64,000 nucleotides of DNA from an uncultured Gemmatimonadaceae bacterium (GTDB lineage Bacteria > Gemmatimonadota > Gemmatimonadetes > Gemmatimonadales > Gemmatimonadaceae), in contig OY970320.1 of assembly GCA_963716745.1 (NCBI GenBank), positions 832,001 through 896,000 of the forward strand. The letters run 5' to 3'. Every line of letters starts with the position of its first letter. The first letter of the stretch is position 1. Position numbers and translations under genes: made by a program. Shown here piece after piece: positions 1-64,000 of the stretch. The notes below the pieces were generated by a model, which searched no databases, was not told the origin of the DNA, and worked only from the letters and a program-made list of their open reading frames with translations.

Positions 1-41
1 GCCGCGTAGAAGTCCCGGAGCAGCTGCTCATTCGGATGCAC
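1..41 (-). CDS. N-terminus of probable NTF2/SnoaL-like protein (runs off left edge)
   Basis: Manual minus-strand translation from GTG at 41 gives MHPNEQLLRDFYAA, resembling typical SnoaL-like starts. Only 14 codons are visible. Confidence 0.5.
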   Translation of the reverse strand, partial: MHPNEQLLRDFYA

Positions 42-457
42 GTCGAGAAGTTGCGTTCAGTCGGCATCGCGGCGCAATGGCGGGATTCCTTGCGCCAAAG
101 GTCGCGGAGCCGGCGCCCGGCGGCGCTCCCGTTTTGCCCCCGGGAACTGCGCTACGGGAGAGACACCCTCTTGGTGGCAGTTCAGCGGGCGCGAACGGAT
201 CATGGGCCGGGACGTCTGCGGCTCACGGGCATGGAGCGCCGCGGCGGCCGGACCTTCACTTGGGCGCGGGCCGAACGACCGTGGCTTCATGCGCGCAATG
301 TCGTCCCCTGGATCACGAAGGCCGGCGGCGGGCTTCGCAGAGGCGGCGTCAGCGAGAAGCGAGAGACTCGCGCGCCGTTCGCGCGAGGCTCGAAGCGGTT
401 CGAGCTGTCCGCCGCCGGCGCGAAGCCCGCCGCCCGCCGCATTCGAGCGATGCAGCC

Positions 458-486
458 TAGACATAGTAGCGAGTATCATATATGCT
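458..486 (+). promoter_or_regulatory. sigma70-type promoter of TetR gene
   Basis: TAGACA(458-463)-17 bp-TATGCT(481-486) in an AT-rich patch 30 bp upstream of ATG 517. Confidence 0.55.
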
Positions 487-516
487 CTTCCCACTCACCA
501 CGAACCAGAGAGAGAA

Positions 517-1185
517 ATGGCCGCCGCGTCGATCTATGCACGGGAACCACAGCAGGCCCGCAGCGCGGAGACGACGCGTCGGTTGATCGACGCGGCGCAG
601 GAACTCCTCGAGACCCAAAGCTTCGACGACACGTCCGTGACCGCGATCGCGGCGCGCGCCGGCGTCACCATCGGCGCCTTCTACGCGCGCTTCGGCGACA
701 AGGCCGGCCTGTTGCGCGTGCTCGAGGCGAATCTCCACGAGGCGTTCGAGACCCTCGCCGACGAGCAGACCGTCCCGCAGAAATGGACCGGCCGCGCGAT
801 CGAGCAGGCGCTGCGCGAGCATCACGAGACGCTCGTGCGCACCTATCGCTCGCAACGCGGCGCCGCGCGCGCGCTCCTGCTCAAGGCGCAGACCGACCCT
901 GCCCTGCGCAAGCGCATCGACCGCCTCAATCAGCGGAATCTGCCGCTCATCGCGAAGGCGCTCGCGAGTCATGCGAAGATCAGCCATCCCGAAGCCGAGC
1001 GTGCGCTGCAGTTCGCGCTCCTCGCCGTGCGCTCGGTGTGCCGCGAGGTGCTGCTCTTTCACCAAGAATGGCCGGGTGGTCGAAAACTTTCTGATGCCGT
1101 CCTGGTAGAAGAGCTTACGCGCATGGTGCTTGGATATCTGGGACTGAAGAGCGCGGGAAGCGGGAAGCGGGAAGCGCCGCGATGA
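517..1185 (+). CDS. TetR/AcrR family transcriptional regulator
   Basis: HTH motif 'TRRLIDAAQELL...FDDTSVTAIAARAGVTIGAFYARFGDKAGL'. Start moved to ATG 517. Confidence 0.92.
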   Translation: MAAASIYAREPQQARSAETTRRLIDAAQELLETQSFDDTSVTAIAARAGVTIGAFYARFGDKAGLLRVLEANLHEAFETLADEQTVPQKWTGRAIEQALREHHETLVRTYRSQRGAARALLLKAQTDPALRKRIDRLNQRNLPLIAKALASHAKISHPEAERALQFALLAVRSVCREVLLFHQEWPGGRKLSDAVLVEELTRMVLGYLGLKSAGSGKREAPR

Positions 1186-1264
1186 GCGCGAACCACTCGA
1201 CGATCCCGCGCGCAGTTCTCGCATCCCGCGGCGCTTCCCACTTCCCGCTTCCCGCGTGGTTCAG
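1144..1264. repeat. Palindromic element family A variant (GGGAAGC heptamers)
   Basis: cgcGGGAAGCx3...cttcccacttcccgcttcccgcg inverted arms. Overlaps the 3' end of TetR. Confidence 0.85.
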
Positions 1265-1270
1265 CTGCGT

Positions 1271-1723
1271 ATGAGGCCCTACGATGACGCCGGTGCGTTG
1301 ATCCGCGCCGGCTACGCCGTCCTCAGCGGCAAAGCCACCGAGCCGCGCGATTGGGCGGCGTTCCGCACGTACTACGCGCCGAATGCTCGGCTGGCGCCGG
1401 TGAATGTGAACGCCGATGGATCACCCAAGCTCGAGCTATTCAGCGTTGACGATTACATCACGAGCCGCACCGAGATCCTCGCGCGAACCGATTTCTACGA
1501 GATCGAGATCGCGCGAAAGGAATGGCGCACAGGGAACGTGTCGACGGTGCTGTCGGTGTACGAATCGCGGCGCACACCCGACGGGCCGGCGTTCCAGCGG
1601 GGAGTGAACTCCGTCCTACTCTTTCACGATGGGGCGCGGTGGTGGATAACTGCCATTACGTGGGACGGCGCCTACGCGGGGTCACTTCCCGATGCGCCGG
1701 TGCCGGAGCTCAAGCACACGTAG
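1271..1723 (+). CDS. NTF2-like fold hypothetical protein
   Basis: 'DFYEIEIARKEWRTGNVSTVLSVYESR...RGVNSVLLFHDGARWWITAITWD' pattern. Confidence 0.75.
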   Translation: MRPYDDAGALIRAGYAVLSGKATEPRDWAAFRTYYAPNARLAPVNVNADGSPKLELFSVDDYITSRTEILARTDFYEIEIARKEWRTGNVSTVLSVYESRRTPDGPAFQRGVNSVLLFHDGARWWITAITWDGAYAGSLPDAPVPELKHT

Positions 1724-1724
1724 G

Positions 1725-1835
1725 ACGCGGGACTCGGGGCTCGGGACTCGCCGCGGGACTCGCTAACGACGCATAGATCCATCGCGCCGTTCTCGCGTCC
1801 CTCGGCGAGTCCCGAGTCCCGAGTCCCGCGTAGTC
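1725..1835. repeat. Palindromic element family A (GGGACTC heptamers)
   Basis: acgcGGGACTCggggctcGGGACTCgccg...cggcGAGTCCCx3gcgtagtc, between convergent stop codons. Confidence 0.9.
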
Positions 1836-3522
1836 ATGGCCGTCCCGCCCATTCCATCACCGCGCGCTCCAATTCTGGCAGCGTCACGCTCGGATCGTCG
1901 AGCACCACGGCGTGGAAGCCTCTCAGATCGAACCTCGCCCCCATCGCGCGTTCCGCTCGCGAGCGCGCGCCGGTGATCGCCAGGTCCCCAATGCCGTAGG
2001 TCGCGAGCTGGCCGGGCGTTGCGGCATGACGGTCGGCGTATGAGCTCGCCTGCGCCATCGGGCGGCCCGCGACGGCCATCATCGTGTCGATCGCCTGCGC
2101 GCGAGTCCAGCCGCGCGCGTGCATGCCGATATCGGCTTGCAGTGCGATATAGACATCCAGCCGGTGGATCAGATAGCCAAGGCGCAGCAGCGGCGTGTCG
2201 AACAGTCCGGCCTCGTCGGCCAGCTGCTCCGAGTAGATCCCCCACCCTTCCAGATACGTGCCGCTCGAGAGGAATGCGGGCGCGCCGTTCGCGGCGCGCG
2301 CTTGCGCGGCGTACACATACTGGAAGTGATGCCCGGGATACCCCTCGTGCGACGCGCCGACGCCAATGTTCATGCGCGCGATGCCGCCCGGCTGATAGGC
2401 GTTCACGAAGAAGATGGCCGGCGACGATCCATCGCGCGGTGCGGGTGAATACTGCGCGGGCGCGGCCGCCGGCGCCTGTGCCTTGCCGATCGCGCGGATG
2501 ACGATCGGGGCGTCGGGGGTCTTCGCGAATTGCAGCGGGAGCAGCTTCCGCGCCCGGTCCAACATCGTGGTGTACGCCGCCAGGATCGAATCGGGGTCGT
2601 GCATCACGAGCGACGAGTCGGTGCGCGCGCGGCGGAGGATCTCACCCAGCGTGATGTTCGGACCGAACACGATCTTCCCCACCCGAAGGATCTCGTCGCC
2701 CACTTTCACGCGCTCGGTGACCGCGATCGCGTAAATGGAATCGAGATTCGGCTGGATGGTGGTCGCGCTCCAGACGATCGCCGAATAGCACTCGGCGCCG
2801 TGCGGAAGCGACGTGAGGCCGGGCTCGGCGCGCGCGGCAGCGAGATAGTCGCTCGCGAGATAGTCGCGGTAGCGATGCAGCGCCGGCGCCACGGAGTCGG
2901 CGATCGCGCGGCGCCAGGCGGCATCGAACGCGGCGTTCGTATCGCGCGCAATGGGACCCTGGAGAGCGCGCGCGCCCGAGTCGAGCATCGCATCGAGCTG
3001 CCCGATCACGCGCTGCACGTTGGCGCGCGGCGCCGTGTAGCCCGCGGCGACGCCCGCGCGCAGGTTCTCGAGCTGGCGCCGCACCGCCTCCGGCATCCGG
3101 TTCGCGCCGTTGAGCATGTGGTTGCGCGCGGCGGGAGCGCCGAGCGGCTGGTTCGCGATCGTGGCGGCGAACTGGGCCTGGAATCCGAAGAGCTGGTCGA
3201 CATTCCAGAGACGGAAGCGGCAGACCTGCTCCGCGCGGGCCGCGCCAACGAATCCGCGCACGGCGACGAGACGGGCCCGGAGCCGGCGGTCGCTCAGCGA
3301 AGCGGGATCGATCGCGGCCAACTGCGCATCCCACGTCGCGAGCGCCGCCGAATCGGCGGCGGTCTCAGCCGCGTTCGCGACTCCCCAGAACCCATTGCCC
3401 TCTTCGTTCTCGAACCGGGCGGCGATGCTCGAGTCGACCGCGGCGAGGGCGGCGTCCTGGGCGCTGAGCGCGACAGGTGCGATGAGCAGGAGCAGGGTCA
3501 GCGAGCGCATGAGGAGGGTCAT
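1834..3522 (-). CDS. DUF885 family secreted protein (metallopeptidase-like)
   Basis: Signal peptide; HEGYPGHHFQ, EGWGIYSE and PGQLATYGIG motifs. Confidence 0.9.
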   Translation of the reverse strand: MTLLMRSLTLLLLIAPVALSAQDAALAAVDSSIAARFENEEGNGFWGVANAAETAADSAALATWDAQLAAIDPASLSDRRLRARLVAVRGFVGAARAEQVCRFRLWNVDQLFGFQAQFAATIANQPLGAPAARNHMLNGANRMPEAVRRQLENLRAGVAAGYTAPRANVQRVIGQLDAMLDSGARALQGPIARDTNAAFDAAWRRAIADSVAPALHRYRDYLASDYLAAARAEPGLTSLPHGAECYSAIVWSATTIQPNLDSIYAIAVTERVKVGDEILRVGKIVFGPNITLGEILRRARTDSSLVMHDPDSILAAYTTMLDRARKLLPLQFAKTPDAPIVIRAIGKAQAPAAAPAQYSPAPRDGSSPAIFFVNAYQPGGIARMNIGVGASHEGYPGHHFQYVYAAQARAANGAPAFLSSGTYLEGWGIYSEQLADEAGLFDTPLLRLGYLIHRLDVYIALQADIGMHARGWTRAQAIDTMMAVAGRPMAQASSYADRHAATPGQLATYGIGDLAITGARSRAERAMGARFDLRGFHAVVLDDPSVTLPELERAVMEWAGRP

Positions 3523-3553
3523 GCGTGAATATAGTACTCAATGCTATCATTTT

Positions 3554-3668
3554 ACAAGCGCGGGACTCGGGGCTCGGGACTCGCCGCGGGATTCGAGAAC
3601 GGCGCGTGAATCAATCGCGCAGTATTCGCGTCCCGCGGCGAGTCCCGAGTCCCGAATCCCGCGTAGTT
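3554..3668. repeat. Palindromic element family A
   Basis: Same arms as 1725-1835. The right end GTAGTT overlaps the minus-strand TAA at 3667-3669. Confidence 0.9.
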
Positions 3669-4228
3669 AATGCGGCCAAAGCCAAACGAACGTCAGCCCC
3701 ACGATCAGCGAGTAGATGATCCCGTCGAACGTGCTCGTGAGCGTGATCCGCATCGACCGGCGATACCAGATCGTCAGCTGCCAGAGCGCGAGCACGTAGC
3801 CGGCGAACGCGACGATGAACGCCGAGTGGAAGATCAGCTTGCTCGTCGCCGCCCGGGCCCACTAGCGTGCCGGCAATGTGCGCCGCGAACAGCGCCACCA
3901 CGAGCTGATAGATGAACCACTGGCCGAGCAGCTTCCCCATGTTGTCCATCATGCCCTTGTAGACGGTCATGATCAGCACCGGACCACGCTCGGCCTTCGC
4001 CTTGAATTCCGGCGTCTTCATGTCCGCCATGCTGCCGGGGCGCGGCAGCATGTAATCGCCGGGCGCCAGGTTGAACGGACGCAGCGCATCCATGATCGCG
4101 TCCTGGTTGGGCAGCTGCGGGTAGTCGCCCTTATGCCAGGGCAGCACCATGTGGATCAGCGAGCTCGCGATGAACGCGAACACGGTGGAGACGATGATCG
4201 GGAGCCAGAGGGACATGATCGGGGTCAT
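3667..4228 (-). CDS. Conserved membrane protein (frameshift near 3845)
   Basis: Hydrophobic ORF 'LWLPIIVSTVFAFIASSLIHMVLPWHKGDY'. The C-terminus continues in another frame to ...WLWPH-TAA. Confidence 0.75.
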
Positions 4229-4348
4229 CAGCTACCTCGCAGGTTGAGCGTTCCTCGTGCGTCGTTCCTCGCACTGCGGCTATCGGTGTTTGTTCGGGAT
4301 GTGGCCGAGTGGCTATGATACTATAGTAGACCGGCCGAATTCGTCAAA

Positions 4349-4807
4349 TCAGCGCTTCCGCAGCTTGGACTTCGGGTTCAGCATGTGCTCGACGAAGACG
4401 TCCACCGGGATCGCTCCGATCGCCTCCTTGATGGACGGCAGGTCGAGGTCGTCCAGGGTTTTGAAGTGGATGCAGCACTTCCCCATGTTGAGCCGCTTCC
4501 CCGCCCGCTTGAATCCCTGCTGGAGCGTCTTGAGCGCCGGCTCGTGTCCGTACGCGCTCATCAGGTAGAGCGTCGCGTTCTTGTTATGCCCCGAGAGCGC
4601 GGCGTACAGGAGCGGCTTCCCGTTATAGGTCTTGGGACAGACCGAGAGCGGCACCGACCAGGCGATCATCCCCCATTCCATCATTTCTTTGTAGCCCTTC
4701 GGGATCGCCTTCTTCACGATCGCGCGGGCCGCAGACACGACCTTGCGGCGTTCGGGGGGCAGCTCCTTCAGATACGCGGCGGGGGAAGCGGCAGTGCTAC
4801 GGTCCAT
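4349..4807 (-). CDS. DUF1801 domain protein
   Basis: 'IPKGYKEMMEWGMIAWSVPL...YNGKPL.YAAL...LNMGKCCIHFK'. Confidence 0.85.
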   Translation of the reverse strand: MDRSTAASPAAYLKELPPERRKVVSAARAIVKKAIPKGYKEMMEWGMIAWSVPLSVCPKTYNGKPLLYAALSGHNKNATLYLMSAYGHEPALKTLQQGFKRAGKRLNMGKCCIHFKTLDDLDLPSIKEAIGAIPVDVFVEHMLNPKSKLRKR

Positions 4808-4816
4808 GAGCTGCCT

Positions 4817-4841
4817 CGGGGATCGGGAGTCGGGAGTCGTT
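4817..4841. repeat. Family A half/degenerate heptamer run
   Basis: cggggatcgggagtcgggagtcgtt. Confidence 0.55.
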
Positions 4842-4846
4842 AGCGC

Positions 4847-6152
4847 TCAGCCTGAATCACGCAGCGCGTCCGCCACCTCGCCGGCGAGCTGCCGGCGGCG
4901 CGCGGTGAGGCGGCCAATACTATCGCCCCGGAAAGTGCGCAACCAGAGCGCGCGCGTCCACTCCAACACGCCGTCCGCCAGCTCACCATAGCGAAGCGCG
5001 ATGTAGCCGGTGAGCGCCGCGACCGCGAATGCGGGCACGAGCCACACCCAACCGAACAGCACGCCGACCACGATCGACTCCGCGATCCACGCGCCCCCAA
5101 TGAACACGACGCCCGACAGCAATTTCACTGTGCCGAGCACGTCGTCGCTCTCGGCATTCCGCTCGGCGACGAGTCCCGCGAGACGGTACGGCACCCAGCC
5201 GAGGATCACGCCAATGTCGGCGAGCGGCAACAGCACGATCAGCTTCATGACGGCCCACGCAAACGTCGTGTATCGCACGGGCTCCAATTCGAGCGACCAC
5301 GGATCGCGCACGCCCATGCGCCGCAGCATGCGCGCATAATCGCGCGCGTCCCTGGCGATGCGGTCCACTCTCACCGGATCGTTCGCGCTCACGCGCCGGT
5401 ACGCATCGGCCAGCCGGTGCGCACGTCGGTGACGCGCTGCCGGATCCTGCGCGTCACCGTCGACGGCGGTCCACGCAGCCACGAGCGCCACACCCTCGAG
5501 GAGTTCGCGCGACTCGGCCTGCAGCACCACGTCGTCGAGGTGCTCGCGGATGACCTCGGTGAGTTCGTTCACGGCCGCGCGCTCGTCGCGCGCGATACTC
5601 GGCGAGCCGCGGCGCGACGGCGATCGGCTCGCCCACCACTAACAATACGCTGGAGCGGAAGGTCACCTTGTTGTCGAAGTGCAATCCGATCGGGATGACG
5701 ATCAGTCCGCGGTGCGACTCGGCCTCGGCCGAGAGCGCGATGCGCGCGGCGCCGGTCTTGAGCTCCCGCAGAGCAGGATCGGAGTGCGACGTGCCCTCCG
5801 GGAAGAGCGCGACCGCGCCATCGCGCGCGATCTCGGCGCGGCAGAGCGCGAAACTCTCTTCGTTGCGCGACGCGTCGCCGGAGCGATCGCCCGATTCATG
5901 CGCGCGATACACCGGGATCGTGCCGAACGCGCGCATGCCCGCGCGGCCGATCGGGTTGTCGAAGAAGGTGCTTTTCGCGAGGAATCGCACGGGCCGCCCG
6001 GTCGCGATGCGCACGACGATCGGATCGAGCAGGCCGTTCGGATGATTGACCACGAAGAGCACCGGACCCGCAGCGGGAAGGCGCTCGGCGTTCTCGACGG
6101 TGCGCGTTGGGTAGTAGAGGCGCACGAGCGCTTCGAAGAGGGCGGCGATCAT
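4847..6152 (-). CDS. PlsC-type phospholipid/glycerol acyltransferase with C-terminal membrane helices (frameshift near 5585)
   Basis: NHPNGLLD (HX4D), FLAK and FPEGTS motifs. Joins ORFs 5454-6152 and 4847-5572. Confidence 0.85.
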
Positions 6153-6154
6153 TG

Positions 6155-6269
6155 AACTACGCGGGACTCGGCACTCGGGACTCGCCGCGGGATTCGAGAA
6201 CGGCGCGCGCGCCCATCGCGCATTTCTCGCGCCCCGCGGCGAGTCCCGAGTCCCGAGTCCCGCGCACTT
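6155..6269. repeat. Palindromic element family A
   Basis: AACTACgcgggactc...gagtcccx3gcgcactt. Confidence 0.9.
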
Positions 6270-6272
6270 GGT

Positions 6273-7048
6273 TCACCGGTAGATCTTCCACACGACCTCA
6301 CGCGGCAGCAGCACCGTCTTGCTCAGGTCATAGCGCGATTCCGCCCACGCAATGAGTTTCGGCAGCGTCTCGGCCTGAACGGCCGGCGGTACGTTCCACG
6401 TGTAGGAGCACTTGCCGGTCACGATGCGCGAGAGGAATTCCGAGAGCGGCATGCTGAAATCGCCGGCGAAGCGGCGCTCGGCGGATTTCTATGAAGTGGA
6501 GCTTCGCGAGTTCGGCTTCCACTTGTGCCTCCGTGCGCGCGCCGGGATGGAACGGATCGACGACGCCGGCCGCCTCGAAGAGTTCGCGGGCCTTCTCGCG
6601 CATCTCGAGCCATTCCTCGTCGGGCGCGCCGTTGCCCCATTCGTGCAAGAGCGGCGCGCCGGGCTTCAATACGCGCCGGATCTCGGTGAGCACATCGCGC
6701 CAATCGGGCATCACGTAGAGGAGGCGCGCGATGAGTACCGCGTCGAAATGCGCGGCGTCGAATGGGAGTCTCGCACCTTCGCCGCGAAGCACCGTGACCG
6801 GCAGCGCGCCGGCCTTCTCGCGAAGCACCTGAAGCATCCCGTCCGCCGGCTCAACGGCAGTGACACGGAATCCGAGTCCGGCGAAGGGGATCGCGACACG
6901 GCCGGTGCCCTGCCCCGACCTCGAGCACTTCGGCGCCTTTCGCGACTCCGGCGGCACTCGCGAGCTCGCTCGCGTTGGCGATCGAGAGGCCGCCATGCCG
7001 CCCGTCATACGACGCGGCCGCCGGAGAGAAATCAACGCGCGCAGGCAT
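6273..7048 (-). CDS. Class I SAM-dependent methyltransferase (frameshifts near 6905 and 6480)
   Basis: VLEVGAG/TGRVAIP, AVEPADGML and LPFDAAHFDAV motifs. Ends ...VVWKIYR-TGA at 6273. Confidence 0.8.
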
Positions 7049-7063
7049 TTGCAGTTTGCTGTA

Positions 7064-7095
7064 CCCGAGTCCCGAGTCCCGAATCCCGAGAAGTT
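7064..7095. repeat. Family A right half
   Basis: cccgagtcccgagtcccgaatcccgagaaGTT. The GTT overlaps the minus-strand TAA at 7094-7096. Confidence 0.75.
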
Positions 7096-7573
7096 AGTGG
7101 CCGATCGGCGGACCGTCGTTCCATATATCAACCGTACAGCGCCATTGACCGTCGGCATCGACGCGCCAGAAGGAGACGCCGCGCGATGCGAAAGTCGCCG
7201 TCTTGCCGTCGGCAGCCTTCATAGTGGCGGTCTGAACGCCGGTCATGTACGCGGTCTTGCCGTCGGGGGAGAAGACGGGCTTGTCCGATTTCCAGGTAAT
7301 GCTGAAGCCCGGCACTTTCATCGCGCCGGCGATATAGGATTTGATGGCAGCCTTGCCCACGTACGCCGGCTCGCCGGGTGGGATCACGATTGCGTCATCG
7401 CTCCAGTAGGAGACGATCGCATCGGCATCTTTTCCGGCGAAGGCTGTCGCGGCCCAGGTGGAATCGCGCGCGAGCAAGGCTTTGCCGAGGGCGACGGTGT
7501 CGATCGGGGCGGCGGGGGGAGTGCAGGCGGCGAGGGCGAGCGCGATCATCGCGGCGGAAAAGCACTGCTTCAT
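7094..7573 (-). CDS. YybH/DUF4440 (SnoaL-like) lipoprotein
   Basis: Lipobox LAAC; 'YWSDDAIVIPPGEPAYVGKAAI...FWRVDADGQWRCTVDIWN'. Confidence 0.85.
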   Translation of the reverse strand: MKQCFSAAMIALALAACTPPAAPIDTVALGKALLARDSTWAATAFAGKDADAIVSYWSDDAIVIPPGEPAYVGKAAIKSYIAGAMKVPGFSITWKSDKPVFSPDGKTAYMTGVQTATMKAADGKTATFASRGVSFWRVDADGQWRCTVDIWNDGPPIGH

Positions 7574-7611
7574 GTGGGGCCTCAGGAGAGAGTGTTCGAG
7601 GTTGGGAAGGC

Positions 7612-7793
7612 TGCAGTGATCAGTAAACAGTCCCTGAGTAACCGCCAGTCGACAGTCTACAGTCAACAGGTCACAGAAAACGGATCGCGATCTGGCGCGC
7701 CTCCGTTCTCCGAATCGTGATCCGCTTTCTGTTGGCTGTAGACTGTAGACTGTCGACTGGCAGTCACTCGAGGACTGTTTACTGTTGACTGCA
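7612..7793. repeat. Palindromic element family B (ACAGTC[A/T/G] heptamers)
   Basis: gccagtcgacagtctacagtcaacag...ctgtagactgtagactgtcgactggc. Homologous to 15828-16100 and 18699-18980. Confidence 0.9.
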
Positions 7794-7832
7794 ACTCAGT
7801 CGCACACGGGTGATGATGGTCGCAGTCCGAGG

Positions 7833-10439
7833 TTACGGCTTCACCACCCGACTCAACCACGAATCTCCATGATACTCTCGCTGCAATAACGTCGCCCGCT
7901 TCAGATCGCGCGACACCGTGACCTCCGCCGCACGCACCGGGATCGTGCCGAGCGACCGCATCGCAGCGGGACCGGATACGTCATAGATCGCATTCGTCTC
8001 CGTCGTCGGCCATGCGTGCAGTGCGAAAGCGCCGCCATCGAGTGCCGTGAGGTCGAGGCCCTCCGAGAATGCCCCGCCCCATCGCACGGGCGTGCCACCG
8101 TCCACCGATACGACCGCGACTCCGGCGGTGTCGAACGTACCATTGTTCCAGCCGCCCATCGCGAGGTGCGTCCCGTCCGCGCTCACGCTCAGTCGGGTCA
8201 CCTGGCCGAACCAGGTCGGCAGCTTGATCTCCTTGGTCCCGCCGCCGCGCATGATCATCACGCGGTCCCCTGTGGCCGGGATATAGGCCCAGCCATCGGG
8301 CAGCGCGGCGACGCTCCGGTAGATGGAATCGGGAAGGTCGACCGATCTCAATACGGCGCCTGTGCGCACATCCGTGACCGCTACGTGAGATCCGGTGGGG
8401 CTTTGCGTACGCACGACGATCGATATGGAGTCCACCCAATCCCACTGCATTGGCGTGCCCTGCGTGCTCACCGGTGTTTCGCTGCCGCCTTCGAATGGCA
8501 TGACGCTCAAGCGCCGCTCCGACGCGCCGGTGCTCGACGGCATGAGGCGCGCCACGAGGATCCGCGTACCGTTCGGTGAGATGTCCGGATATACCGTGTT
8601 GGAGGACTTCGCGAATCGCTTGCTCTCGGCGAGCCGCCCCTTGAGCAGATCGGCGAGATCGAGCGCCCATGCCGAGCTCTCGGTGGTCCCCTCGTCGATC
8701 ACGATCGAGCCGCCGTCGGCGGTGACGGTGAAATTGTTGAACCGCCCCGCATACAACGTGTCCTGGCGCGTCGCGAGCCTTCCGCTCGACGGATCGAGTC
8801 CCACGCGCACGATCGATTCGAAGCCTTGCCCCAAGCGCGTGAGCCAGAGCGCGCCGTTGCTGAGCACGCCGGGACAGGTGCACGAATTGAGCACTTTGTC
8901 GGCGACTGTCCCGTTCCGGTCCATCACCTGCCAGAGCCCGTGGCCGCGTTGAATGATGAGCGCCACGATCCAATTGCCGTCGGGCGAGACGCTGAGCCCC
9001 GAGATCCCCGTGCCGAGCCCCGCGACGTGGATGCTGTCGTGCACGATGCCGCTGAGCGATGCGACGCGAATGAAGTGGATGGAGTCGACGCTCGCGGACG
9101 GCGGCGTGATCAGCAGTGAATCGCCGCCGGCCCAGAAGGTGGCGGTGCCGGGCGTGAGGAACACCGGCGGCCCGCCGAGCGCGGAGAGCAGGTAGAAGCC
9201 GTAGCGCCCGTTGAAGGAGCCGGCGAAGATGAGCCCGCGGCGGTCGCGGCTCCACTCGAGGTAGAACAGCGATGTGGCGCCATCCAGGATCCGGTGCGTG
9301 CTCGTGCCGCCGACGTCCTGCACATCCACGGAGTACGTGCACGTGGCGGGCGTACAATTCTGTGTCACGAAGGCGAGCTGCTTGCCGTCGGAGGAGATCG
9401 CGGAGCCGATGGAATTCCCCGAGTACGTGAGCTGCGTGCGGTCGCGCAGGGCGAAGTTGGCGCCGTGATGGCCGAACTTGCCCATGGCGAAGACGACGAT
9501 GAGCGCGGCGACAACGGCGCCGCCGATGGCCGCGGCGATCGTGAGCACGCGCGAGCGCGCGGCCGCCGCCGGCGCCGGCGCCGCGGAGGCGACCGCACCG
9601 GTCTCGTGCTTGATCTCGAGGGCCTTGGCGAACTCGCCGGCGCTCGGGAAGCGGTCGGCGGGCGTCTTGTCGAGCGCTTTGGCGACTGCGGCGTCGATGT
9701 TCAGTGGCACGGACTCTCGCACCACTCGGAGATGCGTCGGACGCTCCATCATGAGCTTCGCGATCATCGCCTGCGCGCTCGGCCCGGTCACCGGCGGTTC
9801 GCCGGCGAGCATCTCGTAGAGGACCGCGGCGAGCGAATAGACATCGCTGCGCGCGTCCAGCGTGCGGTCGCCGGTGGCCTGTTCGGGGGACATGTACTGG
9901 GGCGTGCCGAGCGAGAGTCCGGTCTCGGTGAGGCGATTGCCGCCGGCTTCCTTCACGGCGAGGGCGATGCCGAAGTCGGCGAGCATCGCCTCCCCTTCCT
10001 GCAGGAGGATGTTCTCCGGCTTGATGTCGCGGTGGACCACGCCGTGGCGGTGCGCATAATCGAGCGCGCTCGCGATCTGGCGCGTGATCGTGATCGCTTC
10101 CTCCAGGCCGAGCTGCTTGTCGCGGTTGAGTTTCTCGCGCAGCGACTCGCCGCGGACGTACGGGAGCACATAGTAGAAGAAGCTGTCGGCGACGCCCGAA
10201 TCGATGAGCGTCAGGATGTGCGGATGATCGAGCCGCGCCGTGATCTTGATCTCGGCGAGGAAGCGATCGGAGCCGAGGACGGCGCCGAGCTCGGGGCGGA
10301 GGATCTTGAGTGCGACCTCGCGCTCGTGCTTGAGGTCGAACGCGAGATAGACCGTGGCCATGCCGCCGGATCCGATCTCGCGCTCGAGGCGGTAGCGATC
10401 GGAAAGGGCGGATTGGAGGCGAGCGGGGGCGTCGAGCAT
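7833..10439 (-). CDS. Hanks-type Ser/Thr protein kinase with TM helix and C-terminal TolB-like beta-propeller
   Basis: GSGGMATVY, VALK, HRDIKPEN, DFG and GTPQYMSPEQ motifs; TM segment; SPDG repeats. Confidence 0.95.
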   Translation of the reverse strand: MLDAPARLQSALSDRYRLEREIGSGGMATVYLAFDLKHEREVALKILRPELGAVLGSDRFLAEIKITARLDHPHILTLIDSGVADSFFYYVLPYVRGESLREKLNRDKQLGLEEAITITRQIASALDYAHRHGVVHRDIKPENILLQEGEAMLADFGIALAVKEAGGNRLTETGLSLGTPQYMSPEQATGDRTLDARSDVYSLAAVLYEMLAGEPPVTGPSAQAMIAKLMMERPTHLRVVRESVPLNIDAAVAKALDKTPADRFPSAGEFAKALEIKHETGAVASAAPAPAAAARSRVLTIAAAIGGAVVAALIVVFAMGKFGHHGANFALRDRTQLTYSGNSIGSAISSDGKQLAFVTQNCTPATCTYSVDVQDVGGTSTHRILDGATSLFYLEWSRDRRGLIFAGSFNGRYGFYLLSALGGPPVFLTPGTATFWAGGDSLLITPPSASVDSIHFIRVASLSGIVHDSIHVAGLGTGISGLSVSPDGNWIVALIIQRGHGLWQVMDRNGTVADKVLNSCTCPGVLSNGALWLTRLGQGFESIVRVGLDPSSGRLATRQDTLYAGRFNNFTVTADGGSIVIDEGTTESSAWALDLADLLKGRLAESKRFAKSSNTVYPDISPNGTRILVARLMPSSTGASERRLSVMPFEGGSETPVSTQGTPMQWDWVDSISIVVRTQSPTGSHVAVTDVRTGAVLRSVDLPDSIYRSVAALPDGWAYIPATGDRVMIMRGGGTKEIKLPTWFGQVTRLSVSADGTHLAMGGWNNGTFDTAGVAVVSVDGGTPVRWGGAFSEGLDLTALDGGAFALHAWPTTETNAIYDVSGPAAMRSLGTIPVRAAEVTVSRDLKRATLLQREYHGDSWLSRVVKP

Positions 10440-10516
10440 GCACCACTCCGAAAAAGGGGGTTATCGCGAGGGGAAGATAGCGGTTCCATTCGCGACTGGC
10501 GAGCGGGGAACGCGCC

Positions 10517-10792
10517 AACAGCGTGAGTACCGAGTCGTGCGTGTTCGACCACCAACGGCGTGCGTGCCGAGTCGTGCGTCTTCGACCACCAACAGCGTGC
10601 GTACCGAGTCGTGCGTGTTCGACCACCAACAGCGTGCGTACTGAGTCGGGCGTGTACTCACGACTCGGTACTCCCGCCCTCAGTGGTCGAACACGCACGA
10701 CTCGGTACGCACGCCCTCAGTGGTCGAACACGCACGACTCGGTACGCACGCCCATAGTGGTCGAACACGCACGACTTGGCACTCACGCTGTC
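10517..10792. repeat. Palindromic element family G: inverted arrays of a 37-bp tandem unit
   Basis: Unit AAC(A/G)GCGTG(A/C)GTACCGAGTCGTGCGTGTTCGACCACC at 10517, 10554, 10591 and 10628 (partial), then about 3.5 reverse-complement copies. Confidence 0.92.
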
Positions 10793-10831
10793 AGGTCTTC
10801 CATTATTGTCTTGACATCAACATAATTAAGT

Positions 10832-12652
10832 GTGTCCGTCTCCCACGCGCGCGACCGGCTCGGCGATTTCACCACCCGGCCGCGCATGCTGCTCATCGCG
10901 GCCATGGCCTCCGTCACCGGCGTGTTCGGTGCGCTCGCCGCGGCCGCGCTCGTGTGGCTCATCGCGCACATCACCGCGCTCGCCTACTTCCAGAGCTTCG
11001 CGGCGAATGGCCTCGAGCCGGGGCTGAATCAGCTCGGCCTCTGGGCGGTCGGGGTCCCCGTCGCCGGCGGACTGATCATCGGCCTCATGGCGCGCTACGG
11101 ATCGGACAAGATCCGCGGGCATGGGATCCCGGAGGCCCTCGAGGCGATCCTGATCGGCCGCAGCCGCCTCAGTCTCAAGGTCGCGATCCTCAAGCCGCTC
11201 TCCTCCGCGATCGCGATCGGCACCGGCGGCCCGTTCGGCGCGGAAGGCCCGATCATCATGACGGGCGCGGCGCTCGGCTCGGTCTTCGCGCAGGCGTTCC
11301 GCGTGTCCGCCAACGAACGCAAGACGCTGCTCGTGTCCGGCGCCGCGGCGGGCATGGCGGCGATCTTCAACGCGCCGCTCGCGTCGACGCTGATCGCAGT
11401 GGAACTGCTGCTCTTCGAATGGAAGCCGCGCAGCTTCGTGCCGGTCGCGATCGCCGCGACGGTCGGTGCGGCGCTTCGCGTACCGCTGCTGGGGGCGGGG
11501 GCGGTGTTCCCCACCGCACCGCACGCCGCGCTCCCCATGAGCGGTCTCGTGATCGCGCTCGGCGTTGGCGCCATCGCGGGACTCGCCGCCACCGGGCTCA
11601 CGTGGATGGTATACGCGAGCGAGGACGCCTTCCTCAAACTGCCGATCCACTGGATGTGGTGGCCCGCGATCGGCGGCGTCGTCGTAGGACTCGGCGGCCT
11701 CGTCGCGCCGCGCGCCCTTGGAGTAGGGTACCCGGTGATCCGCGATCTCTTCGCCGGGCATCTCGTGGGCGGCGTGGTACTCGCACTGCTCGCGGCGAAG
11801 GCGGTGATGTGGTCGGTGGCGCTCGGCTCGGGGACATCTGGCGGCGTGCTCGCGCCGCTGTTGATCATGGGCGGCGCGCTCGGCGCCGCCGAGTCGGGGC
11901 TGATCCCAATGGGCGATCCGGGCATGTGGGCGATCATCAGCACGGCCGCCGTGATGGGCGGAACGATGCGATCGCCGCTCACGGCGATCGTCTTCCTTCT
12001 CGAACTGACGCACGATGTGAATCTTGTGGGCGGACTGCTCGTCGCGACCGCCGCATCCCACGCGGTGACCGTGCTGCTCATGCGTCGTTCCATTCTCACC
12101 GAGAAGGTCGCGCGGCGCGGCCATCACGTGATGCGCGAACTCGCCGTGAATCCGCTCGCGCTCTTCCGGGTGGATGACGTAATGCATCCACCCACATCCA
12201 GCCTCCCCGCCGACACGCTGCTCGATGCCGCATTCGAGCGCCGGCTGCATGATGATCCACAGCTCAACCGGGCCCGTGCATGGCCGCTGGTGGACGCGAA
12301 CGGATCGCTCGCGGGCATCCTCACGCGCGGGGACATCGAGCGCGCGCGTCGCGATGCGGCCGACGGCGCGCGGCCCGCCGTCGAGGCCGGCACCACGACG
12401 CTCACAGTCGCCTACCCCGAGGAATTGCTCGAGGAGGCGATCAACGCGATGATCGTGAACGATCTGCGGCAGCTCCCCGTCGTCGATCGCAAGGCGCCCA
12501 CCCGCCTGCTCGGCATGATCGACGCCACCGCCATCGCCGCCGCGTGGGCCGAGTTGCGCGACGAAGATCATGTGCGCGAGGCCGGCGAACTGACGGCGGC
12601 CGTGCGGCTGTTCCGGCGAAAAGTCGCGCGGCTCCGCGCGGGACTGAAGTAG
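10832..12652 (+). CDS. ClC chloride channel/transporter family protein with C-terminal CBS domains
   Basis: GHGIPE, GAEGP and GTSGGVLAP motifs; many TM helices; CBS pair. Confidence 0.93.
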   Translation: MSVSHARDRLGDFTTRPRMLLIAAMASVTGVFGALAAAALVWLIAHITALAYFQSFAANGLEPGLNQLGLWAVGVPVAGGLIIGLMARYGSDKIRGHGIPEALEAILIGRSRLSLKVAILKPLSSAIAIGTGGPFGAEGPIIMTGAALGSVFAQAFRVSANERKTLLVSGAAAGMAAIFNAPLASTLIAVELLLFEWKPRSFVPVAIAATVGAALRVPLLGAGAVFPTAPHAALPMSGLVIALGVGAIAGLAATGLTWMVYASEDAFLKLPIHWMWWPAIGGVVVGLGGLVAPRALGVGYPVIRDLFAGHLVGGVVLALLAAKAVMWSVALGSGTSGGVLAPLLIMGGALGAAESGLIPMGDPGMWAIISTAAVMGGTMRSPLTAIVFLLELTHDVNLVGGLLVATAASHAVTVLLMRRSILTEKVARRGHHVMRELAVNPLALFRVDDVMHPPTSSLPADTLLDAAFERRLHDDPQLNRARAWPLVDANGSLAGILTRGDIERARRDAADGARPAVEAGTTTLTVAYPEELLEEAINAMIVNDLRQLPVVDRKAPTRLLGMIDATAIAAAWAELRDEDHVREAGELTAAVRLFRRKVARLRAGLK

Positions 12653-12657
12653 GGCCT

Positions 12658-12719
12658 AACAGCGGGCTGTCGGCTGTTGGCGGTCGCAGGCAACAGCCGA
12701 CAGCCGACAGTCCGCCGTT
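12658..12719. repeat. Palindromic element family C (GGCTGTC/GACAGCC heptamers)
   Basis: AACAGCgggctgtcggctgtt...aacagccgacagccgacagtccGCCGTT. Confidence 0.9.
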
Positions 12720-12746
12720 GACTTCTCAGTCATTCGCCCTTACCAT
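12718..12746 (+). promoter_or_regulatory. sigma70-type promoter of PadR-permease operon
   Basis: TTGACT(12718-12723)-17 bp-TACCAT(12741-12746). Confidence 0.55.
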
Positions 12747-12784
12747 TACCTAGCCAGCTATACCTAACTACCTCTGCCTCTCAC

Positions 12785-13120
12785 ATGGCCAAGCCGAAGA
12801 ACGACATCCTGCAGGGCACGCTCGCGCTGATCGTCCTCAAGACGCTCGCGTCGCGCGGGCCGCTCCACGGATATGCGATCACGCAGCTCATCCAGGAGCG
12901 CTCGGCCGAGCTGCTGCGGGTGGAGGAAGGATCGCTCTACCCCGCCCTGCGGCGCATGGAAGAGGACGGGTGGGTGAAGGGGAAATGGGGCGTCACGGAC
13001 AAGAATCGTGAGGCGCGCTTCTATGCCATCACGGCGCCCGGCCGCAAACAGCTCGCCGAAGAAGAAGAGAGCTGGCAGCGCCTCACCACCGGCGTCGCGC
13101 GCGTTCTGCGCTTCGCGTAA
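12785..13120 (+). CDS. PadR family transcriptional regulator (Acidobacterial type)
   Basis: 'ILQGTLALIVLKTL...HGYAI...VEEGSLYPALRRME...NREARFYAIT'. Confidence 0.93.
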   Translation: MAKPKNDILQGTLALIVLKTLASRGPLHGYAITQLIQERSAELLRVEEGSLYPALRRMEEDGWVKGKWGVTDKNREARFYAITAPGRKQLAEEEESWQRLTTGVARVLRFA

Positions 13121-13143
13121 GACTTCGTCACGGAGCCACCGCC

Positions 13144-15822
13144 ATGTCCCTGTTCACCCGGATCGCCAACGCACTGCGCGACGAGCGCCTCTCCAAGGAA
13201 CTCGATCGCGAGCAGCGTTTTCATCTCGCCGAGCGCACCGAGGCGCTCATCGCATCCGGGATGACGCCCGCGGAGGCGGCACGCGAGGCGCGGCGGAAGT
13301 TCGGGAACAGACTGGGAATGAAGGAACGCTCACGCGACGCCAGCGTGCTCGGCTGGCTCGATACCCTGCTCGCCGATGTGCGCTATGCGGTGCGTGGCCT
13401 CTTTGCGACGCCGGGCTTCACTATCGTAGCCGTGCTTTCGCTCGCGCTGGGCATCGGCGCGAACAGCGCGATCTTCACGCTCGCGAACGCGCTCGTCTTC
13501 AAGACGCTGCCGGTGCACGACCCCGAACAGCTTGTGGCCGTTTCAATGAGCGGCCCCGGCGGCGACGAGTTCACGAACCCGCTCTGGGAACAGATCCGCG
13601 ACACGCCCGGCCTGCTCACCGGCGCATTCGCGTACGCCACGTCCGATTTCAACCTTGCGGACGGCGGTGAGCAGCGCAGCGTGCCGGGCGCGTGGGTGAG
13701 CGGCGACTTCTTCTCGATCCTCGGCGTGCGCGCAGTGGCGGGACGCACGCTCGTTCACAGCGATGACGTGCGCGGGTGCGCTCCCGTGGCCGCGGTGAGT
13801 GCGGGTTTCGCGCAGCGCGAGTTCGGCGGCGCCGAGCAAGCGGTGGGAAAGAGCGTGTCGCTCAACGGGCATCCCTTCACCGTGGTCGGCGCGATCGATC
13901 CCGACTTCTTCGGGATCAACATTGGCCGCACGGTGGACGTTTATACGCCGCAGTGCGCGCAGGCCGTGCTCAACGGTCCTACCTACCTCGACCGGCGCAG
14001 CACCTGGTATCTGAACGTCGCGGGGCGCCTCCCCGCCGGCGTCTCGGCGGCGCAGCTGCAGACGCGCCTGCGGGCGGCCTCGCCGCCGATCTTCGCCGCG
14101 ACGCTGCCGGAACGGTGGGGCGCGGCCGATCAGAAGGAGTATCTCAAGACGACGCTCACGCTCTCGCCCGCGGCCACCGGTTTCTCGGAGACGCGCGACC
14201 GTTATCGCGGCGCGCTCTTCACGCTGATGGCGGTCGTCGGCGTCGTGCTGCTCATCGCCTGCGCCAACATCGCGAATCTGTTGCTCGCGCGCGCCGCCGC
14301 GCGCGAACGCGAGATCGCGATCCGCCTGGCGATCGGCGCGGGGCGCGGACGCGTAGTCCGCCAATTGCTCACCGAGAGCCTCGTGCTCGCCTCCGCCGGC
14401 GCGATGTTGGGCCTCGTCTTCGCTCAGTGGGCCGGCGGGCTGCTCGTGGGCTTCATGTCGAGCGCCAAACGCCCTCTCTGGCTCGACCTGTCGCTTGACT
14501 GGCGCGTGGTGGCGTTCACGACCGGCGTCGCGGTGCTCACTGCCGTGCTGTTCGGTCTCGTGCCGGCGTGGCGCGCGACGCGCGTCGATCCGCAGGCCGC
14601 GCTCAAGGCGGGCGGCCGCGGCCTCGTTGGCGGCAGGTCGCGCCACCGGCTGGGCAAGGCACTGGTCGTGGCACAGGTCGCGCTCTCGCTCGCACTCGTC
14701 GCGGCGGCCGGCCTGCTCGTGAACAGTTTCCGGCGGCTCACGCAGTTCGATCCGGGCTTCCGGCGCGCGGGGGTGCTCGTCACTCATTTCGAACTCAGGA
14801 ACACCGGGCTCAAGGATGCGGCGCTCGACGAGGCGAAGAACGAGATCCTCCGCGGTGCGCGCCTGCTCCCCGGCGTCACGAGCGCAAGTCTTTCGCTGCT
14901 CACGCCCATTGGCAACATGCAGTGGGACGAATTCGTGGTCGTGCCGGGGGTGACCCCACACAGTCACAAGGACTCCGTCGTCTATTTCAATTCGGTCGCC
15001 GACGGCTACTTCACGACGCTTGGCACCCCCTTCGTCGCCGGACGCGACATCACGCCGGATGACATCGCGCAGAAACGGCACGTGGCGGTCGTGAACGAGA
15101 CAATGGCCAAGTACTGGTTCGGTTCGACGAGCCCGATCGGCCGGAGTTTCCGTACCGCCTTCAGCGATTCGGTCTCGCCCCCGATCGAGGTGGTGGGTGT
15201 GGTGCGCGACACGAAATACGCTCGCATCGACGAGACACCGCTCGCGATCGCCTATCTCCCGATCGGCCAGGCCGAATCGACTGGACCGTTCATTGAGCTC
15301 GTCATGCGCAGCGCGGGGGATCCCGCCGCACTCATGCCTGCCGTGCGAAAACTCGCGGCCGGCGTGAGTCCGAAGATCTCGCTCGATTTCACGACGCTCG
15401 AGGCGCAAGTGGATGCGTCACTCGCGCGCCCGCGCTTGCTCGCTTCGCTGTCGGGCTTCATGGGTGCGTTGGCGCTGCTGCTCGCGGTGATCGGATTGTA
15501 TGGCATGATGTCGTACGATGTGAATAGGCGCCGCAATGAGATCGGGATCCGAAAGGCCCTGGGCGCGGCGGATCCGGCGCTGTGGCGAATGGTCGTGCGC
15601 GAGGCCGCGCGATTGATCTTCCTTGGGGTGGCGATCGGAGCGCTCATTGCCGTGGCGAGTACGCGGTTGATGAATGCGTTCCTGTTCGGATTGACCGCGA
15701 CGGATCCGGGAACGTTCGTGATGGCGGCGGTGGTGCTTGGGAGTGCGGGGATGATCGCGGCATTTTTGCCGGCGTGGAGGGCGAGTCGGATGTCGCCTAT
15801 GACGGCATTGCGAGAAGAATAG
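13144..15822 (+). CDS. ADOP-type duplicated ABC permease (MacB/FtsX domains)
   Basis: 'PGFTIVAVLSLALGIGANSAIF', 'LLIACANIANLLLAR...REREIAIRLAIGAGR', 'RRNEIGIRKALGA'. Confidence 0.93.
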   Translation: MSLFTRIANALRDERLSKELDREQRFHLAERTEALIASGMTPAEAAREARRKFGNRLGMKERSRDASVLGWLDTLLADVRYAVRGLFATPGFTIVAVLSLALGIGANSAIFTLANALVFKTLPVHDPEQLVAVSMSGPGGDEFTNPLWEQIRDTPGLLTGAFAYATSDFNLADGGEQRSVPGAWVSGDFFSILGVRAVAGRTLVHSDDVRGCAPVAAVSAGFAQREFGGAEQAVGKSVSLNGHPFTVVGAIDPDFFGINIGRTVDVYTPQCAQAVLNGPTYLDRRSTWYLNVAGRLPAGVSAAQLQTRLRAASPPIFAATLPERWGAADQKEYLKTTLTLSPAATGFSETRDRYRGALFTLMAVVGVVLLIACANIANLLLARAAAREREIAIRLAIGAGRGRVVRQLLTESLVLASAGAMLGLVFAQWAGGLLVGFMSSAKRPLWLDLSLDWRVVAFTTGVAVLTAVLFGLVPAWRATRVDPQAALKAGGRGLVGGRSRHRLGKALVVAQVALSLALVAAAGLLVNSFRRLTQFDPGFRRAGVLVTHFELRNTGLKDAALDEAKNEILRGARLLPGVTSASLSLLTPIGNMQWDEFVVVPGVTPHSHKDSVVYFNSVADGYFTTLGTPFVAGRDITPDDIAQKRHVAVVNETMAKYWFGSTSPIGRSFRTAFSDSVSPPIEVVGVVRDTKYARIDETPLAIAYLPIGQAESTGPFIELVMRSAGDPAALMPAVRKLAAGVSPKISLDFTTLEAQVDASLARPRLLASLSGFMGALALLLAVIGLYGMMSYDVNRRRNEIGIRKALGAADPALWRMVVREAARLIFLGVAIGALIAVASTRLMNAFLFGLTATDPGTFVMAAVVLGSAGMIAAFLPAWRASRMSPMTALREE

Positions 15823-15827
15823 GGGCG

Positions 15828-16100
15828 AACTGCTCACTTCATCACCAGGGCGCTTAAGGCTGCAGTAGACAGCAAACAGTCACGAGTGACTGCCAGTCTA
15901 CAGTCAACAGCTCACAGGTCACAGAAAACATCGCTTCGAGTGAACGGGGTCTCGAGATGCCGAACCAGCATCACGAGACCCCGTATTCGCACTTCACCGC
16001 TTTCTGTGACCTGTTGACTGTTGACTGTAGACTGGCAGTCACTCGTGACTGTTTGCTGTTGACTGCAATTCTAAGTGCACTGGTGATGACGTGCGTAGTT
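15828..16100. repeat. Palindromic element family B (273 bp)
   Basis: AACTGCtcacttcatcaccag...ctggtgatgacgtgcGTAGTT with about 100-bp arms and an internal hairpin. Confidence 0.93.
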
Positions 16101-16977
16101 AGTGGAGTGGCCGCAACACGATCGCCCCACGGAAAGTCCGAATAACCACCCTTCCCGCGCTGGCACTGGGTCCGAGTCCGATACGGATCGCACTCCCCTT
16201 CCCTCCCGGCGCGGCAACGGCACGCACAGTCGACATCTCATTCGATATCGTCCCAGCGATCGTCGACAATTCGAAGACGCCGGCAACGTCACGCGGCATC
16301 ACCATCACCACCGCGCCGGCGTGATCGGTGAAATCCAGCACTCCGCCCGCGGCCGGAGCGCCGGTGAAAGCAATATCGCCTGACACCGACGCGAATCGCC
16401 CGCGCACGATCGCCGGCGCGGCGACCTCGATCGCGCCACCGACGGTGGATATATCTACATCCTCAGGCGCGCCGCGGAGAACGATCTTCCCGTCGCCTGT
16501 CTGCGCGCGAACGACCGGCGCGGTCACGGCCACCGCGATGTCACCCGTGATGGTCTGCACATCCACTGCGCGCGAGTCACCATCGATCGACATGCGGCCC
16601 GATACCGAATAGAACCAGCCCGACACCCCGCTCGCCGCGATGTCGGCGGTCACGGCCTTCACCGAGACGTTGCTCCCGCGCGGCACCATGATCTCGAACG
16701 TCAATGCGCCCGGCACTGCGTCGTCGGCGCGTGGCATGATGCCAAGCTTGAGCCCATGACGGTCGCCGCTGAGATAGAAGCGCTCGCCGCGCGCGACCCG
16801 GCCGCGCACGACCACGGAATCCTTGTCCCACGCCGTGATCCGCACGGCGCCGGCGGGGTCGAACACTTTCACGCCGACATTCGCCTCAGTGGCGCGCGCG
16901 CCAAGCCACGGCAGCTGCGCGCGTGCGGCCGGCGCGATGAGCGCCAGCACGAGCGCTACAACCGCGCTATGACGCAT
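16099..16977 (-). CDS. DUF4097/putative adhesin beta-strand repeat protein
   Basis: Signal peptide; repeated 'SVSG/TITGDI/TGDGKI/TVGGAI' strands; lies downstream of an anti-sigma gene. Confidence 0.8.
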   Translation of the reverse strand: MRHSAVVALVLALIAPAARAQLPWLGARATEANVGVKVFDPAGAVRITAWDKDSVVVRGRVARGERFYLSGDRHGLKLGIMPRADDAVPGALTFEIMVPRGSNVSVKAVTADIAASGVSGWFYSVSGRMSIDGDSRAVDVQTITGDIAVAVTAPVVRAQTGDGKIVLRGAPEDVDISTVGGAIEVAAPAIVRGRFASVSGDIAFTGAPAAGGVLDFTDHAGAVVMVMPRDVAGVFELSTIAGTISNEMSTVRAVAAPGGKGSAIRIGLGPSASAGRVVIRTFRGAIVLRPLH

Positions 16978-17605
16978 TGCCCACCCGCTTGAGCACGTCC
17001 AGTTTGCGCCGGTACGACGCGGCGAGCATCTGCCGCAGCGCCGGATTGTTCGGGTCGGCCTTGATCGCGCTGTCGAGCTCGGCGATCGCGACATCACATT
17101 CCTTGAGATCGCGATCGATCGCCGCCGAAGTCTCCGTGCGGAGCAGGCCGCGGCGCAATTCGAGATCGCTCATGAGGTCGGCGATCTGCTCGCGATAGGC
17201 GTTCGCGGAATCGGCGGACGCGGTGAACGCGACGCTATCGGGTGGCGCGAACAGTGGCCCGGGATCGCCCGACGGCCGGCGCCCGATCGCGAAGGTCAGC
17301 ACGACCAGCACCGCCGCCGCCACGCCCGACACGATCCATCGCCACGGGCGCCGCGCCGCGGGCGTGCCCGGCAGCGCGACGACTTTGCCGCGCTCGATCC
17401 GTGCGCGGATCGCCGGCCATTCGTCGGGTACGGACTCTCGCAACGGCGCGCCCTCGCGGGCCCGCGCGATCAGTGCGCGCAGGCGCGCGACATCCGCCGC
17501 GCACTCTTCGCACGCCTCGAGGTGCGCTGCCATGTCCGCCAATCGTCGCGCGTCCAGCGTGCCATCGGCGGCGCCCTGCCGCTCCGATTCCGTGAGATGA
17601 TTCAT
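16967..17605 (-). CDS. Zinc-finger (zf-HC2) transmembrane anti-sigma factor
   Basis: HLEACEEC motif, TM helix, overlaps the sigma gene stop. Confidence 0.85.
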   Translation of the reverse strand: MNHLTESERQGAADGTLDARRLADMAAHLEACEECAADVARLRALIARAREGAPLRESVPDEWPAIRARIERGKVVALPGTPAARRPWRWIVSGVAAAVLVVLTFAIGRRPSGDPGPLFAPPDSVAFTASADSANAYREQIADLMSDLELRRGLLRTETSAAIDRDLKECDVAIAELDSAIKADPNNPALRQMLAASYRRKLDVLKRVGNAS

Positions 17606-18177
17606 AGGTCCAAATGCCTCATGAGTTGCCGTCGCGCCCGCCACAATTGTGCGCGCGATGTGCCGGCCGCCGTGCCGGTGAGCGTCGCGATCTCGTCGTG
17701 CGAATAGCCCTGCATGTCGTGCAGCACGAACACCACGCGGGCGCCCTCGGGGAGCCGCGCGAGCGCGGCCTCGAGATCCAGCCGCGAATCCACATCGTCG
17801 CCCGGCAATGGAGAGCGCTCGATCGCCTCGTCGCTGTCGGGGATCCAACGATCTTCCTGCCGCCCGCCGGCGCGAAAGCGGTTGAGGATCACGTTCACAC
17901 CCAGTCAATGCAGCCAGGTGGAGAATGCGCTGTGGCCCTTGAAACTGCCGAGCTGTTCCCACGCGCGCACGAAGATATCCTGCACCAATTCCGGCACCTG
18001 CCCCGGATCGCGCGCCATGCGCCGCGCAAGCGCGGTGACCGCCGGCGCGTGGGCGCGGTACAGACGCTCGAAGGCCGCGACATCGCCGCCGTGTGCGCGC
18101 CGCACGAGCTCGTCGTCCGGGAGCAGATCGGCGACGGTCACCGATCGCTCACGGAGCGGCGAGGTGCGCGCGCGCAT
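17602..18177 (-). CDS. ECF RNA polymerase sigma factor with in-frame TGA at 17905-17907
   Basis: Region 2 'ELVQDIFVRAW...FSTWLH*LGVN' and region 4 'VFVLHDMQGYSHDEIA...GTSRAQLWRAR' are in the same frame (576 bp). Confidence 0.85.
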
Positions 18178-18198
18178 ACGACGGCGTCCGGTCGCGTG

Positions 18199-18651
18199 CT
18201 AGCGGCTGCGCGTGGCAGCGAGCGTGGCCAGCGTGGAATCGATCTCACGTGCCGAGATCGCAGAAGGCACGCGGTCGCCGTTGGATTGCGTTCGCATCGG
18301 GATATCGACGGCCGCGACCTGCCCGTTCGCGCCGATGCTCACAAGCGCGGTAGTGTTCTTGAGCGTGACGCTGATCAGCCACGCGCCCGAATTCGGCCAT
18401 TGTTTGCGCACGGCAAAAGTGCCGGGTTGGCCCGTGGCGTCGAGCTTGACCGTGATGGTCTCACGGGCGCCGTTCACGAGCCCTTCGGCGGTGGCGGAGA
18501 GGTCTGCGAGTTGCGGCGTGCCTTCGCGAGTCATCGCGTGGACGAGGAAGATCGCGTTGCGGGTTGAAGGATCGTAGGGATTTACTGGAGATTCGATGCT
18601 CAGCCATGGGGGCCAGAAGAAGAGGAGGGCTGCGAGGAGGATTGGTTTCAT
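18199..18651 (-). CDS. Secreted hypothetical protein
   Basis: Short N-terminal hydrophobic stretch after GGAG; first gene of the sigma cluster. Confidence 0.7.
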   Translation of the reverse strand: MKPILLAALLFFWPPWLSIESPVNPYDPSTRNAIFLVHAMTREGTPQLADLSATAEGLVNGARETITVKLDATGQPGTFAVRKQWPNSGAWLISVTLKNTTALVSIGANGQVAAVDIPMRTQSNGDRVPSAISAREIDSTLATLAATRSR

Positions 18652-18698
18652 TTTGGGCTCCTGGTGGGGGGCTGTTGTATGTGACACCAGGTCCAGGC

Positions 18699-18980
18699 AA
18701 CTGCTTACGGCCACTTCGCTACCAGGGCGCTTACGGCTGCAGTCAACAGCAAACAGTCACGAGTAACGGCCAGTCGACAGTCAACAGTCACAGGTCACAG
18801 AGCACGGTGCGGTGCGCCAGCGCGGGTCTCGCGATGCCGATTCGGCATCGCAGAACCGGCGTACGCGCAGTTTCACAAGTTTTCTGTGACCTGTTGACTG
18901 TTGACTGTAGACTGGCGGTCACTCGTGACTGTTTGCTGTTGACTGCAATTCTAAGCGCACTGGTGATGCAGTGAGTAGTT
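18699..18980. repeat. Palindromic element family B (282 bp)
   Basis: AACTGCttac...gtgaGTAGTT. Arms are near-identical to 15828-16100. Confidence 0.93.
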
Positions 18981-18986
18981 CGCGCA

Positions 18987-19760
18987 TCACTCCCACCGAA
19001 ATACCCGTGTCGCAACCGCAACACAAATAACAAACCCCACAACCAACGCCCCCACATCCGGCAAATGCGCGATCCATCCTTCCCCGTTCCATATCCCACT
19101 CATCAACTGCACGGCGTACGTAAGCGGTAACAAATGCGCCACCACTCGCAACCACGCGGGGAACGCTGAGATCGGCGCGAACAGTCCCGACACCGCGATC
19201 ATGGGATACAGTATCATCGCCCCAACAGGCTGTGCGAAGCGCGCGGTGGGGACCACGCTCGCGATCAGGAAACCGATCGCAAGAATGCTCCACGTACTGA
19301 GCACCACCGCGAATCCGAAGCTCACATACGGGACATCCACGTTCGGCGGCAGATAGCGGCGGCCGGCGAGGATCATCAGCGTCATCGTCACCGCCGTGAG
19401 CAGCAATTTCACGAGCACGTGCGCGGTGAGGATCGTGGTGGGACGCAGCGGCGTCGCGCGCAGGCGCTTGAGGATCCCGCCTTCGCGGTAGATCGAGATG
19501 ATCGTCACGAGCGACAGTACGGCATTGATCGCGATGATGCAGGCGACGAACACCGGCAGGCTGTTGCGCGCGAAGCTCGTGACCGGCCCGGCCGGCTGTG
19601 GCGCCATCGCATCCACGCGCACCAACGCGCGGCTCATGATCACGAACGCCAACACCGGCACGAGGATCCCGCCGATCGCGCCAAGGGGTTCGCGCAGGAA
19701 GATCTTGATCTCGAGCCAGGTGAGGCGCGGCAGCCCGCGCAGGACGTCGAGTCGCATCAA
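18987..19760 (-). CDS. ABC-2 type transporter permease
   Basis: 'YREGGILKRLRATPL', six TM helices, ends FRWE. Confidence 0.9.
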   Translation of the reverse strand: MMRLDVLRGLPRLTWLEIKIFLREPLGAIGGILVPVLAFVIMSRALVRVDAMAPQPAGPVTSFARNSLPVFVACIIAINAVLSLVTIISIYREGGILKRLRATPLRPTTILTAHVLVKLLLTAVTMTLMILAGRRYLPPNVDVPYVSFGFAVVLSTWSILAIGFLIASVVPTARFAQPVGAMILYPMIAVSGLFAPISAFPAWLRVVAHLLPLTYAVQLMSGIWNGEGWIAHLPDVGALVVGFVICVAVATRVFRWE

Positions 19761-20680
19761 TCGCGGATCGAGTGGCCGGTGAGCTTGAGGAACACATCCT
19801 CGAGGTTCGGCAGCTCGGTGCGGAATTCACTCACGCGCATCCCGTTGTCGGAGATGCACTGGATCACGTCGGTGACGAGATCGTTGCCCACGCCGCGCAC
19901 GGTGTATTGCGTCTCGCGCACGACCACGGATTCGACGCCCTTCACTCCACGGAAACGCTCGGCGGCGGCCGGATCGCTCGTCGTGAGCACCACCGATCGC
20001 TCGGGGCAGTGACGGTCTACCAGGCGCTGAGGCGTGTCGGCGTCGATGATGCGGCCACGTTCGATGATGGCCACGCGGTCGCAGAGGCGCTCCGCCTCCT
20101 CCATGAGATGCGTCGTGAGGAACACCGTCTTGCCGCGCTCGCGGATGCCGCGCACCAGCGTCCAGATCGCCCGGCGCGCTTGCGGATCGAGTCCGGTGGT
20201 GAGCTCATCGAGGAACACCACCTCGGGATCGTTGATCAGCGCGAGCGCGATGAAGAGCCGCTGTTTCTGGCCGCCGGAGAGCGTCATGAACCACGCTTCG
20301 CGCTTGTCCTCGAGACCGAGCTGTTCGAGCAGCTTCTCGCCCGCGCTCGCGGGCTTGCGGTAGAGCGCGGCCCAGAGATGCACGGCCTCCCACACCTTGA
20401 TGCGCTTCTGCAATTGCGCCTGCTGCAACTGCACGCCCACGCGTTCCTGCAGCGCGTACGCGTCCCGCAGCGGATCGAGGCCGAGCACTTGCACCGTGCC
20501 GCCCTCGAAGCGCCGCAGTCCCTCGACGCATTCCATGGTGGTGGTCTTCCCCGCCCCGTTCGGGCCGATGAGCCCGAAGATCTCGCCGTCGTTGACGGTG
20601 AACGAGACGTCGTTGACGGCGAGGAAACTGCCGTAGCTTTTTCGGAGGGAGGAGACGGCGATGACGGCGGACGACGGCAT
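19757..20680 (-). CDS. ABC transporter ATP-binding protein
   Basis: GPNGAGKTT, LSGGQKQR, FLDELTTGLD and TTHLMEEA motifs. Confidence 0.95.
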   Translation of the reverse strand: MPSSAVIAVSSLRKSYGSFLAVNDVSFTVNDGEIFGLIGPNGAGKTTTMECVEGLRRFEGGTVQVLGLDPLRDAYALQERVGVQLQQAQLQKRIKVWEAVHLWAALYRKPASAGEKLLEQLGLEDKREAWFMTLSGGQKQRLFIALALINDPEVVFLDELTTGLDPQARRAIWTLVRGIRERGKTVFLTTHLMEEAERLCDRVAIIERGRIIDADTPQRLVDRHCPERSVVLTTSDPAAAERFRGVKGVESVVVRETQYTVRGVGNDLVTDVIQCISDNGMRVSEFRTELPNLEDVFLKLTGHSIRD

Positions 20681-20692
20681 TCTCTAAACTAC

Positions 20693-20754
20693 CACGGCGG
20701 ACTGTCGGCTGTCGGCTGTTGCCTGCGACAGTCGACAGTCGACAGTCCGCCGTT
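20693..20754. repeat. Palindromic element family C
   Basis: cacggcggactgtcggctgtcggctgtt...gacagtcgacagtcgacagtccGCCGTT. Confidence 0.9.
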
Positions 20755-20756
20755 CG

Positions 20757-22047
20757 CTACTGTACCGGCAGGTTCCCCGGCGCCGGCGAGAAGACCATTC
20801 CCCACGGCAGAAATAGCGAGTTCGCTGTGCTGCTTATCTTGACTGCGGGCGCTGGCGAGCCGGTCGTCGTCAGCTGCGAGGCGTCGTAGCGAAGGATGGA
20901 CGTTCCCTCGTTCGCGACTACCCACAATGCGCCGCTGTTGTCGAACGCGAGTCCCATGGGGATGTTCAGCACGGAGCCGGTGATGATCACCGCCGGCACC
21001 GGCGCGCCGATCGAGGTGAGATCGCTCGCACGGAACTCGACCAACGAGTCGATGATCGAGGCCACCCACAAGTTCCCGTTCGCATCGAACGCGGCGCCGA
21101 GCGGACCCGTAAGTCCCTGTGATCCCGTGACGGCGGCGAAGGGCGTGGGGCTGCCCGTCGCGGCGATCTGCGCCGGAGTGAATCCGGCAACGGAATTGCC
21201 ATGGTAGTTCACCACCCAGAGATCGCCGAACTTGTCGAAGGCGAGATCCCAGGGACGGTCGATCGAGCCGAGCGCGGCTGAGAGAGTGACCACGGGCGTT
21301 TGCGTGCCGCCAGCGGCGGCCTGCGCGGCGCTGAATTCGAAGATCTTGTTGGATGCCTGGTCGGCGATCCACAGATTGCCGGCGACGTCGATGGCGATCC
21401 CGGTCGGCTCTATGGTCGTCGTGCTGACGATGGACCCGCGTGGCGGTCGGATTGCCAGTGGATGCGAGTTTTGCGGCCGAGAAGTATCGGAGCGTGTCGC
21501 CGCCGCTGGCCGATCCAGATGCCGCCCTTCGCATCGAGCGTGATATCATTGGGATTGGCGACGGTGCTGTCGCTGGTGCCATTGCCCAATGGTATATGGC
21601 CGGCGCCGTAGCGCCGGTAGCCGTGAGCTGAGCCGAACTGAATCCGCTCAGCTTGTTGCCGAGTTGTGACGCGACCCAGAGATGGCCGGCGCTCGCCCAG
21701 GCGCTGCTGTACGTCACGGTCGCGTTCGCCGTCGCGCCCGCGGTGATCGCAGCGGGGCTTCCCGTGACCGCGCCCGCATAGCCGGTGCCGACGATCGGAT
21801 CGGCGGTCGTGCCCGGTCGCGCGTTCACGGTGTAGGTGCCCGTGTCGAGTCCTGAGATCGTTTGCGATGACGTGATCGTCGCGCGGTATCCGTTCGGTCC
21901 GAGTACGGTCACGCGCGCGGAGACTCCGCCGGGCGCCGTGATCGTGATCGCAAGCGAGCCGGTATTGCCGCCGCCCCCGCCGCCCGGGCTCGTGCTGGAG
22001 CTGCACGCCGCCGCCGCGAGGAGGGTTCCGAGGAGGATGTATTTCAT
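20757..22047 (-). CDS. NHL/Vgb-like repeat lipoprotein (several frameshifts near 21430-21600)
   Basis: Lipobox AAAC; repeated 'LAFD..G.LWV' motifs; paralog of 27186-28481. Confidence 0.8.
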
Positions 22048-22090
22048 AGAGGAGCGACGAGTCACTCGGAACGCGGGCAACGCCACACGA

Positions 22091-22175
22091 CAGACCTAGA
22101 CGTTAGACCTAGACGTTAGAAGGCGGACGGCGTGAGAGTCTTCTAACGTCTAGGTCTAGCGTCTAGGTCTGCAGT
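22091..22175. repeat. Palindromic element family D (AGACCT-AGACGTT 13-mers)
   Basis: cagacctagacgttagacctagacgttagaag...cttctaacgtctaggtctagcgtctaggtctg. Confidence 0.9.
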
Positions 22176-22179
22176 ACCC

Positions 22180-23049
22180 TCAGAATCTCACCACGGGGAT
22201 CAGCGCCACATACCAACCACCGTGGAAATCCGTGCCGATGTCGGTCGCGACATCGAGCCACTTCGTCGCGCTGTATTGCGCGCCGGTGCCGTACGTGTAG
22301 CGGTACGCGGGACCCTGGTCCACCACGAACGTGAGTGTGCCGCCGTCGGGATCGGGCACGGTGCCCGTCACGGTGGTGAAGGTGTTCCAATCGGTCGCGA
22401 CGAGCCATGCGCGCAGCGGATGCGAGTTCAACTTCCCGTTCCAGCCGGCTCGAATAGAGGTGATCACTCCGTGGATCTGCTCATTGAATCCTAGGTCGGC
22501 ACGGATGTAATTCCCGTCCACGGTCAGGAAGTATGGACCCCAGCCGCCCGCGAGCGTGGCGCCGAGTCCGAGCACGGTGCCGGTCATCGACGTCGGCACG
22601 TCCATGGTTCGCTGACGCGACATGCCGCCGGGAGTGAGCGGAGGGAGCGCGACGTTTATCGTCGTCTGCGAGGAATTCGAAACGTAGCCGCCGACGCCGT
22701 ACAGATTCAGAAACGGCAGCAGCCAGGCGTCCACTTTCACGTTCACGTTGTTCACCGCGGCGCGTGCGGCGAGCTGCGCGAAATTGCTCACCGATTGCGG
22801 CGGCGCGCCGTTCCGGCCGACGCTCACGTCACTGATCGCGATGTCGCGCGCGAGATAGTAGTACACGAGGCCGGCGCCGAACGGCCGCGGCATCTCAATG
22901 CAGCGCTTGCGCGCTTCTTCGGCCATGAGTGGCAAGAACGACCGTTTCGGCGGCGCTTGCGTCGTGTCGCACGCGGGCGCCGATACGCGTGCACTGGAGT
23001 CGGACTGAGCCGCGCCGAGCGAGGCGCCGAACGCGATCGCGACGAGCAT
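22180..23049 (-). CDS. Putative outer-membrane beta-barrel protein
   Basis: Signal-like N-terminus, 'KVDAWLLPFLNLYG', alternating strands, C-terminal Phe. Start uncertain. Confidence 0.7.
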   Translation of the reverse strand: MLVAIAFGASLGAAQSDSSARVSAPACDTTQAPPKRSFLPLMAEEARKRCIEMPRPFGAGLVYYYLARDIAISDVSVGRNGAPPQSVSNFAQLAARAAVNNVNVKVDAWLLPFLNLYGVGGYVSNSSQTTINVALPPLTPGGMSRQRTMDVPTSMTGTVLGLGATLAGGWGPYFLTVDGNYIRADLGFNEQIHGVITSIRAGWNGKLNSHPLRAWLVATDWNTFTTVTGTVPDPDGGTLTFVVDQGPAYRYTYGTGAQYSATKWLDVATDIGTDFHGGWYVALIPVVRF

Positions 23050-23123
23050 CAATAGTCCGCGGTGTGCCAAGGACCGACCTCCTCGGGTAAGCGCGCTTGC
23101 AATGTGGAAGGTAAGTGGTGCTT

Positions 23124-23146
23124 GCGACAGCCGACAGCCAACAGCC
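23124..23146. repeat. Family C right half
   Basis: gcgacagccgacagccaacagcc. Confidence 0.65.
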
Positions 23147-23169
23147 CGATCTCGCAGTATCGTACTGCC

Positions 23170-24072
23170 ATGCCCGAACTTCCCAATGTCGAGATCTACG
23201 TAGAGGCGCTTCGCGCGCGCATCGTGGGCGGCGCGCTCGAGCAGCTCCGCATCGCGAATCCCTTCGTACTGCGATCGGTCGAGCCTTCTGTTTCGGACGC
23301 GGACGGGCGCATCGTGACCGGCGTCTCGCGAATGGGCAAGCGGATCGTGGTCGCGCTGGAGGGCGAGCGCTACGTCGTCATCCATCTCATGATCGCGGGG
23401 CGGCTGCGCTGGCGGCCGCGGGGCACGAAGGTGCCGAAGAAACGCGGGCTCGCTTCGTTCGAATTCCCGGCCGGGCTCATGCTGTTCACCGAAGAGGGAT
23501 CGCAGCGACGCGCTGCGCTCTGGTACGTGCACGGCGCTGCAGCGCTCGCGTCACATGACCCCGGCGGCATCGAGCCGCTCACCGCCACGCTCGCCGCGTT
23601 CACGGCGGCACTTATGCGCGAACGGCACACGCTCAAACGCACACTCACGGATCCGCATATCTTCGCCGGGATCGGCAACGCGTATTCGGATGAGATCCTG
23701 CACGCCGCGCAGCTGTCGCCGCTCCAGCTGAGCACGAACCTGAAGCCCGCCGAGGTCGTCCGACTCTATCAAGCGACGCAACGCACACTCACGACGTGGA
23801 CCGACCGCCTGCGCGCCGAGCTCGCCGGCGCGTTCCCCGAGAAAGTGACCGCGTTCCGAGAAGGGATGGCCGTGCACGGCCGCTACAAACTCCCCTGCCC
23901 CGTATGCGGCTCGCCGGTGCAGCGCATTCGCTACGCTGAGAACGAGGTGAATTATTGTGCGACGTGTCAGACGGGGGGGCGTGTGCTGGCGGATCGGGGA
24001 TTGTCGCGGCTATTGAAGGAGGATTGGCCGAGATCGTTGGAGGACTGGGAAGAACGGCTGGGAACGGCCTAA
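23170..24072 (+). CDS. Fpg/Nei family DNA glycosylase/AP lyase
   Basis: N-terminal MPELP, H2TH 'AGIGNAYSDEILH', zinc finger CPVC...CATC. Confidence 0.93.
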   Translation: MPELPNVEIYVEALRARIVGGALEQLRIANPFVLRSVEPSVSDADGRIVTGVSRMGKRIVVALEGERYVVIHLMIAGRLRWRPRGTKVPKKRGLASFEFPAGLMLFTEEGSQRRAALWYVHGAAALASHDPGGIEPLTATLAAFTAALMRERHTLKRTLTDPHIFAGIGNAYSDEILHAAQLSPLQLSTNLKPAEVVRLYQATQRTLTTWTDRLRAELAGAFPEKVTAFREGMAVHGRYKLPCPVCGSPVQRIRYAENEVNYCATCQTGGRVLADRGLSRLLKEDWPRSLEDWEERLGTA

Positions 24073-24152
24073 CTGCAGACTGTCGGCTGTCGGCTGTCGC
24101 ATGCCGCGGCCGCGCAGTGTAGGCGACAGCCGACAGTCGACAGCCTGCCGTT
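24071..24152. repeat. Palindromic element family C
   Basis: AACTGCagactgtcggctgtcggctgtcgc...gcgacagccgacagtcgacagcctGCCGTT. The AAC overlaps the fpg TAA. Confidence 0.9.
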
Positions 24153-24171
24153 GACATGATAGATATGACGC

Positions 24172-24642
24172 ATGAAATCACTCCTCCTCGCATTTTCGCT
24201 ATGGGCGGCAACAATGGTCGCTCAGTCGCCCCTCCCCAACGCCTGCGCCACGCTTTCGGCGTCCGACATCGCAACTGTCATGGGCGCCGGGTGGTCGCAG
24301 ACGCCGAGCACGATGGCGACGCACACGAAGGACCTCGAGAGCTGCTCGTATACCAAGGGCGTTGGCCAAATGGTCGCGTTCTCGATCGTGCGCCCTTCGA
24401 ATGGGGACGCGAAGAAAGACGTTGCGGCTCGGCAGAAGAATGTGGCGGTGAAACACAAGGTCACGGCGTTGCCGGACGTGTGCGAGGGTGGATTCTCGTA
24501 TGTGAGCACGGCGACGATCACGACGCTCGTGGCCGCGCAGGGGAAATGGGAGCTGCAGATCAACGTGATCATCGCCAACAAGCCCGACACCGCGTCCGAG
24601 CGGGCGCTGATCGTGGCGGCGTGCGCGCGGATGGGCTCGTGA
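24172..24642 (+). CDS. Secreted hypothetical protein (4 Cys)
   Basis: Signal peptide; 'NACATLSASDIATVMG...ESCSY'. Confidence 0.7.
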   Translation: MKSLLLAFSLWAATMVAQSPLPNACATLSASDIATVMGAGWSQTPSTMATHTKDLESCSYTKGVGQMVAFSIVRPSNGDAKKDVAARQKNVAVKHKVTALPDVCEGGFSYVSTATITTLVAAQGKWELQINVIIANKPDTASERALIVAACARMGS

Positions 24643-25719
24643 AGGCGCGCGCGCTGATCGCCGCGATCATGCTCGCCGGCGTGTCGAGTGTGACCGTGGC
24701 ACAGGCTCCAGCGGCCGCCGTCGGCAAGGAGGGCGATTTCGAGACGGCGGATTTCCATTTCCGCAGTGGCGAAGTGCTGCCGGTCATGCGTTTGCATTAC
24801 ATCACCTTCGGTGCGCCGCGGCGCGACGCGAAGGGCACGGTCATCAATGCGGTGATGATCCTGCACGGCACGACAGGCAGCGGCCGGCAATTCCTGTCGC
24901 CACAGTTCGCCGGCGTGCTGTATGGGCCGGGGCAGCTGCTCGACACGTCGCGCTACTACGTGATCCTCCCCGATGGGATCGGACATGGGAAGTCGAGCAA
25001 GCCGAGCGATGGGCTGCACGCGAAGTTCCCGCACTACGACTACGACGACATGGTGGCGGCGCAGCACTTGCTGCTAGTGAATGGATTGAAGGTGAGCCAC
25101 CTGCGGCTCATCATGGGAACGTCCATGGGGTGCATGCACGCGTGGATGTGGGGCGAGACGTATCCCGATTTCACGGACGCGCTCATGCCGCTCGCGTGCA
25201 ACGTGGTGGCGATCGCGGGGCGCAATCGCGTGGTGCGCGAGATGGCGGTCGAGGCAATCGTGAAGGATCCAGCGTGGAACAACGGCGACTACACGACGCA
25301 GCCACCTGGCCTGGTCGCTGCAGTGGACATGCTGATCCTCATGACGAGCGCGCCGTTGTACTGGCAGAAGCAGTACCCCACGCTCGCGGCCGCCGACTCG
25401 TTCTACGCGCGGAATCTCGCGACGCGTCTCGCGGCGAATGACGCGAACGACTTCGTGTACGCCTTCCAGGCGTCGCGGAACTACGATCCGTCGCCGAACC
25501 TCGAGAAGGTGCGCGTACCCGTGATGCACGTGAACTCGGCGGACGACTTCGTGAATCCACCGGAGCTTGGGACTCATGGAAGTGCTGATCAAGCGCGTGC
25601 CGAAGGGGAAATTCGTGTTGTTGCCCGTGAGCGATGCGACGCGGGGGCATGGGACGCATACGCTGCCGGCGGTTTGGGGGGCTTATCTTGCGGAGCTCAT
25701 GAAGAGCTCTGAGCCGTAA
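24639..25719 (+). CDS. Alpha/beta hydrolase, homoserine O-acetyltransferase (MetX)-like, secreted (frameshift near 25572)
   Basis: HGTTGSG, GTSMG nucleophile elbow, NSADD; the shifted frame gives RGHGTHT...SSEP-TAA. Confidence 0.85.
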
Positions 25720-25825
25720 CTGCAGACTGAGACGTTAGACTTAGACGTTAGACTGCAACTGCGAACTTCGCGCGCCGCGTGTAGTCGCTTTCTAACGTCT
25801 AGGTCTAACGTCTAAGTCTGCAGTC
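25718..25825. repeat. Palindromic element family D
   Basis: AACTGCagactgagacgttagacttagacgttaga...tctaacgtctaggtctaacgtctaagtctGCAGTC. The AAC overlaps TAA. Confidence 0.9.
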
Positions 25826-25843
25826 CCGACTCGAACCCCTGAC

Positions 25844-27082
25844 ATGAGACACAAAATTCGCTGGTCCATTGCGATCGCGGCTGCCCTCACCGCCGCCGCC
25901 GCGTTCTCCTACATCGATTCGCCGCCGCACGTTGTCCTCGCAATCGTTGACGCGACGATCTACGTGTCGCCCGATGCGGCGCCGATCGTGAACGGCACGG
26001 TGGTGGTGCGCGATGGGAAGATCGCCGCGGTGAGCCCGGGGTTGGCGGTGCCCGCGGACGCGCGCATCGTGCCGTGCGATCGCTGCGTGGTGACCGCAGG
26101 ATTCTGGAACTCGCACATCCACTTCACGGAGGCGAAGTGGAACACGCCGCAGTCGGTCTCCGCGGCCACGCTCTCCGCGCAGCTCGCGGACATGCTCACG
26201 AGCCGCGGGTTCACCTCCGTCGTAGACCTGGGCTCCGATCTCAACGTCACGATCCCGCTGCGTCGGCGCATCGCCTCGGGCGAAGTGATCGGGCCCACGA
26301 TCTACACCGCCGGTTCGGGGCTCTTTCCACCGAACGGCATCCCCTACTACCTCGGGAGTCTTCCGGCGGCGGTGCGAAAACAGATCCCACAGCCGGCGAC
26401 ACCGCTCGAGGCGGCCAATGCGGTGCGGGCCAATATCGCCGCGGGCGCCGACGTGACAAAGCTGTTCACCGGCTCGCTGATCGCGCGCGGCACGGTGCTC
26501 CCCATGCCTGACTCGGTCGCGCGCGCGGCGGTCGAAGCCGCGCACGCCGCGCATCAGCTCGTGTTCGCGCACCCGTCCAATCTTGTCGGCACGATGGTCG
26601 CGGTGAACAGTGGCGTGGACATCCTCGCACACGCGCCGAGTGCGCCCCAGGGAGTGGACAGCGCCGTGATCCGCGCGATCCTCGCGCATCACATGGCGAT
26701 GATCCCGACGCTCAAGATGTTCGCGACCACGGTGACCACGGATACGGCGTGGCTCAACCCGATCTACGCCGTGGTGCGCCAGTTCCATGCGATGGGCGGC
26801 GAGTTCCTGTTCGGAACCGATGTGGGCTACATGACCGACTACAGCACCGAGGGAGAATTCAGCGCCCTCGCGACGTCCGGTCTCGATTGGCGCGACATGC
26901 TGCGCATGCTGACCACGGCGCCCGTCGCGCGCTTCGGCCTGTTGGCGTCGCAGGGAACCGTGGAGGTCGGGAAGGATGCCGATCTCGTGGTACTCGATGC
27001 GGATCCGGCGATGAACGTGGCCGCTTTCTCGAAGGTGCGGGTGACGATCCGAAAGGGCGAGATCATCTATCAGCGACCGTAG
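25844..27082 (+). CDS. Amidohydrolase family protein
   Basis: GFWNSHIH, FAHPS, LAHAP, FGTD and GKDADLVVL motifs. Confidence 0.9.
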   Translation: MRHKIRWSIAIAAALTAAAAFSYIDSPPHVVLAIVDATIYVSPDAAPIVNGTVVVRDGKIAAVSPGLAVPADARIVPCDRCVVTAGFWNSHIHFTEAKWNTPQSVSAATLSAQLADMLTSRGFTSVVDLGSDLNVTIPLRRRIASGEVIGPTIYTAGSGLFPPNGIPYYLGSLPAAVRKQIPQPATPLEAANAVRANIAAGADVTKLFTGSLIARGTVLPMPDSVARAAVEAAHAAHQLVFAHPSNLVGTMVAVNSGVDILAHAPSAPQGVDSAVIRAILAHHMAMIPTLKMFATTVTTDTAWLNPIYAVVRQFHAMGGEFLFGTDVGYMTDYSTEGEFSALATSGLDWRDMLRMLTTAPVARFGLLASQGTVEVGKDADLVVLDADPAMNVAAFSKVRVTIRKGEIIYQRP

Positions 27083-27086
27083 CAAC

Positions 27087-27176
27087 AACTGCTCTGACAG
27101 GATGCACATGATTGCCCTGATGAATGCACGGTCGTGCGTTCATCAGGGCAATCATGTGCATCCTGTCAAAGCAGTT
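27087..27176. repeat. Palindromic element family E (9-mer period)
   Basis: AACTGCtctgacaggatgcacatgattgccctgatg...catcagggcaatcatgtgcatcctgtcaaaGCAGTT, a near-perfect stem of about 43 bp. Confidence 0.92.
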
Positions 27177-27185
27177 GTACGGAAA

Positions 27186-28481
27186 CTATTTCACGGGCAG
27201 CGCCGCCGACCCCGGCGAAAAGGCGATCCCCTGTGGCAACGACAGCGACCCCGAATTCGCCGAGATCGTGACAGCCGGCGTCGGGGAGCCCGTCGATGCG
27301 ATCTGATTCGCGTTGTACTTGACGAGATTGTTCCCGAACCAGTTCGATGCCCAAAGGGCGCCGCTGTTGTCGAACGCGAGTGCGACGGGCGCTTTGAGCG
27401 CCGTGCCGGTGATGATCAATGCGGGCACGGGTGAGCCGACGGCGTTGAGGTCGCTGGCGTTGAACTTCGCGATCGTATCATTGAGCGTGGAGATCCAGAG
27501 ATTCCCTTGGGCGTCGAACGCGATCCCGAGGCAGTTGCTCGTTCCCTTGGAACCCGCGATGGCGGCGTACGGCACCGGATCGCCGCCCGCCGCGAGCTGC
27601 GCGGCGGAATAGCCGACGATCGTGCTGTCGCCGAAGTTCACGACCCAGAGATCCCCATGCGCGTCGAAGGCGGCCTGCCACGGCATCGAGATCGTGCCGA
27701 AGATCTTGTTGACGATCACGGCGGGCGTCTGCGCGCCGCCGGCCGCGAGCTGCGAGGGGGTGAACTCGTTGAGCGTGGCGTAGTTCCTGTCCACGACCCA
27801 GAGATCGCCGGCCTGATCGAAGACCGCCGCCTGCGCCGCGAGCAATGCCGAGCTCGTGATCGTGCGAGCCGGCGCAACGTTCGTGCTCGTCGCGATCTGC
27901 GCCGCGGTGTAATACTTGACGGTTTCGCGATCTTCGACGACCCAAATGCCGCCAACGCTGTCGACGGCGACGCCAATGGGCTGCGGCACGGTGCTGGTCG
28001 AGCCGCCGTTGCCCACGATCACGGCCGGCGCGGGCGCGCCGGTGGCAGCGAGGTTCGCCGAGCTGAAGCCGTCGATCGCCTTGCTGACCGGGCTCGCCAC
28101 CCAGAGGATGCCCGAGCTCGCGCGCGGCGACGTGTAGGTCACCGTGGCCGTGGCCGTCGCGCCATCGGTGACCGACGCGGGATTCCCGGTGACCGCGCCG
28201 TTGTATGCCGTGCTCACGATCGGATCGCTCGTAACGCCGGGCCCGGCGCTGATCTTGTACGTACCCACCGGAAGCGCGCTGAGTGTCTGCGTGGAGGAGA
28301 TCGTTTCCGTGGTACTGTCGGGCTTGATAATCGTGACGTTCGGCGTGACGCCGGCCGGTGCGGTGATCGTGATGGTGAGCGAACCGGTGGGGCCGGCGTT
28401 GGTGGAATTGCTGGAATTACAGGCGGCGGCGAACAGGATCACCGCGCCGAGGCGCGGAATCGAACGAGTAGAGAGTGTCAT
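27186..28481 (-). CDS. NHL/Vgb-like repeat lipoprotein
   Basis: Lipobox FAAAC; repeated 'AFD..G.LWV' motifs; intact paralog of 20757-22047. Confidence 0.85.
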   Translation of the reverse strand: MTLSTRSIPRLGAVILFAAACNSSNSTNAGPTGSLTITITAPAGVTPNVTIIKPDSTTETISSTQTLSALPVGTYKISAGPGVTSDPIVSTAYNGAVTGNPASVTDGATATATVTYTSPRASSGILWVASPVSKAIDGFSSANLAATGAPAPAVIVGNGGSTSTVPQPIGVAVDSVGGIWVVEDRETVKYYTAAQIATSTNVAPARTITSSALLAAQAAVFDQAGDLWVVDRNYATLNEFTPSQLAAGGAQTPAVIVNKIFGTISMPWQAAFDAHGDLWVVNFGDSTIVGYSAAQLAAGGDPVPYAAIAGSKGTSNCLGIAFDAQGNLWISTLNDTIAKFNASDLNAVGSPVPALIITGTALKAPVALAFDNSGALWASNWFGNNLVKYNANQIASTGSPTPAVTISANSGSLSLPQGIAFSPGSAALPVK

Positions 28482-28542
28482 GGGCGCGTCCGTCAGAGAT
28501 ACCGGAGCGACGACCCGGGACTGGAGTCAGTCACCGCGGTCC

Positions 28543-28619
28543 ATCTTCTCCGTCATGTGAATCCTGTCCAATGCAGTTCACGGAACGGCATTGGACAGGA
28601 TGCACATGATGGAAAGGAT
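28543..28619. repeat. Family E element in inside-out arrangement
   Basis: catgtgaatcctgtccaatGCAGTT-cacgg-AACGGCattggacaggatgcacatg. Confidence 0.8.
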
Positions 28620-28696
28620 TGAATCTGAAACCGGGGAGCGCTGCGACCGTATAGCATAGTAGTCAGTACTGTTTTCTTTTACGCCGAGGGAACCTC

Positions 28697-30149
28697 ATGC
28701 GTGCCATCCTGGCTGTCATCCTGTTGGCGACCGGAATCATGTCCGGCGCCGCCCAGGATCCCGTCGCGCCGGCGATCCTCGGCGATTGGTACGGTGGCGC
28801 GGGATGGGCCACGGACAGCATCGCCCTCGGACTGCGGTTCAAATACAACGACAAGCACGAGCTCAAGGCGTACCTCTATCAGCCGTCGCTCAATTTCTAC
28901 GGACTCGAATTGCCGGGCGTCGTCGTAGAGGACAGCGGGATGTTCATGCTGCGCGAGTACGCGATCCGGGGCGCGGTGCACGGCGACTCGCTCATCGGCA
29001 CCTTCTTCCCGCTCAGGGCGCCGATGCTCCTGCGGCGCACCCCCGTGTTACCGTCGGAGGCGCCGATCCCGGAGATACCCGCCGGCCCCGGGCCCTTATG
29101 GCGGGTCAAGCTCTATGCCCCCATCTGGGCGCCCGTCGCCGTGCGCGATCATCTCGCCTACGTGGGCACCGAGGGCGGCGTCTTTCACGCCGTGGATCTC
29201 GGCACCCACAACGTCGCATGGACCTTCTCCGCCGGTCGGCCGATCTTCGGCGGGGCGCTCACTACCGACAGCGCCGTGTTCTTCGCGAGCGATAACGGCT
29301 ACCTGTTCAAGCTCGACCGCGCCACGGGTAAAGAGATCTGGCGCTACGACCTCGGCGACGCGCGCGTCTCGCGGATCCTGCCGCACGAGACCGTCTTCGA
29401 CTACGACTACAAATCGCCCGCACCGGTGACTGCCGACGGCGTGATCTTCATCGGCAGCGGCGACAGCAGCTTCCACGCCATCTCAGCGGCGACGGGCAAA
29501 CGCCTTTGGCGCGCGAGCGTGAACGGCAAAGTCCGCAGCACCGCCGTGTTCTACAAGAAGAGCGTGATCGTCGGATCGATGGGCGGCAAAGAGTATTCCT
29601 TCGACCGCGCGACCGGAAAACAGCTCTGGACGAAAGAGACCGGCGCCGAGCTCAACAGCACCCCGGTCGTCATGGGCAACCGTCTCATTCTGGGCAGTCA
29701 CGACGGACTCGTCGCCGCGATCGATGCCGACTCCGCAAAGACGCTCTGGCGCATGTTGTTCTGGGGCTCGGCCATCGAATCCGATCCCGTCGCCGAGGAC
29801 ACGACGTTCGTGATCGGCGCATCGGATCTGCGTCGCGTGAGCCGCATCGACGCGCGCACCGGCAGAGTGTACTGGCGCACCAATGTCTATGGCTGGGCTT
29901 GGGCGCGCCCGTTGGAGACGGCCGACCGGATCTTCCAGAGCGTGGCGAGCGGCACCCCCTATCAGAATGCGCCACGTGGCGAGCTTCACCGCCCTCGACC
30001 GGAAAACGGGCGCGATCATCTGGCGCTGGCCCATGCCCGAATGGCCCGGCGCCTACATGAACGGCTTCGCCGCCGGTGCGGCGCTCGCGGGAGATGAAGT
30101 CGTGGTAGGAGCAGTGGACGGCAGTTTATACGCCTTCCCCGCGCATTGA
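28697..30149 (+). CDS. PQQ-like/BamB-type beta-propeller protein, secreted (frameshift near 29968)
   Basis: Repeated 'ATGK..W' and 'GS.D..F.A' motifs; signal peptide. Confidence 0.85.
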
Positions 30150-30157
30150 ATCGCGTA

Positions 30158-30192
30158 TTCTAAGTCTAAGTCTAACGTCTCAGTCTGTAGTT
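30158..30192. repeat. Family D right half
   Basis: ttctaagtctaagtctaacgtctcagtctGTAGTT. Confidence 0.8.
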
Positions 30193-30193
30193 C

Positions 30194-30718
30194 TCAGCAG
30201 ACGCTAGCAGGCGCCTTGCCGGTGACCTGCAGCGAATCCAGGAACTTCCCGCTCCAGTTCCCTTCCTCGCTGCCGTCGGGCTTCGAGATCATCCAGTCGA
30301 TGATCTCCGACTGCGGCACGATGTATGGCTGCCGCAGCTGGTAGCCCTTCACAATGTTGATCTGGTTCCAGATCCGGCCGTAGACGTCGGCTTTGCCGAT
30401 GCTGTCCACCGCGACGAAGACCTGCTCGAACTTCCCCGAGCTGTCGTGCAGCACGGTCACCACGAAGAACGACTCTCCCTCGGGCAGGCCCGCCTTGAAC
30501 CGCTGCGCCGCGGCCGGGAACGCGGCCCGCGCCTTCGTGACGCAGGGCGCGAGCATCTTCCCCATCGCCGTCACGCTCCCCGCGGGCGCCGCCACCGGTG
30601 CATCGGTGGGCGCGTTGTCCGCGAGCGCCGGGTCGGGAACCAGCGCGGGCGAGGGTTTCCTGCCCGCGCACGCGACGGCGATCCCAAGGAGCAGAGCGAG
30701 CAGCGCTGACCGGACCAT
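30194..30718 (-). CDS. DUF2314-like lipoprotein
   Basis: Lipobox AVAC; 'EIIDWMISKPDGSEEGNWSGKFLD'. Confidence 0.75.
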   Translation of the reverse strand: MVRSALLALLLGIAVACAGRKPSPALVPDPALADNAPTDAPVAAPAGSVTAMGKMLAPCVTKARAAFPAAAQRFKAGLPEGESFFVVTVLHDSSGKFEQVFVAVDSIGKADVYGRIWNQINIVKGYQLRQPYIVPQSEIIDWMISKPDGSEEGNWSGKFLDSLQVTGKAPASVC

Positions 30719-30755
30719 CCATGCCTCCACGGCGAGTTGAGATACATTACCTCCC

Positions 30756-31956
30756 ATGCCCGACCTCTCGCCGGATGTCATGTATGTGCTGCTCATCTTC
30801 GGCATCTTCATCGTCTCGAGATACCTCGAGCGGTTCCGGATCCCGAGCGCCATCACCTGTGTCGCGATCGGCGTGGCGCTGGGCATCGGCGCCGGTGCCT
30901 TCCACGAGGCGCCGACGATCAGGATCTTCGCGGTGCTCGGCATCGTCTCGCTCTTCTTGTTCGCCGGCATGGAGGTGGACCTCCAGGAATTGAATCGTGG
31001 ACGCGCCGTTCTCGCGCAGCACCTCGTGATCCGCGCGTTGGTGATCGCCGGCGCGACATGGCTGATCCAACGCTTCCTCCATCTCGACACGCGCCCCGCG
31101 GTGCTCGTCGCGCTCGCACTGCTCACGCCGTCCACCGGATTCATCCTCTCGTCGCTCGCATCGCTTGATCTCAGCCCCGACGAGCGCTTCTGGATCAAAT
31201 CGAAAGCGATCGCCACCGAGATCGTCGCGCTCGCGGCGCTGTTCATCGCGCTGCAATCCACGTCGCCGGAAACGCTCGGACTGTCCACCGTGGCGCTCCT
31301 GCTCATGATCCTGCTGCTGCCGGTGATCTTCAAGATGTTCGCGCGCGCGATCCTGCCGTACGCGCCCAATACCGAGTTCGCGTTCCTCGTGATCGTCGCG
31401 CTCCTCTGCGCATCGCTTACCAAGAAGCTGGGCGTCTATTATCTCGTGGGGGCGTTCGTCGTGGGTGTTACCGAGCAGCGGCTGCGGACGGAACTCCCGG
31501 CGCTCGCCACCGACGGCCTGATGCGCGCGGTGGAGTTGTTCGCCTCGTTCTTCATTCCATTCTATTTTCTCGAGGCCGGGCTCACGCTCACGCCGGAAAA
31601 TTTCTCTCTCGCCGCGTTCGAGCTCGCCGGGATCTTCGTCGTGTGCGCGCTTGCCGGCGCAGCTCGTGATCGTGGCGCTGCACCGCCGGATCGCGCTCAA
31701 GGAGCCGATGCGCGCCGGCTTCAAAGTGGGCGCGTCGCTGCTGCCAACGCTCGTGTTCTCGATGGTGCTCGCCGGCATCCTGCGGGAACGATTCGCGGCC
31801 GCGCCGGCGTTAGTCGGCGCGATCATCATCTACGCGCTGGTCAATACGCTGCTTCCCGGCTTCTTCCTGCGCGCGCCCGTGCCCGATTACGATTCACCGA
31901 TGGTGCCGAGGCAGACGGTCGAGATGAGCGTTACCGAGCACGACGCGGCGAGCTAA
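30756..31956 (+). CDS. Cation:proton antiporter (CPA2/Na_H exchanger family; frameshift near 31650)
   Basis: 'LGIVSLFLFAGMEVD', 'YLVGAFVVG', 'FFIPFYF..AG'; about 12 TM helices. Confidence 0.85.
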
Positions 31957-31963
31957 GGACCTT

Positions 31964-32089
31964 AACGGCCGGGAACCGGTTACCGGGAACCGGTGTGGCA
32001 TGAAAAAACATGGCATACGACTGCGCGCAATGTCGTATGCCATGTGTTGTCATGCATCACCGGTTCCCGGTAACCGGTTCCCGGCTGTT
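31964..32089. repeat. Palindromic element family F (14-mer GGGAACCGGTTACC)
   Basis: AACGGCcgggaaccggttaccgggaaccggtg...caccggttcccggtaaccggttcccgGCTGTT. Confidence 0.92.
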
Positions 32090-32096
32090 GCGGTGA

Positions 32097-34759
32097 TTAT
32101 TTCTGCGCTCTCGCCTTCAGCTCCTCGAACCAATGCTCCGTCACCACGAGCAATCCCGACTCGCCCGCCGTCGTCTCGCGCAGCATGAGGAAGCGTTTGT
32201 CGTCCGGAGACACGGCGTACGGCGAAACGGTTCCCGTGACGACGAACGGCGTCAATGAAAAGAGCGTCCGCTGCTGCCCCACCGTGAAAGCCGGTACCGT
32301 GGTGATCGCGGCGGCCACGAGATCGCCGTTGTTATTCCGGAAGAACAGTTCCCGTCCACTGTGCGACCAGATCGGAGCGGTCCCGCCCGCAGTGGACACC
32401 TGCCAGCGCGCGGAAGACACGTTGGGGAATGGGCGCACGTACGTCTCGAACACGCCGGACTCATCCGACGCGTACGCGATCCACTTGCCGTCGGGAGAGA
32501 GTGCGGGCGATACCTCGCGCGCCGGCGTCGCAATGATCGGCGCGAGGAGCGTGTCGCCGACGTGGCCGGCGTAGATGTCGCCGTTCCCCGCCTCCCCGAT
32601 CACGCGCCGCCCGATCAGCCACTTGCCGTCGGCCGACATGAGCGCCTGCCCCATCGCGATCTTCGGCGAGAGCAGACGCGTTGCCGGACCGATCCCGTCC
32701 GCGCGCTTCACGGTCGGCACGCCGCCACCATCGCCGCGGTCGGCAAGGAACATCACATCGGTCCCGCCAGGCACCCACGACGGACGCACGAAGGACGTAT
32801 CACCGAACGTGATACGCGAGAATGGCCCACCGTTCAGGCGTTTCACCCAGATATCCGACTTCGCGCCGCGCAGCAGATCCACCGCCACAGACCGGCCGTC
32901 GGGTGAGAGCGAAAGCGAATTGATCGTGCCTTCCATCTTCCACGTGGAATCCGTGCGACTGGCCAGCCCCTCGCGCGTCACCCACACCACCTCGCGATCG
33001 GAGGCCTGGCTCGCCGTCTGGAAGACCAGCGTCCCGGTGGCCGACAGTGCGACCTCGGCCCCGAACGGGCTCGGCTCGAGTCCCTCGTACAGACCGATCG
33101 GCGCGCCGGTCAATTCCATCTTGCCCGGGTCGAACGGAATGGCGAGCAACTTCCCCTCGCTCGTCACGACCACGAGATGGCCGCTCGGCGAGTAGCGTGC
33201 GTACACCCCCCTCACGAGGCTGCGCGCTTTTCCCGTGGGGAGCGGCTGCACCATGATCTGGTAATCCGCCGGCGTCTCCGACGCGTGCCGCACGCGGAAG
33301 AGCATTCCCTTCGCGCCAGGCAAGATGACGGGCCACTCTGAGCCGAGCACCTTCTCACCCGCCGGGAAGCGATAAACCGCTTCCGCCTTCCCGCCCGTGG
33401 ATAGGATACGGTCGATCCCGGAATCGACTTCGAAATAGACGTAGCCGTCGCTTCCCCAATCCGCGGCCGTCGCGTTCGCGCTATCGGTGAGGCTCAGTGA
33501 CGAGCCCACCATCGAGCGGAAGGATGCGGACCGTCTTCCCATCCTTGATGAAGCCGAGCTCGCGCCCGTCGGGCGAGAAGAAGGGACTGACCGCGCCCTC
33601 GGTACCGGCGAGCGGCGTCGGGCGGATCTGATCGGCTTCCTTGATCCACAGACGCGTCGTGCCCTCGCCGCGTCCGGTGTACACGATGCGTTTTCCGTCG
33701 GGCGAGATCGCGACGCGGCCGCCGAGTGCGCCGGCGCTCACCGCTTCCAACGGGCGCAGGAACACGGCATAGCGATTCATGAACGGGCGCGGCGCGGGGC
33801 GGAACCATCCCCACGCGGCAAGGATCGCGAGCAGTGTGATCGCGGCGGCCGCGAGCATGCGCGGCTTCTTTGACGCCGGCGCTGCGGCCATCGCGAATCC
33901 GGTGCCCGACGTCATGCTCGCGGTGGCGGGTTCGCTGAGCGCCTTCACGAACGCGTCGGCGGTCGGGAACCGATCGGCCGGCAGTTTCGCCAGCGCGCGA
34001 TGCACCGCGAGCTCGACATTGAGCGGCACCGAGCGTCGTCGCGCGGTGATGCGCTCGGGCTCCTTCGTGACGACGGCGGCGATCACCGCTTGCACCGTGG
34101 GTCCGGTGTGCGGCGGCTCGCCGACGAGCATCTCATAGAGCAGGCAGCCGAGCGAGTAGACATCCGCGCGCGCGTCGAGCGTGCGCTCGCCCGTCGCCTG
34201 CTCGGGGCTCATGTAGCCGGGCGTGCCGAGCGAGAGTCCCGTTTCCGTCATGCGATTGCCGCCCGCGTGCGTGACCGCGAGCGCGATGCCGAAATCGGCG
34301 ACGAGCGCCTGGCCGTCCTGCAGCAGCACGTTCTCGGGCTTGATGTCGCGGTGGATCACGCCGTGCCGGTGCGCGAAATCCAGCGCGCCGCCGATCTCCT
34401 TCGCGAGGCGCACGGCGTCGTCCACCGGCAGCTGATGCTCGCGCTTGAGCCGGTCGCGCAGGACTCTCGCCTTCGACGTACGGCATCACGTAGAAGAGGA
34501 ACCCGTCCGCCTGCCCCGAATCGAAGAGCGGCAGGATATGCGAATGCTGCAGCGCCGCCGTGGTCTTGATCTCCGCGAGGAATCGCTCGGCGCCGATCAC
34601 GGCGGCGAGCTCGGGGCGCAGCACCTTGAGCGCGACCTTGCGGTCGTGCTTCAAGTCGTGTGCGAGATACACCGTGGCCATGCCGCCCGCGCCAAGCTCG
34701 CGCTCGAGACGGTAACGGTCGGCGAGCGCGGCGATGAGACGTTCGGGTGCTTCGGGCAA
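32097..34759 (-). CDS. Ser/Thr protein kinase with TolB-like beta-propeller (frameshifts near 34465 and 33520)
   Basis: GAGGMATVY, HRDIKPEN, DFG and GTPGYMSPEQ motifs; SPDG repeats. Three ORF fragments join. Confidence 0.9.
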
Positions 34760-34855
34760 GGGACCTCTATTGGGGCGGCGAAGGGCGGCGCTCGGCAGTA
34801 GGCGCTCGGACTACAAACTACGAGACGACGAACGAGTCCGCGAGGAGGGAACGGA

Positions 34856-34981
34856 AACGACCGGGAACCGATTGCCGGGAACCGGTGATGCATGAAAACA
34901 CATGGCATACGACATCGCGCGATGTCGTATGCCATGTGTTGTTATGCCATACCGGTTCCCGGTAATCGGTTCCCGGCGGTT
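34856..34981. repeat. Palindromic element family F
   Basis: AACGACcgggaaccgattgcc...ggtaatcggttcccgGCGGTT, followed by a second GCAGTT that overlaps a TAA. Confidence 0.92.
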
Positions 34982-34985
34982 GCAG

Positions 34986-37900
34986 TTAAGGCTCGTCAGT
35001 CTCCTCGTCTTCCGACTCAACGGGCACATTCCCCGTTCCTCTCGCCGCCGCCGCTTTCCCTCCCGATCCCGCCGGGCACTTCGGCGCGGTGACGCCGGTC
35101 GCCGCCGCGATCGGCTTCGCACCGCCCGCACTGAGCGCCGCGTTCAGCGTCGTCAGATCCGCTCCGTTGAGCGTCTTCCATCGAGCCGCCGTCATGCTCA
35201 GGTCATAGCACGCCGACGCATATCCGTCGTTCATCGCCGCCGTCGGCGCCAGGTCGCCGTTCTCCTGCGCGCCGTACTGCCCCGAGAAATTCCCGTACAC
35301 CGAGAAGAAGTTCGGCGCGGGTCGCGCCGGCCCGCGGCCGAATCGGCGTACGCCATTCTCGTTGCCGCCAACGCTGTCGAGCTTCGCGCGGAACGTCGCG
35401 ATCGCTTTCGCGAGATCCGACGTGGAATCTGCGGGCTTCGCCGCATCGAGCGCTGCGCGGATCGCCGCCGCCTGCTGGTACCCGTCCCACGAGAGGCGCA
35501 TGCCGTTCAGGAGATTCGTGAGCAGCGCATACTGCGCCGTCACGTCCTTGGTGCTCGCCGGCGATCGCGGATCGTTCGTGACAGTGAGCGGTTGCGTGTA
35601 CGCCGTGCCGTTCACGGTGAGCTTGATGCTATACGTGCCGGGCGGCACGAGCGCGCCGAGCGGCGACGCGGGCGTGAGATAGGGATTCGCATTGATCTCG
35701 TACGTGTGCATGAACGCGTCCGGCGCGTCGGTGCGCAGGTCCCAGTTCACGCGATTCGTGCCGGCCGCCACCGGCATCGGCTTCGGGATCTCGATCCAGA
35801 AATTCGGCTCGGGCGGCTGCGCGGCCTCCTTCACCGGCGTGATCGGCGCGCTCGACATGTGGCGCACCACGGCGCCCTTCGCATCCGATACTTCCATGGT
35901 GATCTCGCCCGCCGGGTGTGATGCGAGCCAGTAGTAGATGATCGCGCCGTCGGGCGGATTCAGCGCGTGCGGCACATCCGCGGGGAACGGCGTGTTGTAG
36001 CCCACGTTCCGTCGCACGCGCACCGCCGGGTCGGGCTTGAAGAGATGCACGGGTTCCGCGGCGATCGCCGGCGTCATCTGCCGGAGTACTGCCGCGTCGT
36101 CCAGGATCCAGAATGCCGCGGCCATATGAGCCGACGATCAGGTCGTTCGCCGCGAACGTGATGTCGCGGTACGACGTGACGGGCAGATTCAGCTGCAGCG
36201 ATTGCCACTCGTCGCCGTCATTGAACGATACGTACACGCCGCTCTCGGTGCCGACATAGAGCAGTCCGGCGCGCTTGGGATCCGCGCGCACGACGCGCGC
36301 GGTGCTGCCGGCCGGCTCGCCGGTGGGCAATCCGTTCACGATGCTCGTCCACGTCTTGCCGAAATCGCGCGTGCGATAGACATACGGCGAGTAGTCGCCC
36401 ATGCGCGAGACATTCACGACCGCGTACGCGGTGCCCTCCTGCGTCGGCGAAAGCGAGAGGCCCTCGACGAGCGCGCGCGTCGGATAGGGGATCTTGGGGA
36501 TCGACGCGTCGTTCCACGTTTTCCCATTGTCGCGCGTGTACTTGACGAGCCCGTTATTCGTGCCGACCCAGATCGTACCCTTTGCCAGTGAGGACGCGGC
36601 GATCACTTCGATCGCGCCGAGCGTCGCCGCGCCCGGCGGCGGGATCACGGTGTCGGCGAGCGGCGTCACGCCCGCGGGGAACGTGAGGTCGCTGCTGATT
36701 CGCGTCCAATGCGCACCCGCGTCGGTAGTCGTGTACACGTACTGGAATCCGGTGATCAACTCGTGCTTGTCCCACGGAGCCCACACGAGCGGCTGCGACG
36801 ACGTGGTGCGCAAGCGCAGCGACGGATCGGCCGACGGACTCACGGAGATCCACTGCTCGCTCGGGAAACTGATCTTGTTGATGCCGTTGCCACTCGAGTA
36901 CACGGTGTTCGGGTCGAGCGGATCGGGGATCACAGTGCCCCATTCCCATCCGTTCACCGGACTCCAATCCATCGGTGTGATCGCGCCCAAATTGCCGCGG
37001 CTGCGCGTGCGCACCGCGCCGGCGTCCTGCTGCGTGGCGTACACCCAATAGCCGAAGGTGTTGTCGGTGGAGATGTGGTAGACCTGCTCGGTGTTCTGGT
37101 TGTACCACGAGCTCCAGCTCGCGCCGCCGTCGAAGGTGACGATCGCGCCCTGATCGTAGCCGAGGAGGATGCGCTTGCCGTTCGTGGGATCGATCCAGTT
37201 CGCCTGCGGATCGTCGCCGCCTGGCGCGCCCCGGAAACCGGTGAACGTGTTGCCGCCATCGGTGCTCTTGTACGCCGCGGTGTTGAACGTGTAGACGACG
37301 TCAGGATCGGTGGGATCCACGAAGAGTCCGCAGTTGTAGCCGCCCTGTCCGTTCCGGATGCGGCGATCGCTCGCGTCCATCTGGCGCCACGTGGTGCCGC
37401 CGTCGTCGGAACGATAGAGACCATCATTCGTGATGAAGTACACGCGCTGCGCGTTCGTGGTCATCGCGACGGCGATGTAGGTGCGGCCGCTGAAGCGCGG
37501 CAGCCCGCCGCCGGTGAGTTCCTTCCACGTGGCGCCGCCGTCGATCGACTTGTACATGCTCGTACCGGTCGGCGCGTTCGGCGCCGCGACCGGCGGCGCG
37601 GGCGAGATGCCACTCGGCGGCAGCGGTGCGAAGTAGTGCTTGATCGTCGTGGCGAACACGACGTCGGGCCGGTCGTACGCACTCGCGAGCGCTTGCACGC
37701 CCATGGAATCGTTCACGAAGAGTGTTTGCGTGTACGTCGCGCCGCCGTTCGTGCTGCGGTAGATACCACGTGCGTTGCTCTTGGCGTGCAAATTGCCCGC
37801 CGCGGCGACGAGGAAGGTGCCCGGGTCGCGTGGATCGACAAGGATGGCCGGGATCTGCTTGGTGTCCTCGAGACCGATGTGCGTCCACGTGCGGCCGGCG

Positions 37901-38271
37901 TCGATCGACTTGTAGAGTCCGTTGCCCTCGTTGATCGTTCCGCCCGTGACCTGATCGCCGGTGCCCACGTACACCGTGTTCGGATCCGACGGCGCCACCG
38001 CGACCGCGCCGATGGAGGAGACGCCGGGCACCCCGTCGAACACCGGGAACCAGACTTCGCCCGCGCTCGTGGTCTTCCAGACACCACCCGCGGGCGTGCC
38101 CACATAGAACGTGCCTGGTTCACCGATCGCGCCGGATGCGGAGGAGATACGACCGCCACGGAAGGGGCCAATGCTGCGCCAGACCAGACCGTGGAGCATG
38201 TCGGGCGGAATGGGAGTGGCGGCGAGGGCGACGAGAGTGGTGAGAGCGAGAAGCGAACGAAACTTGGTCAT
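34986..38271 (-). CDS. VPS10/sortilin-like BNR-repeat (putative glycosyl hydrolase) protein (frameshift near 36112)
   Basis: 'WRSIGPFRGGR', repeated S.DGG.TW Asp-boxes, 'PGTYSIKLTVNG...DPR'. Confidence 0.9.
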
Positions 38272-38299
38272 TCCGAACTCCCAAGGAATCGGTGAATAG

Positions 38300-38436
38300 A
38301 ACCGCTAGAGGCGGGGTTAGTACCGCTGACGGCGTGTGTGGCCATAGCGTTGGGCACGGCGGCCTCCATGGAGGTTGCCGTTCCCAACGCCAAAGCTAAC
38401 GCGCCGTTAGCGGTACCAACCCCGCCGTCAGCGGTT
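38300..38436. repeat. Palindromic element family H (TAGTACCGCT core)
   Basis: AACCGCtagaggcggggttagtaccgctgacggcg...cgccgttagcggtaccaaccccgccgtcaGCGGTT. Confidence 0.85.
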
Positions 38437-38542
38437 CCACCGCGCCGCTATGGTCTCCGTACGTCAAATGTAGGCCCCGCGTTGCAATGCGAGTGATCTC
38501 CCTACATACTCTCCCACCACCATTCTACGCCGAGAACGTGCA

Positions 38543-39342
38543 ATGTCTAAGGTCTCCACGAGAGCCACGATCGGACTCAACGGACAGCCGCTCCCGATCC
38601 TGCCGCCGGACCGCGACGCGCGCGTGTGGGCGCGCCTCGTTCGCGTCATGTTCTACACACCCGGTTTCATGGCGATCCTGCTCATCAAGACGGGAGAGCC
38701 AGCCGGTTTCGGCATCTCGGTGGAGCTGCTCATGCTCTCGAGCGCGTCGGCGATCGTGGCCGGTCTGTTCATCGGCACGCAATCCGGGGCGGGCGGCGCG
38801 ACGGCGTCGAGTCGCGTGGGCAACTGGAGCGGGGCGCTGGTGCTCGAGCTGTTGAGCGCGGTGCCGTTCCTCTGCGCCCTGCCCTCGCTCTTCCACGAAC
38901 TCGCGACCAGCAATCTCCTGCACGCGGCCGCGCCCAGCGCCATCGACACCAGCCTCGGCGCGTCGGAGTTGCTGCCGCTCGTCGCGGTGCTGCCTTTCGT
39001 GCTGTACCAGTTGAGCGGCTTCGGCACGATGAGCTATGTGCTGCCGAAGGCGGTGGACTGGCTCGTGAATCTTTCGATCGTGCTGCTCGATCATCGTGAG
39101 TTACTACTTCAATCGCACGATGGATTACGCGAACGAGCGGCACGCGGTGGGGCTGCTCGTGATCATCATGGCGCTCACCGTGATCTTCGGCGTGCTGAAG
39201 CTGCGCAGCCTGCAAGCCGAGTTCGACGCGAACGCGCCGCCGGAAGCCCGAGCCGAAGAAGAAGGACAAGAAGGACAAGAAGGACAAGAAACACAAACAT
39301 GATCACGACGACGACGCGCCCGAGGCTGCGCCGGCGGCGTAG
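38543..39342 (+). CDS. Hypothetical multi-pass membrane protein (frameshifts near 39088 and 39243)
   Basis: Several hydrophobic segments. Probable true C-terminus PKKKDKKDKKDKKHKHDHDDDAPEAAPAA-TAG. Confidence 0.65.
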
Positions 39343-39346
39343 AACA

Positions 39347-39435
39347 AACTGCTTTGACAGGATGAACATGATGGGCATGATGACTGCATTCGAACGCAGT
39401 CATCATGCCCATCATGTTCATCCTGTCAAGCAGTT
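39347..39435. repeat. Palindromic element family E
   Basis: AACTGCtttgacaggatgaacatgatgggcatgatg...catcatgcccatcatgttcatcctgtcaaGCAGTT. Confidence 0.92.
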
Positions 39436-39438
39436 CGT

Positions 39439-42119
39439 TTACTGCGCTGCGGTCTGCCCCGCGAGTCGTTGTCTCAGTTCCGCGCGCCAATTGTAAACGA
39501 CCTGAAGCTCCGCCTCCTCGGCGGGCTTCATGAACAGGAAATGCTGGCCGTCCGGCGCGACGTCGTAATTCGCGTGTGGCAGAGTGGAGCCGAGGAAATG
39601 GTCCTCGAATAGCTCCTCGTGGCCCGTCACCTCGAAGCCGCCGGCGGTGCGCACGGTGGCGACCGTGAATTTCTGGTTGTCGCGATAGTAGATCCGCTTG
39701 CCGTCGCGCGACCACACCGGTTCGACCCCGCCACCGACAGAGACCTGTGTGCGCGCGCCGGGTCCCGGGAACGGCTGCACGACCACTTGCGGCTCCCCGG
39801 ATTCATCGGTCACGAACGCGACCCAGTTGCCGTCCGGCGAGATGCGCGCCATGTCCTCCACGAACGTCGGCGAATTCGCGATGGCCTTCGGCGCCGTGTC
39901 GCCGGCGAGCGCGCGGTAGTAGACGTCGGCGCCCGTGGTGTCGAGCTGGTAGACCAACCAGCGCGCGTTCGGCGTGATCACGCCCTCGAAGAAACCCGCG
40001 CCCGTCTGCTGGAGCAGCGGCACCGCGGGTTCGCTGAGATCGGCGCGACGCCACCAGAGCGAGGAAAAACCACCCGCGTCGTACCGGAAGAGGATCTTCT
40101 TGCCGTCGGGGGTCCACTCGGGGCGCTCGTTGACGGTGCCTCCCGTCGTCAGCCGGGACGGCGTGCCCGACGCGACGTCGACCACCCAAATGTCACTGCG
40201 ACTCGCCGTGTTGATCCCGATCGCGATCCGCTTCCCGTCGGGAGAGTAGCGCGGATAGTTGTAGCCGCGCTCCTCCGGGATGAGCGGGCGGCCGGCGCCA
40301 TGCGCGTCCACGAGCATGAGCTGTGCGACCGACGAGCCGGATTGGAAGAGGAGCGTCCCGTTGGTCGACACCGCGGCCTGCACCGCGCCCGTGAGCAGGT
40401 TTCCCGCGACATCGGACTGCAGCACCACCGGCGTTCGCACGATCCGCTGCCGTCCGGCGTCGAACGGCGCTGCCATGATGACGCCCGTGGTCGTCGCATA
40501 GATCACCGCGCCGTCGATGACCGCGAGCGGGGAGATCGCCGCCACGTCCAGCACGGACCGCTTTCCCGTCACGAGCGAGAGGACGGCGAGCCGGCCGCGC
40601 ACCGCCGTCGAGGCGTCGAGCTGATGTAGAGGACCGTCGATCCGTCGCCGATGGCCACGGGTTGCAGTTCGACGCCGCCTTGGCCGGCGGTATCGCGTAC
40701 CGGGACCGGGCGCGGTGCCGAGCCGCCGCCCTCGGGCACCGTATACAAGTGCGCGTTGTTCGCGAAGACGATCTGTCCGTTGCGCGCCCATGATATGCCC
40801 TGCACCGTACCCGGGGCCGGGGCCAGTTGTATGGGAGTGCCGCCCCCGAACGGGACCTTCATGATGGCGCCGGCGGCCAGGAAGCCGATCCACTTCCCGT
40901 CGGGAGAGAAGAACACCGCGGTCGCTCCCTCGGTGCCGGTCACGGGGCGCATGTGGACATCGTCGATCGCCCGCACGAAGACGCGCGCGGAGAGATTCTC
41001 GCCGGCACCGATGAACGCGAAGGTGCGGCCATCGGGCGAGATCGCCAGCTTGGTCTGCTGCGTGCTCGACGTCCAGGCGTGCCCGCTGCCCGAGATGTCG
41101 AGCGTGAATCGCACCGTGGTGGCCGGATCGATGCGACGTGCGACGTTCCATTGCCACACTCCAAGACCGAGCCCCGCCGCGGCGAGCACAGCGAGCGCGA
41201 GCACGGCGGGATCCTTGATGCGCGCGCGCCAACCGCTCGCGGGCGGCGCGGCGAAACGCGACACCGTGCCGCGCGCGCCGCTCGCCGACGCCCTGCCCTG
41301 CAGTACCTCGGCGAATTCGCGCGCGGAGGCCCAGCGGTCGGCTGGGATCTTCTCCAGCGCGCGGTCGAGCGCGATCTCGACGTGCTCCGGCAGATTGGGC
41401 CGCATCGAGCGCACGCTGCGCGGGCGGTCGGTGAGCACGCGCGCGATGATCGCCTGCATCGTGTTGCCGGTGTGCGGCGGTTCGCCGGTGAGCATCTCGT
41501 ACGTCACGGCGGCGAGCGAATAGATGTCGCTGCGGCGGTCGATCACGCGGTCGCCCGTCGCCTGCTCGGGGCTCATGTACTGCGGCGTGCCGAGCGAGAG
41601 TCCCGTCTGCGTGACGCGCGCGCCGCCGGCGTTGCTCACCGCGAGCGCGATGCCGAAATCGGCCACCACCGCCTGCCCGCCCTGCAGCAGGATGTTCTCG
41701 GGCTTCAAGTCGCGGTGGATCACGCCGTGCTCGTGCGCGTACTCGAGCGCGCTCGCGACGGCGACCGCGATGCCGATCGCCTCATCGGTGGGCAGTTGCT
41801 TCTCGCGCTCGAGCCGCGCGCGCAGACTTTCGCCATCCACGAACGGCATCACATAGAACAGCAGCCCATTCGCCTCGCCGCTGTCGAACAGCGGCAGCAG
41901 ATGCGGGTGCTGCAAGTTCGCGGTGACCTTGATCTCGCTCAGGAATCGCTCGACGCCGAGCACCGCGCCGAGTTCCGGATTCAGGAGTTTGAGCGCGACG
42001 AGCCGGTCGTGGCGCAGATCGCGCGCGAGGTACACCGTGGCCATGCCGCCGCGGCCGATCTCGCGATCGATCACGTAGCGGCTCGCGAGGTTCATGTTCA
42101 ATTGCGCAATCGGTTCCAT
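39439..42119 (-). CDS. Ser/Thr protein kinase with TolB-like beta-propeller (frameshift near 40610)
   Basis: GRGGMATVY, HRDLKPEN, DFG and GTPQYMSPEQ motifs; SPDG/WSRDG repeats. Confidence 0.92.
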
Positions 42120-42154
42120 GAAGGCGCGATGCTCCCGATCTGGAGGAGAGTTAC

Positions 42155-42334
42155 GGCGCGTCTAGGCCTTAGTACCGCTGGAAAGGCGCGTCTGGCAACT
42201 GAGCGTATAGTACGGCATGGCGTGAGTGGTGGAGTGCGTGGAACCTACTCACGCCGAGCAGTACCATACGCTCAGTTGCCAGACGCGCCGTTTCAGCGGT
42301 ACTAGGGCCCACACGCGCTATTACAGCGGTACTA
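42155..42334. repeat. Palindromic element family H
   Basis: tagtaccgctggaaaggcgcgtctggcaactgagcgtat...atacgctcagttgccagacgcgccgtttcagcggtacta, plus an extra cagcggtactag overlapping the cyclophilin stop. Confidence 0.85.
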
Positions 42335-42913
42335 GTGACTACTCACGCTCTTGATCTCGGCGTCCGTCATTTGGATCATGTCCACCTTGAGCGTGACCGG
42401 CGTCGTCGGCTCGTTGGTCTTGGGGTTCTGGGGCAGCTTCGCGATCGCTTCCACGATATCCATTCCCTTGATCACCTGGCCGTAAATCGTGTAGTGGTCG
42501 TCCAGGCGCTTGAGGCCCTTGGGGTTCGTCACAATGTAGAACTGACAGATCGCGGAGAGCTGCCCGGGATTGTCGTCGCGCCCCGCGGCGAATGATCCGT
42601 ACACGTGGCGGATGCTGTCCCGGAATTCCGGCGCGAGCAGATAGGTCGTGTCGTGGAAACCCGCCGGCGTGTCGGGGCAGCCGCCCTGCGCCACGAAATT
42701 CGGCACCACACGATTCAGCGTGAGCGTGTCGAAGTAGTGGGCGTTCGCGAGCTTCATGAAGCCCGCCTTGTGATGCGGCGTCGCGTCGAAGAGCACGACC
42801 AGTATCTCGCCCTGCGGCACGCGGATGCGAACGACATCGTACGTCTTGGCTCCGAGCGCGGCCGCGAGCATCAGCGGAAGCGCGAGCACGAACAGAAATA
42901 GGGTTCGGCGCAT
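42332..42913 (-). CDS. Cyclophilin-type peptidyl-prolyl cis-trans isomerase, secreted
   Basis: 'NRVVPNFVAQGG', 'QFYIV...LDDHYTIYGQVIKGMDIV'. Confidence 0.92.
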   Translation of the reverse strand: MRRTLFLFVLALPLMLAAALGAKTYDVVRIRVPQGEILVVLFDATPHHKAGFMKLANAHYFDTLTLNRVVPNFVAQGGCPDTPAGFHDTTYLLAPEFRDSIRHVYGSFAAGRDDNPGQLSAICQFYIVTNPKGLKRLDDHYTIYGQVIKGMDIVEAIAKLPQNPKTNEPTTPVTLKVDMIQMTDAEIKSVSSH

Positions 42914-42989
42914 TCGCGCGAATAACGCGCCGATCGCGGCCCCTCGCAAGTCGCTTGACCGCACTCGCCGCCCGCGATTGATTCTTCCC

Positions 42990-44387
42990 GTGACCAAGGA
43001 CGAACTCACCGACCTGCTGGCGACGATGAAGATCCTCGCCGGCGTGCCGCGCGAGCAACTCGCGTGGCTCGCGGAGCGTGGCGTTCCGACGAAACTGAAG
43101 AAGGGCGAAGCGCTCGCGACGATCGGCAGCCCGATGATCGGCTTCTGGATCGTGCTCGACGGCCACATCGTGATCCGCGTGGACCGGGGCGCCGGCCCGC
43201 ACAAGGTGATGGAGTGGCACACCGGCGAGATGACCGGGATCATGCCGTACTCGCGCATGACCGGCCCGCCGGGGGAGACGAGAGCCGAGGTGGATTGCGA
43301 GCTCCTGCTCATCAAGAAGGAGTACTTCCCCGCCCTCATTCGCGATTGTTACGACGTCACGAACGCGTGCGTGCACGTCATGATCGACCGCGCCCGCCAC
43401 TTCACCTCGAGCGACATGCACGAGGAGAAGATGGCGTCGCTGGGAAAACTCGCCGCGGGGCTCGCGCATGAACTGAACAATCCGGCGTCGGCGGTCGCGC
43501 GCAGCGCCGAGGGGCTGAGCGACCGGCTGCAGGACGTCGAGAGCGCCGCGCGCGCGCTCGGCGCATTGCGCCTGAATGACGCGCAGCTGCACGCGCTCGA
43601 CCGCGCGCGCGACCTGTGCATGAAGGCGGGCGGCGCGACGTTCGGGAGTTCGGCGCTCGCCCAGAGCGACCGCGAGGACGCGATCACCGAATGGCTCGAG
43701 CGGCGGAATGCGAACGTCACGTCCGCGTACTCGCTCGCCGGATCGTCGGTGACGATCGATGCGCTCGACGAACTCGCCGAGCAGCTCGATGGCGAGGCGC
43801 TCGAGACCGCGCTGCGCTGGCTCGTCGCCGGCTGCACCACATTGCAGCTGGCGAAGGAGGTCGAGGTCGCCGCGAGCAAGATCCACACGCTCGTCGCGGC
43901 CGTGAAAGGCTTCACGTACATGGACCAGGCGTCGATGCCGAAGCCGGTGGATGTGGGCAAGGGCATCACCGACACGCTCGCCGTGCTCAACGCCAAGGCG
44001 CGCGGCCGCAACGTGCAGGTGAAAGTGGAAGTCGAGCCCGACCTCCCGCGCGTGCCCGGCTACGGCGGCGAATTGAACCAGGTGTGGGCGAATCTCGTGG
44101 ACAACGCGCTGGATGTCGCGAAGCAGGACATCGCGATCTCGGCGACGCGGCAGGGGCGCAACGTGGTCGTGCGCGTAACCGACGATGGACCCGGGATCCC
44201 CGACGAGATCCGCGCGCGGATCTTCGATCCCTTCTTCACGACGAAGCCCGTGGGCAAAGGCACCGGGCTCGGCCTCGACATCGCGCGCCGTCTCGTGCGG
44301 CATCACCAGGGGGAGATCGCCGTCGAGTCGCACCCCGGCCGCACGGAATTCACCGTGACGCTGCCGGTGGACGCGGGAGCCGTGTGA
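42990..44387 (+). CDS. Sensor histidine kinase with N-terminal cNMP-binding-like domain
   Basis: 'LAHELNNP', '[11 protein letters not shown]', 'DDGPGIP', '[15 protein letters not shown]'. Confidence 0.93.
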
Positions 44388-44388
44388 G

Positions 44389-46051
44389 ATGACGAAGCCC
44401 GTGATCCTCACGGTGGACGATGATGCCGAAGTGCTCGCGGCGATCGAGCGCGATCTGCGGCAGCAGTACAAGAACGACTACCGGATCATCAAGGCGGGCT
44501 CGGGCCAGGATGCGCTCGAGGCGGCGCGCGAACTCAAGCAGCGCGGCACGGCCGTGGCGCTGTTCCTCGTGGACCAGCGCATGCCGGCCATGACCGGCGT
44601 CGAGTTCCTGCGCGAGGCGCGGAAGCTGCATCCCGACGCGCGCAAGGTGCTGCTCACCGCGTATGCCGACACGACGGCGGCGATCGAGAGCATCAACGAG
44701 GTGGGGCTCGATCATTATCTCATGAAGCCGTGGTCGCCGCCCGCGGAGCGGCTGTATCCGGTGATCGACGAGTTGCTCTCCGAATGGACCGCGCACGTGC
44801 GGCTCCCCTTCGACGGCCTCCGCGTGCTCGGCGCGCGCTGGTCGCGGCAGTGCTACGCGGCCAAGGAATTCCTCTCGCGCAATCACGTGCCGTACCAGTG
44901 GATCGACATCGACCAGGACGCGCCAATGCGCGAGCTGGCGATCTCGCTCACTGGCGATGTCACCAAGCTGCCGGTGGTGCTCTTCGCCGACGGCACGAAC
45001 CTCGTACAGCCATCGAACATCGAGCTCGCGAAGAAGGCCGGACTCCGCACGACCGCCGACAAGCCGTTCTACGATCTCATCATCATCGGCGGCGGACCGG
45101 CCGGGCTCGCGAACGCGGTGTACGGCGCGAGCGAAGGATTGCGCACAGTACTGATCGAGCAGAGCGCGCCCGGCGGACAGGCGGGCACGAGTTCGCGCAT
45201 CGAGAATTATCTCGGCTTCCCCAGCGGCATCTCCGGCGCCGATCTGGCGCAGCGTGCCACGACGCAGGCGCGCCGCTTCGGCGCCGAGATCCTCACGGCG
45301 CAGGAAGTGGTGAGCGTGCGCCGCGAGGACCCGTATCGCATCGTGAAGCTCGCGGACGGGAGCGAGGTGAGCGGGTACGCGGTGCTGCTCTCGACCGGAA
45401 TGGCGGTGAAGAAGTTCGAAGTGCCGGGCATCGATCCGCTGGTCGGCGCCGGCGTGTACTACGGCGCGGCGACCACCGAGGCGGCGGCGTACCGCGGCCA
45501 GGACGTGTGCATCATCGGCGGCGCGAATTCCGCGGGCCAGGGCGCGCTGTTCTTCTCACGCCACGCGCGAAAGGTCGTGATGATCGTGCGCGCGGCGGGG
45601 CTCGAGAAATCAATGTCGCAGTACCTCGTGGCGCGCATCAAGGCCACCGAGAACATCGAGGTGCTGCCGCACGCGGAGGTGAGCTGCGGTGCACGGCGAC
45701 GGCCGCCTCGAGCGCGTGACGACGAAGAACGTCGAGACGGCTGCCGAGTCAACGATCCAGACGGCGGCGATGTTCATCTTCATCGGCGTGGCGCCGCGCA
45801 CGGAGATGTTCGCGGGCTTCGTGGACCGGGATGAGGCAGGATTCGTGGTCACGGGTCCGGACTTGAAGCGTGTGAGCGGCAAGCCGGTGGGATGGACATT
45901 GGACCGGGATCCATTCGTATTCGAGACGAGCGTGCCGGGAGTGTTCGCGGCAGGGGATGTGCGATCCGGCGCGAATCGACGAGTGGCGGCAGCGGTGGGA
46001 GAAGGATCGGCGGCGATATACACGATCCATCGGTACTTGGAGACTGTATAG
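44389..46051 (+). CDS. Response regulator receiver-thioredoxin reductase-like fusion (frameshift near 45686)
   Basis: REC 'TVDDD...VDQRMP...LLTAY...MKPW'; FAD site GGGPAG; NADPH site GGANSA; 'ETSVPGVFAAGDVR'. Confidence 0.92.
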
Positions 46052-46056
46052 CCTAA

Positions 46057-46287
46057 AACGGCGTGAGTACCGAGTCGTGCGTGTTCGACCACTGACGGCG
46101 TGAGTACTGAGTCGTGCGTGTTCGACCACAAACTTCGTGAGTACCAAGTCGTGCGTAACTCGGCACTCACGTACTCAGTGGTCGAAGACGCACGACTCGG
46201 TACTCACGCACTCAGTGGTCGAACACGCACGACTCGGCACTCACGCACTCAGTGGTCGAACACGCACGACTCGGTACTCACGCCGTT
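46057..46287. repeat. Palindromic element family G (37-bp units)
   Basis: AACGGCgtgagtaccgagtcgtgcgtgttcgaccac...gtggtcgaacacgcacgactcggtactcacGCCGTT; second copy of 10517-10792. Confidence 0.92.
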
Positions 46288-46288
46288 C

Positions 46289-48953
46289 TTAGAGCCCAAA
46301 CCAGTAAGTCGCCTTTATCTCGAACGTGTTCATCGGGTGCACCGAGAACATTGAGTTCACATCCGACCCCGGCGCGAATCCCGAATACGCTTGATCGTAA
46401 TTGTACACGTTCCGCCCGTGGGTCCACACCACGTACAACGTCGATCCGCTCCGGTATTCCCATCGCAGCACGGTGTTCACGTTCAGCTGCTGATAATCGA
46501 AATTGTAGCACGCCACGGTGACCGTAGTGCACGTGCCAAGGTCGGGGTTGTCCTCGGGGATCGGCGTGTACGGGACGTACTCCTTGCTGTACTCCGGCGA
46601 GCGCGGGTCGCCCACCTTCCGCCAATTGTCATAGCGGCCGTCGCTCAGATACGGCTGCGCGTAGAACTGCAGCGTCAGCCGCGGCGTGAACGTCGCATCG
46701 AGGCGCACGATCGCGCTCATCGTGTTCTGATGCAGCGTCGCGATCGTGTAGATCGACTCGGCGGCTAGCGGCGTGCTCGGCGGATAGTGGATGTAGTTCG
46801 CGACCCAATTCACATAGTCCACATCCAGCGCGTATTGCAGCGCGAGCGAAATGCTCAGGCTGCTCGACATGTGATACAGCACGCTCGGCGGAGATGTTGT
46901 AGCCGTGCGATAGGCCACCCGACCCGTCGTAGAGCGAAAAGCCGATACTCGGCACCGCGTTCAGGCGCGGATCGCCCTCGATGTTGAACCATCCATCGTG
47001 ATAGGGGTGTCCGCGCAGCGCCGGCCCGCCGCGCGCCTTGCGATCATCGTACGCGACGAGGAAGCGGTACACATCGCCGCCGGTGTGGATCCACCAGCTG
47101 TTCAGGAATTGCACGTCCGCGCTCACGTACGCGGTGTTGTTGTTCATGTAGGTGCTCGAGAGTCCCTGCGTGGTCCAGCCGTTCGTCTCGCCCAAGTCGA
47201 GGTACATCTGGCGGTAGAACGAACCCGGCTGCGTGATGTCGGTGGAGATGACGTTGTTCCACGCCATCACGCCCGCTTCCTTCAGGTAGCCGAGGTCGTT
47301 GATCTCGAGCCCGGGGCTCACGCGCCCGAAGTTCGTGTTGAAGCGAAGGATGCCGCCGCCGATCTTGCCGAAGCTGATCTTCTCCGCGTCGCCGGTGAGC
47401 GAGGTGCGCGTCGTGTCATAGACGAGTCCGCTGCCGGGGCGCTGGTAGTAGTGCGTACTGTTCGCTTGCGTGAGCGCCATGGCCTGCGGGGAGCCCGACA
47501 CATAACTGCTCACCACCGATCCGGACAGCTGGTACTCACGCGAGCCGAACTCGGTGGTGAAATGCACGCCGCCGACATAGGCGGCGTCGCGCAGCGAGTC
47601 CACCGTGAACGCGTCGAGTTGCCGGTTCGTCGCGGTGACCATCGCGCCGATCTGCGTCTGGCCGTCGCGGAATTCCTGGATCATTTGCGCGGCGAAGTAA
47701 TTCGCCGGCGGCTCGGAGGTGCTCTGCGTGGGGTCGTCGTTCACTTCGCGCGCGGTGAGCGCGTCGAGCACGCCCACCGACAGCCCGCCGTCGGTGCGCC
47801 CGGTGAGCTTGGCGGCACCGTAGATCGACGTGACCGTCGGCGATCCGGCGCCGCCGTCGGTGAGCTGCGGCTGGCGGCCGATGCGGCGCGAATAGAACAG
47901 CCCGCTGCAGGAACCCATGTTGCAGTTCATATCGAAGCGAAAGATGCCGGTCCCTTCGAGGAAGAACGGCCGGCGCTCGGGCAGGAAGGTCTCGAAATTC
48001 GAGAGATTGAGCACCGCGGGGTCGGATTCCACCTGGCCGAAATCCGGATTCACGGTACCGTCGAGCGTGAGGTTGCTCGTGATCCCCCACTTGATGTCGC
48101 CGCCCACGGCGTATTGCTGCTCGCGACCGAACGTGCTGTCCGACGGGCCGCCGCTCGTGCCTCCCGCGTGCGGGAAGGTGATGCTCTTCGCCACGCCGTA
48201 CGGGACGATCTCGAGATGCGGCGCGGTGCCCAGGCCGTCGATGCCGGAGAGCTCGCCGAATTGCGACGCGATCCCGGCGTGACTCATGCGATACACCGGC
48301 CAGCTGTCCTTCTCATTGAAACGCGCGATCTCGCGCGCGATCGCCAGGCCGAACGTGACGTGTGACTTGCGCGTGAAGCGCAGCTGATCGAAGGGGATCC
48401 GGAACTCCGCGGTCCAGCCGAGCGAGTCCACGTTCGTTGCGACATCCCAGATGCCGTCCCAGGATTCGTCCTCGTCGAGATCGTTGTACGTGTACAGATC
48501 GCGCTTCACACCGCGCGGATTCACCGCGAACTCGTAGCCGGTGCGCTTGTCGTGGTAGGAGTCGACGAGGATCTTGATCCAGTCCGACTGCGAATGGAAG
48601 TCGCGCCGGCCGAGCAGGCCGACGATGCTGTCGGGATGCGGATCGTACATGCGCACGAAGACGTAGAGATACCGGTCGTCGTACACGACTTTGGCCGACG
48701 TGCGGAACGTCGGATCGCCATCTTCCTGGGGCGAATACTGGCGGAAGCTTTCGATGATCTGCGCCTGCGCCCAGATCGGATCGTCGTCGATCCCGTCGAG
48801 CACGGGCGCGAGCGGCGCGCGTGTGGCGCTGGCAGCAACCCCGCTGGCCGGCGGCCGCGGCGGCGGCGCGGGAATGTCGATGCTGACGCGCGTCGCCTGT
48901 GCGGCAGCGGCGAAGGGAACGAGCATAGCGAACAGGAAAGAACCGCGACGCAT
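46289..48953 (-). CDS. DUF5916/CBM9-like outer-membrane protein (frameshift near 46885)
   Basis: 'DESWDGIW...GWTAEFRIPF', 'TVNPDFGQVESDPAVLNLS.FETF.PERRPFFLEG', 'LFYSRRIG'. Confidence 0.9.
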
Positions 48954-48983
48954 GAGGGAATCTAACGCGGACGCGGTTGGACT

Positions 48984-49007
48984 GCGCGTTTCAGCGGTAC
49001 TAAGGGC
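48984..49007. repeat. Family H right half
   Basis: gcgcgtttcagcggtactaagggc resembles 42284-42308. Confidence 0.6.
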
Positions 49008-49019
49008 TACTCACGCCTG

Positions 49020-49927
49020 CTAATGGTGACATTGCGCTCCCACCGCCCCATTAAGCGCCGCTACCACTCGATCTGTGAGATCGAAATTCGCGAATGCCGT
49101 GAACGAATCCTCGATCATGTTCCCCGCGACATTGCTGAGCTGTTGCGGCAGCGGATCCAGATGCAGCGCGCCAATGCGCCAGATCTGATGCACCTGGCCC
49201 ATGCTGCCGATCTTGCACTGCTCGAGATCGAGCACGGGATCGAAGTGCAATTCGTAGCGCACATTGTCGGCGCCTCCGCTCACGCCCACGGCGCCGCTGA
49301 AATGACAGGGCTGCATCACGTCGCTCGGATCGGGGCGGAAGCGCAGACTGAATGCGTTCATCGCGACATGCGCAACGGTAAAGGTCAGCACGAGGCCATC
49401 ACCAGCCACGCGCAGATCGGGATCGGGAACGGTCAGTGAGAATTCGCCGGCGTTCACCTTCACTCCGAGGCAGCTGCTGACCATGTACTTGTGGCCGGCC
49501 AGCAGCGAAGTCTGGATCTCGAATCCCTTGAGCGTCATTCACGGCCGCCTTGATGTAGTCGCCGATCTTCGGATCATCTCTGAGCCGCTCGTGCCTGCCC
49601 ATGCGTGTGCGGCGGACTCGCCATGAAGCCGCGGGGCTGCGGCACGACATGCGGATCGGTCTGTCCGTGCGCATTCTCGCTGTCCGCCGACTGGACGCCG
49701 CGAATCGCGCCCATCGTTGTCCCATCAGTAGGCGTGACGTTGGTGTTGACCTTCATCGCGTCGAACGACGGGGTGCTGCCCGTCGCGGTCGTGGTCGGAT
49801 GACTTCCCGTCTTCGGGGCGGGAGCCGGTGCCGCGGGCTTGGCCGTTCCCTGCGCGAGTGCCATGAGCGGCGCCAGCGCAAAGGAGACGAGCAATGCAAG
49901 ACGTGGCGGGATCCGGGAGAGTGTCAT
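49020..49927 (-). CDS. Secreted hypothetical protein (probably one gene with two frameshifts near 49595 and 49538)
   Basis: Signal peptide ...ALAQ, low-complexity linker, Cys-containing C-terminal domain. Could instead be two genes. Confidence 0.6.
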
Positions 49928-49943
49928 TGGCTCGATCCTTGAG

Positions 49944-51353
49944 TCAGGGTGCCTGTGCGGGAGGGTTCTGGAGCGCCGTGTCGGCGAGCTGAGTGAATCC
50001 GTGCAGCGTCGCCGCGAGATCGGTGAGCGAAGTCTCGGGCGCGTGCGCGTCGCCGCTCTGCTTGAGGGCGGCGAACGCACTCTTCGCAGCTGCGGCTTGA
50101 ACGGGCAGTGCGTCCGCCGTGTGGAGTCCGATCAGCACGAGATTGAGATTCCGGTACCTGGCGATGTAGTCGGGCATGAAATGGGCGGCCGTATCGAACG
50201 CGAGTTGCGCCGTGCTGATGCGCTTCGCATCGAGCGATGTGCTCGCGACCGTGAGCTTCTCCATCGCTCCCGCGAAGGCCGTCGGCGGCGGCCCGAATAT
50301 CGGGGCAGCGAGCGCCTGCGGGCGCGAGTACGAGTGCGGCACCACGTGGTACGCGTAGATCATGCCGTGATTGCTCACGACGTACACGCGGTCACGCCGG
50401 GGCGCCGAGATCGCGCGCGGCGACGTCGGGAACGCGAAGATGCGCGACGTCCATCGCGCGCCACCGTCGGCGGTGTAGCTCAATTGCGTCTCGTAGAGGG
50501 AGAACGCGACTTGTGGGTCCGCAAAGGTCAGGCTGTGCGAACCGGCCTTCCCCGGCATGCCATGCCATGTCGCCCCGCCATCGCTCGACGTGGAGATCTG
50601 GCCGTGCGCATCGCAGAGCACCCCGTGCAACGCGTCGGTGAACGTGATCTCTCCGCCCACTCCATTAATGGGATCGTCGATCTGAGGACCGTCGCCGAGT
50701 ATGACGGTCCAGCTGTCGCCGCCGTTGATGGTCTTCGCGATAAAGACCTTGTCCTTCAGATCGCGGTTCCCGCCGAGCGCGAAGCCGACGTCGGCCGAAA
50801 CGAAACTCAGGCTCAAGAGCGTGCACTCGACGCCCTGCACAGCGCACGTGAACGCCTCGCGCCAATCCTTTCCGCCATTCTTCGTCACGAAGATCTGCGC
50901 GCCCACGAGTGCGGCGCCGTGCATTGGCGACGTGAACGCGTAGTCCGAGTACGTATTCGAGAAGACATGCGGGATCGCGCCGATCCGCTCCCAGTGCTCG
51001 CCGTCGGTCGTGCGAAGCAACTTGCTGTCGGTTTGCGGGAACCGTTCCGTCGCCCAGCCGTGCTGCGCGTCGATGAAGCGCAGTCCGTCGAGCGGGTTCT
51101 CAGCGGCGGCGGGGTCGCCGCCGAGCTGCGCGGTCCAATGCGCGCCGCCATCGGTGGTGTGAATGATCGTGCCGTGGTCGCCCGCGACCCAACCGACCAG
51201 CGGCGTGACGAAGAACACCGAGCCGAAATCGATGTCCTGGGAATAGTTCACCGGCTCCCAGATCGCCTTATCCGGATGCGCCGCGGCCTGCGCTCCGGCG
51301 CTCACCGCGAGCGCGAGGATCGCGCCGGCGGCGATGAGGTGGCGCGTCATCAT
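49944..51353 (-). CDS. Ycf48-like/BNR beta-propeller secreted protein with helical C-terminal domain
   Basis: 'GWVAGDHGTIIHTTDGGAHW', repeated T.DGG..W; overlaps the stop of the upstream gene. Confidence 0.85.
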   Translation of the reverse strand: MMTRHLIAAGAILALAVSAGAQAAAHPDKAIWEPVNYSQDIDFGSVFFVTPLVGWVAGDHGTIIHTTDGGAHWTAQLGGDPAAAENPLDGLRFIDAQHGWATERFPQTDSKLLRTTDGEHWERIGAIPHVFSNTYSDYAFTSPMHGAALVGAQIFVTKNGGKDWREAFTCAVQGVECTLLSLSFVSADVGFALGGNRDLKDKVFIAKTINGGDSWTVILGDGPQIDDPINGVGGEITFTDALHGVLCDAHGQISTSSDGGATWHGMPGKAGSHSLTFADPQVAFSLYETQLSYTADGGARWTSRIFAFPTSPRAISAPRRDRVYVVSNHGMIYAYHVVPHSYSRPQALAAPIFGPPPTAFAGAMEKLTVASTSLDAKRISTAQLAFDTAAHFMPDYIARYRNLNLVLIGLHTADALPVQAAAAKSAFAALKQSGDAHAPETSLTDLAATLHGFTQLADTALQNPPAQAP

Positions 51354-51952
51354 GAGCACACGCACGTCCAGCTGTAGGTGGCGTCCGACCCGTCGGGGTT
51401 CTTCCCGGAGGTGGTCATCGTCGCGAGCGGCACACACGTGTGGCCGCCCTGCGGGAACGTGCTCGCGGCCACGGCATTGCAGCCGGCGATGTGTGCGTCG
51501 TACTCGATCTGCGGCGGACCCACCTTCATCCCGGTGGGACCGATCTTCGTGATCACTCCGCAGCACGCCGTGACGCCGTTCACCGACACCCTGCCGTGCG
51601 CGTTCGCCCAGATCTGCTGGCCAACGTGCAGCGTCGCCGCTCCCTTCTGCGCGTCGATCGGCCCGAAGCCCAATGCCGGCTGCAGCTTCGCTCCATCCAC
51701 GGGACCAAGGCCATCCACGGGGCCGACGCCGAGCTTGGGGTCGAACCAGCCGAACATGAAGTGAAAGGTGGCGCCGGTCGCGATCACCTTCGCGGTGACG
51801 ACGCCGGTGCGCGCATCCACGGACACGACGTCGCAACATGCCAAAGGCTTGAGCGCGCCCGTCTTCTGCGGGATCTGCGCACCGGCGAGCGACGCCGCGC
51901 TCACTGCAGCGCAAGCCAAGAGCGATCCGATCACGATACGAGTGCATGTCAT
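51350..51952 (-). CDS. Secreted Cys-rich hypothetical protein with GP(V/I)D(G/A) repeats
   Basis: RBS GGAGG, signal peptide, two CC pairs, C-terminal CxC. Confidence 0.75.
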   Translation of the reverse strand: MTCTRIVIGSLLACAAVSAASLAGAQIPQKTGALKPLACCDVVSVDARTGVVTAKVIATGATFHFMFGWFDPKLGVGPVDGLGPVDGAKLQPALGFGPIDAQKGAATLHVGQQIWANAHGRVSVNGVTACCGVITKIGPTGMKVGPPQIEYDAHIAGCNAVAASTFPQGGHTCVPLATMTTSGKNPDGSDATYSWTCVCS

Positions 51953-52028
51953 GGTGGCCTTCCTCCAATGAGTGGCGGGTCATACGTTCGTTCTGCGCGA
52001 AACAGTCTTCCCTCCCGCCTGTATCTCT

Positions 52029-52622
52029 ATGTCGCCGACCGGCCGGGACCGTTACACGCAGGATCGGCCGCCCGGCGCGGAACTCCCCGCCGAACAGGAG
52101 CTCGTCGAGCGCTTCTGGGGTCGCGTGTGCGTGATGGCAGCGCGGCGGCTGCGCGACCCCGCCGCGGCTCAGGATGTGGCGCAGGAAACTCTCCGCCGCG
52201 TGGTGGACGCCATGCGCGCCGGGCGCATCGAGAATCCCGCGGCGCTGCCGGCCTTCGTGTTCCAGACAGCACGCCACATCTGCCTGCATTCGTACCGCTC
52301 CGAAGGGCGCGAGGAACGCGCACTCACGCGGATGAATGCCGAGGGCGACACGCCGGACGACATTCCGAATGCGCTCGGCGCGCTCATTTCCGCGGAGGAC
52401 CGGCTGGCCGTGCGCGGAGCTATGGCGCAACTCACCGAACCGGAGCGTGCGCTGCTCACGATGCTTTACTTCGACGGCCGCGCCACCGACGCCGTTGCCG
52501 CGACACTACAGATCACGCCCGGTGCTCTGCGGGTGAGAAAACACCGCGCGCTCGCCCACCTCGCTGAGCTCATGGGACGCGAAGTGGATGTGAAACGCTC
52601 ACCGCCCATCGGGAACCTATAG
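52029..52622 (+). CDS. ECF RNA polymerase sigma factor
   Basis: 'AAQDVAQETL...LPAFVFQTARHI'; region 4 'LQITPGALRVRKHRAL'. Confidence 0.9.
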   Translation: MSPTGRDRYTQDRPPGAELPAEQELVERFWGRVCVMAARRLRDPAAAQDVAQETLRRVVDAMRAGRIENPAALPAFVFQTARHICLHSYRSEGREERALTRMNAEGDTPDDIPNALGALISAEDRLAVRGAMAQLTEPERALLTMLYFDGRATDAVAATLQITPGALRVRKHRALAHLAELMGREVDVKRSPPIGNL

Positions 52623-52624
52623 TC

Positions 52625-53227
52625 ATGGCCGATACCCCTCTCACCTGCGAGATCGTCGACCGCGACGATATCGACCAGCGCTATCTCGCCGGCACGCTGT
52701 CGCCGGACGAAGCCGACGCCTTCGAGGAGCATTTCTTCGGATGCGAGCGCTGCTGGGCATTGGTGCAGCGCGGACTCGCGGTGCGCGCGGCAGGGAATGT
52801 GGGCATGCCCGTCGCGAACGCTCGACGCGCCCCGCGGCCCCAATGGTGGATCGGGCTCGCGGCAGCCGGCGTGCTCGCGGCATCAGTGGCGCTCTGGTAT
52901 TCATCCCGCGGGCGTGCGTTCGATGGCGGGGACGCCGCGCGCGGCTCAGCGGTGGCGATCGGTGCGTCGGCCCTCGTGCGCGGTGATTCGGTGATCGTTG
53001 CCTGGCATCGCGTGGCCGACGCGAGCGACTATCGTGTGCGGATATCGGCCCCGGACGGATCGCCGCTGCTCGAGCGGGTGGTGAGCGATTCCTCGCTCAC
53101 GATCCCCCGCACCGCGCTCGACGGAGCCTCGCCTGAATCGGCATTCGTCAGTGTGATGGCGCGCGATGCCCTCGCGCACCCGCTCGCGCAATCCGCGCTC
53201 ACGCCGCTCGCGCTGCCACGCCGCTGA
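52625..53227 (+). CDS. zf-HC2 transmembrane anti-sigma factor
   Basis: 'YLAGTLS...FEEHFFGCERC', TM helix, extracytoplasmic beta-rich domain. Confidence 0.88.
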   Translation: MADTPLTCEIVDRDDIDQRYLAGTLSPDEADAFEEHFFGCERCWALVQRGLAVRAAGNVGMPVANARRAPRPQWWIGLAAAGVLAASVALWYSSRGRAFDGGDAARGSAVAIGASALVRGDSVIVAWHRVADASDYRVRISAPDGSPLLERVVSDSSLTIPRTALDGASPESAFVSVMARDALAHPLAQSALTPLALPRR

Positions 53228-55953
53228 ACGCGCGCCGTTCTCTCATCGCGGGCGCGCTGTTGGTGCTCTCGGCGTGCGTCGACCGCGCGCCGAGGCCACC
53301 CACGCCGCTCGACCTCGCCTTCCAAGTCGCGGATAGCCTGCGCCTCGAGGGGCGCTTTGCGCAGGCAGCGCCGATCCTGTTGGCCCTGCGTGATTCGCTC
53401 GCGGTGGCCGGCGACACCGCCGGTGTTTGGCGGGCTGACCTTTGGCTGGCCGACGCGCTCATCGGCGTCCGTCAAATGGACAGCGCGCGAACCGAACTCG
53501 CGGCGGCGTTTGCCCTGGCCGGCGCTGATGCCGATCGGGAGGCTTGGATAAGGAACGAGCGCAGCCTGTTGCTCGACCGCCTCGGCAAGTTCGATTCGGC
53601 CACCGCCGAAGCGATGCATGCACGCGAGCTGGCACGCATCGCACATGACTCGATGCTCGAGGCGAAGACGTTCAACGAGACCGCCCGCATCCAGTCGCTC
53701 ACCGGTCACTATCGCGAGGCGATCGCCGACAACCTGCAGGCGCTCGCCATCGATTCTGCCCTCGCGGGACGCGCCGTGCGCGACATGGCGATCGAATGGA
53801 ATGAGTTGGGGATCGGCTATCGTCACCTCGGCCGTTTCACCGATGCCGAGCAAATGCTCGTTCAGGCGCTCGTTCTCGAGCGGGCCCGGCGGAACCCGGA
53901 AGGCATCGCGCGAGCGTCGTTCAATCTCGCGAACGTCTATGTCGCGACCGGCGATGACCGCCGCGCCCTCCCGCTCATGCTCGAGTCGCTTCACACCGTG
54001 GAACCCACCGGCAATGCGCGCGGTGAGATCTTCGTGCGCACGGATCTCGCTGAGCTCTATACGCGCGCGGCTCGTTACTCCGAGGCACGCAAGCACATCG
54101 TGAAAGCGCTCGCGCTGAACAACGGTGCGTTCGCGTATTCGCGCGTGGAACTCCTGGGCGCACTCGCGCGGTTGGAGCTCGCCGAGCGGCGGCCATCGCT
54201 CGCGACGATCCTGCTGGACTCTGCGGTGCGCACCGCCGATTCGTTGGGATACGGCCGGCAGCGCGCGTCAGGACGCGCATCGCTCGCGCGCGCGGCGATA
54301 GCGCTCGGCGAACCCGGTCGCGCGGCGCGATCAGGATCCTCCGCCGTGAGGATCGCCGATTCGCTGGACGATCCCGAAGCGCAAGTCGAGGCCCGAGAGG
54401 CGTACGGTGCGGCGCTCGAGGCGGCGGGGCGCTCGAGCGCGTTGGACGAGTATCGGCGGCACGATCGCGCTCCTCGAGTCGTGGCGCGGACGCGTCGCGC
54501 TCGGCGATCTGCGTATGGGAGTCGCGCAGCCGCGGCTCGGCGCGTACGAAGGGGCGATCCGACTGCTGGTTCGTGAGGGCCGTGCAGGTGATGCCTTCGA
54601 CGTCGCCGAACAGGCGCGAGCGAGGCTGCTGCTGGATCTGATGCGCGATCGTGGCGACGGCCCTTCGCGTTCGCGAGATGAAGCGATCCGGCGCCGGTTG
54701 CGTGAGCGAGGCGACGTACGAGGCGATGCGGAGCCGGCACAGCGCGCCGCGATCGACCGCGAGATCGCCGCGCTCGTCGATTCGATCGGCGGCGGCGCGC
54801 GCGACCCTGACGTGCGCGGCGCGATCGCACGCGACCCGGCGCCGCTCCCGATCCATGACATCCAGGCACGGCTCCTCTCGAAGGACCGCGCAATGCTCGT
54901 GGTGTTCTGGGGCGATCAGGATGTGTACGGCTGGTGGATCACCGCCACATCCGTGCGTGCCGCGCGTCTTGGCCCCGCGGATTCGTTGGCGATGATGGTC
55001 GAGTTCCTGCGCACCGCGGTGGAGGACACAACGGGGCGCGTGCCGTGGAAACCGGCCGCGCGGCGGATGTTCGCCACGATCATCGCGCCGCTCGCCCCCG
55101 ATGCTTCCGCCGAAGTGCTCGTGATCACTGACGGCCCGCTCGCGAACGTTCCGGCCGAAGTATTCCTGCCGCCGGGAGACAGCCTCCCGTGGGGCGCGAC
55201 GCGGCGCATCGGGTACGGTCCCTCGGCGTCGGTGCTCGCGACGTTCATGTCCTCCTCCCGAACGCCCCGCTGGGATCGCGCGATCCTCGCGGTAGGGAAT
55301 CCCGCGCCATCGCCGGGTCGCGCGAGCGCGGGACCGGCCGGCGAACGCGACGGCGCGCGCGCGCCTCTCCCGTACGCGGCGGTCGAGGCACGTGAAATCG
55401 CGACACTGTTCGCCGCCGGCACGAGGGATGTGCTCACCGGCCGAGACGCCACGCTCACGCGATGGCGCGCGCTGGATCCTTCGCGCTATCGCTACCTGCA
55501 TTTCGCAGCGCACACGTCGCTCGTCGGCCGCCGGACGGGCGCGTCCGCTGTGATGCTCGCCGACAGCGCCCTCGATCTCCCGGCGATCCGCGCCCTCGAT
55601 CTGACCGCCGAACTGGTGACGTTGTCAGCGTGCGAGACCGCGTTGGGCGATCGCGTGCGCGGCGAGGGAGTCCTCGGACTTTCGCACGCGTTCCTGTCCG
55701 CCGGTGCGCGCGGCACCGTGGTCACGCTCTGGCCGATCCGCGACCGCTCGGCCGCGGATTTCATGACCGCGTTCTATCGCGCATTGAGCGCCGGCGCGGC
55801 GCCATCGGCGGCACTGCTCACCGTACGGCGCGCGTGGATCGCCGCGGCGGTGCGCGCGCGCAACCGGCGAGATGGGCGCCTTATGTGCTCATCGGAGGAG
55901 CTGCGGCGCACGTGAAACTGAACGGCCGGGAGCCGATTGCCGGGAGCCGATGA
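53224..55953 (+). CDS. TPR-CHAT (caspase/HetF-like) protease, predicted lipoprotein (frameshifts near 54460 and 55848)
   Basis: TPR helices; CHAT motifs DGPL, LPYAAVEA, HFAAH, LSACETALG, TLWPI.D, WAPYVLIG. CTG start overlaps the upstream TGA. Confidence 0.88.
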
Positions 55954-56049
55954 GGCATGACAACACATTCCTATAACGACTTCGCGCAGTGTCGTGATGG
56001 AATTTGTTGTCATGCCACATCGGCTCCCGGCAATCGGCTCCCGGCCGTT
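55921..56049. repeat. Palindromic element family F (variant GGGAGCCGATTGCC)
   Basis: AACGGCcgggagccgattgccgggagccgatg...catcggctcccggcaatcggctcccgGCCGTT. Confidence 0.92.
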
Positions 56050-56055
56050 CAGCAG

Positions 56056-57712
56056 TCAGCCCGCTCCGATCGCGTCGCCTACGATCGCCTGCGCCTCGGC
56101 GACGATCCTCTCCAAATGCCCGTCGCCCTTGAAACTCTCCGCATAGATCTTGTAAATGTCTTCCGTCCCCGACGGCCTCGCCGCGAACCATCCTGACGCC
56201 GTATTCACGCGCACGCCGCCGATCGGTGCGTCATTCCCGGGCGCACGATCGATCACGCGATCGATCTTCTCCCCCGCCAATTCCCTGGCGTGCACATCCT
56301 TCGCGGAAAGTTTGCCGAGCCGCGCGCGCTGGTCGGCCGTCGCGGGCGCATTCGATCCGCGTGCTCACCGGCGCGCCGATCTCGCGCGTGAGCTCGTCAT
56401 ACAGCTGGCCCGGGTCCCGCCCGGTGCGCACGGTGATCTCCGCCGCGAGCAGCCCGGCGACGATCCCGTCCTTGTCCGTGGTCCACACCTCGCCGTTCCG
56501 GCGCAGGAACGTCGCACCCGCGCTCTCCTCCCCCACGAATCCGAGCGAGCCGTCTGCGAGCCCGTCCACGAACCACTTGAAGCCCACGGGCACTTCGAAC
56601 AATCGCCGCCCGAGCCGCGCCGTCTCGCGATCGATGGTCGCGCTGCTCACAACGGTCTTCCCTACCCCAACCGCCGCTCCCCACGCGGGACGGTGCGTGA
56701 ACAGGTAGTCGATGGCCGCCGTGAGATAATGGTTCGGCGGCAGCAGTCCGGCGCTCTTCGTCACGATGCCGTGCCGGTCATGATCGGTGTCGCACGCGAA
56801 CGCCACATCGAACCCGTCCTTGAGCGCGATCAGCCGCTGCATCGCGTACGGCGACGACGGATCCATCCGAATGCGACCATCCCAATCCAGCGTCATGAAA
56901 CGGAACGTCTCGTCCACTGCATCGCTCACGACGGTGAGATCCAGGTCGTAGCGCTCCGCAATGACTGGCCAGTAGTGCACGCCCGCGCCGCCGAGCGGAT
57001 CGACACCAATGCGGATCGCGCCGCGACGGATGACGCTCATGTCCACCACGTTCTCGAGATCGCGCACGTACGCATCGCGATAGTCGTAGCGATGCGTCGT
57101 CGGCTGCCGTCAGCGCGCTGGCGTGCGGCACGCGCTTCACGCCCGAGAGCGAGCTCTCGAGCAGTTCGTTCGCGCGTTTGCCGATCCAGTCCGTGACCGC
57201 CGTGGCCGCCGGCCCGCCGCTCGGCGGATCGTACTTGAAGCCGCCATCTTCCGGCGGATTGTGCGACGGCGTGATCACGATGCCATCCGCGAGTCGCGTC
57301 GCGCCGCCCGCTGTTGTACGCGATGATCGCATGCGACACGACCGGCGTCGGCGTGAACTCGTCCCCCTCGGCGAGCATCACATCCACTCCGTTCGCCCGC
57401 CAACACCTCCAGCGCGGAGGCGCACGCCGGCGCCGAGAGCGCGTGGGTGTCGAAGCCCATGAACAACGGGCCGTTCGTGCCCTGCGCGCGGCGATACTCG
57501 CAGATGGCCTGCGTGATCGCCAGGATGTGCCACTCGTTGAATGCGCGATCGAACGAGGAACCCCGGTGCCCGGAAGTCCCGAACGCCACGCGCTGCGCCG
57601 GCACGCCGGGATCGGGCCGCTCGGAGTAGTACGCGGTCACGAGCTTCGCGACGTCCACGAGCATCCCGGGCGCCGGCAGTTTGCCGGCGAGCGGACTGAT
57701 CCCCGCGCTCAT
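56056..57712 (-). CDS. pgm: Phosphoglucomutase (alpha-D-glucose-1,6-bisphosphate-dependent; about 4 frameshifts)
   Basis: [28 protein letters not shown] and RPSGTE motifs spread over several frames. Confidence 0.93.
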
Positions 57713-60700
57713 TTGCCGAGTACGACGCGCACGTGATGCGTACCGCCGGTGCACACGATCGGGATGCCGGCCTTCGGATCGGCCGCGGCGCCATCCACTT
57801 CGAGCACGGATACCCCGCGCGACACTCCCTGCGGATTCTCTACCGTGATCTCATAGCGTGACTCGCCGGCGCGGAACGTCATCGTGTACCGCGGCCACGC
57901 CGTGGGGATGCACGGATCGATCACGAGCCGGTCGCCGCGCACACGCAGGCCGAGCATCCACTCGATGCCCGCACGATAGAGCCAACCCGCCGAGCCCGTG
58001 TACCAGCTCCATCCGCCGCGGCCGGAGTGCGGATCGGCGTAGACATCGCCGGGCACCGCGTACGGCTCGATCCGGTAGCGATGCACGCCCGCGGCCGTTG
58101 CCGCGCGGCGCACGGGATTGAGCATGGCCATGAGCTGCGCCGCGCGATCGCCTTGCCCAAGCTCGGCGAATGCGATCACCGCCCACGCCGCGGCGTGCGT
58201 GTATTGTCCGCCGTTCTCGCGCACGCCCGGCACGTAACCCTTGATGTACCCGGGCTCGAGCGGTGTGCGGTCGAACGGCGGCGTGAGCAGCAGCACGAGC
58301 TGATCCTCTTCGCGTACGAGCTTCTCACTCAGCGATCGCATGGCGCGCTGCGCGCGTTCACGCGGTGCCGCTCCCGAGATCACGGACCACGTTTGCGCGA
58401 TGGAATCGATCTCGCACGCATCCGCGCCCTTGGTTCCCAGCGGCGTGCCGTCGTCGAAATAGGCGCGACGGTACCACTCGCCGTCCCACCCTTCGCGCTC
58501 GGCGGCGCCGGCCAGCATGTTCGCGTGCGAACTCCACGCTTCGGCACGCGTGTGCTCCCCGCGCGCGGTCGCGATCGAGGCCCATTTCGTGAGCACGACG
58601 TGCAGGAACCACGCCATCCACACGCTCTCGCCCTGTCCCATTGCGCCGACGTTATTCATCCCGTCGTTCCAGTCGCCTGTGCCCATGAGCGGCAGTCCGT
58701 GCGAGCCCACCGAAAGACTCCGGTCGATCGCGCGCGCGCAGTGCTCGAAGATCGTGGCGCGCTGGTCGGAGACGCGCGGCTCGAAGTACGATTCGAACTG
58801 ACCGGCGGTGAGCACCGGCCCCTCGATGAACGCCGCCTGCTCGTCGAGCAGCTTGGTATCGCCGCTCACGCTCATGTAGTGCTCGGCGACATACGGCAGC
58901 CAGAGCAGATCATCCACGATGCGCGTACGCACGCCGCGTCCCGTACGCTCGTGCCACCAATGCTGCACGTCGCCTTCCACGAATTGCCGGCCGGCAGCGC
59001 GCACGATCTGTTCGCGCGCGAGGTCGGGGCGCGCCACCGCGACCGCCATCACGTCCTGGAGCTGGTCCCGGAATCCGTACGCACCGCTCGCCTGGTAGAA
59101 GCCGGTGCGCGCCCACAACCGGCTCGCGACGGTCTGATACAGGAGCCAGCGATTGAGCATGATGTCCAGCGCGCGGTCGGGCGTCTCCACCTGCACCGTG
59201 CCGAGCAGTTTATCCCACACGCCGAGCGTTTCGGCGAGACTCGCACTGGGGTCCGCGGCGCGCTGGCGCTGCACCACTGCGCGCGCCTCTTCGGCGTTCT
59301 CCCCTTCTCCGAGGAGGAAGACCACCGTGCTCTCCGCACCCTCGGCGAGATCCATCGTGGTCTGCAGGGCGGCGCATGGATCGTACGCCGCCCCGATGCG
59401 TCCCGAGAGGCGATCGCCGCGCACGAGCGCGAGCGGCCGCGCGATGGATCCGTTGCGCCCAATGAATTCCGTGCGATCCCCGGTCACCGAGGTCTGCGCG
59501 CCTGCGAGATCGGCGAACGCCACGCAGTCGCCGAAGTCGGTGTTCCACGCATTGCGCGCGAAGATCGCACCCGTGGTCTCATCGATCTCGGTGACGACGA
59601 AGGGCGCCGAGCCGCTGCGCGATTGCGCCAACACCCATTGCACGAAGGCGGTGACCGACAATCGCCGCGCGCGTCCCGACGTGTTCCGCAGTGTGAGGCG
59701 CGCGATCTTCACGGGATCGGCCGCCGGCACGAATTGCACGAGTTCCAGCGCAATGCCGTGCGCGTCATAGGTGTGCTTCGTGTACCCATGACCGTGCCGC
59801 GCGACGTACTCGCCCTGCGGCTCGCGGATCGGCAGCGGTGTGGCGCTCCAGAATTCGCCGGAATCCTCGTCGCGAATGTACAGCACGTCGCTGGGCGCGT
59901 CGGTCACGGGGTCGTTGGACCACGGGCTGAGCTGGTTCGCTTGGCTGTTCCGCGACCAGGTCATGCCCGACCCCGATTCCGACACGAGGCACCCGAAGCG
60001 CCCATTCGCGATCACGTTCACCCAGGGCGCGGGTGTCCACACGCCCGGCCCGAGTTGAGTCACGTACTCGCGTCCCGAGGCCGCGAAGCCGCCGGTACCG
60101 TTCGCGAACTCGAGATCCTCACGTGCCGCCGCGGGCGGCGGCTCGCGCACGGCATCGCGGTCTTCATCGGTCACGGGCTCCGGCAACAGCGCGCGTATAT
60201 TGCTCACCGGCACGGGCTCGCTGCGGTACGCGCGCGCCACCTGTTCCGCGAGCGGACCGCGACGGCTCGAGAGCTCGATGCGCGCCACACTCTCGAGCAC
60301 TTCCTGCTGGGCCGCCGTCATCTGGTCGGAGCGCATCGTGAAGATCCGGCCCTCCGCGGCGCTTGTGTCGGGCGCCGTCGTGGACTTGCTCGTGCGCACC
60401 AGCGTGTCGAGCAGCGTCTGCAGGTCTTGGAGGTATGACGGCGCGCGGTCGTTGAGAATGACGAGGTCCACCGCCAGGCGCTTCATGCGCCAGTACGCAT
60501 GCGCTTTCAGCAGCTGGCGCACGATGCCCACATCGTCCGCCGCATCGATCTTCACCAGCACGATCGGCAGATCGCCCGAGATGCCGTGCACCCAGAGCGC
60601 CGCGTTGGAGCCGGACTGGTGCGTGCGCGCGGCCGCCGTCGCGACCAGCGCGCGGTCGGCATAGAGGATGGATCCCGCGAGCGTCTGGAACAGATGCGCT

Positions 60701-63700
60701 TCCATCGCGTCGATGCCGAGGTGATGCAGCTGCACCTGCGACTGCGTCCATGCGAGCGTGGCCGCGCGCTCGAACGTGGTGACGTCGTGGTACTTGTCGG
60801 CGAGATCGAGCGCCTCGTCGCGCTTGCCGGCCACGAGCGTGGAGAACGCGACGTGTACCGTGCGCCCGGGGCGGATGCGTATGCGGCGGCGCAGGCTCAC
60901 GATCGGATCGAGCACCGCGCCCGCGCTGTTCGACAAGTGATGTCCCTCTTCCTCCGCCATCGCATGGCGCAGATCGCGCCCGCGTCCGAGGAACAAAGCA
61001 CGGTCGGTCTCCCACTGCAGATCGCCCACCGTCTCCCCTTCCACGGCCATCACGTGCGCCAGCCATACCTCGGTGTCGCTTGGCGAGCGGCGCCGGCGCG
61101 TGACGAGCAACGTGTCGCGCTCGGGCACGGCCTCGGTCTGCACGAAAAGGTTCGAGAACGCCGGGTGCGCGTTGTCGGCCGCCGCCGGCGCCAGCACGAC
61201 CTCGGCGTACGAGGTCACGTCGAGTTCGCGCGTGCGTCCACCGGAGTTCGTGATCGACACGCGGCGCACTTCCGCGTCGTCTTCACTCGAGACGATCACC
61301 TCGAGGCGCGTCGTGATCGCGCCGTCGCGCCGCGTGAATTCGGCGCGATCCTCGGTGAACGCCACCTCGTAGCTCTCGGGCGCGGCCGCCGACGGCTGGA
61401 AGCCGGCGCTCCAGCGCTCGCCGCTCGCCGCGTCGCGGATGAGCACGTACGATCCCATGTCGTCGCACGTCGCGTCCGGGCGCCAGCGCGTCACGGCGAT
61501 ATCGCGCCAGTGGCTGTAGCCCGAGCCCGCCGTGCTCATCATCACGGCGTAGCGCCCATTGCTCAGCAACTGGGTGCGCGGCGCCCCGGTTTGCGGCGTT
61601 TCATAGAATCGCGTGCGCGGCGACACGAGTTCGCGAATGTCCGCCACCGCGAGATTCGCGTCCGCGCGCGGCCGCGCCACGGGCACATCGCGCGGCGTGC
61701 GCTCCTGCAGCAGCAGTTCGGTGGCGCGCACCATTGGCTCGGCGTGGAAGCGGTCCTGCATGCGGCCGCGATGCAGCGCGTTCCCGATCGCGACGATCGC
61801 CATCGCCTGATGATGCGCCATGTACATGCGCACCACTTCGCGCGTTTCCCCTTCGGGCAATCGCGCGGGCGTGTAATCGATCGACTCATAGAAGCCGTAC
61901 TCGCCGTCGCCGCCCTGCGCGGCGAGGGCGCGCAGATTCTCCAATGCGGAGCGCGGATCGAACTGCGCCGCGAGCGCACTCGCGTAGGGCGCGATCACGA
62001 TGTCGTCGCCCAGCCCGCGGCGGAAGCCGAGTCCGGGCACGCCGAAGCTCGCGTACTGGAAGGTCATGCCGAGGTCGCGCGCGAAGTAGCCCGACTCCGA
62101 GACGCCCCACGGCGTACCGCGCTCCTCGCCGTAGTCCATCTGCCGCTGCACCACGAGGCGCGACGTCTGTTCCAACAGGCTGCCCGGCGGCGTGCGCATG
62201 ACGAGCGCCGGCATGAGATACTCGAACATCGATCCCGCCCACGACATGAGCACCGAGTCGCGGCGCACCGGCGTGAGCAGCCGGCCCAGGCGGAACCAGT
62301 GGCGGGCCGGCACGTCGCCCTTGGCGATGGCGATGAAGCTGAGCAATCGCGCTTCGGACGCGAGCAGGTCGTAGCGACTGTCGTCGAGCGCGCGGTCGGT
62401 CATGCGATAACCGATCGCGAAGAGCATGCGCGACGGATCGAACAGGAATCTGAAATCCTGCTCGGCGACCGCGACGCGTGCGGCCGCCGCTTGTGCCTCG
62501 AGCCGGACGCGCAGCGCGTCGATCGCGGCCGCGCTGCGCTCCAGCGCCGAGGCGAGCGCATCGATGCTGCGCAACCGGCCGGCGTTCGCCTCGCCGTCCA
62601 CGACGAGTTCGGCGCGCACCGTGGCCACATCGCTGAGCGCCGCGGCGCACATCGCGGGCACCTCGGCCAGCGGAAGGTCCGGCGTGAATCGTGCGAGCGC
62701 CGGCGCGGCCGCGTCGTCCACGCGCAGACGGCACCACGGGAGCAACGTGTCGAGATCGCGGTCGTGCGTGGCCACCGCGTCGCGCAGCGCGGCGGCGCAC
62801 GACGTGATCGATCGCGGCGACTCCTGGGGCTGCGCGCCGGCCGCATCGCGCGCGCGATCGCTCACGGTGCGCGCCGCCGCCTCGAGTTCAGCGATGCGCG
62901 TGGCGTAGGCGATCGTGCCGGTGGGGGCGTCGGTGAGCAATGTGCTGAACACGCCGAGCGCGGCGTCGAGGCGCTCGAGCGAGCGCTCGTTCCCATCGCC
63001 TTCGTGACGCGCCTGCTCTACCGCCTCGCGCAACAGCAACACCGCATTGGCGATGCCCGAGAGCCGCGCGACGCCGCGAGCGCCGTCGCGCAGCAGCGCG
63101 TCGCAACCATTCGCCACTGCGATCAGCGAGCCCGCGAGATTGCCGCTGTCCACGCTCGACACATAGCGCGGCTCGAGCGCCTGCGCGGTGATCGTGTCGT
63201 ACCAGTTGAAGAGATGGCCGCGATACGTTTCGAGCGACTTGGTCGCGGCCAGTGTCGCCTCCAGGCGGTCCACGGCATCGAGCGTTCCGACCCAACCGAA
63301 GTCGTGCGCCGAGAACACCGAGAGGAGATAGAGTCCGATGTTCGTGGGCGAAGTGCGCGTCGTGACGACCGGGCGCGGCGTCTCCTGGAAATTGTCCGGC
63401 GGCAGCGAATGGTTCCCCGGCGTCACGAACGTCGCGAAGTAGTTCCACGTGCGCCGCGCGATGAGCCGCAGCGCGCGCGCATCCTCTTCGTCGATGTCGC
63501 CCGCGGCGACGGCGGGCAGCGGCCGGCTCAGCCACCACGCGACACCGGGCGCGAACAGCCAGAGCAGCAGGAAGGGCGCCGCGAGCGGCGCGGATGCGGG
63601 CTGCACGAGCAGCACGGCGATCGCCGCGGCCACGGTGATCGCCACCGAGCCCGCCATGCGCCGGTAGAATCCGGGGATCGCACGCGGCGCGCGCGCGGCC

Positions 63701-64000
63701 GCGATGCCGGACGCACGCCACTCGAGCAGATGCCGGTGCGACACGCCGAGCCGCCAGAGCGTGCGCACGATCGCGTGCATCATGAGCCACGCCCCGTTCG
63801 CGATCGTCACCACCTGCAGGCCGATCTGATCCGTCGCGGCCGCGAAGTCGCGAAGCACCGCGCGCACGTGGCTGCGCTTGGAGATGCCGGACATCCGCGG
63901 CCAGATGCCGGCGATCGCGGGAATGAGCGGCGGCACGGCGAGCACGGTGAGAATGAACGCCGTCCAGAGCGCCGGCATCGCGTCGGGCCAGAGCCAACAC
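57709..64000 (-). CDS. ndvB: Cyclic beta-1,2-glucan synthase (Cgs/NdvB/ChvB-type) C-terminal part with glucoamylase-like and GH94 domains; N-terminus beyond the window
   Basis: 'PPDNFQE', 'RTSPTNIGL', 'YDLLASEAR', '[15 protein letters not shown]', 'GDWNDGMN', '[12 protein letters not shown]'. Confidence 0.9.

Follow-up and report, generated by a model that had tools for sequence, protein, structure and literature searches.

The intergenic palindromes of this genome fall into families whose stems mostly have the same basal letters (the foot), AACNRC...GYNGTT, and they are largely held at the same slots in related species while their interiors change. We put at about 0.5 the probability that they are gene-less hairpin cassettes of the type of the intervening sequences (IVS) of 23S rRNA, which would have radiated in this genus into at least 11 arm families, seven or eight of them keeping the foot, and whose interiors would be renewed in fixed slots with the foot as functional end. 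The IVS-type hairpin cassette is a kind already partly in print; the AAC/GTT foot is specific to the genus and is new here. The anatomy of the elements, the enrichment of their shared ends, their link to cargo genes, the missing target duplications, the conservation of slots and the switching of interiors are observed; recognition of the foot, and by which of several candidate factors, is inferred from them.

Palindromes and their shared foot

In the window (the whole 64-kb stretch of DNA analysed), a palindrome finder with a minimum arm of 18 nt recovered 27 inverted repeats, none overlapping another. Raising the minimum arm to 22 nt left 25: 22 members of multi-copy families (Table 1) and three single, partly intragenic repeats (216-552, 33117-33327 and 62789-62880). 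All 11 copies for which that annotation had reported an AACN(G/A)C start and a G(C/T)NGTT end carry both, at the coordinates listed there. When positions -20 to +12 of each end were scored, the motif was present at the left end of 13 and the right end of 12 of the 22 family elements, at both ends in 10 and at one end only in five further elements. Every one of the eight elements tested folds as a single hairpin (z-scores -5.7 to -17.9), with 0 of 200 shuffles as good. The two family 4 hairpins at 15828-16100 and 18699-18980 flank a 2.6-kb segment that G005 lacks.

Table 1. Family palindromes of the window. G000 is the genome holding the window, G002 that of a sister species and G005 a further genome of the same genus.
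Position	Family and arms	Ends and context
1144-1264	0, GGGAAGC heptamers	CTGAAG...GGTTCAG, motif at right only; orthologous copy in G002 and G005
1725-1831	0, GGGACTC	no AAC/GTT foot
3559-3663	0, GGGACTC	
6155-6269	0	AACTAC at left end
7612-7793	4, ACAGTCA-type heptamers	
10518-10791	5, 37-nt units each with RACGGCG word	
12658-12719	1a, GGCTGTC	AACAGC...GCCGTT; stop codon 5 nt before
15828-16100	4	outer extension reaches AACTGC...GTAGTT
18699-18980	4	AACTGC...GTAGTT
20694-20753	1a	ACGGCG...CGCCGTT
22091-22171	7, AGACCT/AGACGTT 13-nt units	
24071-24152	1a	AACTGC...GCCGTT; also in G002 and G005
25711-25832	7	AACTGC at left
27085-27178	1b, GACAGGAT-type	AACTGC...GCAGTT; fills gap of two convergent stop codons
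28540-28622	1b-like	left edge of 1.5-kb segment that G002 lacks
31964-32089	2, CCGGGAA/CCGATTG 14-nt units	AACGGC...GCTGTT; slot empty in G005
34856-34981	2	AACGAC...GCGGTT
38299-38437	3, ~22-nt units	GAACCGC...GCGGTTC
39347-39435	1b	AACTGC...GCAGTT
42156-42318	8, long units	
46057-46287	5	AACGGC...GCCGTT
55918-56052	2	CTGAACGGC...GCCGTTCAG; right edge of 7-kb segment absent from G002

Genome-wide, 431 palindromes were found, with AAC as the commonest outer triplet (42 of 431). Among the 334 elements of families 0-9, the foot motif lies at 160 left and 162 right ends, with both ends bearing it in 113, while the reverse-orientation control G[CT]NGTT occurs in the same intervals at 19 left and 16 right ends (chance, 4.6% per interval). 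The motif is thus at about 48% of ends, versus 5% for the reversed-orientation control. At a fixed distance from the core, the triplet is conserved at A75 A94 C90 % in family 2 (84 ends), A60 A95 C90 in family 7 (40 ends), A69 A87 C69 in family 5 (33 ends) and A82 A78 C58 in family 8 (41 ends), likewise in families 1a and 1b, and at about half of the ends of family 0. Core-anchored profiles did not reveal the foot in families 4 (adjacent to the core), 6, 9 and 10. In family 2, whose core is 100% conserved over the 84 ends, the N position is variable (T41 G26 A23 C8) and the base preceding AAC is unconserved.

Gene-bearing forms and their relation to rRNA intervening sequences

Full-length palindromes of 480-750 bp carry a loop gene for either a four-helix-bundle protein (S23p/TIGR02436) or a GxxExxY PD-(D/E)XK nuclease, between arms that are inverted arrays of tandem 7-base units, or of 13- to 37-base units in some families. 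The loop protein matches TIGR02436 (E 2.9e-34) and PDB 2GSC, XCC0516 (E 7.8e-22), and the loop nuclease matches TIGR04256. Six of the seven PF05635 hits and one of the two PF13366 loci of G000 lie in a palindrome loop, within arms of families 2, 0, 1a, 4, 5, 8 and 1b; of the 26 PF05635 loci in the other five genomes of the genus, 25 are likewise loop-borne. The families had been described as unrelated, which is not borne out, each being the gene-less form of a palindrome with one of these two kinds of gene in its loop. In a sample of the phylum, inverted arms scoring at least 14 surround 26 of 28 inspected loci and are nearly all heptamer-built. Among the 35 gene-bearing copies from the genus, 17 have the foot on the left and 15 on the right (control, 2 and 2); among the 26 from other genera, the numbers are 1 and 2 (control, 2 and 4). 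The shared end is thus real and far above chance, independent of interior and cargo gene, and specific to the genus.

On a tree, the genus's canonical four-helix-bundle proteins come close to a single group (18 genus rows and one other, SH-aLRT 90), and this, together with the cargo-gene forms, points to the radiation of an IVS-type hairpin cassette. Matches to the family 2 arm core, at about two per element with both strands counted, number 87, 76, 34, 16, 3 and 0 in six genomes of the genus.

The closest known elements are the ORF-bearing 23S rRNA IVS (Leptospira, Coxiella burnetii and the Xanthomonas-type S23p), in which a long stem with tandem-heptamer arms likewise has a small S23p ORF in its loop, and which, in the account drawn on here, are also suspected of being selfish or mobile by a mechanism given as not known (Warrier et al. 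2016, PMC4990558). Arms of the Coxiella IVS consist of tandem GACAGAT heptamers in variable copy number (PMC4990558), and the protein family is the same as in our elements (TIGR02436, PDB 2GSC). Unlike the 23S IVS, however, the elements described here number in the hundreds, lie between protein genes, are mostly gene-less and comprise at least 11 arm families; the genus-specific foot is a further difference, as is the GxxExxY nuclease that some families carry instead. The 23S gene itself contains no insert, spanning 2959 nt against a 2925-position model.

Conserved slots with exchanged interiors

The comparison between species covered 1.58 Mb of G002 (63% complete) and 0.88 Mb of G005. In G002, each of the 22 window elements has a counterpart and 173 of the 176 mapped G000 slots are occupied; in G005, 45 of 49 slots are occupied. 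Identity between G000 and G002 is at least 85% in 85 of the 176 slots, 70-85% in 37 and below 70% in 51, with the element absent or much changed in three; on average it is 75.9% in the elements versus 92.6% in the flanks. The slots are old and the interiors fast.

The slot at 1725 in the window has GGGACTC arms in G000, GGGAAGC in G002 and GGGACGC in G005, and that at 3559 has GGGACTC, GGGAAGC and a GGGGCGC/GGGACGC variant, respectively, with the change spanning every unit of both arms in each case. At 46057, where G000 has family 5, G002 and G005 have two further families, one each, both with AAC[GT]GCG at the left end; here and at G000 679804 the family differs between species with the outer foot retained. 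Interiors have thus been exchanged while the sites stayed fixed. Over 95 kept orthologous ends of G000 and G002, 273 of 285 AAC positions are identical, compared to 80 of 95 at N and 866 of 950 in the flank (-1 to -10). In single cases (elements 86, 102 and 47), identity is continuous through the foot and then broken. Pooled over 55 ends of replaced slots, identity is 62% in the flank (-1 to -10), 56% in AAC and 53% at +6 to +12, and as no sharp boundary appears at the foot, either the foot and some adjacent flank are often replaced along with the interior, or this stretch is poorly aligned.

Target duplications, a check that had been recommended, amounted to at most one match in 113 elements for k = 3 to 8. 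The two truly empty G005 slots hold mini-palindromes with foot-like ends: the slot at 31964 retains a 10-mer fitting AACNRYNGTT at 9 of 10 places, and the other holds CTGAC-GAA-GTCAG. No foot was found at the empty site G000 1160681, which family 9 fills in G002, and the filled-versus-empty pair at G002 C20 852081 has an unrelated 23-nt filler.

Proposed renewal of cassettes and the origin of the foot

We propose that the cassettes hold a largely fixed set of intergenic slots, in which spread to new slots would be rare and renewal frequent. In renewal, the resident interior would be overwritten by a copy of a second cassette, whether this belongs to its own subfamily or family or to a different one, while the foot would stay in place. 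Intact-foot hairpins would be those renewed, and intact hairpins would carry the foot for this reason. Since most families have the same stem-foot letters, the foot may be the site of cassette recognition and swapping. Candidate readers are the cassette-borne GxxExxY nuclease, the four-helix-bundle proteins, for which we know of no DNA-breaking and joining activity, or a genus-specific host factor. The analysis identified no enzyme answering to the single trans-acting one postulated earlier. Several observations speak against this reading: the foot is missing from families 6, 9 and 10 and from half of family 0 although their palindromes are intact, the pooled replaced slots have no sharp boundary at the foot, and the empty sites of the pairs at G000 1160681 and G002 C20 852081 hold, respectively, no foot and an unrelated filler.

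The strongest competing explanation, though an unlikely one in our judgement, is that all cassettes of the genus descend from one ancestor with an outermost unit AACNGCN, which survives as a functionless fossil while slippage and arm-to-arm correction drove the inner units apart. It accounts for the near-single protein group, whose sub-groups follow the heptamer classes (CGGGAxx, nine rows; GACTG, four; CAGTC, three), as well as for the occasional tandem doubling of the terminal unit in the manner of a heptamer and for RACNGYN-like heptamers used as arm units elsewhere. Because the proteins come so close to a single group, simple descent from an ancestral outer unit accounts for some of the sharing, which also counts against the renewal reading. 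A fossil should, however, decay alike at all positions, whereas AAC is conserved between two free neighbouring positions; in addition, the families with the foot include some that carry a very distant four-helix-bundle clade (branch length 3.8) and some with the unrelated GxxExxY nuclease, and the foot survives at slots whose interior has switched family.

The foot could instead belong to the slot, with cassettes that start with C and end with G inserting in the middle of an AACNR|YNGTT palindrome or at the apex of a small hairpin already in place, much as the intervening sequences of rRNA are found at helix tips. We regard this as rather improbable. It would suit the remnants in the two empty G005 slots (by our own arithmetic, a 9/10 match has a chance of about 0.7% per 22-nt spacer), the absence of target duplications, the C next to AACNR in all foot-bearing families, and the way N and R vary freely beside the invariant core and are often unpaired (of 113 elements, 65 have N paired and 85 have R paired). 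In intergenic DNA outside elements, free AACNR(0-14)YNGTT sites nevertheless barely outnumber the reversed control (200 vs 154), with exact short pairs only at expectation; in family 1b the foot runs on into strongly conserved element sequence, AACTGCTTT; replaced slots frequently alter the foot too; the empty G000 site has none; and a mini-palindrome could equally be an excision footprint.

Genomic location and the possibility of a host function

By our own, crude gene calls, elements occupy 94 of 360 convergent spacers (26%), 175 of 2193 tandem spacers (8%) and 46 of 360 divergent spacers (13%), and in the window their ends lie 4-9 nt from stop codons. This distribution and the conservation of positions between species would be expected of host devices such as terminators or mRNA 3' stabilisers, with the foot serving, for example, for RNase III cleavage where the stem begins; the Coxiella IVS, which is excised by RNase III near the base of its stem, offers a precedent (PMC4990558). 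Such a role seems improbable for these elements. The pooled end profile has neither a T-run nor an A-run beside the ends, 46 elements stand in divergent spacers on the promoter side, and the stems, at 60-280 bp, far exceed terminator length. In addition, gene-bearing forms and uneven copy number between species are marks of selfish repeats, and a host role leaves the family switching of interiors unexplained. The alternative entertained in the first-pass annotation, that the elements are fixed at orthologous positions and behave as ordinary terminators, holds for the orthologous places but not for the rest, as they are neither static nor canonical terminators.

Comparison with other hairpin and heptamer repeats

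An integron-like system, in which a tyrosine recombinase recombines attC-like hairpins, is very improbable: diverse interiors bounded by AAC...GTT, and some gene-sized interspecies indels that stop at hairpins, do recall attC sites, but AAC is outermost here and followed by NRC, while in attC it is the inner end of an RYYYAAC box, and RYYY does not precede it here; IntI, an array and a single orientation are absent, the genes lying on both strands and the elements being scattered over the whole chromosome. Full-length tyrosine recombinases in the 89.8%-complete genome are limited to XerD (354 bits, above cut-off) and an XerC-like protein, and the integron integrase model TIGR02249 (cut-off, 265 bits) gives 138 and 107.5 bits.

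REPIN-RAYT systems consist of hairpin repeat populations, each tied to a cognate small gene with copies of that repeat on its flanks, and REPINs are long held at orthologous intergenic places without target duplications. All of these features are found here, each family-specific sequence being tied to one family-specific small gene. Movement of REP/REPIN elements by a RAYT, or of IS200/IS605-type miniatures by a Y1 HUH transposase, is just as hard to credit, since PF01797 (Y1 transposase) has no match in the 89.8%-complete genome (the control search was positive in 6 of 14 known genomes), the linked genes encode four-helix bundles or PD-(D/E)XK GxxExxY nucleases rather than HUH enzymes, the arms are tandem repeats and not one short REP, and the GTAG-type end is absent. 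The first-pass annotation was therefore right to place the elements with neither integrons nor REP/RAYT systems, there being no IntI-grade integrase and no Y1 transposase.

Finally, heptamer repeats of the STRR type occur in cyanobacteria. G-rich heptameric repeats have been described in Xanthomonas (GGGAATC, with 70-75 cases of convergent inverted pairs) and Nostoc (GGGGAYT), and in the passages cited here they are treated as simple repeats and quadruplex formers, with no link to cargo, families or a shared end (Rehm et al. 2015, PMC4692102). Like the elements described here, they are intergenic tandem heptamers that often form inverted pairs, lie near the upstream ORF and keep their positions across species (PMC4692102).

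Hairpin census and gene-bearing cassettes

The genome studied here (G000) is a 3.29-Mb single contig with 67% G+C and 89.8% completeness, and it contains 431 palindromes. BLAST clustering resolved these into 11 large families (68, 51, 43, 36, 29, 25, 23, 23, 21, 15 and 12 copies), 4 pairs and 77 singletons, with the 51-copy family splitting into two sub-families, 1a (GGCTGTC arms) and 1b. Palindrome density peaks at 800-1000 kb, a stretch that includes the window (contig positions 832001-896000), at 36 and 38 per 100 kb versus 4-22 elsewhere; this hot spot is at neither of the GC-skew extremes (~290 kb and ~1890 kb). Within the window, a palindrome finder returned 27 non-overlapping inverted repeats at a minimum arm length of 18 nt and 25 at a minimum of 22 nt, the latter comprising 22 in multi-copy families and 3 single, partly intragenic repeats. 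All eight elements tested fold as a single long hairpin (z -5.7 to -17.9), with 0 of 200 shuffles folding equally well. The families are intergenic, and crude gene calls made in this analysis place elements in 94 of 360 convergent, 175 of 2193 tandem and 46 of 360 divergent spacers, with 16 elements genome-wide inside called genes. Many hairpin ends in the window lie 4-9 nt from a stop codon.

The hairpin arms are built of tandem short units (heptamers). The first-pass annotation had suggested a search for longer copies enclosing an open reading frame, and such copies exist, with four-helix-bundle or GxxExxY genes in their loops. Profile searches of G000 gave seven matches to PF05635 (23S_rRNA_IVP) and three to PF13366 (PDDEXK_3); these three fall at two loci, of which one is broken. 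Six of the seven PF05635 genes and the intact PF13366 gene reside within a palindrome loop (span 480-641 bp), and the arms around them belong to a different family each time (2, 0, 1a, 4, 5, 8 and 1b). When the other five genus genomes were examined, a palindrome loop was found to enclose 25 of 26 PF05635 loci (spans 517-1075 bp). Three to four of ten PF13366 loci in the genus carry family-1b arms, and a family 7-like arm encloses a cargo gene in both the sister species (G002) and a further genome (G004). No gene-bearing copy of families 3, 6 or 9 was seen in G000, and the window holds gene-less copies only. Gene-less family-2 arms (~58 nt) match those flanking the family-2 cargo gene; as arms are common to gene-less and gene-bearing palindromes, the window hairpins are gene-less versions of these small cargo-carrying palindromes.

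The family-2 cassette protein has a match to TIGR02436 ‘four helix bundle protein’ at E 2.9e-34 and one to PDB 2GSC, the Xanthomonas campestris protein XCC0516, at E 7.8e-22. The cassette nuclease, which in G000 lies in the region 1094823-1095158 and is found in all six genus genomes, matches TIGR04256 ‘GxxExxY’. A second, very divergent four-helix-bundle clade, whose match is limited to the middle of PF05635 (E ~1e-13), accompanies long-unit arms with units of 22 to 37 nt, each containing the word RACGGCG. In a sample of the phylum, PF05635 was matched at E <=1e-20 in 86 of 151 genomes, a tally that includes one unpublished genome (G079) whose sequence stayed outside all analysis. Inverted arms, nearly all heptamer-built, were present at 26 of 28 phylum loci inspected.

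A shared AAC/GTT foot

Hairpins of most arm families share the motif AACN(G/A)C...G(C/T)NGTT at the base of the stem, termed the foot here, with everything inside it termed the interior. The first-pass annotation had listed eleven full copies with these ends, and all eleven begin with AACN[GA]C and end with G[CT]NGTT exactly where it placed them; its expectation of a genome-wide enrichment is likewise confirmed. AAC is the most frequent outer triplet (42 of 431 palindromes). The foot was scored from -20 to +12 around each hairpin end for families 0-9, which have 334 elements. AACN[GA]C was found near 160 left and 162 right ends, and at both ends of 113 elements, versus 19 left and 16 right for the reverse-orientation control in the same windows; genome-wide frequency predicts 4.6% per window. 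With ends anchored on family cores, AAC sits at a constant distance from the core (table below). The motif is absent from families 6, 9 and 10, and family 4 carries it solely on an outer extension.

Terminal foot by hairpin family
Family	Ends	A/A/C (%)	Remark
2	84 anchored	75/94/90	
1a	38 anchored	68/76/76	
7	40 anchored	60/95/90	
5	33 anchored	69/87/69	
8	41 anchored	82/78/58	
1b	32		AACTGCTTT precedes core
0	133		Foot motif at about half
3			Terminal unit GAACCGC, a variant of inner unit GGTACCGC

The remaining positions of the motif vary. Bases upstream of AAC are unconserved except for a weak echo 7 bases outward, which corresponds to a doubled terminal unit. At the 84 family-2 ends the core is invariant, yet N is T41 G26 A23 C8 and R is G61 A38, and N of the left end pairs with N of the right end in just 65 of 113 elements. 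Among orthologous ends that have stayed alike between G000 and its sister species (n=95), 273 of 285 AAC positions are identical, compared with 80 of 95 for N and 866 of 950 in the near flank, with arms at ~95%; by two-proportion arithmetic on these 95 ends, AAC conservation stands at z ~2.5 versus the flank and z ~3.8 versus N. A smaller set of 19 orthologous pairs gave a less decisive 107 of 114 for AAC versus 343 of 380 for the flank. AAC is constrained and the neighbouring positions are free.

The foot is specific to the genus. Gene-bearing copies carry it at 17 of 35 left and 15 of 35 right ends in the genus (control 2 and 2), and at 1 of 26 left and 2 of 26 right ends in other genera (control 2 and 4); the family-2 arm is found in four of the five other genus genomes and in 0 of 25 from other genera. 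Cassettes bounded by the foot have canonical four-helix-bundle cargo, cargo of the very divergent four-helix-bundle clade or the unrelated nuclease. One of the two main rivals to a functional end is that the foot is shared by simple inheritance of an ancestral outer unit, and this is supported by the near-monophyly of the canonical four-helix-bundle proteins of the genus; the constraint on AAC and the range of cargo it bounds are to be read beside it. A limited search of the literature found no account of an AAC/GTT end or of dispersed gene-less S23p hairpin families.

Conserved slots with changing interiors

The sister species aligns collinearly with the window (88-93% identity) and has a counterpart of every one of the 22 window elements. 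Over the 1.58 Mb that could be compared with this 63% complete genome, 176 G000 elements had both flanks mapped. Element identity was >=85% at 85 of these slots, 70-85% at 37 and <70% at 51, with 3 absent or much changed, and mean identity was 75.9% for elements versus 92.6% for flanks. In another genome of the genus (G005, ~80% identity, 83% complete), compared over 0.88 Mb, 45 of 49 slots were occupied.

Interiors change between species in a concerted manner. At the slots beginning at window positions 1725 and 3559, GGGACTC arms in G000 correspond to GGGAAGC arms in G002, and in G005 to GGGACGC arms at the first slot and a GGGGCGC/GGGACGC variant at the second; the change affects all units of both arms, with loops still recognisably orthologous. 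Arm types seen in the cluster from 1144 to 6155 are species-specific, and the predominance of one heptamer type per species in this region suggests that neighbouring family-0 hairpins have been locally homogenised.

Whole families are also replaced at a fixed slot. The slot at window position 46057 holds three families in three species, with AAC[GT]GCG at every left end, and at G000 position 679804 a family-7 element in G000 has a family-1a element as its counterpart in G002, both retaining the outer GCCGTT; at many G000 family-3 slots G002 has a related family with 21-nt units. When the 55 ends of replaced slots were pooled, identity was 62% in the flank from -1 to -10 and 56% at AAC, a drop that already begins outside the foot, so that the idea of exchange ending at the foot rests on single cases.

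Empty sites and segmental differences

Clean filled-versus-empty pairs between G000 and G002 are few, and exact insertion boundaries are therefore not fixed; differences in size are mostly due to partial deletion, to replacement or to a changed number of arm units, and in all such comparisons the direction of gain versus loss is unpolarised. In G005, three of the G000 slots look empty. A single arm left over from another family occupies one of them, and each of the other two contains a mini-palindrome whose ends resemble the foot: at the slot at window position 31964 a 10-mer fits AACNRYNGTT at 9 of 10 places, and at the second CTGAC-GAA-GTCAG takes the place of the CTGAAC...GTTCAG that surrounds a family-0 element in G000. 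The second main rival, that the foot is a palindromic target or docking hairpin into which interiors are placed, has these two sites in its favour; on the other side, free AACNR(0-14)YNGTT sites show no clear enrichment (200 versus 154 in the control), no reservoir of free short AAC...GTT hairpins was seen, with exact 6-mer pairs at expectation, and the empty allele of a family-9 insertion has no foot. Opposite one G002-only hairpin lies an unrelated 23-nt filler.

Larger segments with hairpins at their edges also differ between genomes (table below). The 2.6-kb difference looks like a deletion or insertion by recombination between two hairpin copies. The extras of ~850 bp in G002 were ruled out as transposases by eye and are unrelated small ORFs, one of which looks like a MazF/PemK-type toxin of a toxin-antitoxin pair.

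Coordinates of loci, segments and neighbouring features
Location	Feature	Observation
Window 1144-6269	Four adjoining family-0 hairpins	Mostly one heptamer type per species here and at orthologous places: ACT in G000, AAG in G002, ACG in G005
Window 16067-18735	2.6-kb gene segment	Between two family-4 hairpins in direct order; G005 lacks it and keeps one hairpin copy
Window 28540-28622	Family-1b hairpin	Left edge of 1.5-kb segment
Window 28610-30164	1.5-kb segment	Absent from collinear G002 contig (25 bp there)
Window 28697-30097	PQQ/BamB-like beta-propeller gene	Inside 1.5-kb segment
Window 48902-55916	7-kb multi-gene segment	134 bp instead in G002
Window 55918-56052	Family-2 hairpin	Right edge of 7-kb segment
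Window 57709-63999 (- strand)	Very large GH94-family gene	Product >2089 aa, extends past window edge
G000 231259-234217	Single 23S rRNA gene	
G000 234506-234582	Family-1a hairpin	~290 bp behind 23S rRNA gene
G000 955962-955973	Site of 473-bp insert in G002 (contig C3)	Insert non-palindromic, flanked by ~25-bp direct repeat (AAGTCCCGCGCGCC...)
G000 1008029-1008175; 3095125-3095280	Divergent four-helix-bundle clade	9 further loci in G002, G004 and G005
G002 L091:12814-13563; L247:8524-9006; L247:12887-13336	Extras of ~850 bp	Beside three hairpins

Proposed renewal of interiors

We propose that the hairpins are cassettes of the intervening-sequence (IVS) type in a fixed set of slots, that copying from one cassette to another renews and replaces their interiors, and that the AAC/GTT foot is the functional end on which this renewal depends. 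The data show the anatomy of the elements, the enrichment of the foot, the link to cargo genes, the lack of target duplications, the conservation of slots and the switching of interiors; that a factor reads the foot, and which one, is inferred. The foot would then be read by a factor, for which the cassette-borne GxxExxY nuclease, the four-helix-bundle proteins or a host factor are candidates. Should the foot prove to have this role, the functional end of a class of selfish DNA that is widespread but uncatalogued would thereby be defined.

A more specific route, which we consider improbable, is that a structure-specific nuclease cuts an extruded cruciform at the foot and that interiors are cut and pasted between docking feet, with the GxxExxY PD-(D/E)XK protein as the candidate enzyme. 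Both strands would be cut at AAC/GTT in the manner of a junction resolvase, freeing the interior as a hairpin-ended piece; joining of the feet would leave a foot-to-foot mini-palindrome, as in the empty slots, and acceptance of another released interior would give family switching at a fixed slot, with the four-helix-bundle proteins as candidate arm binders. If true, such cut-and-paste of palindrome interiors would be a previously undescribed kind of mobile DNA.

To our knowledge, rRNA intervening sequences, S23p four-helix-bundle proteins, GxxExxY nucleases and bacterial heptamer repeats have each stood for decades without a mechanism. The genus offers a natural experiment: its ~330 cassettes fall into at least 11 families, its six genomes stand at graded distances from one another, its slots stay fixed as interiors switch, and the short, shared foot is open to mutation. 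This makes it possible to test directly what reads the hairpins, by which route they copy themselves and what role the small proteins have.

Relation to known systems

As a general kind, the gene-in-hairpin architecture is not new. PMC4990558 describes the Coxiella IVS as a selfish element, 428 nt long and situated in helix 45 of the 23S rRNA, with an S23p ORF, tandem GACAGAT heptamers in variable number and excision by RNase III, and gives as a hypothesis that it began as a transposon remnant or a mobile element. Intergenic heptamer repeats in Xanthomonas form convergent pairs whose positions are kept between species, and are described in PMC4692102 as simple sequence repeats. The elements reported here resemble IVS-type hairpin cassettes in that the loop can hold a small gene of PF05635/TIGR02436 or PF13366/TIGR04256, the arms are built of heptamers and gene-less copies occur, but they differ from a strict 23S rRNA IVS, an insert in helix 25 or 45 excised by RNase III, in that they do not lie in the 23S gene; the single-copy 23S gene of G000 (2959 nt versus a 2925-position model) has no insert.

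The first-pass annotation had also considered ordinary terminators fixed at orthologous positions. Slots are indeed mostly kept, but interiors change and no T-run is found; judged from sequence, intrinsic terminators are an unlikely explanation, with neither T nor A enriched next to the ends, stems of 60-280 bp and 46 elements in divergent spacers. Its statement that the elements fit neither REPs nor an integron was borne out, as no IntI and no PF01797 protein were found in the assembled part of G000 and the ends are not GTAG-like. For integrons, TIGR02249 scores only 138 and 107.5 bits versus a cut-off of 265, the proteins being XerD and XerC-like, and an attC array is rejected with no RYYY ahead of AAC, genes on both strands and dispersed elements. 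REP/REPIN-RAYT or other Y1/HUH systems are rejected with no PF01797 match in the 89.8% complete G000 and with ends of the form AACNRC. MITEs of a DDE transposon are rejected as well, the longer copies coding for four-helix-bundle or GxxExxY proteins and not transposase. Target duplications, which the first-pass annotation had proposed to look for, are absent: direct repeats outside the ends of 113 elements numbered 11 at k=2 (control 7), 0 at k=3 (control 3), 1 at k=4 (control 1) and 0 at k=5 to 8, that is, at most one match for any k from 3 to 8. A DGR/Avd-like retroelement system is dismissed, with no PF00078 match in G000 and only a weak match to Avd NF033474 (21.9 bits versus a cut-off of 80).

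Other features of the window

No Rfam family was matched in the window at gathering score. Among sequencing runs, no RNA set was listed for this DNA; the sets listed were contigs from soil and rhizosphere, each with a small share. Gene products of the window include Ser/Thr kinases with PD40 repeats, a duplicated MacB/FtsX permease, sortilin/BNR proteins and a GH94 giant, and the closest named relatives of one window protein are from Gemmatimonadota MAGs (72% identity). The GH94-family giant has two supersandwich domains, one catalytic domain and one glucoamylase domain, and resembles a cyclic beta-1,2-glucan synthase or phosphorylase.
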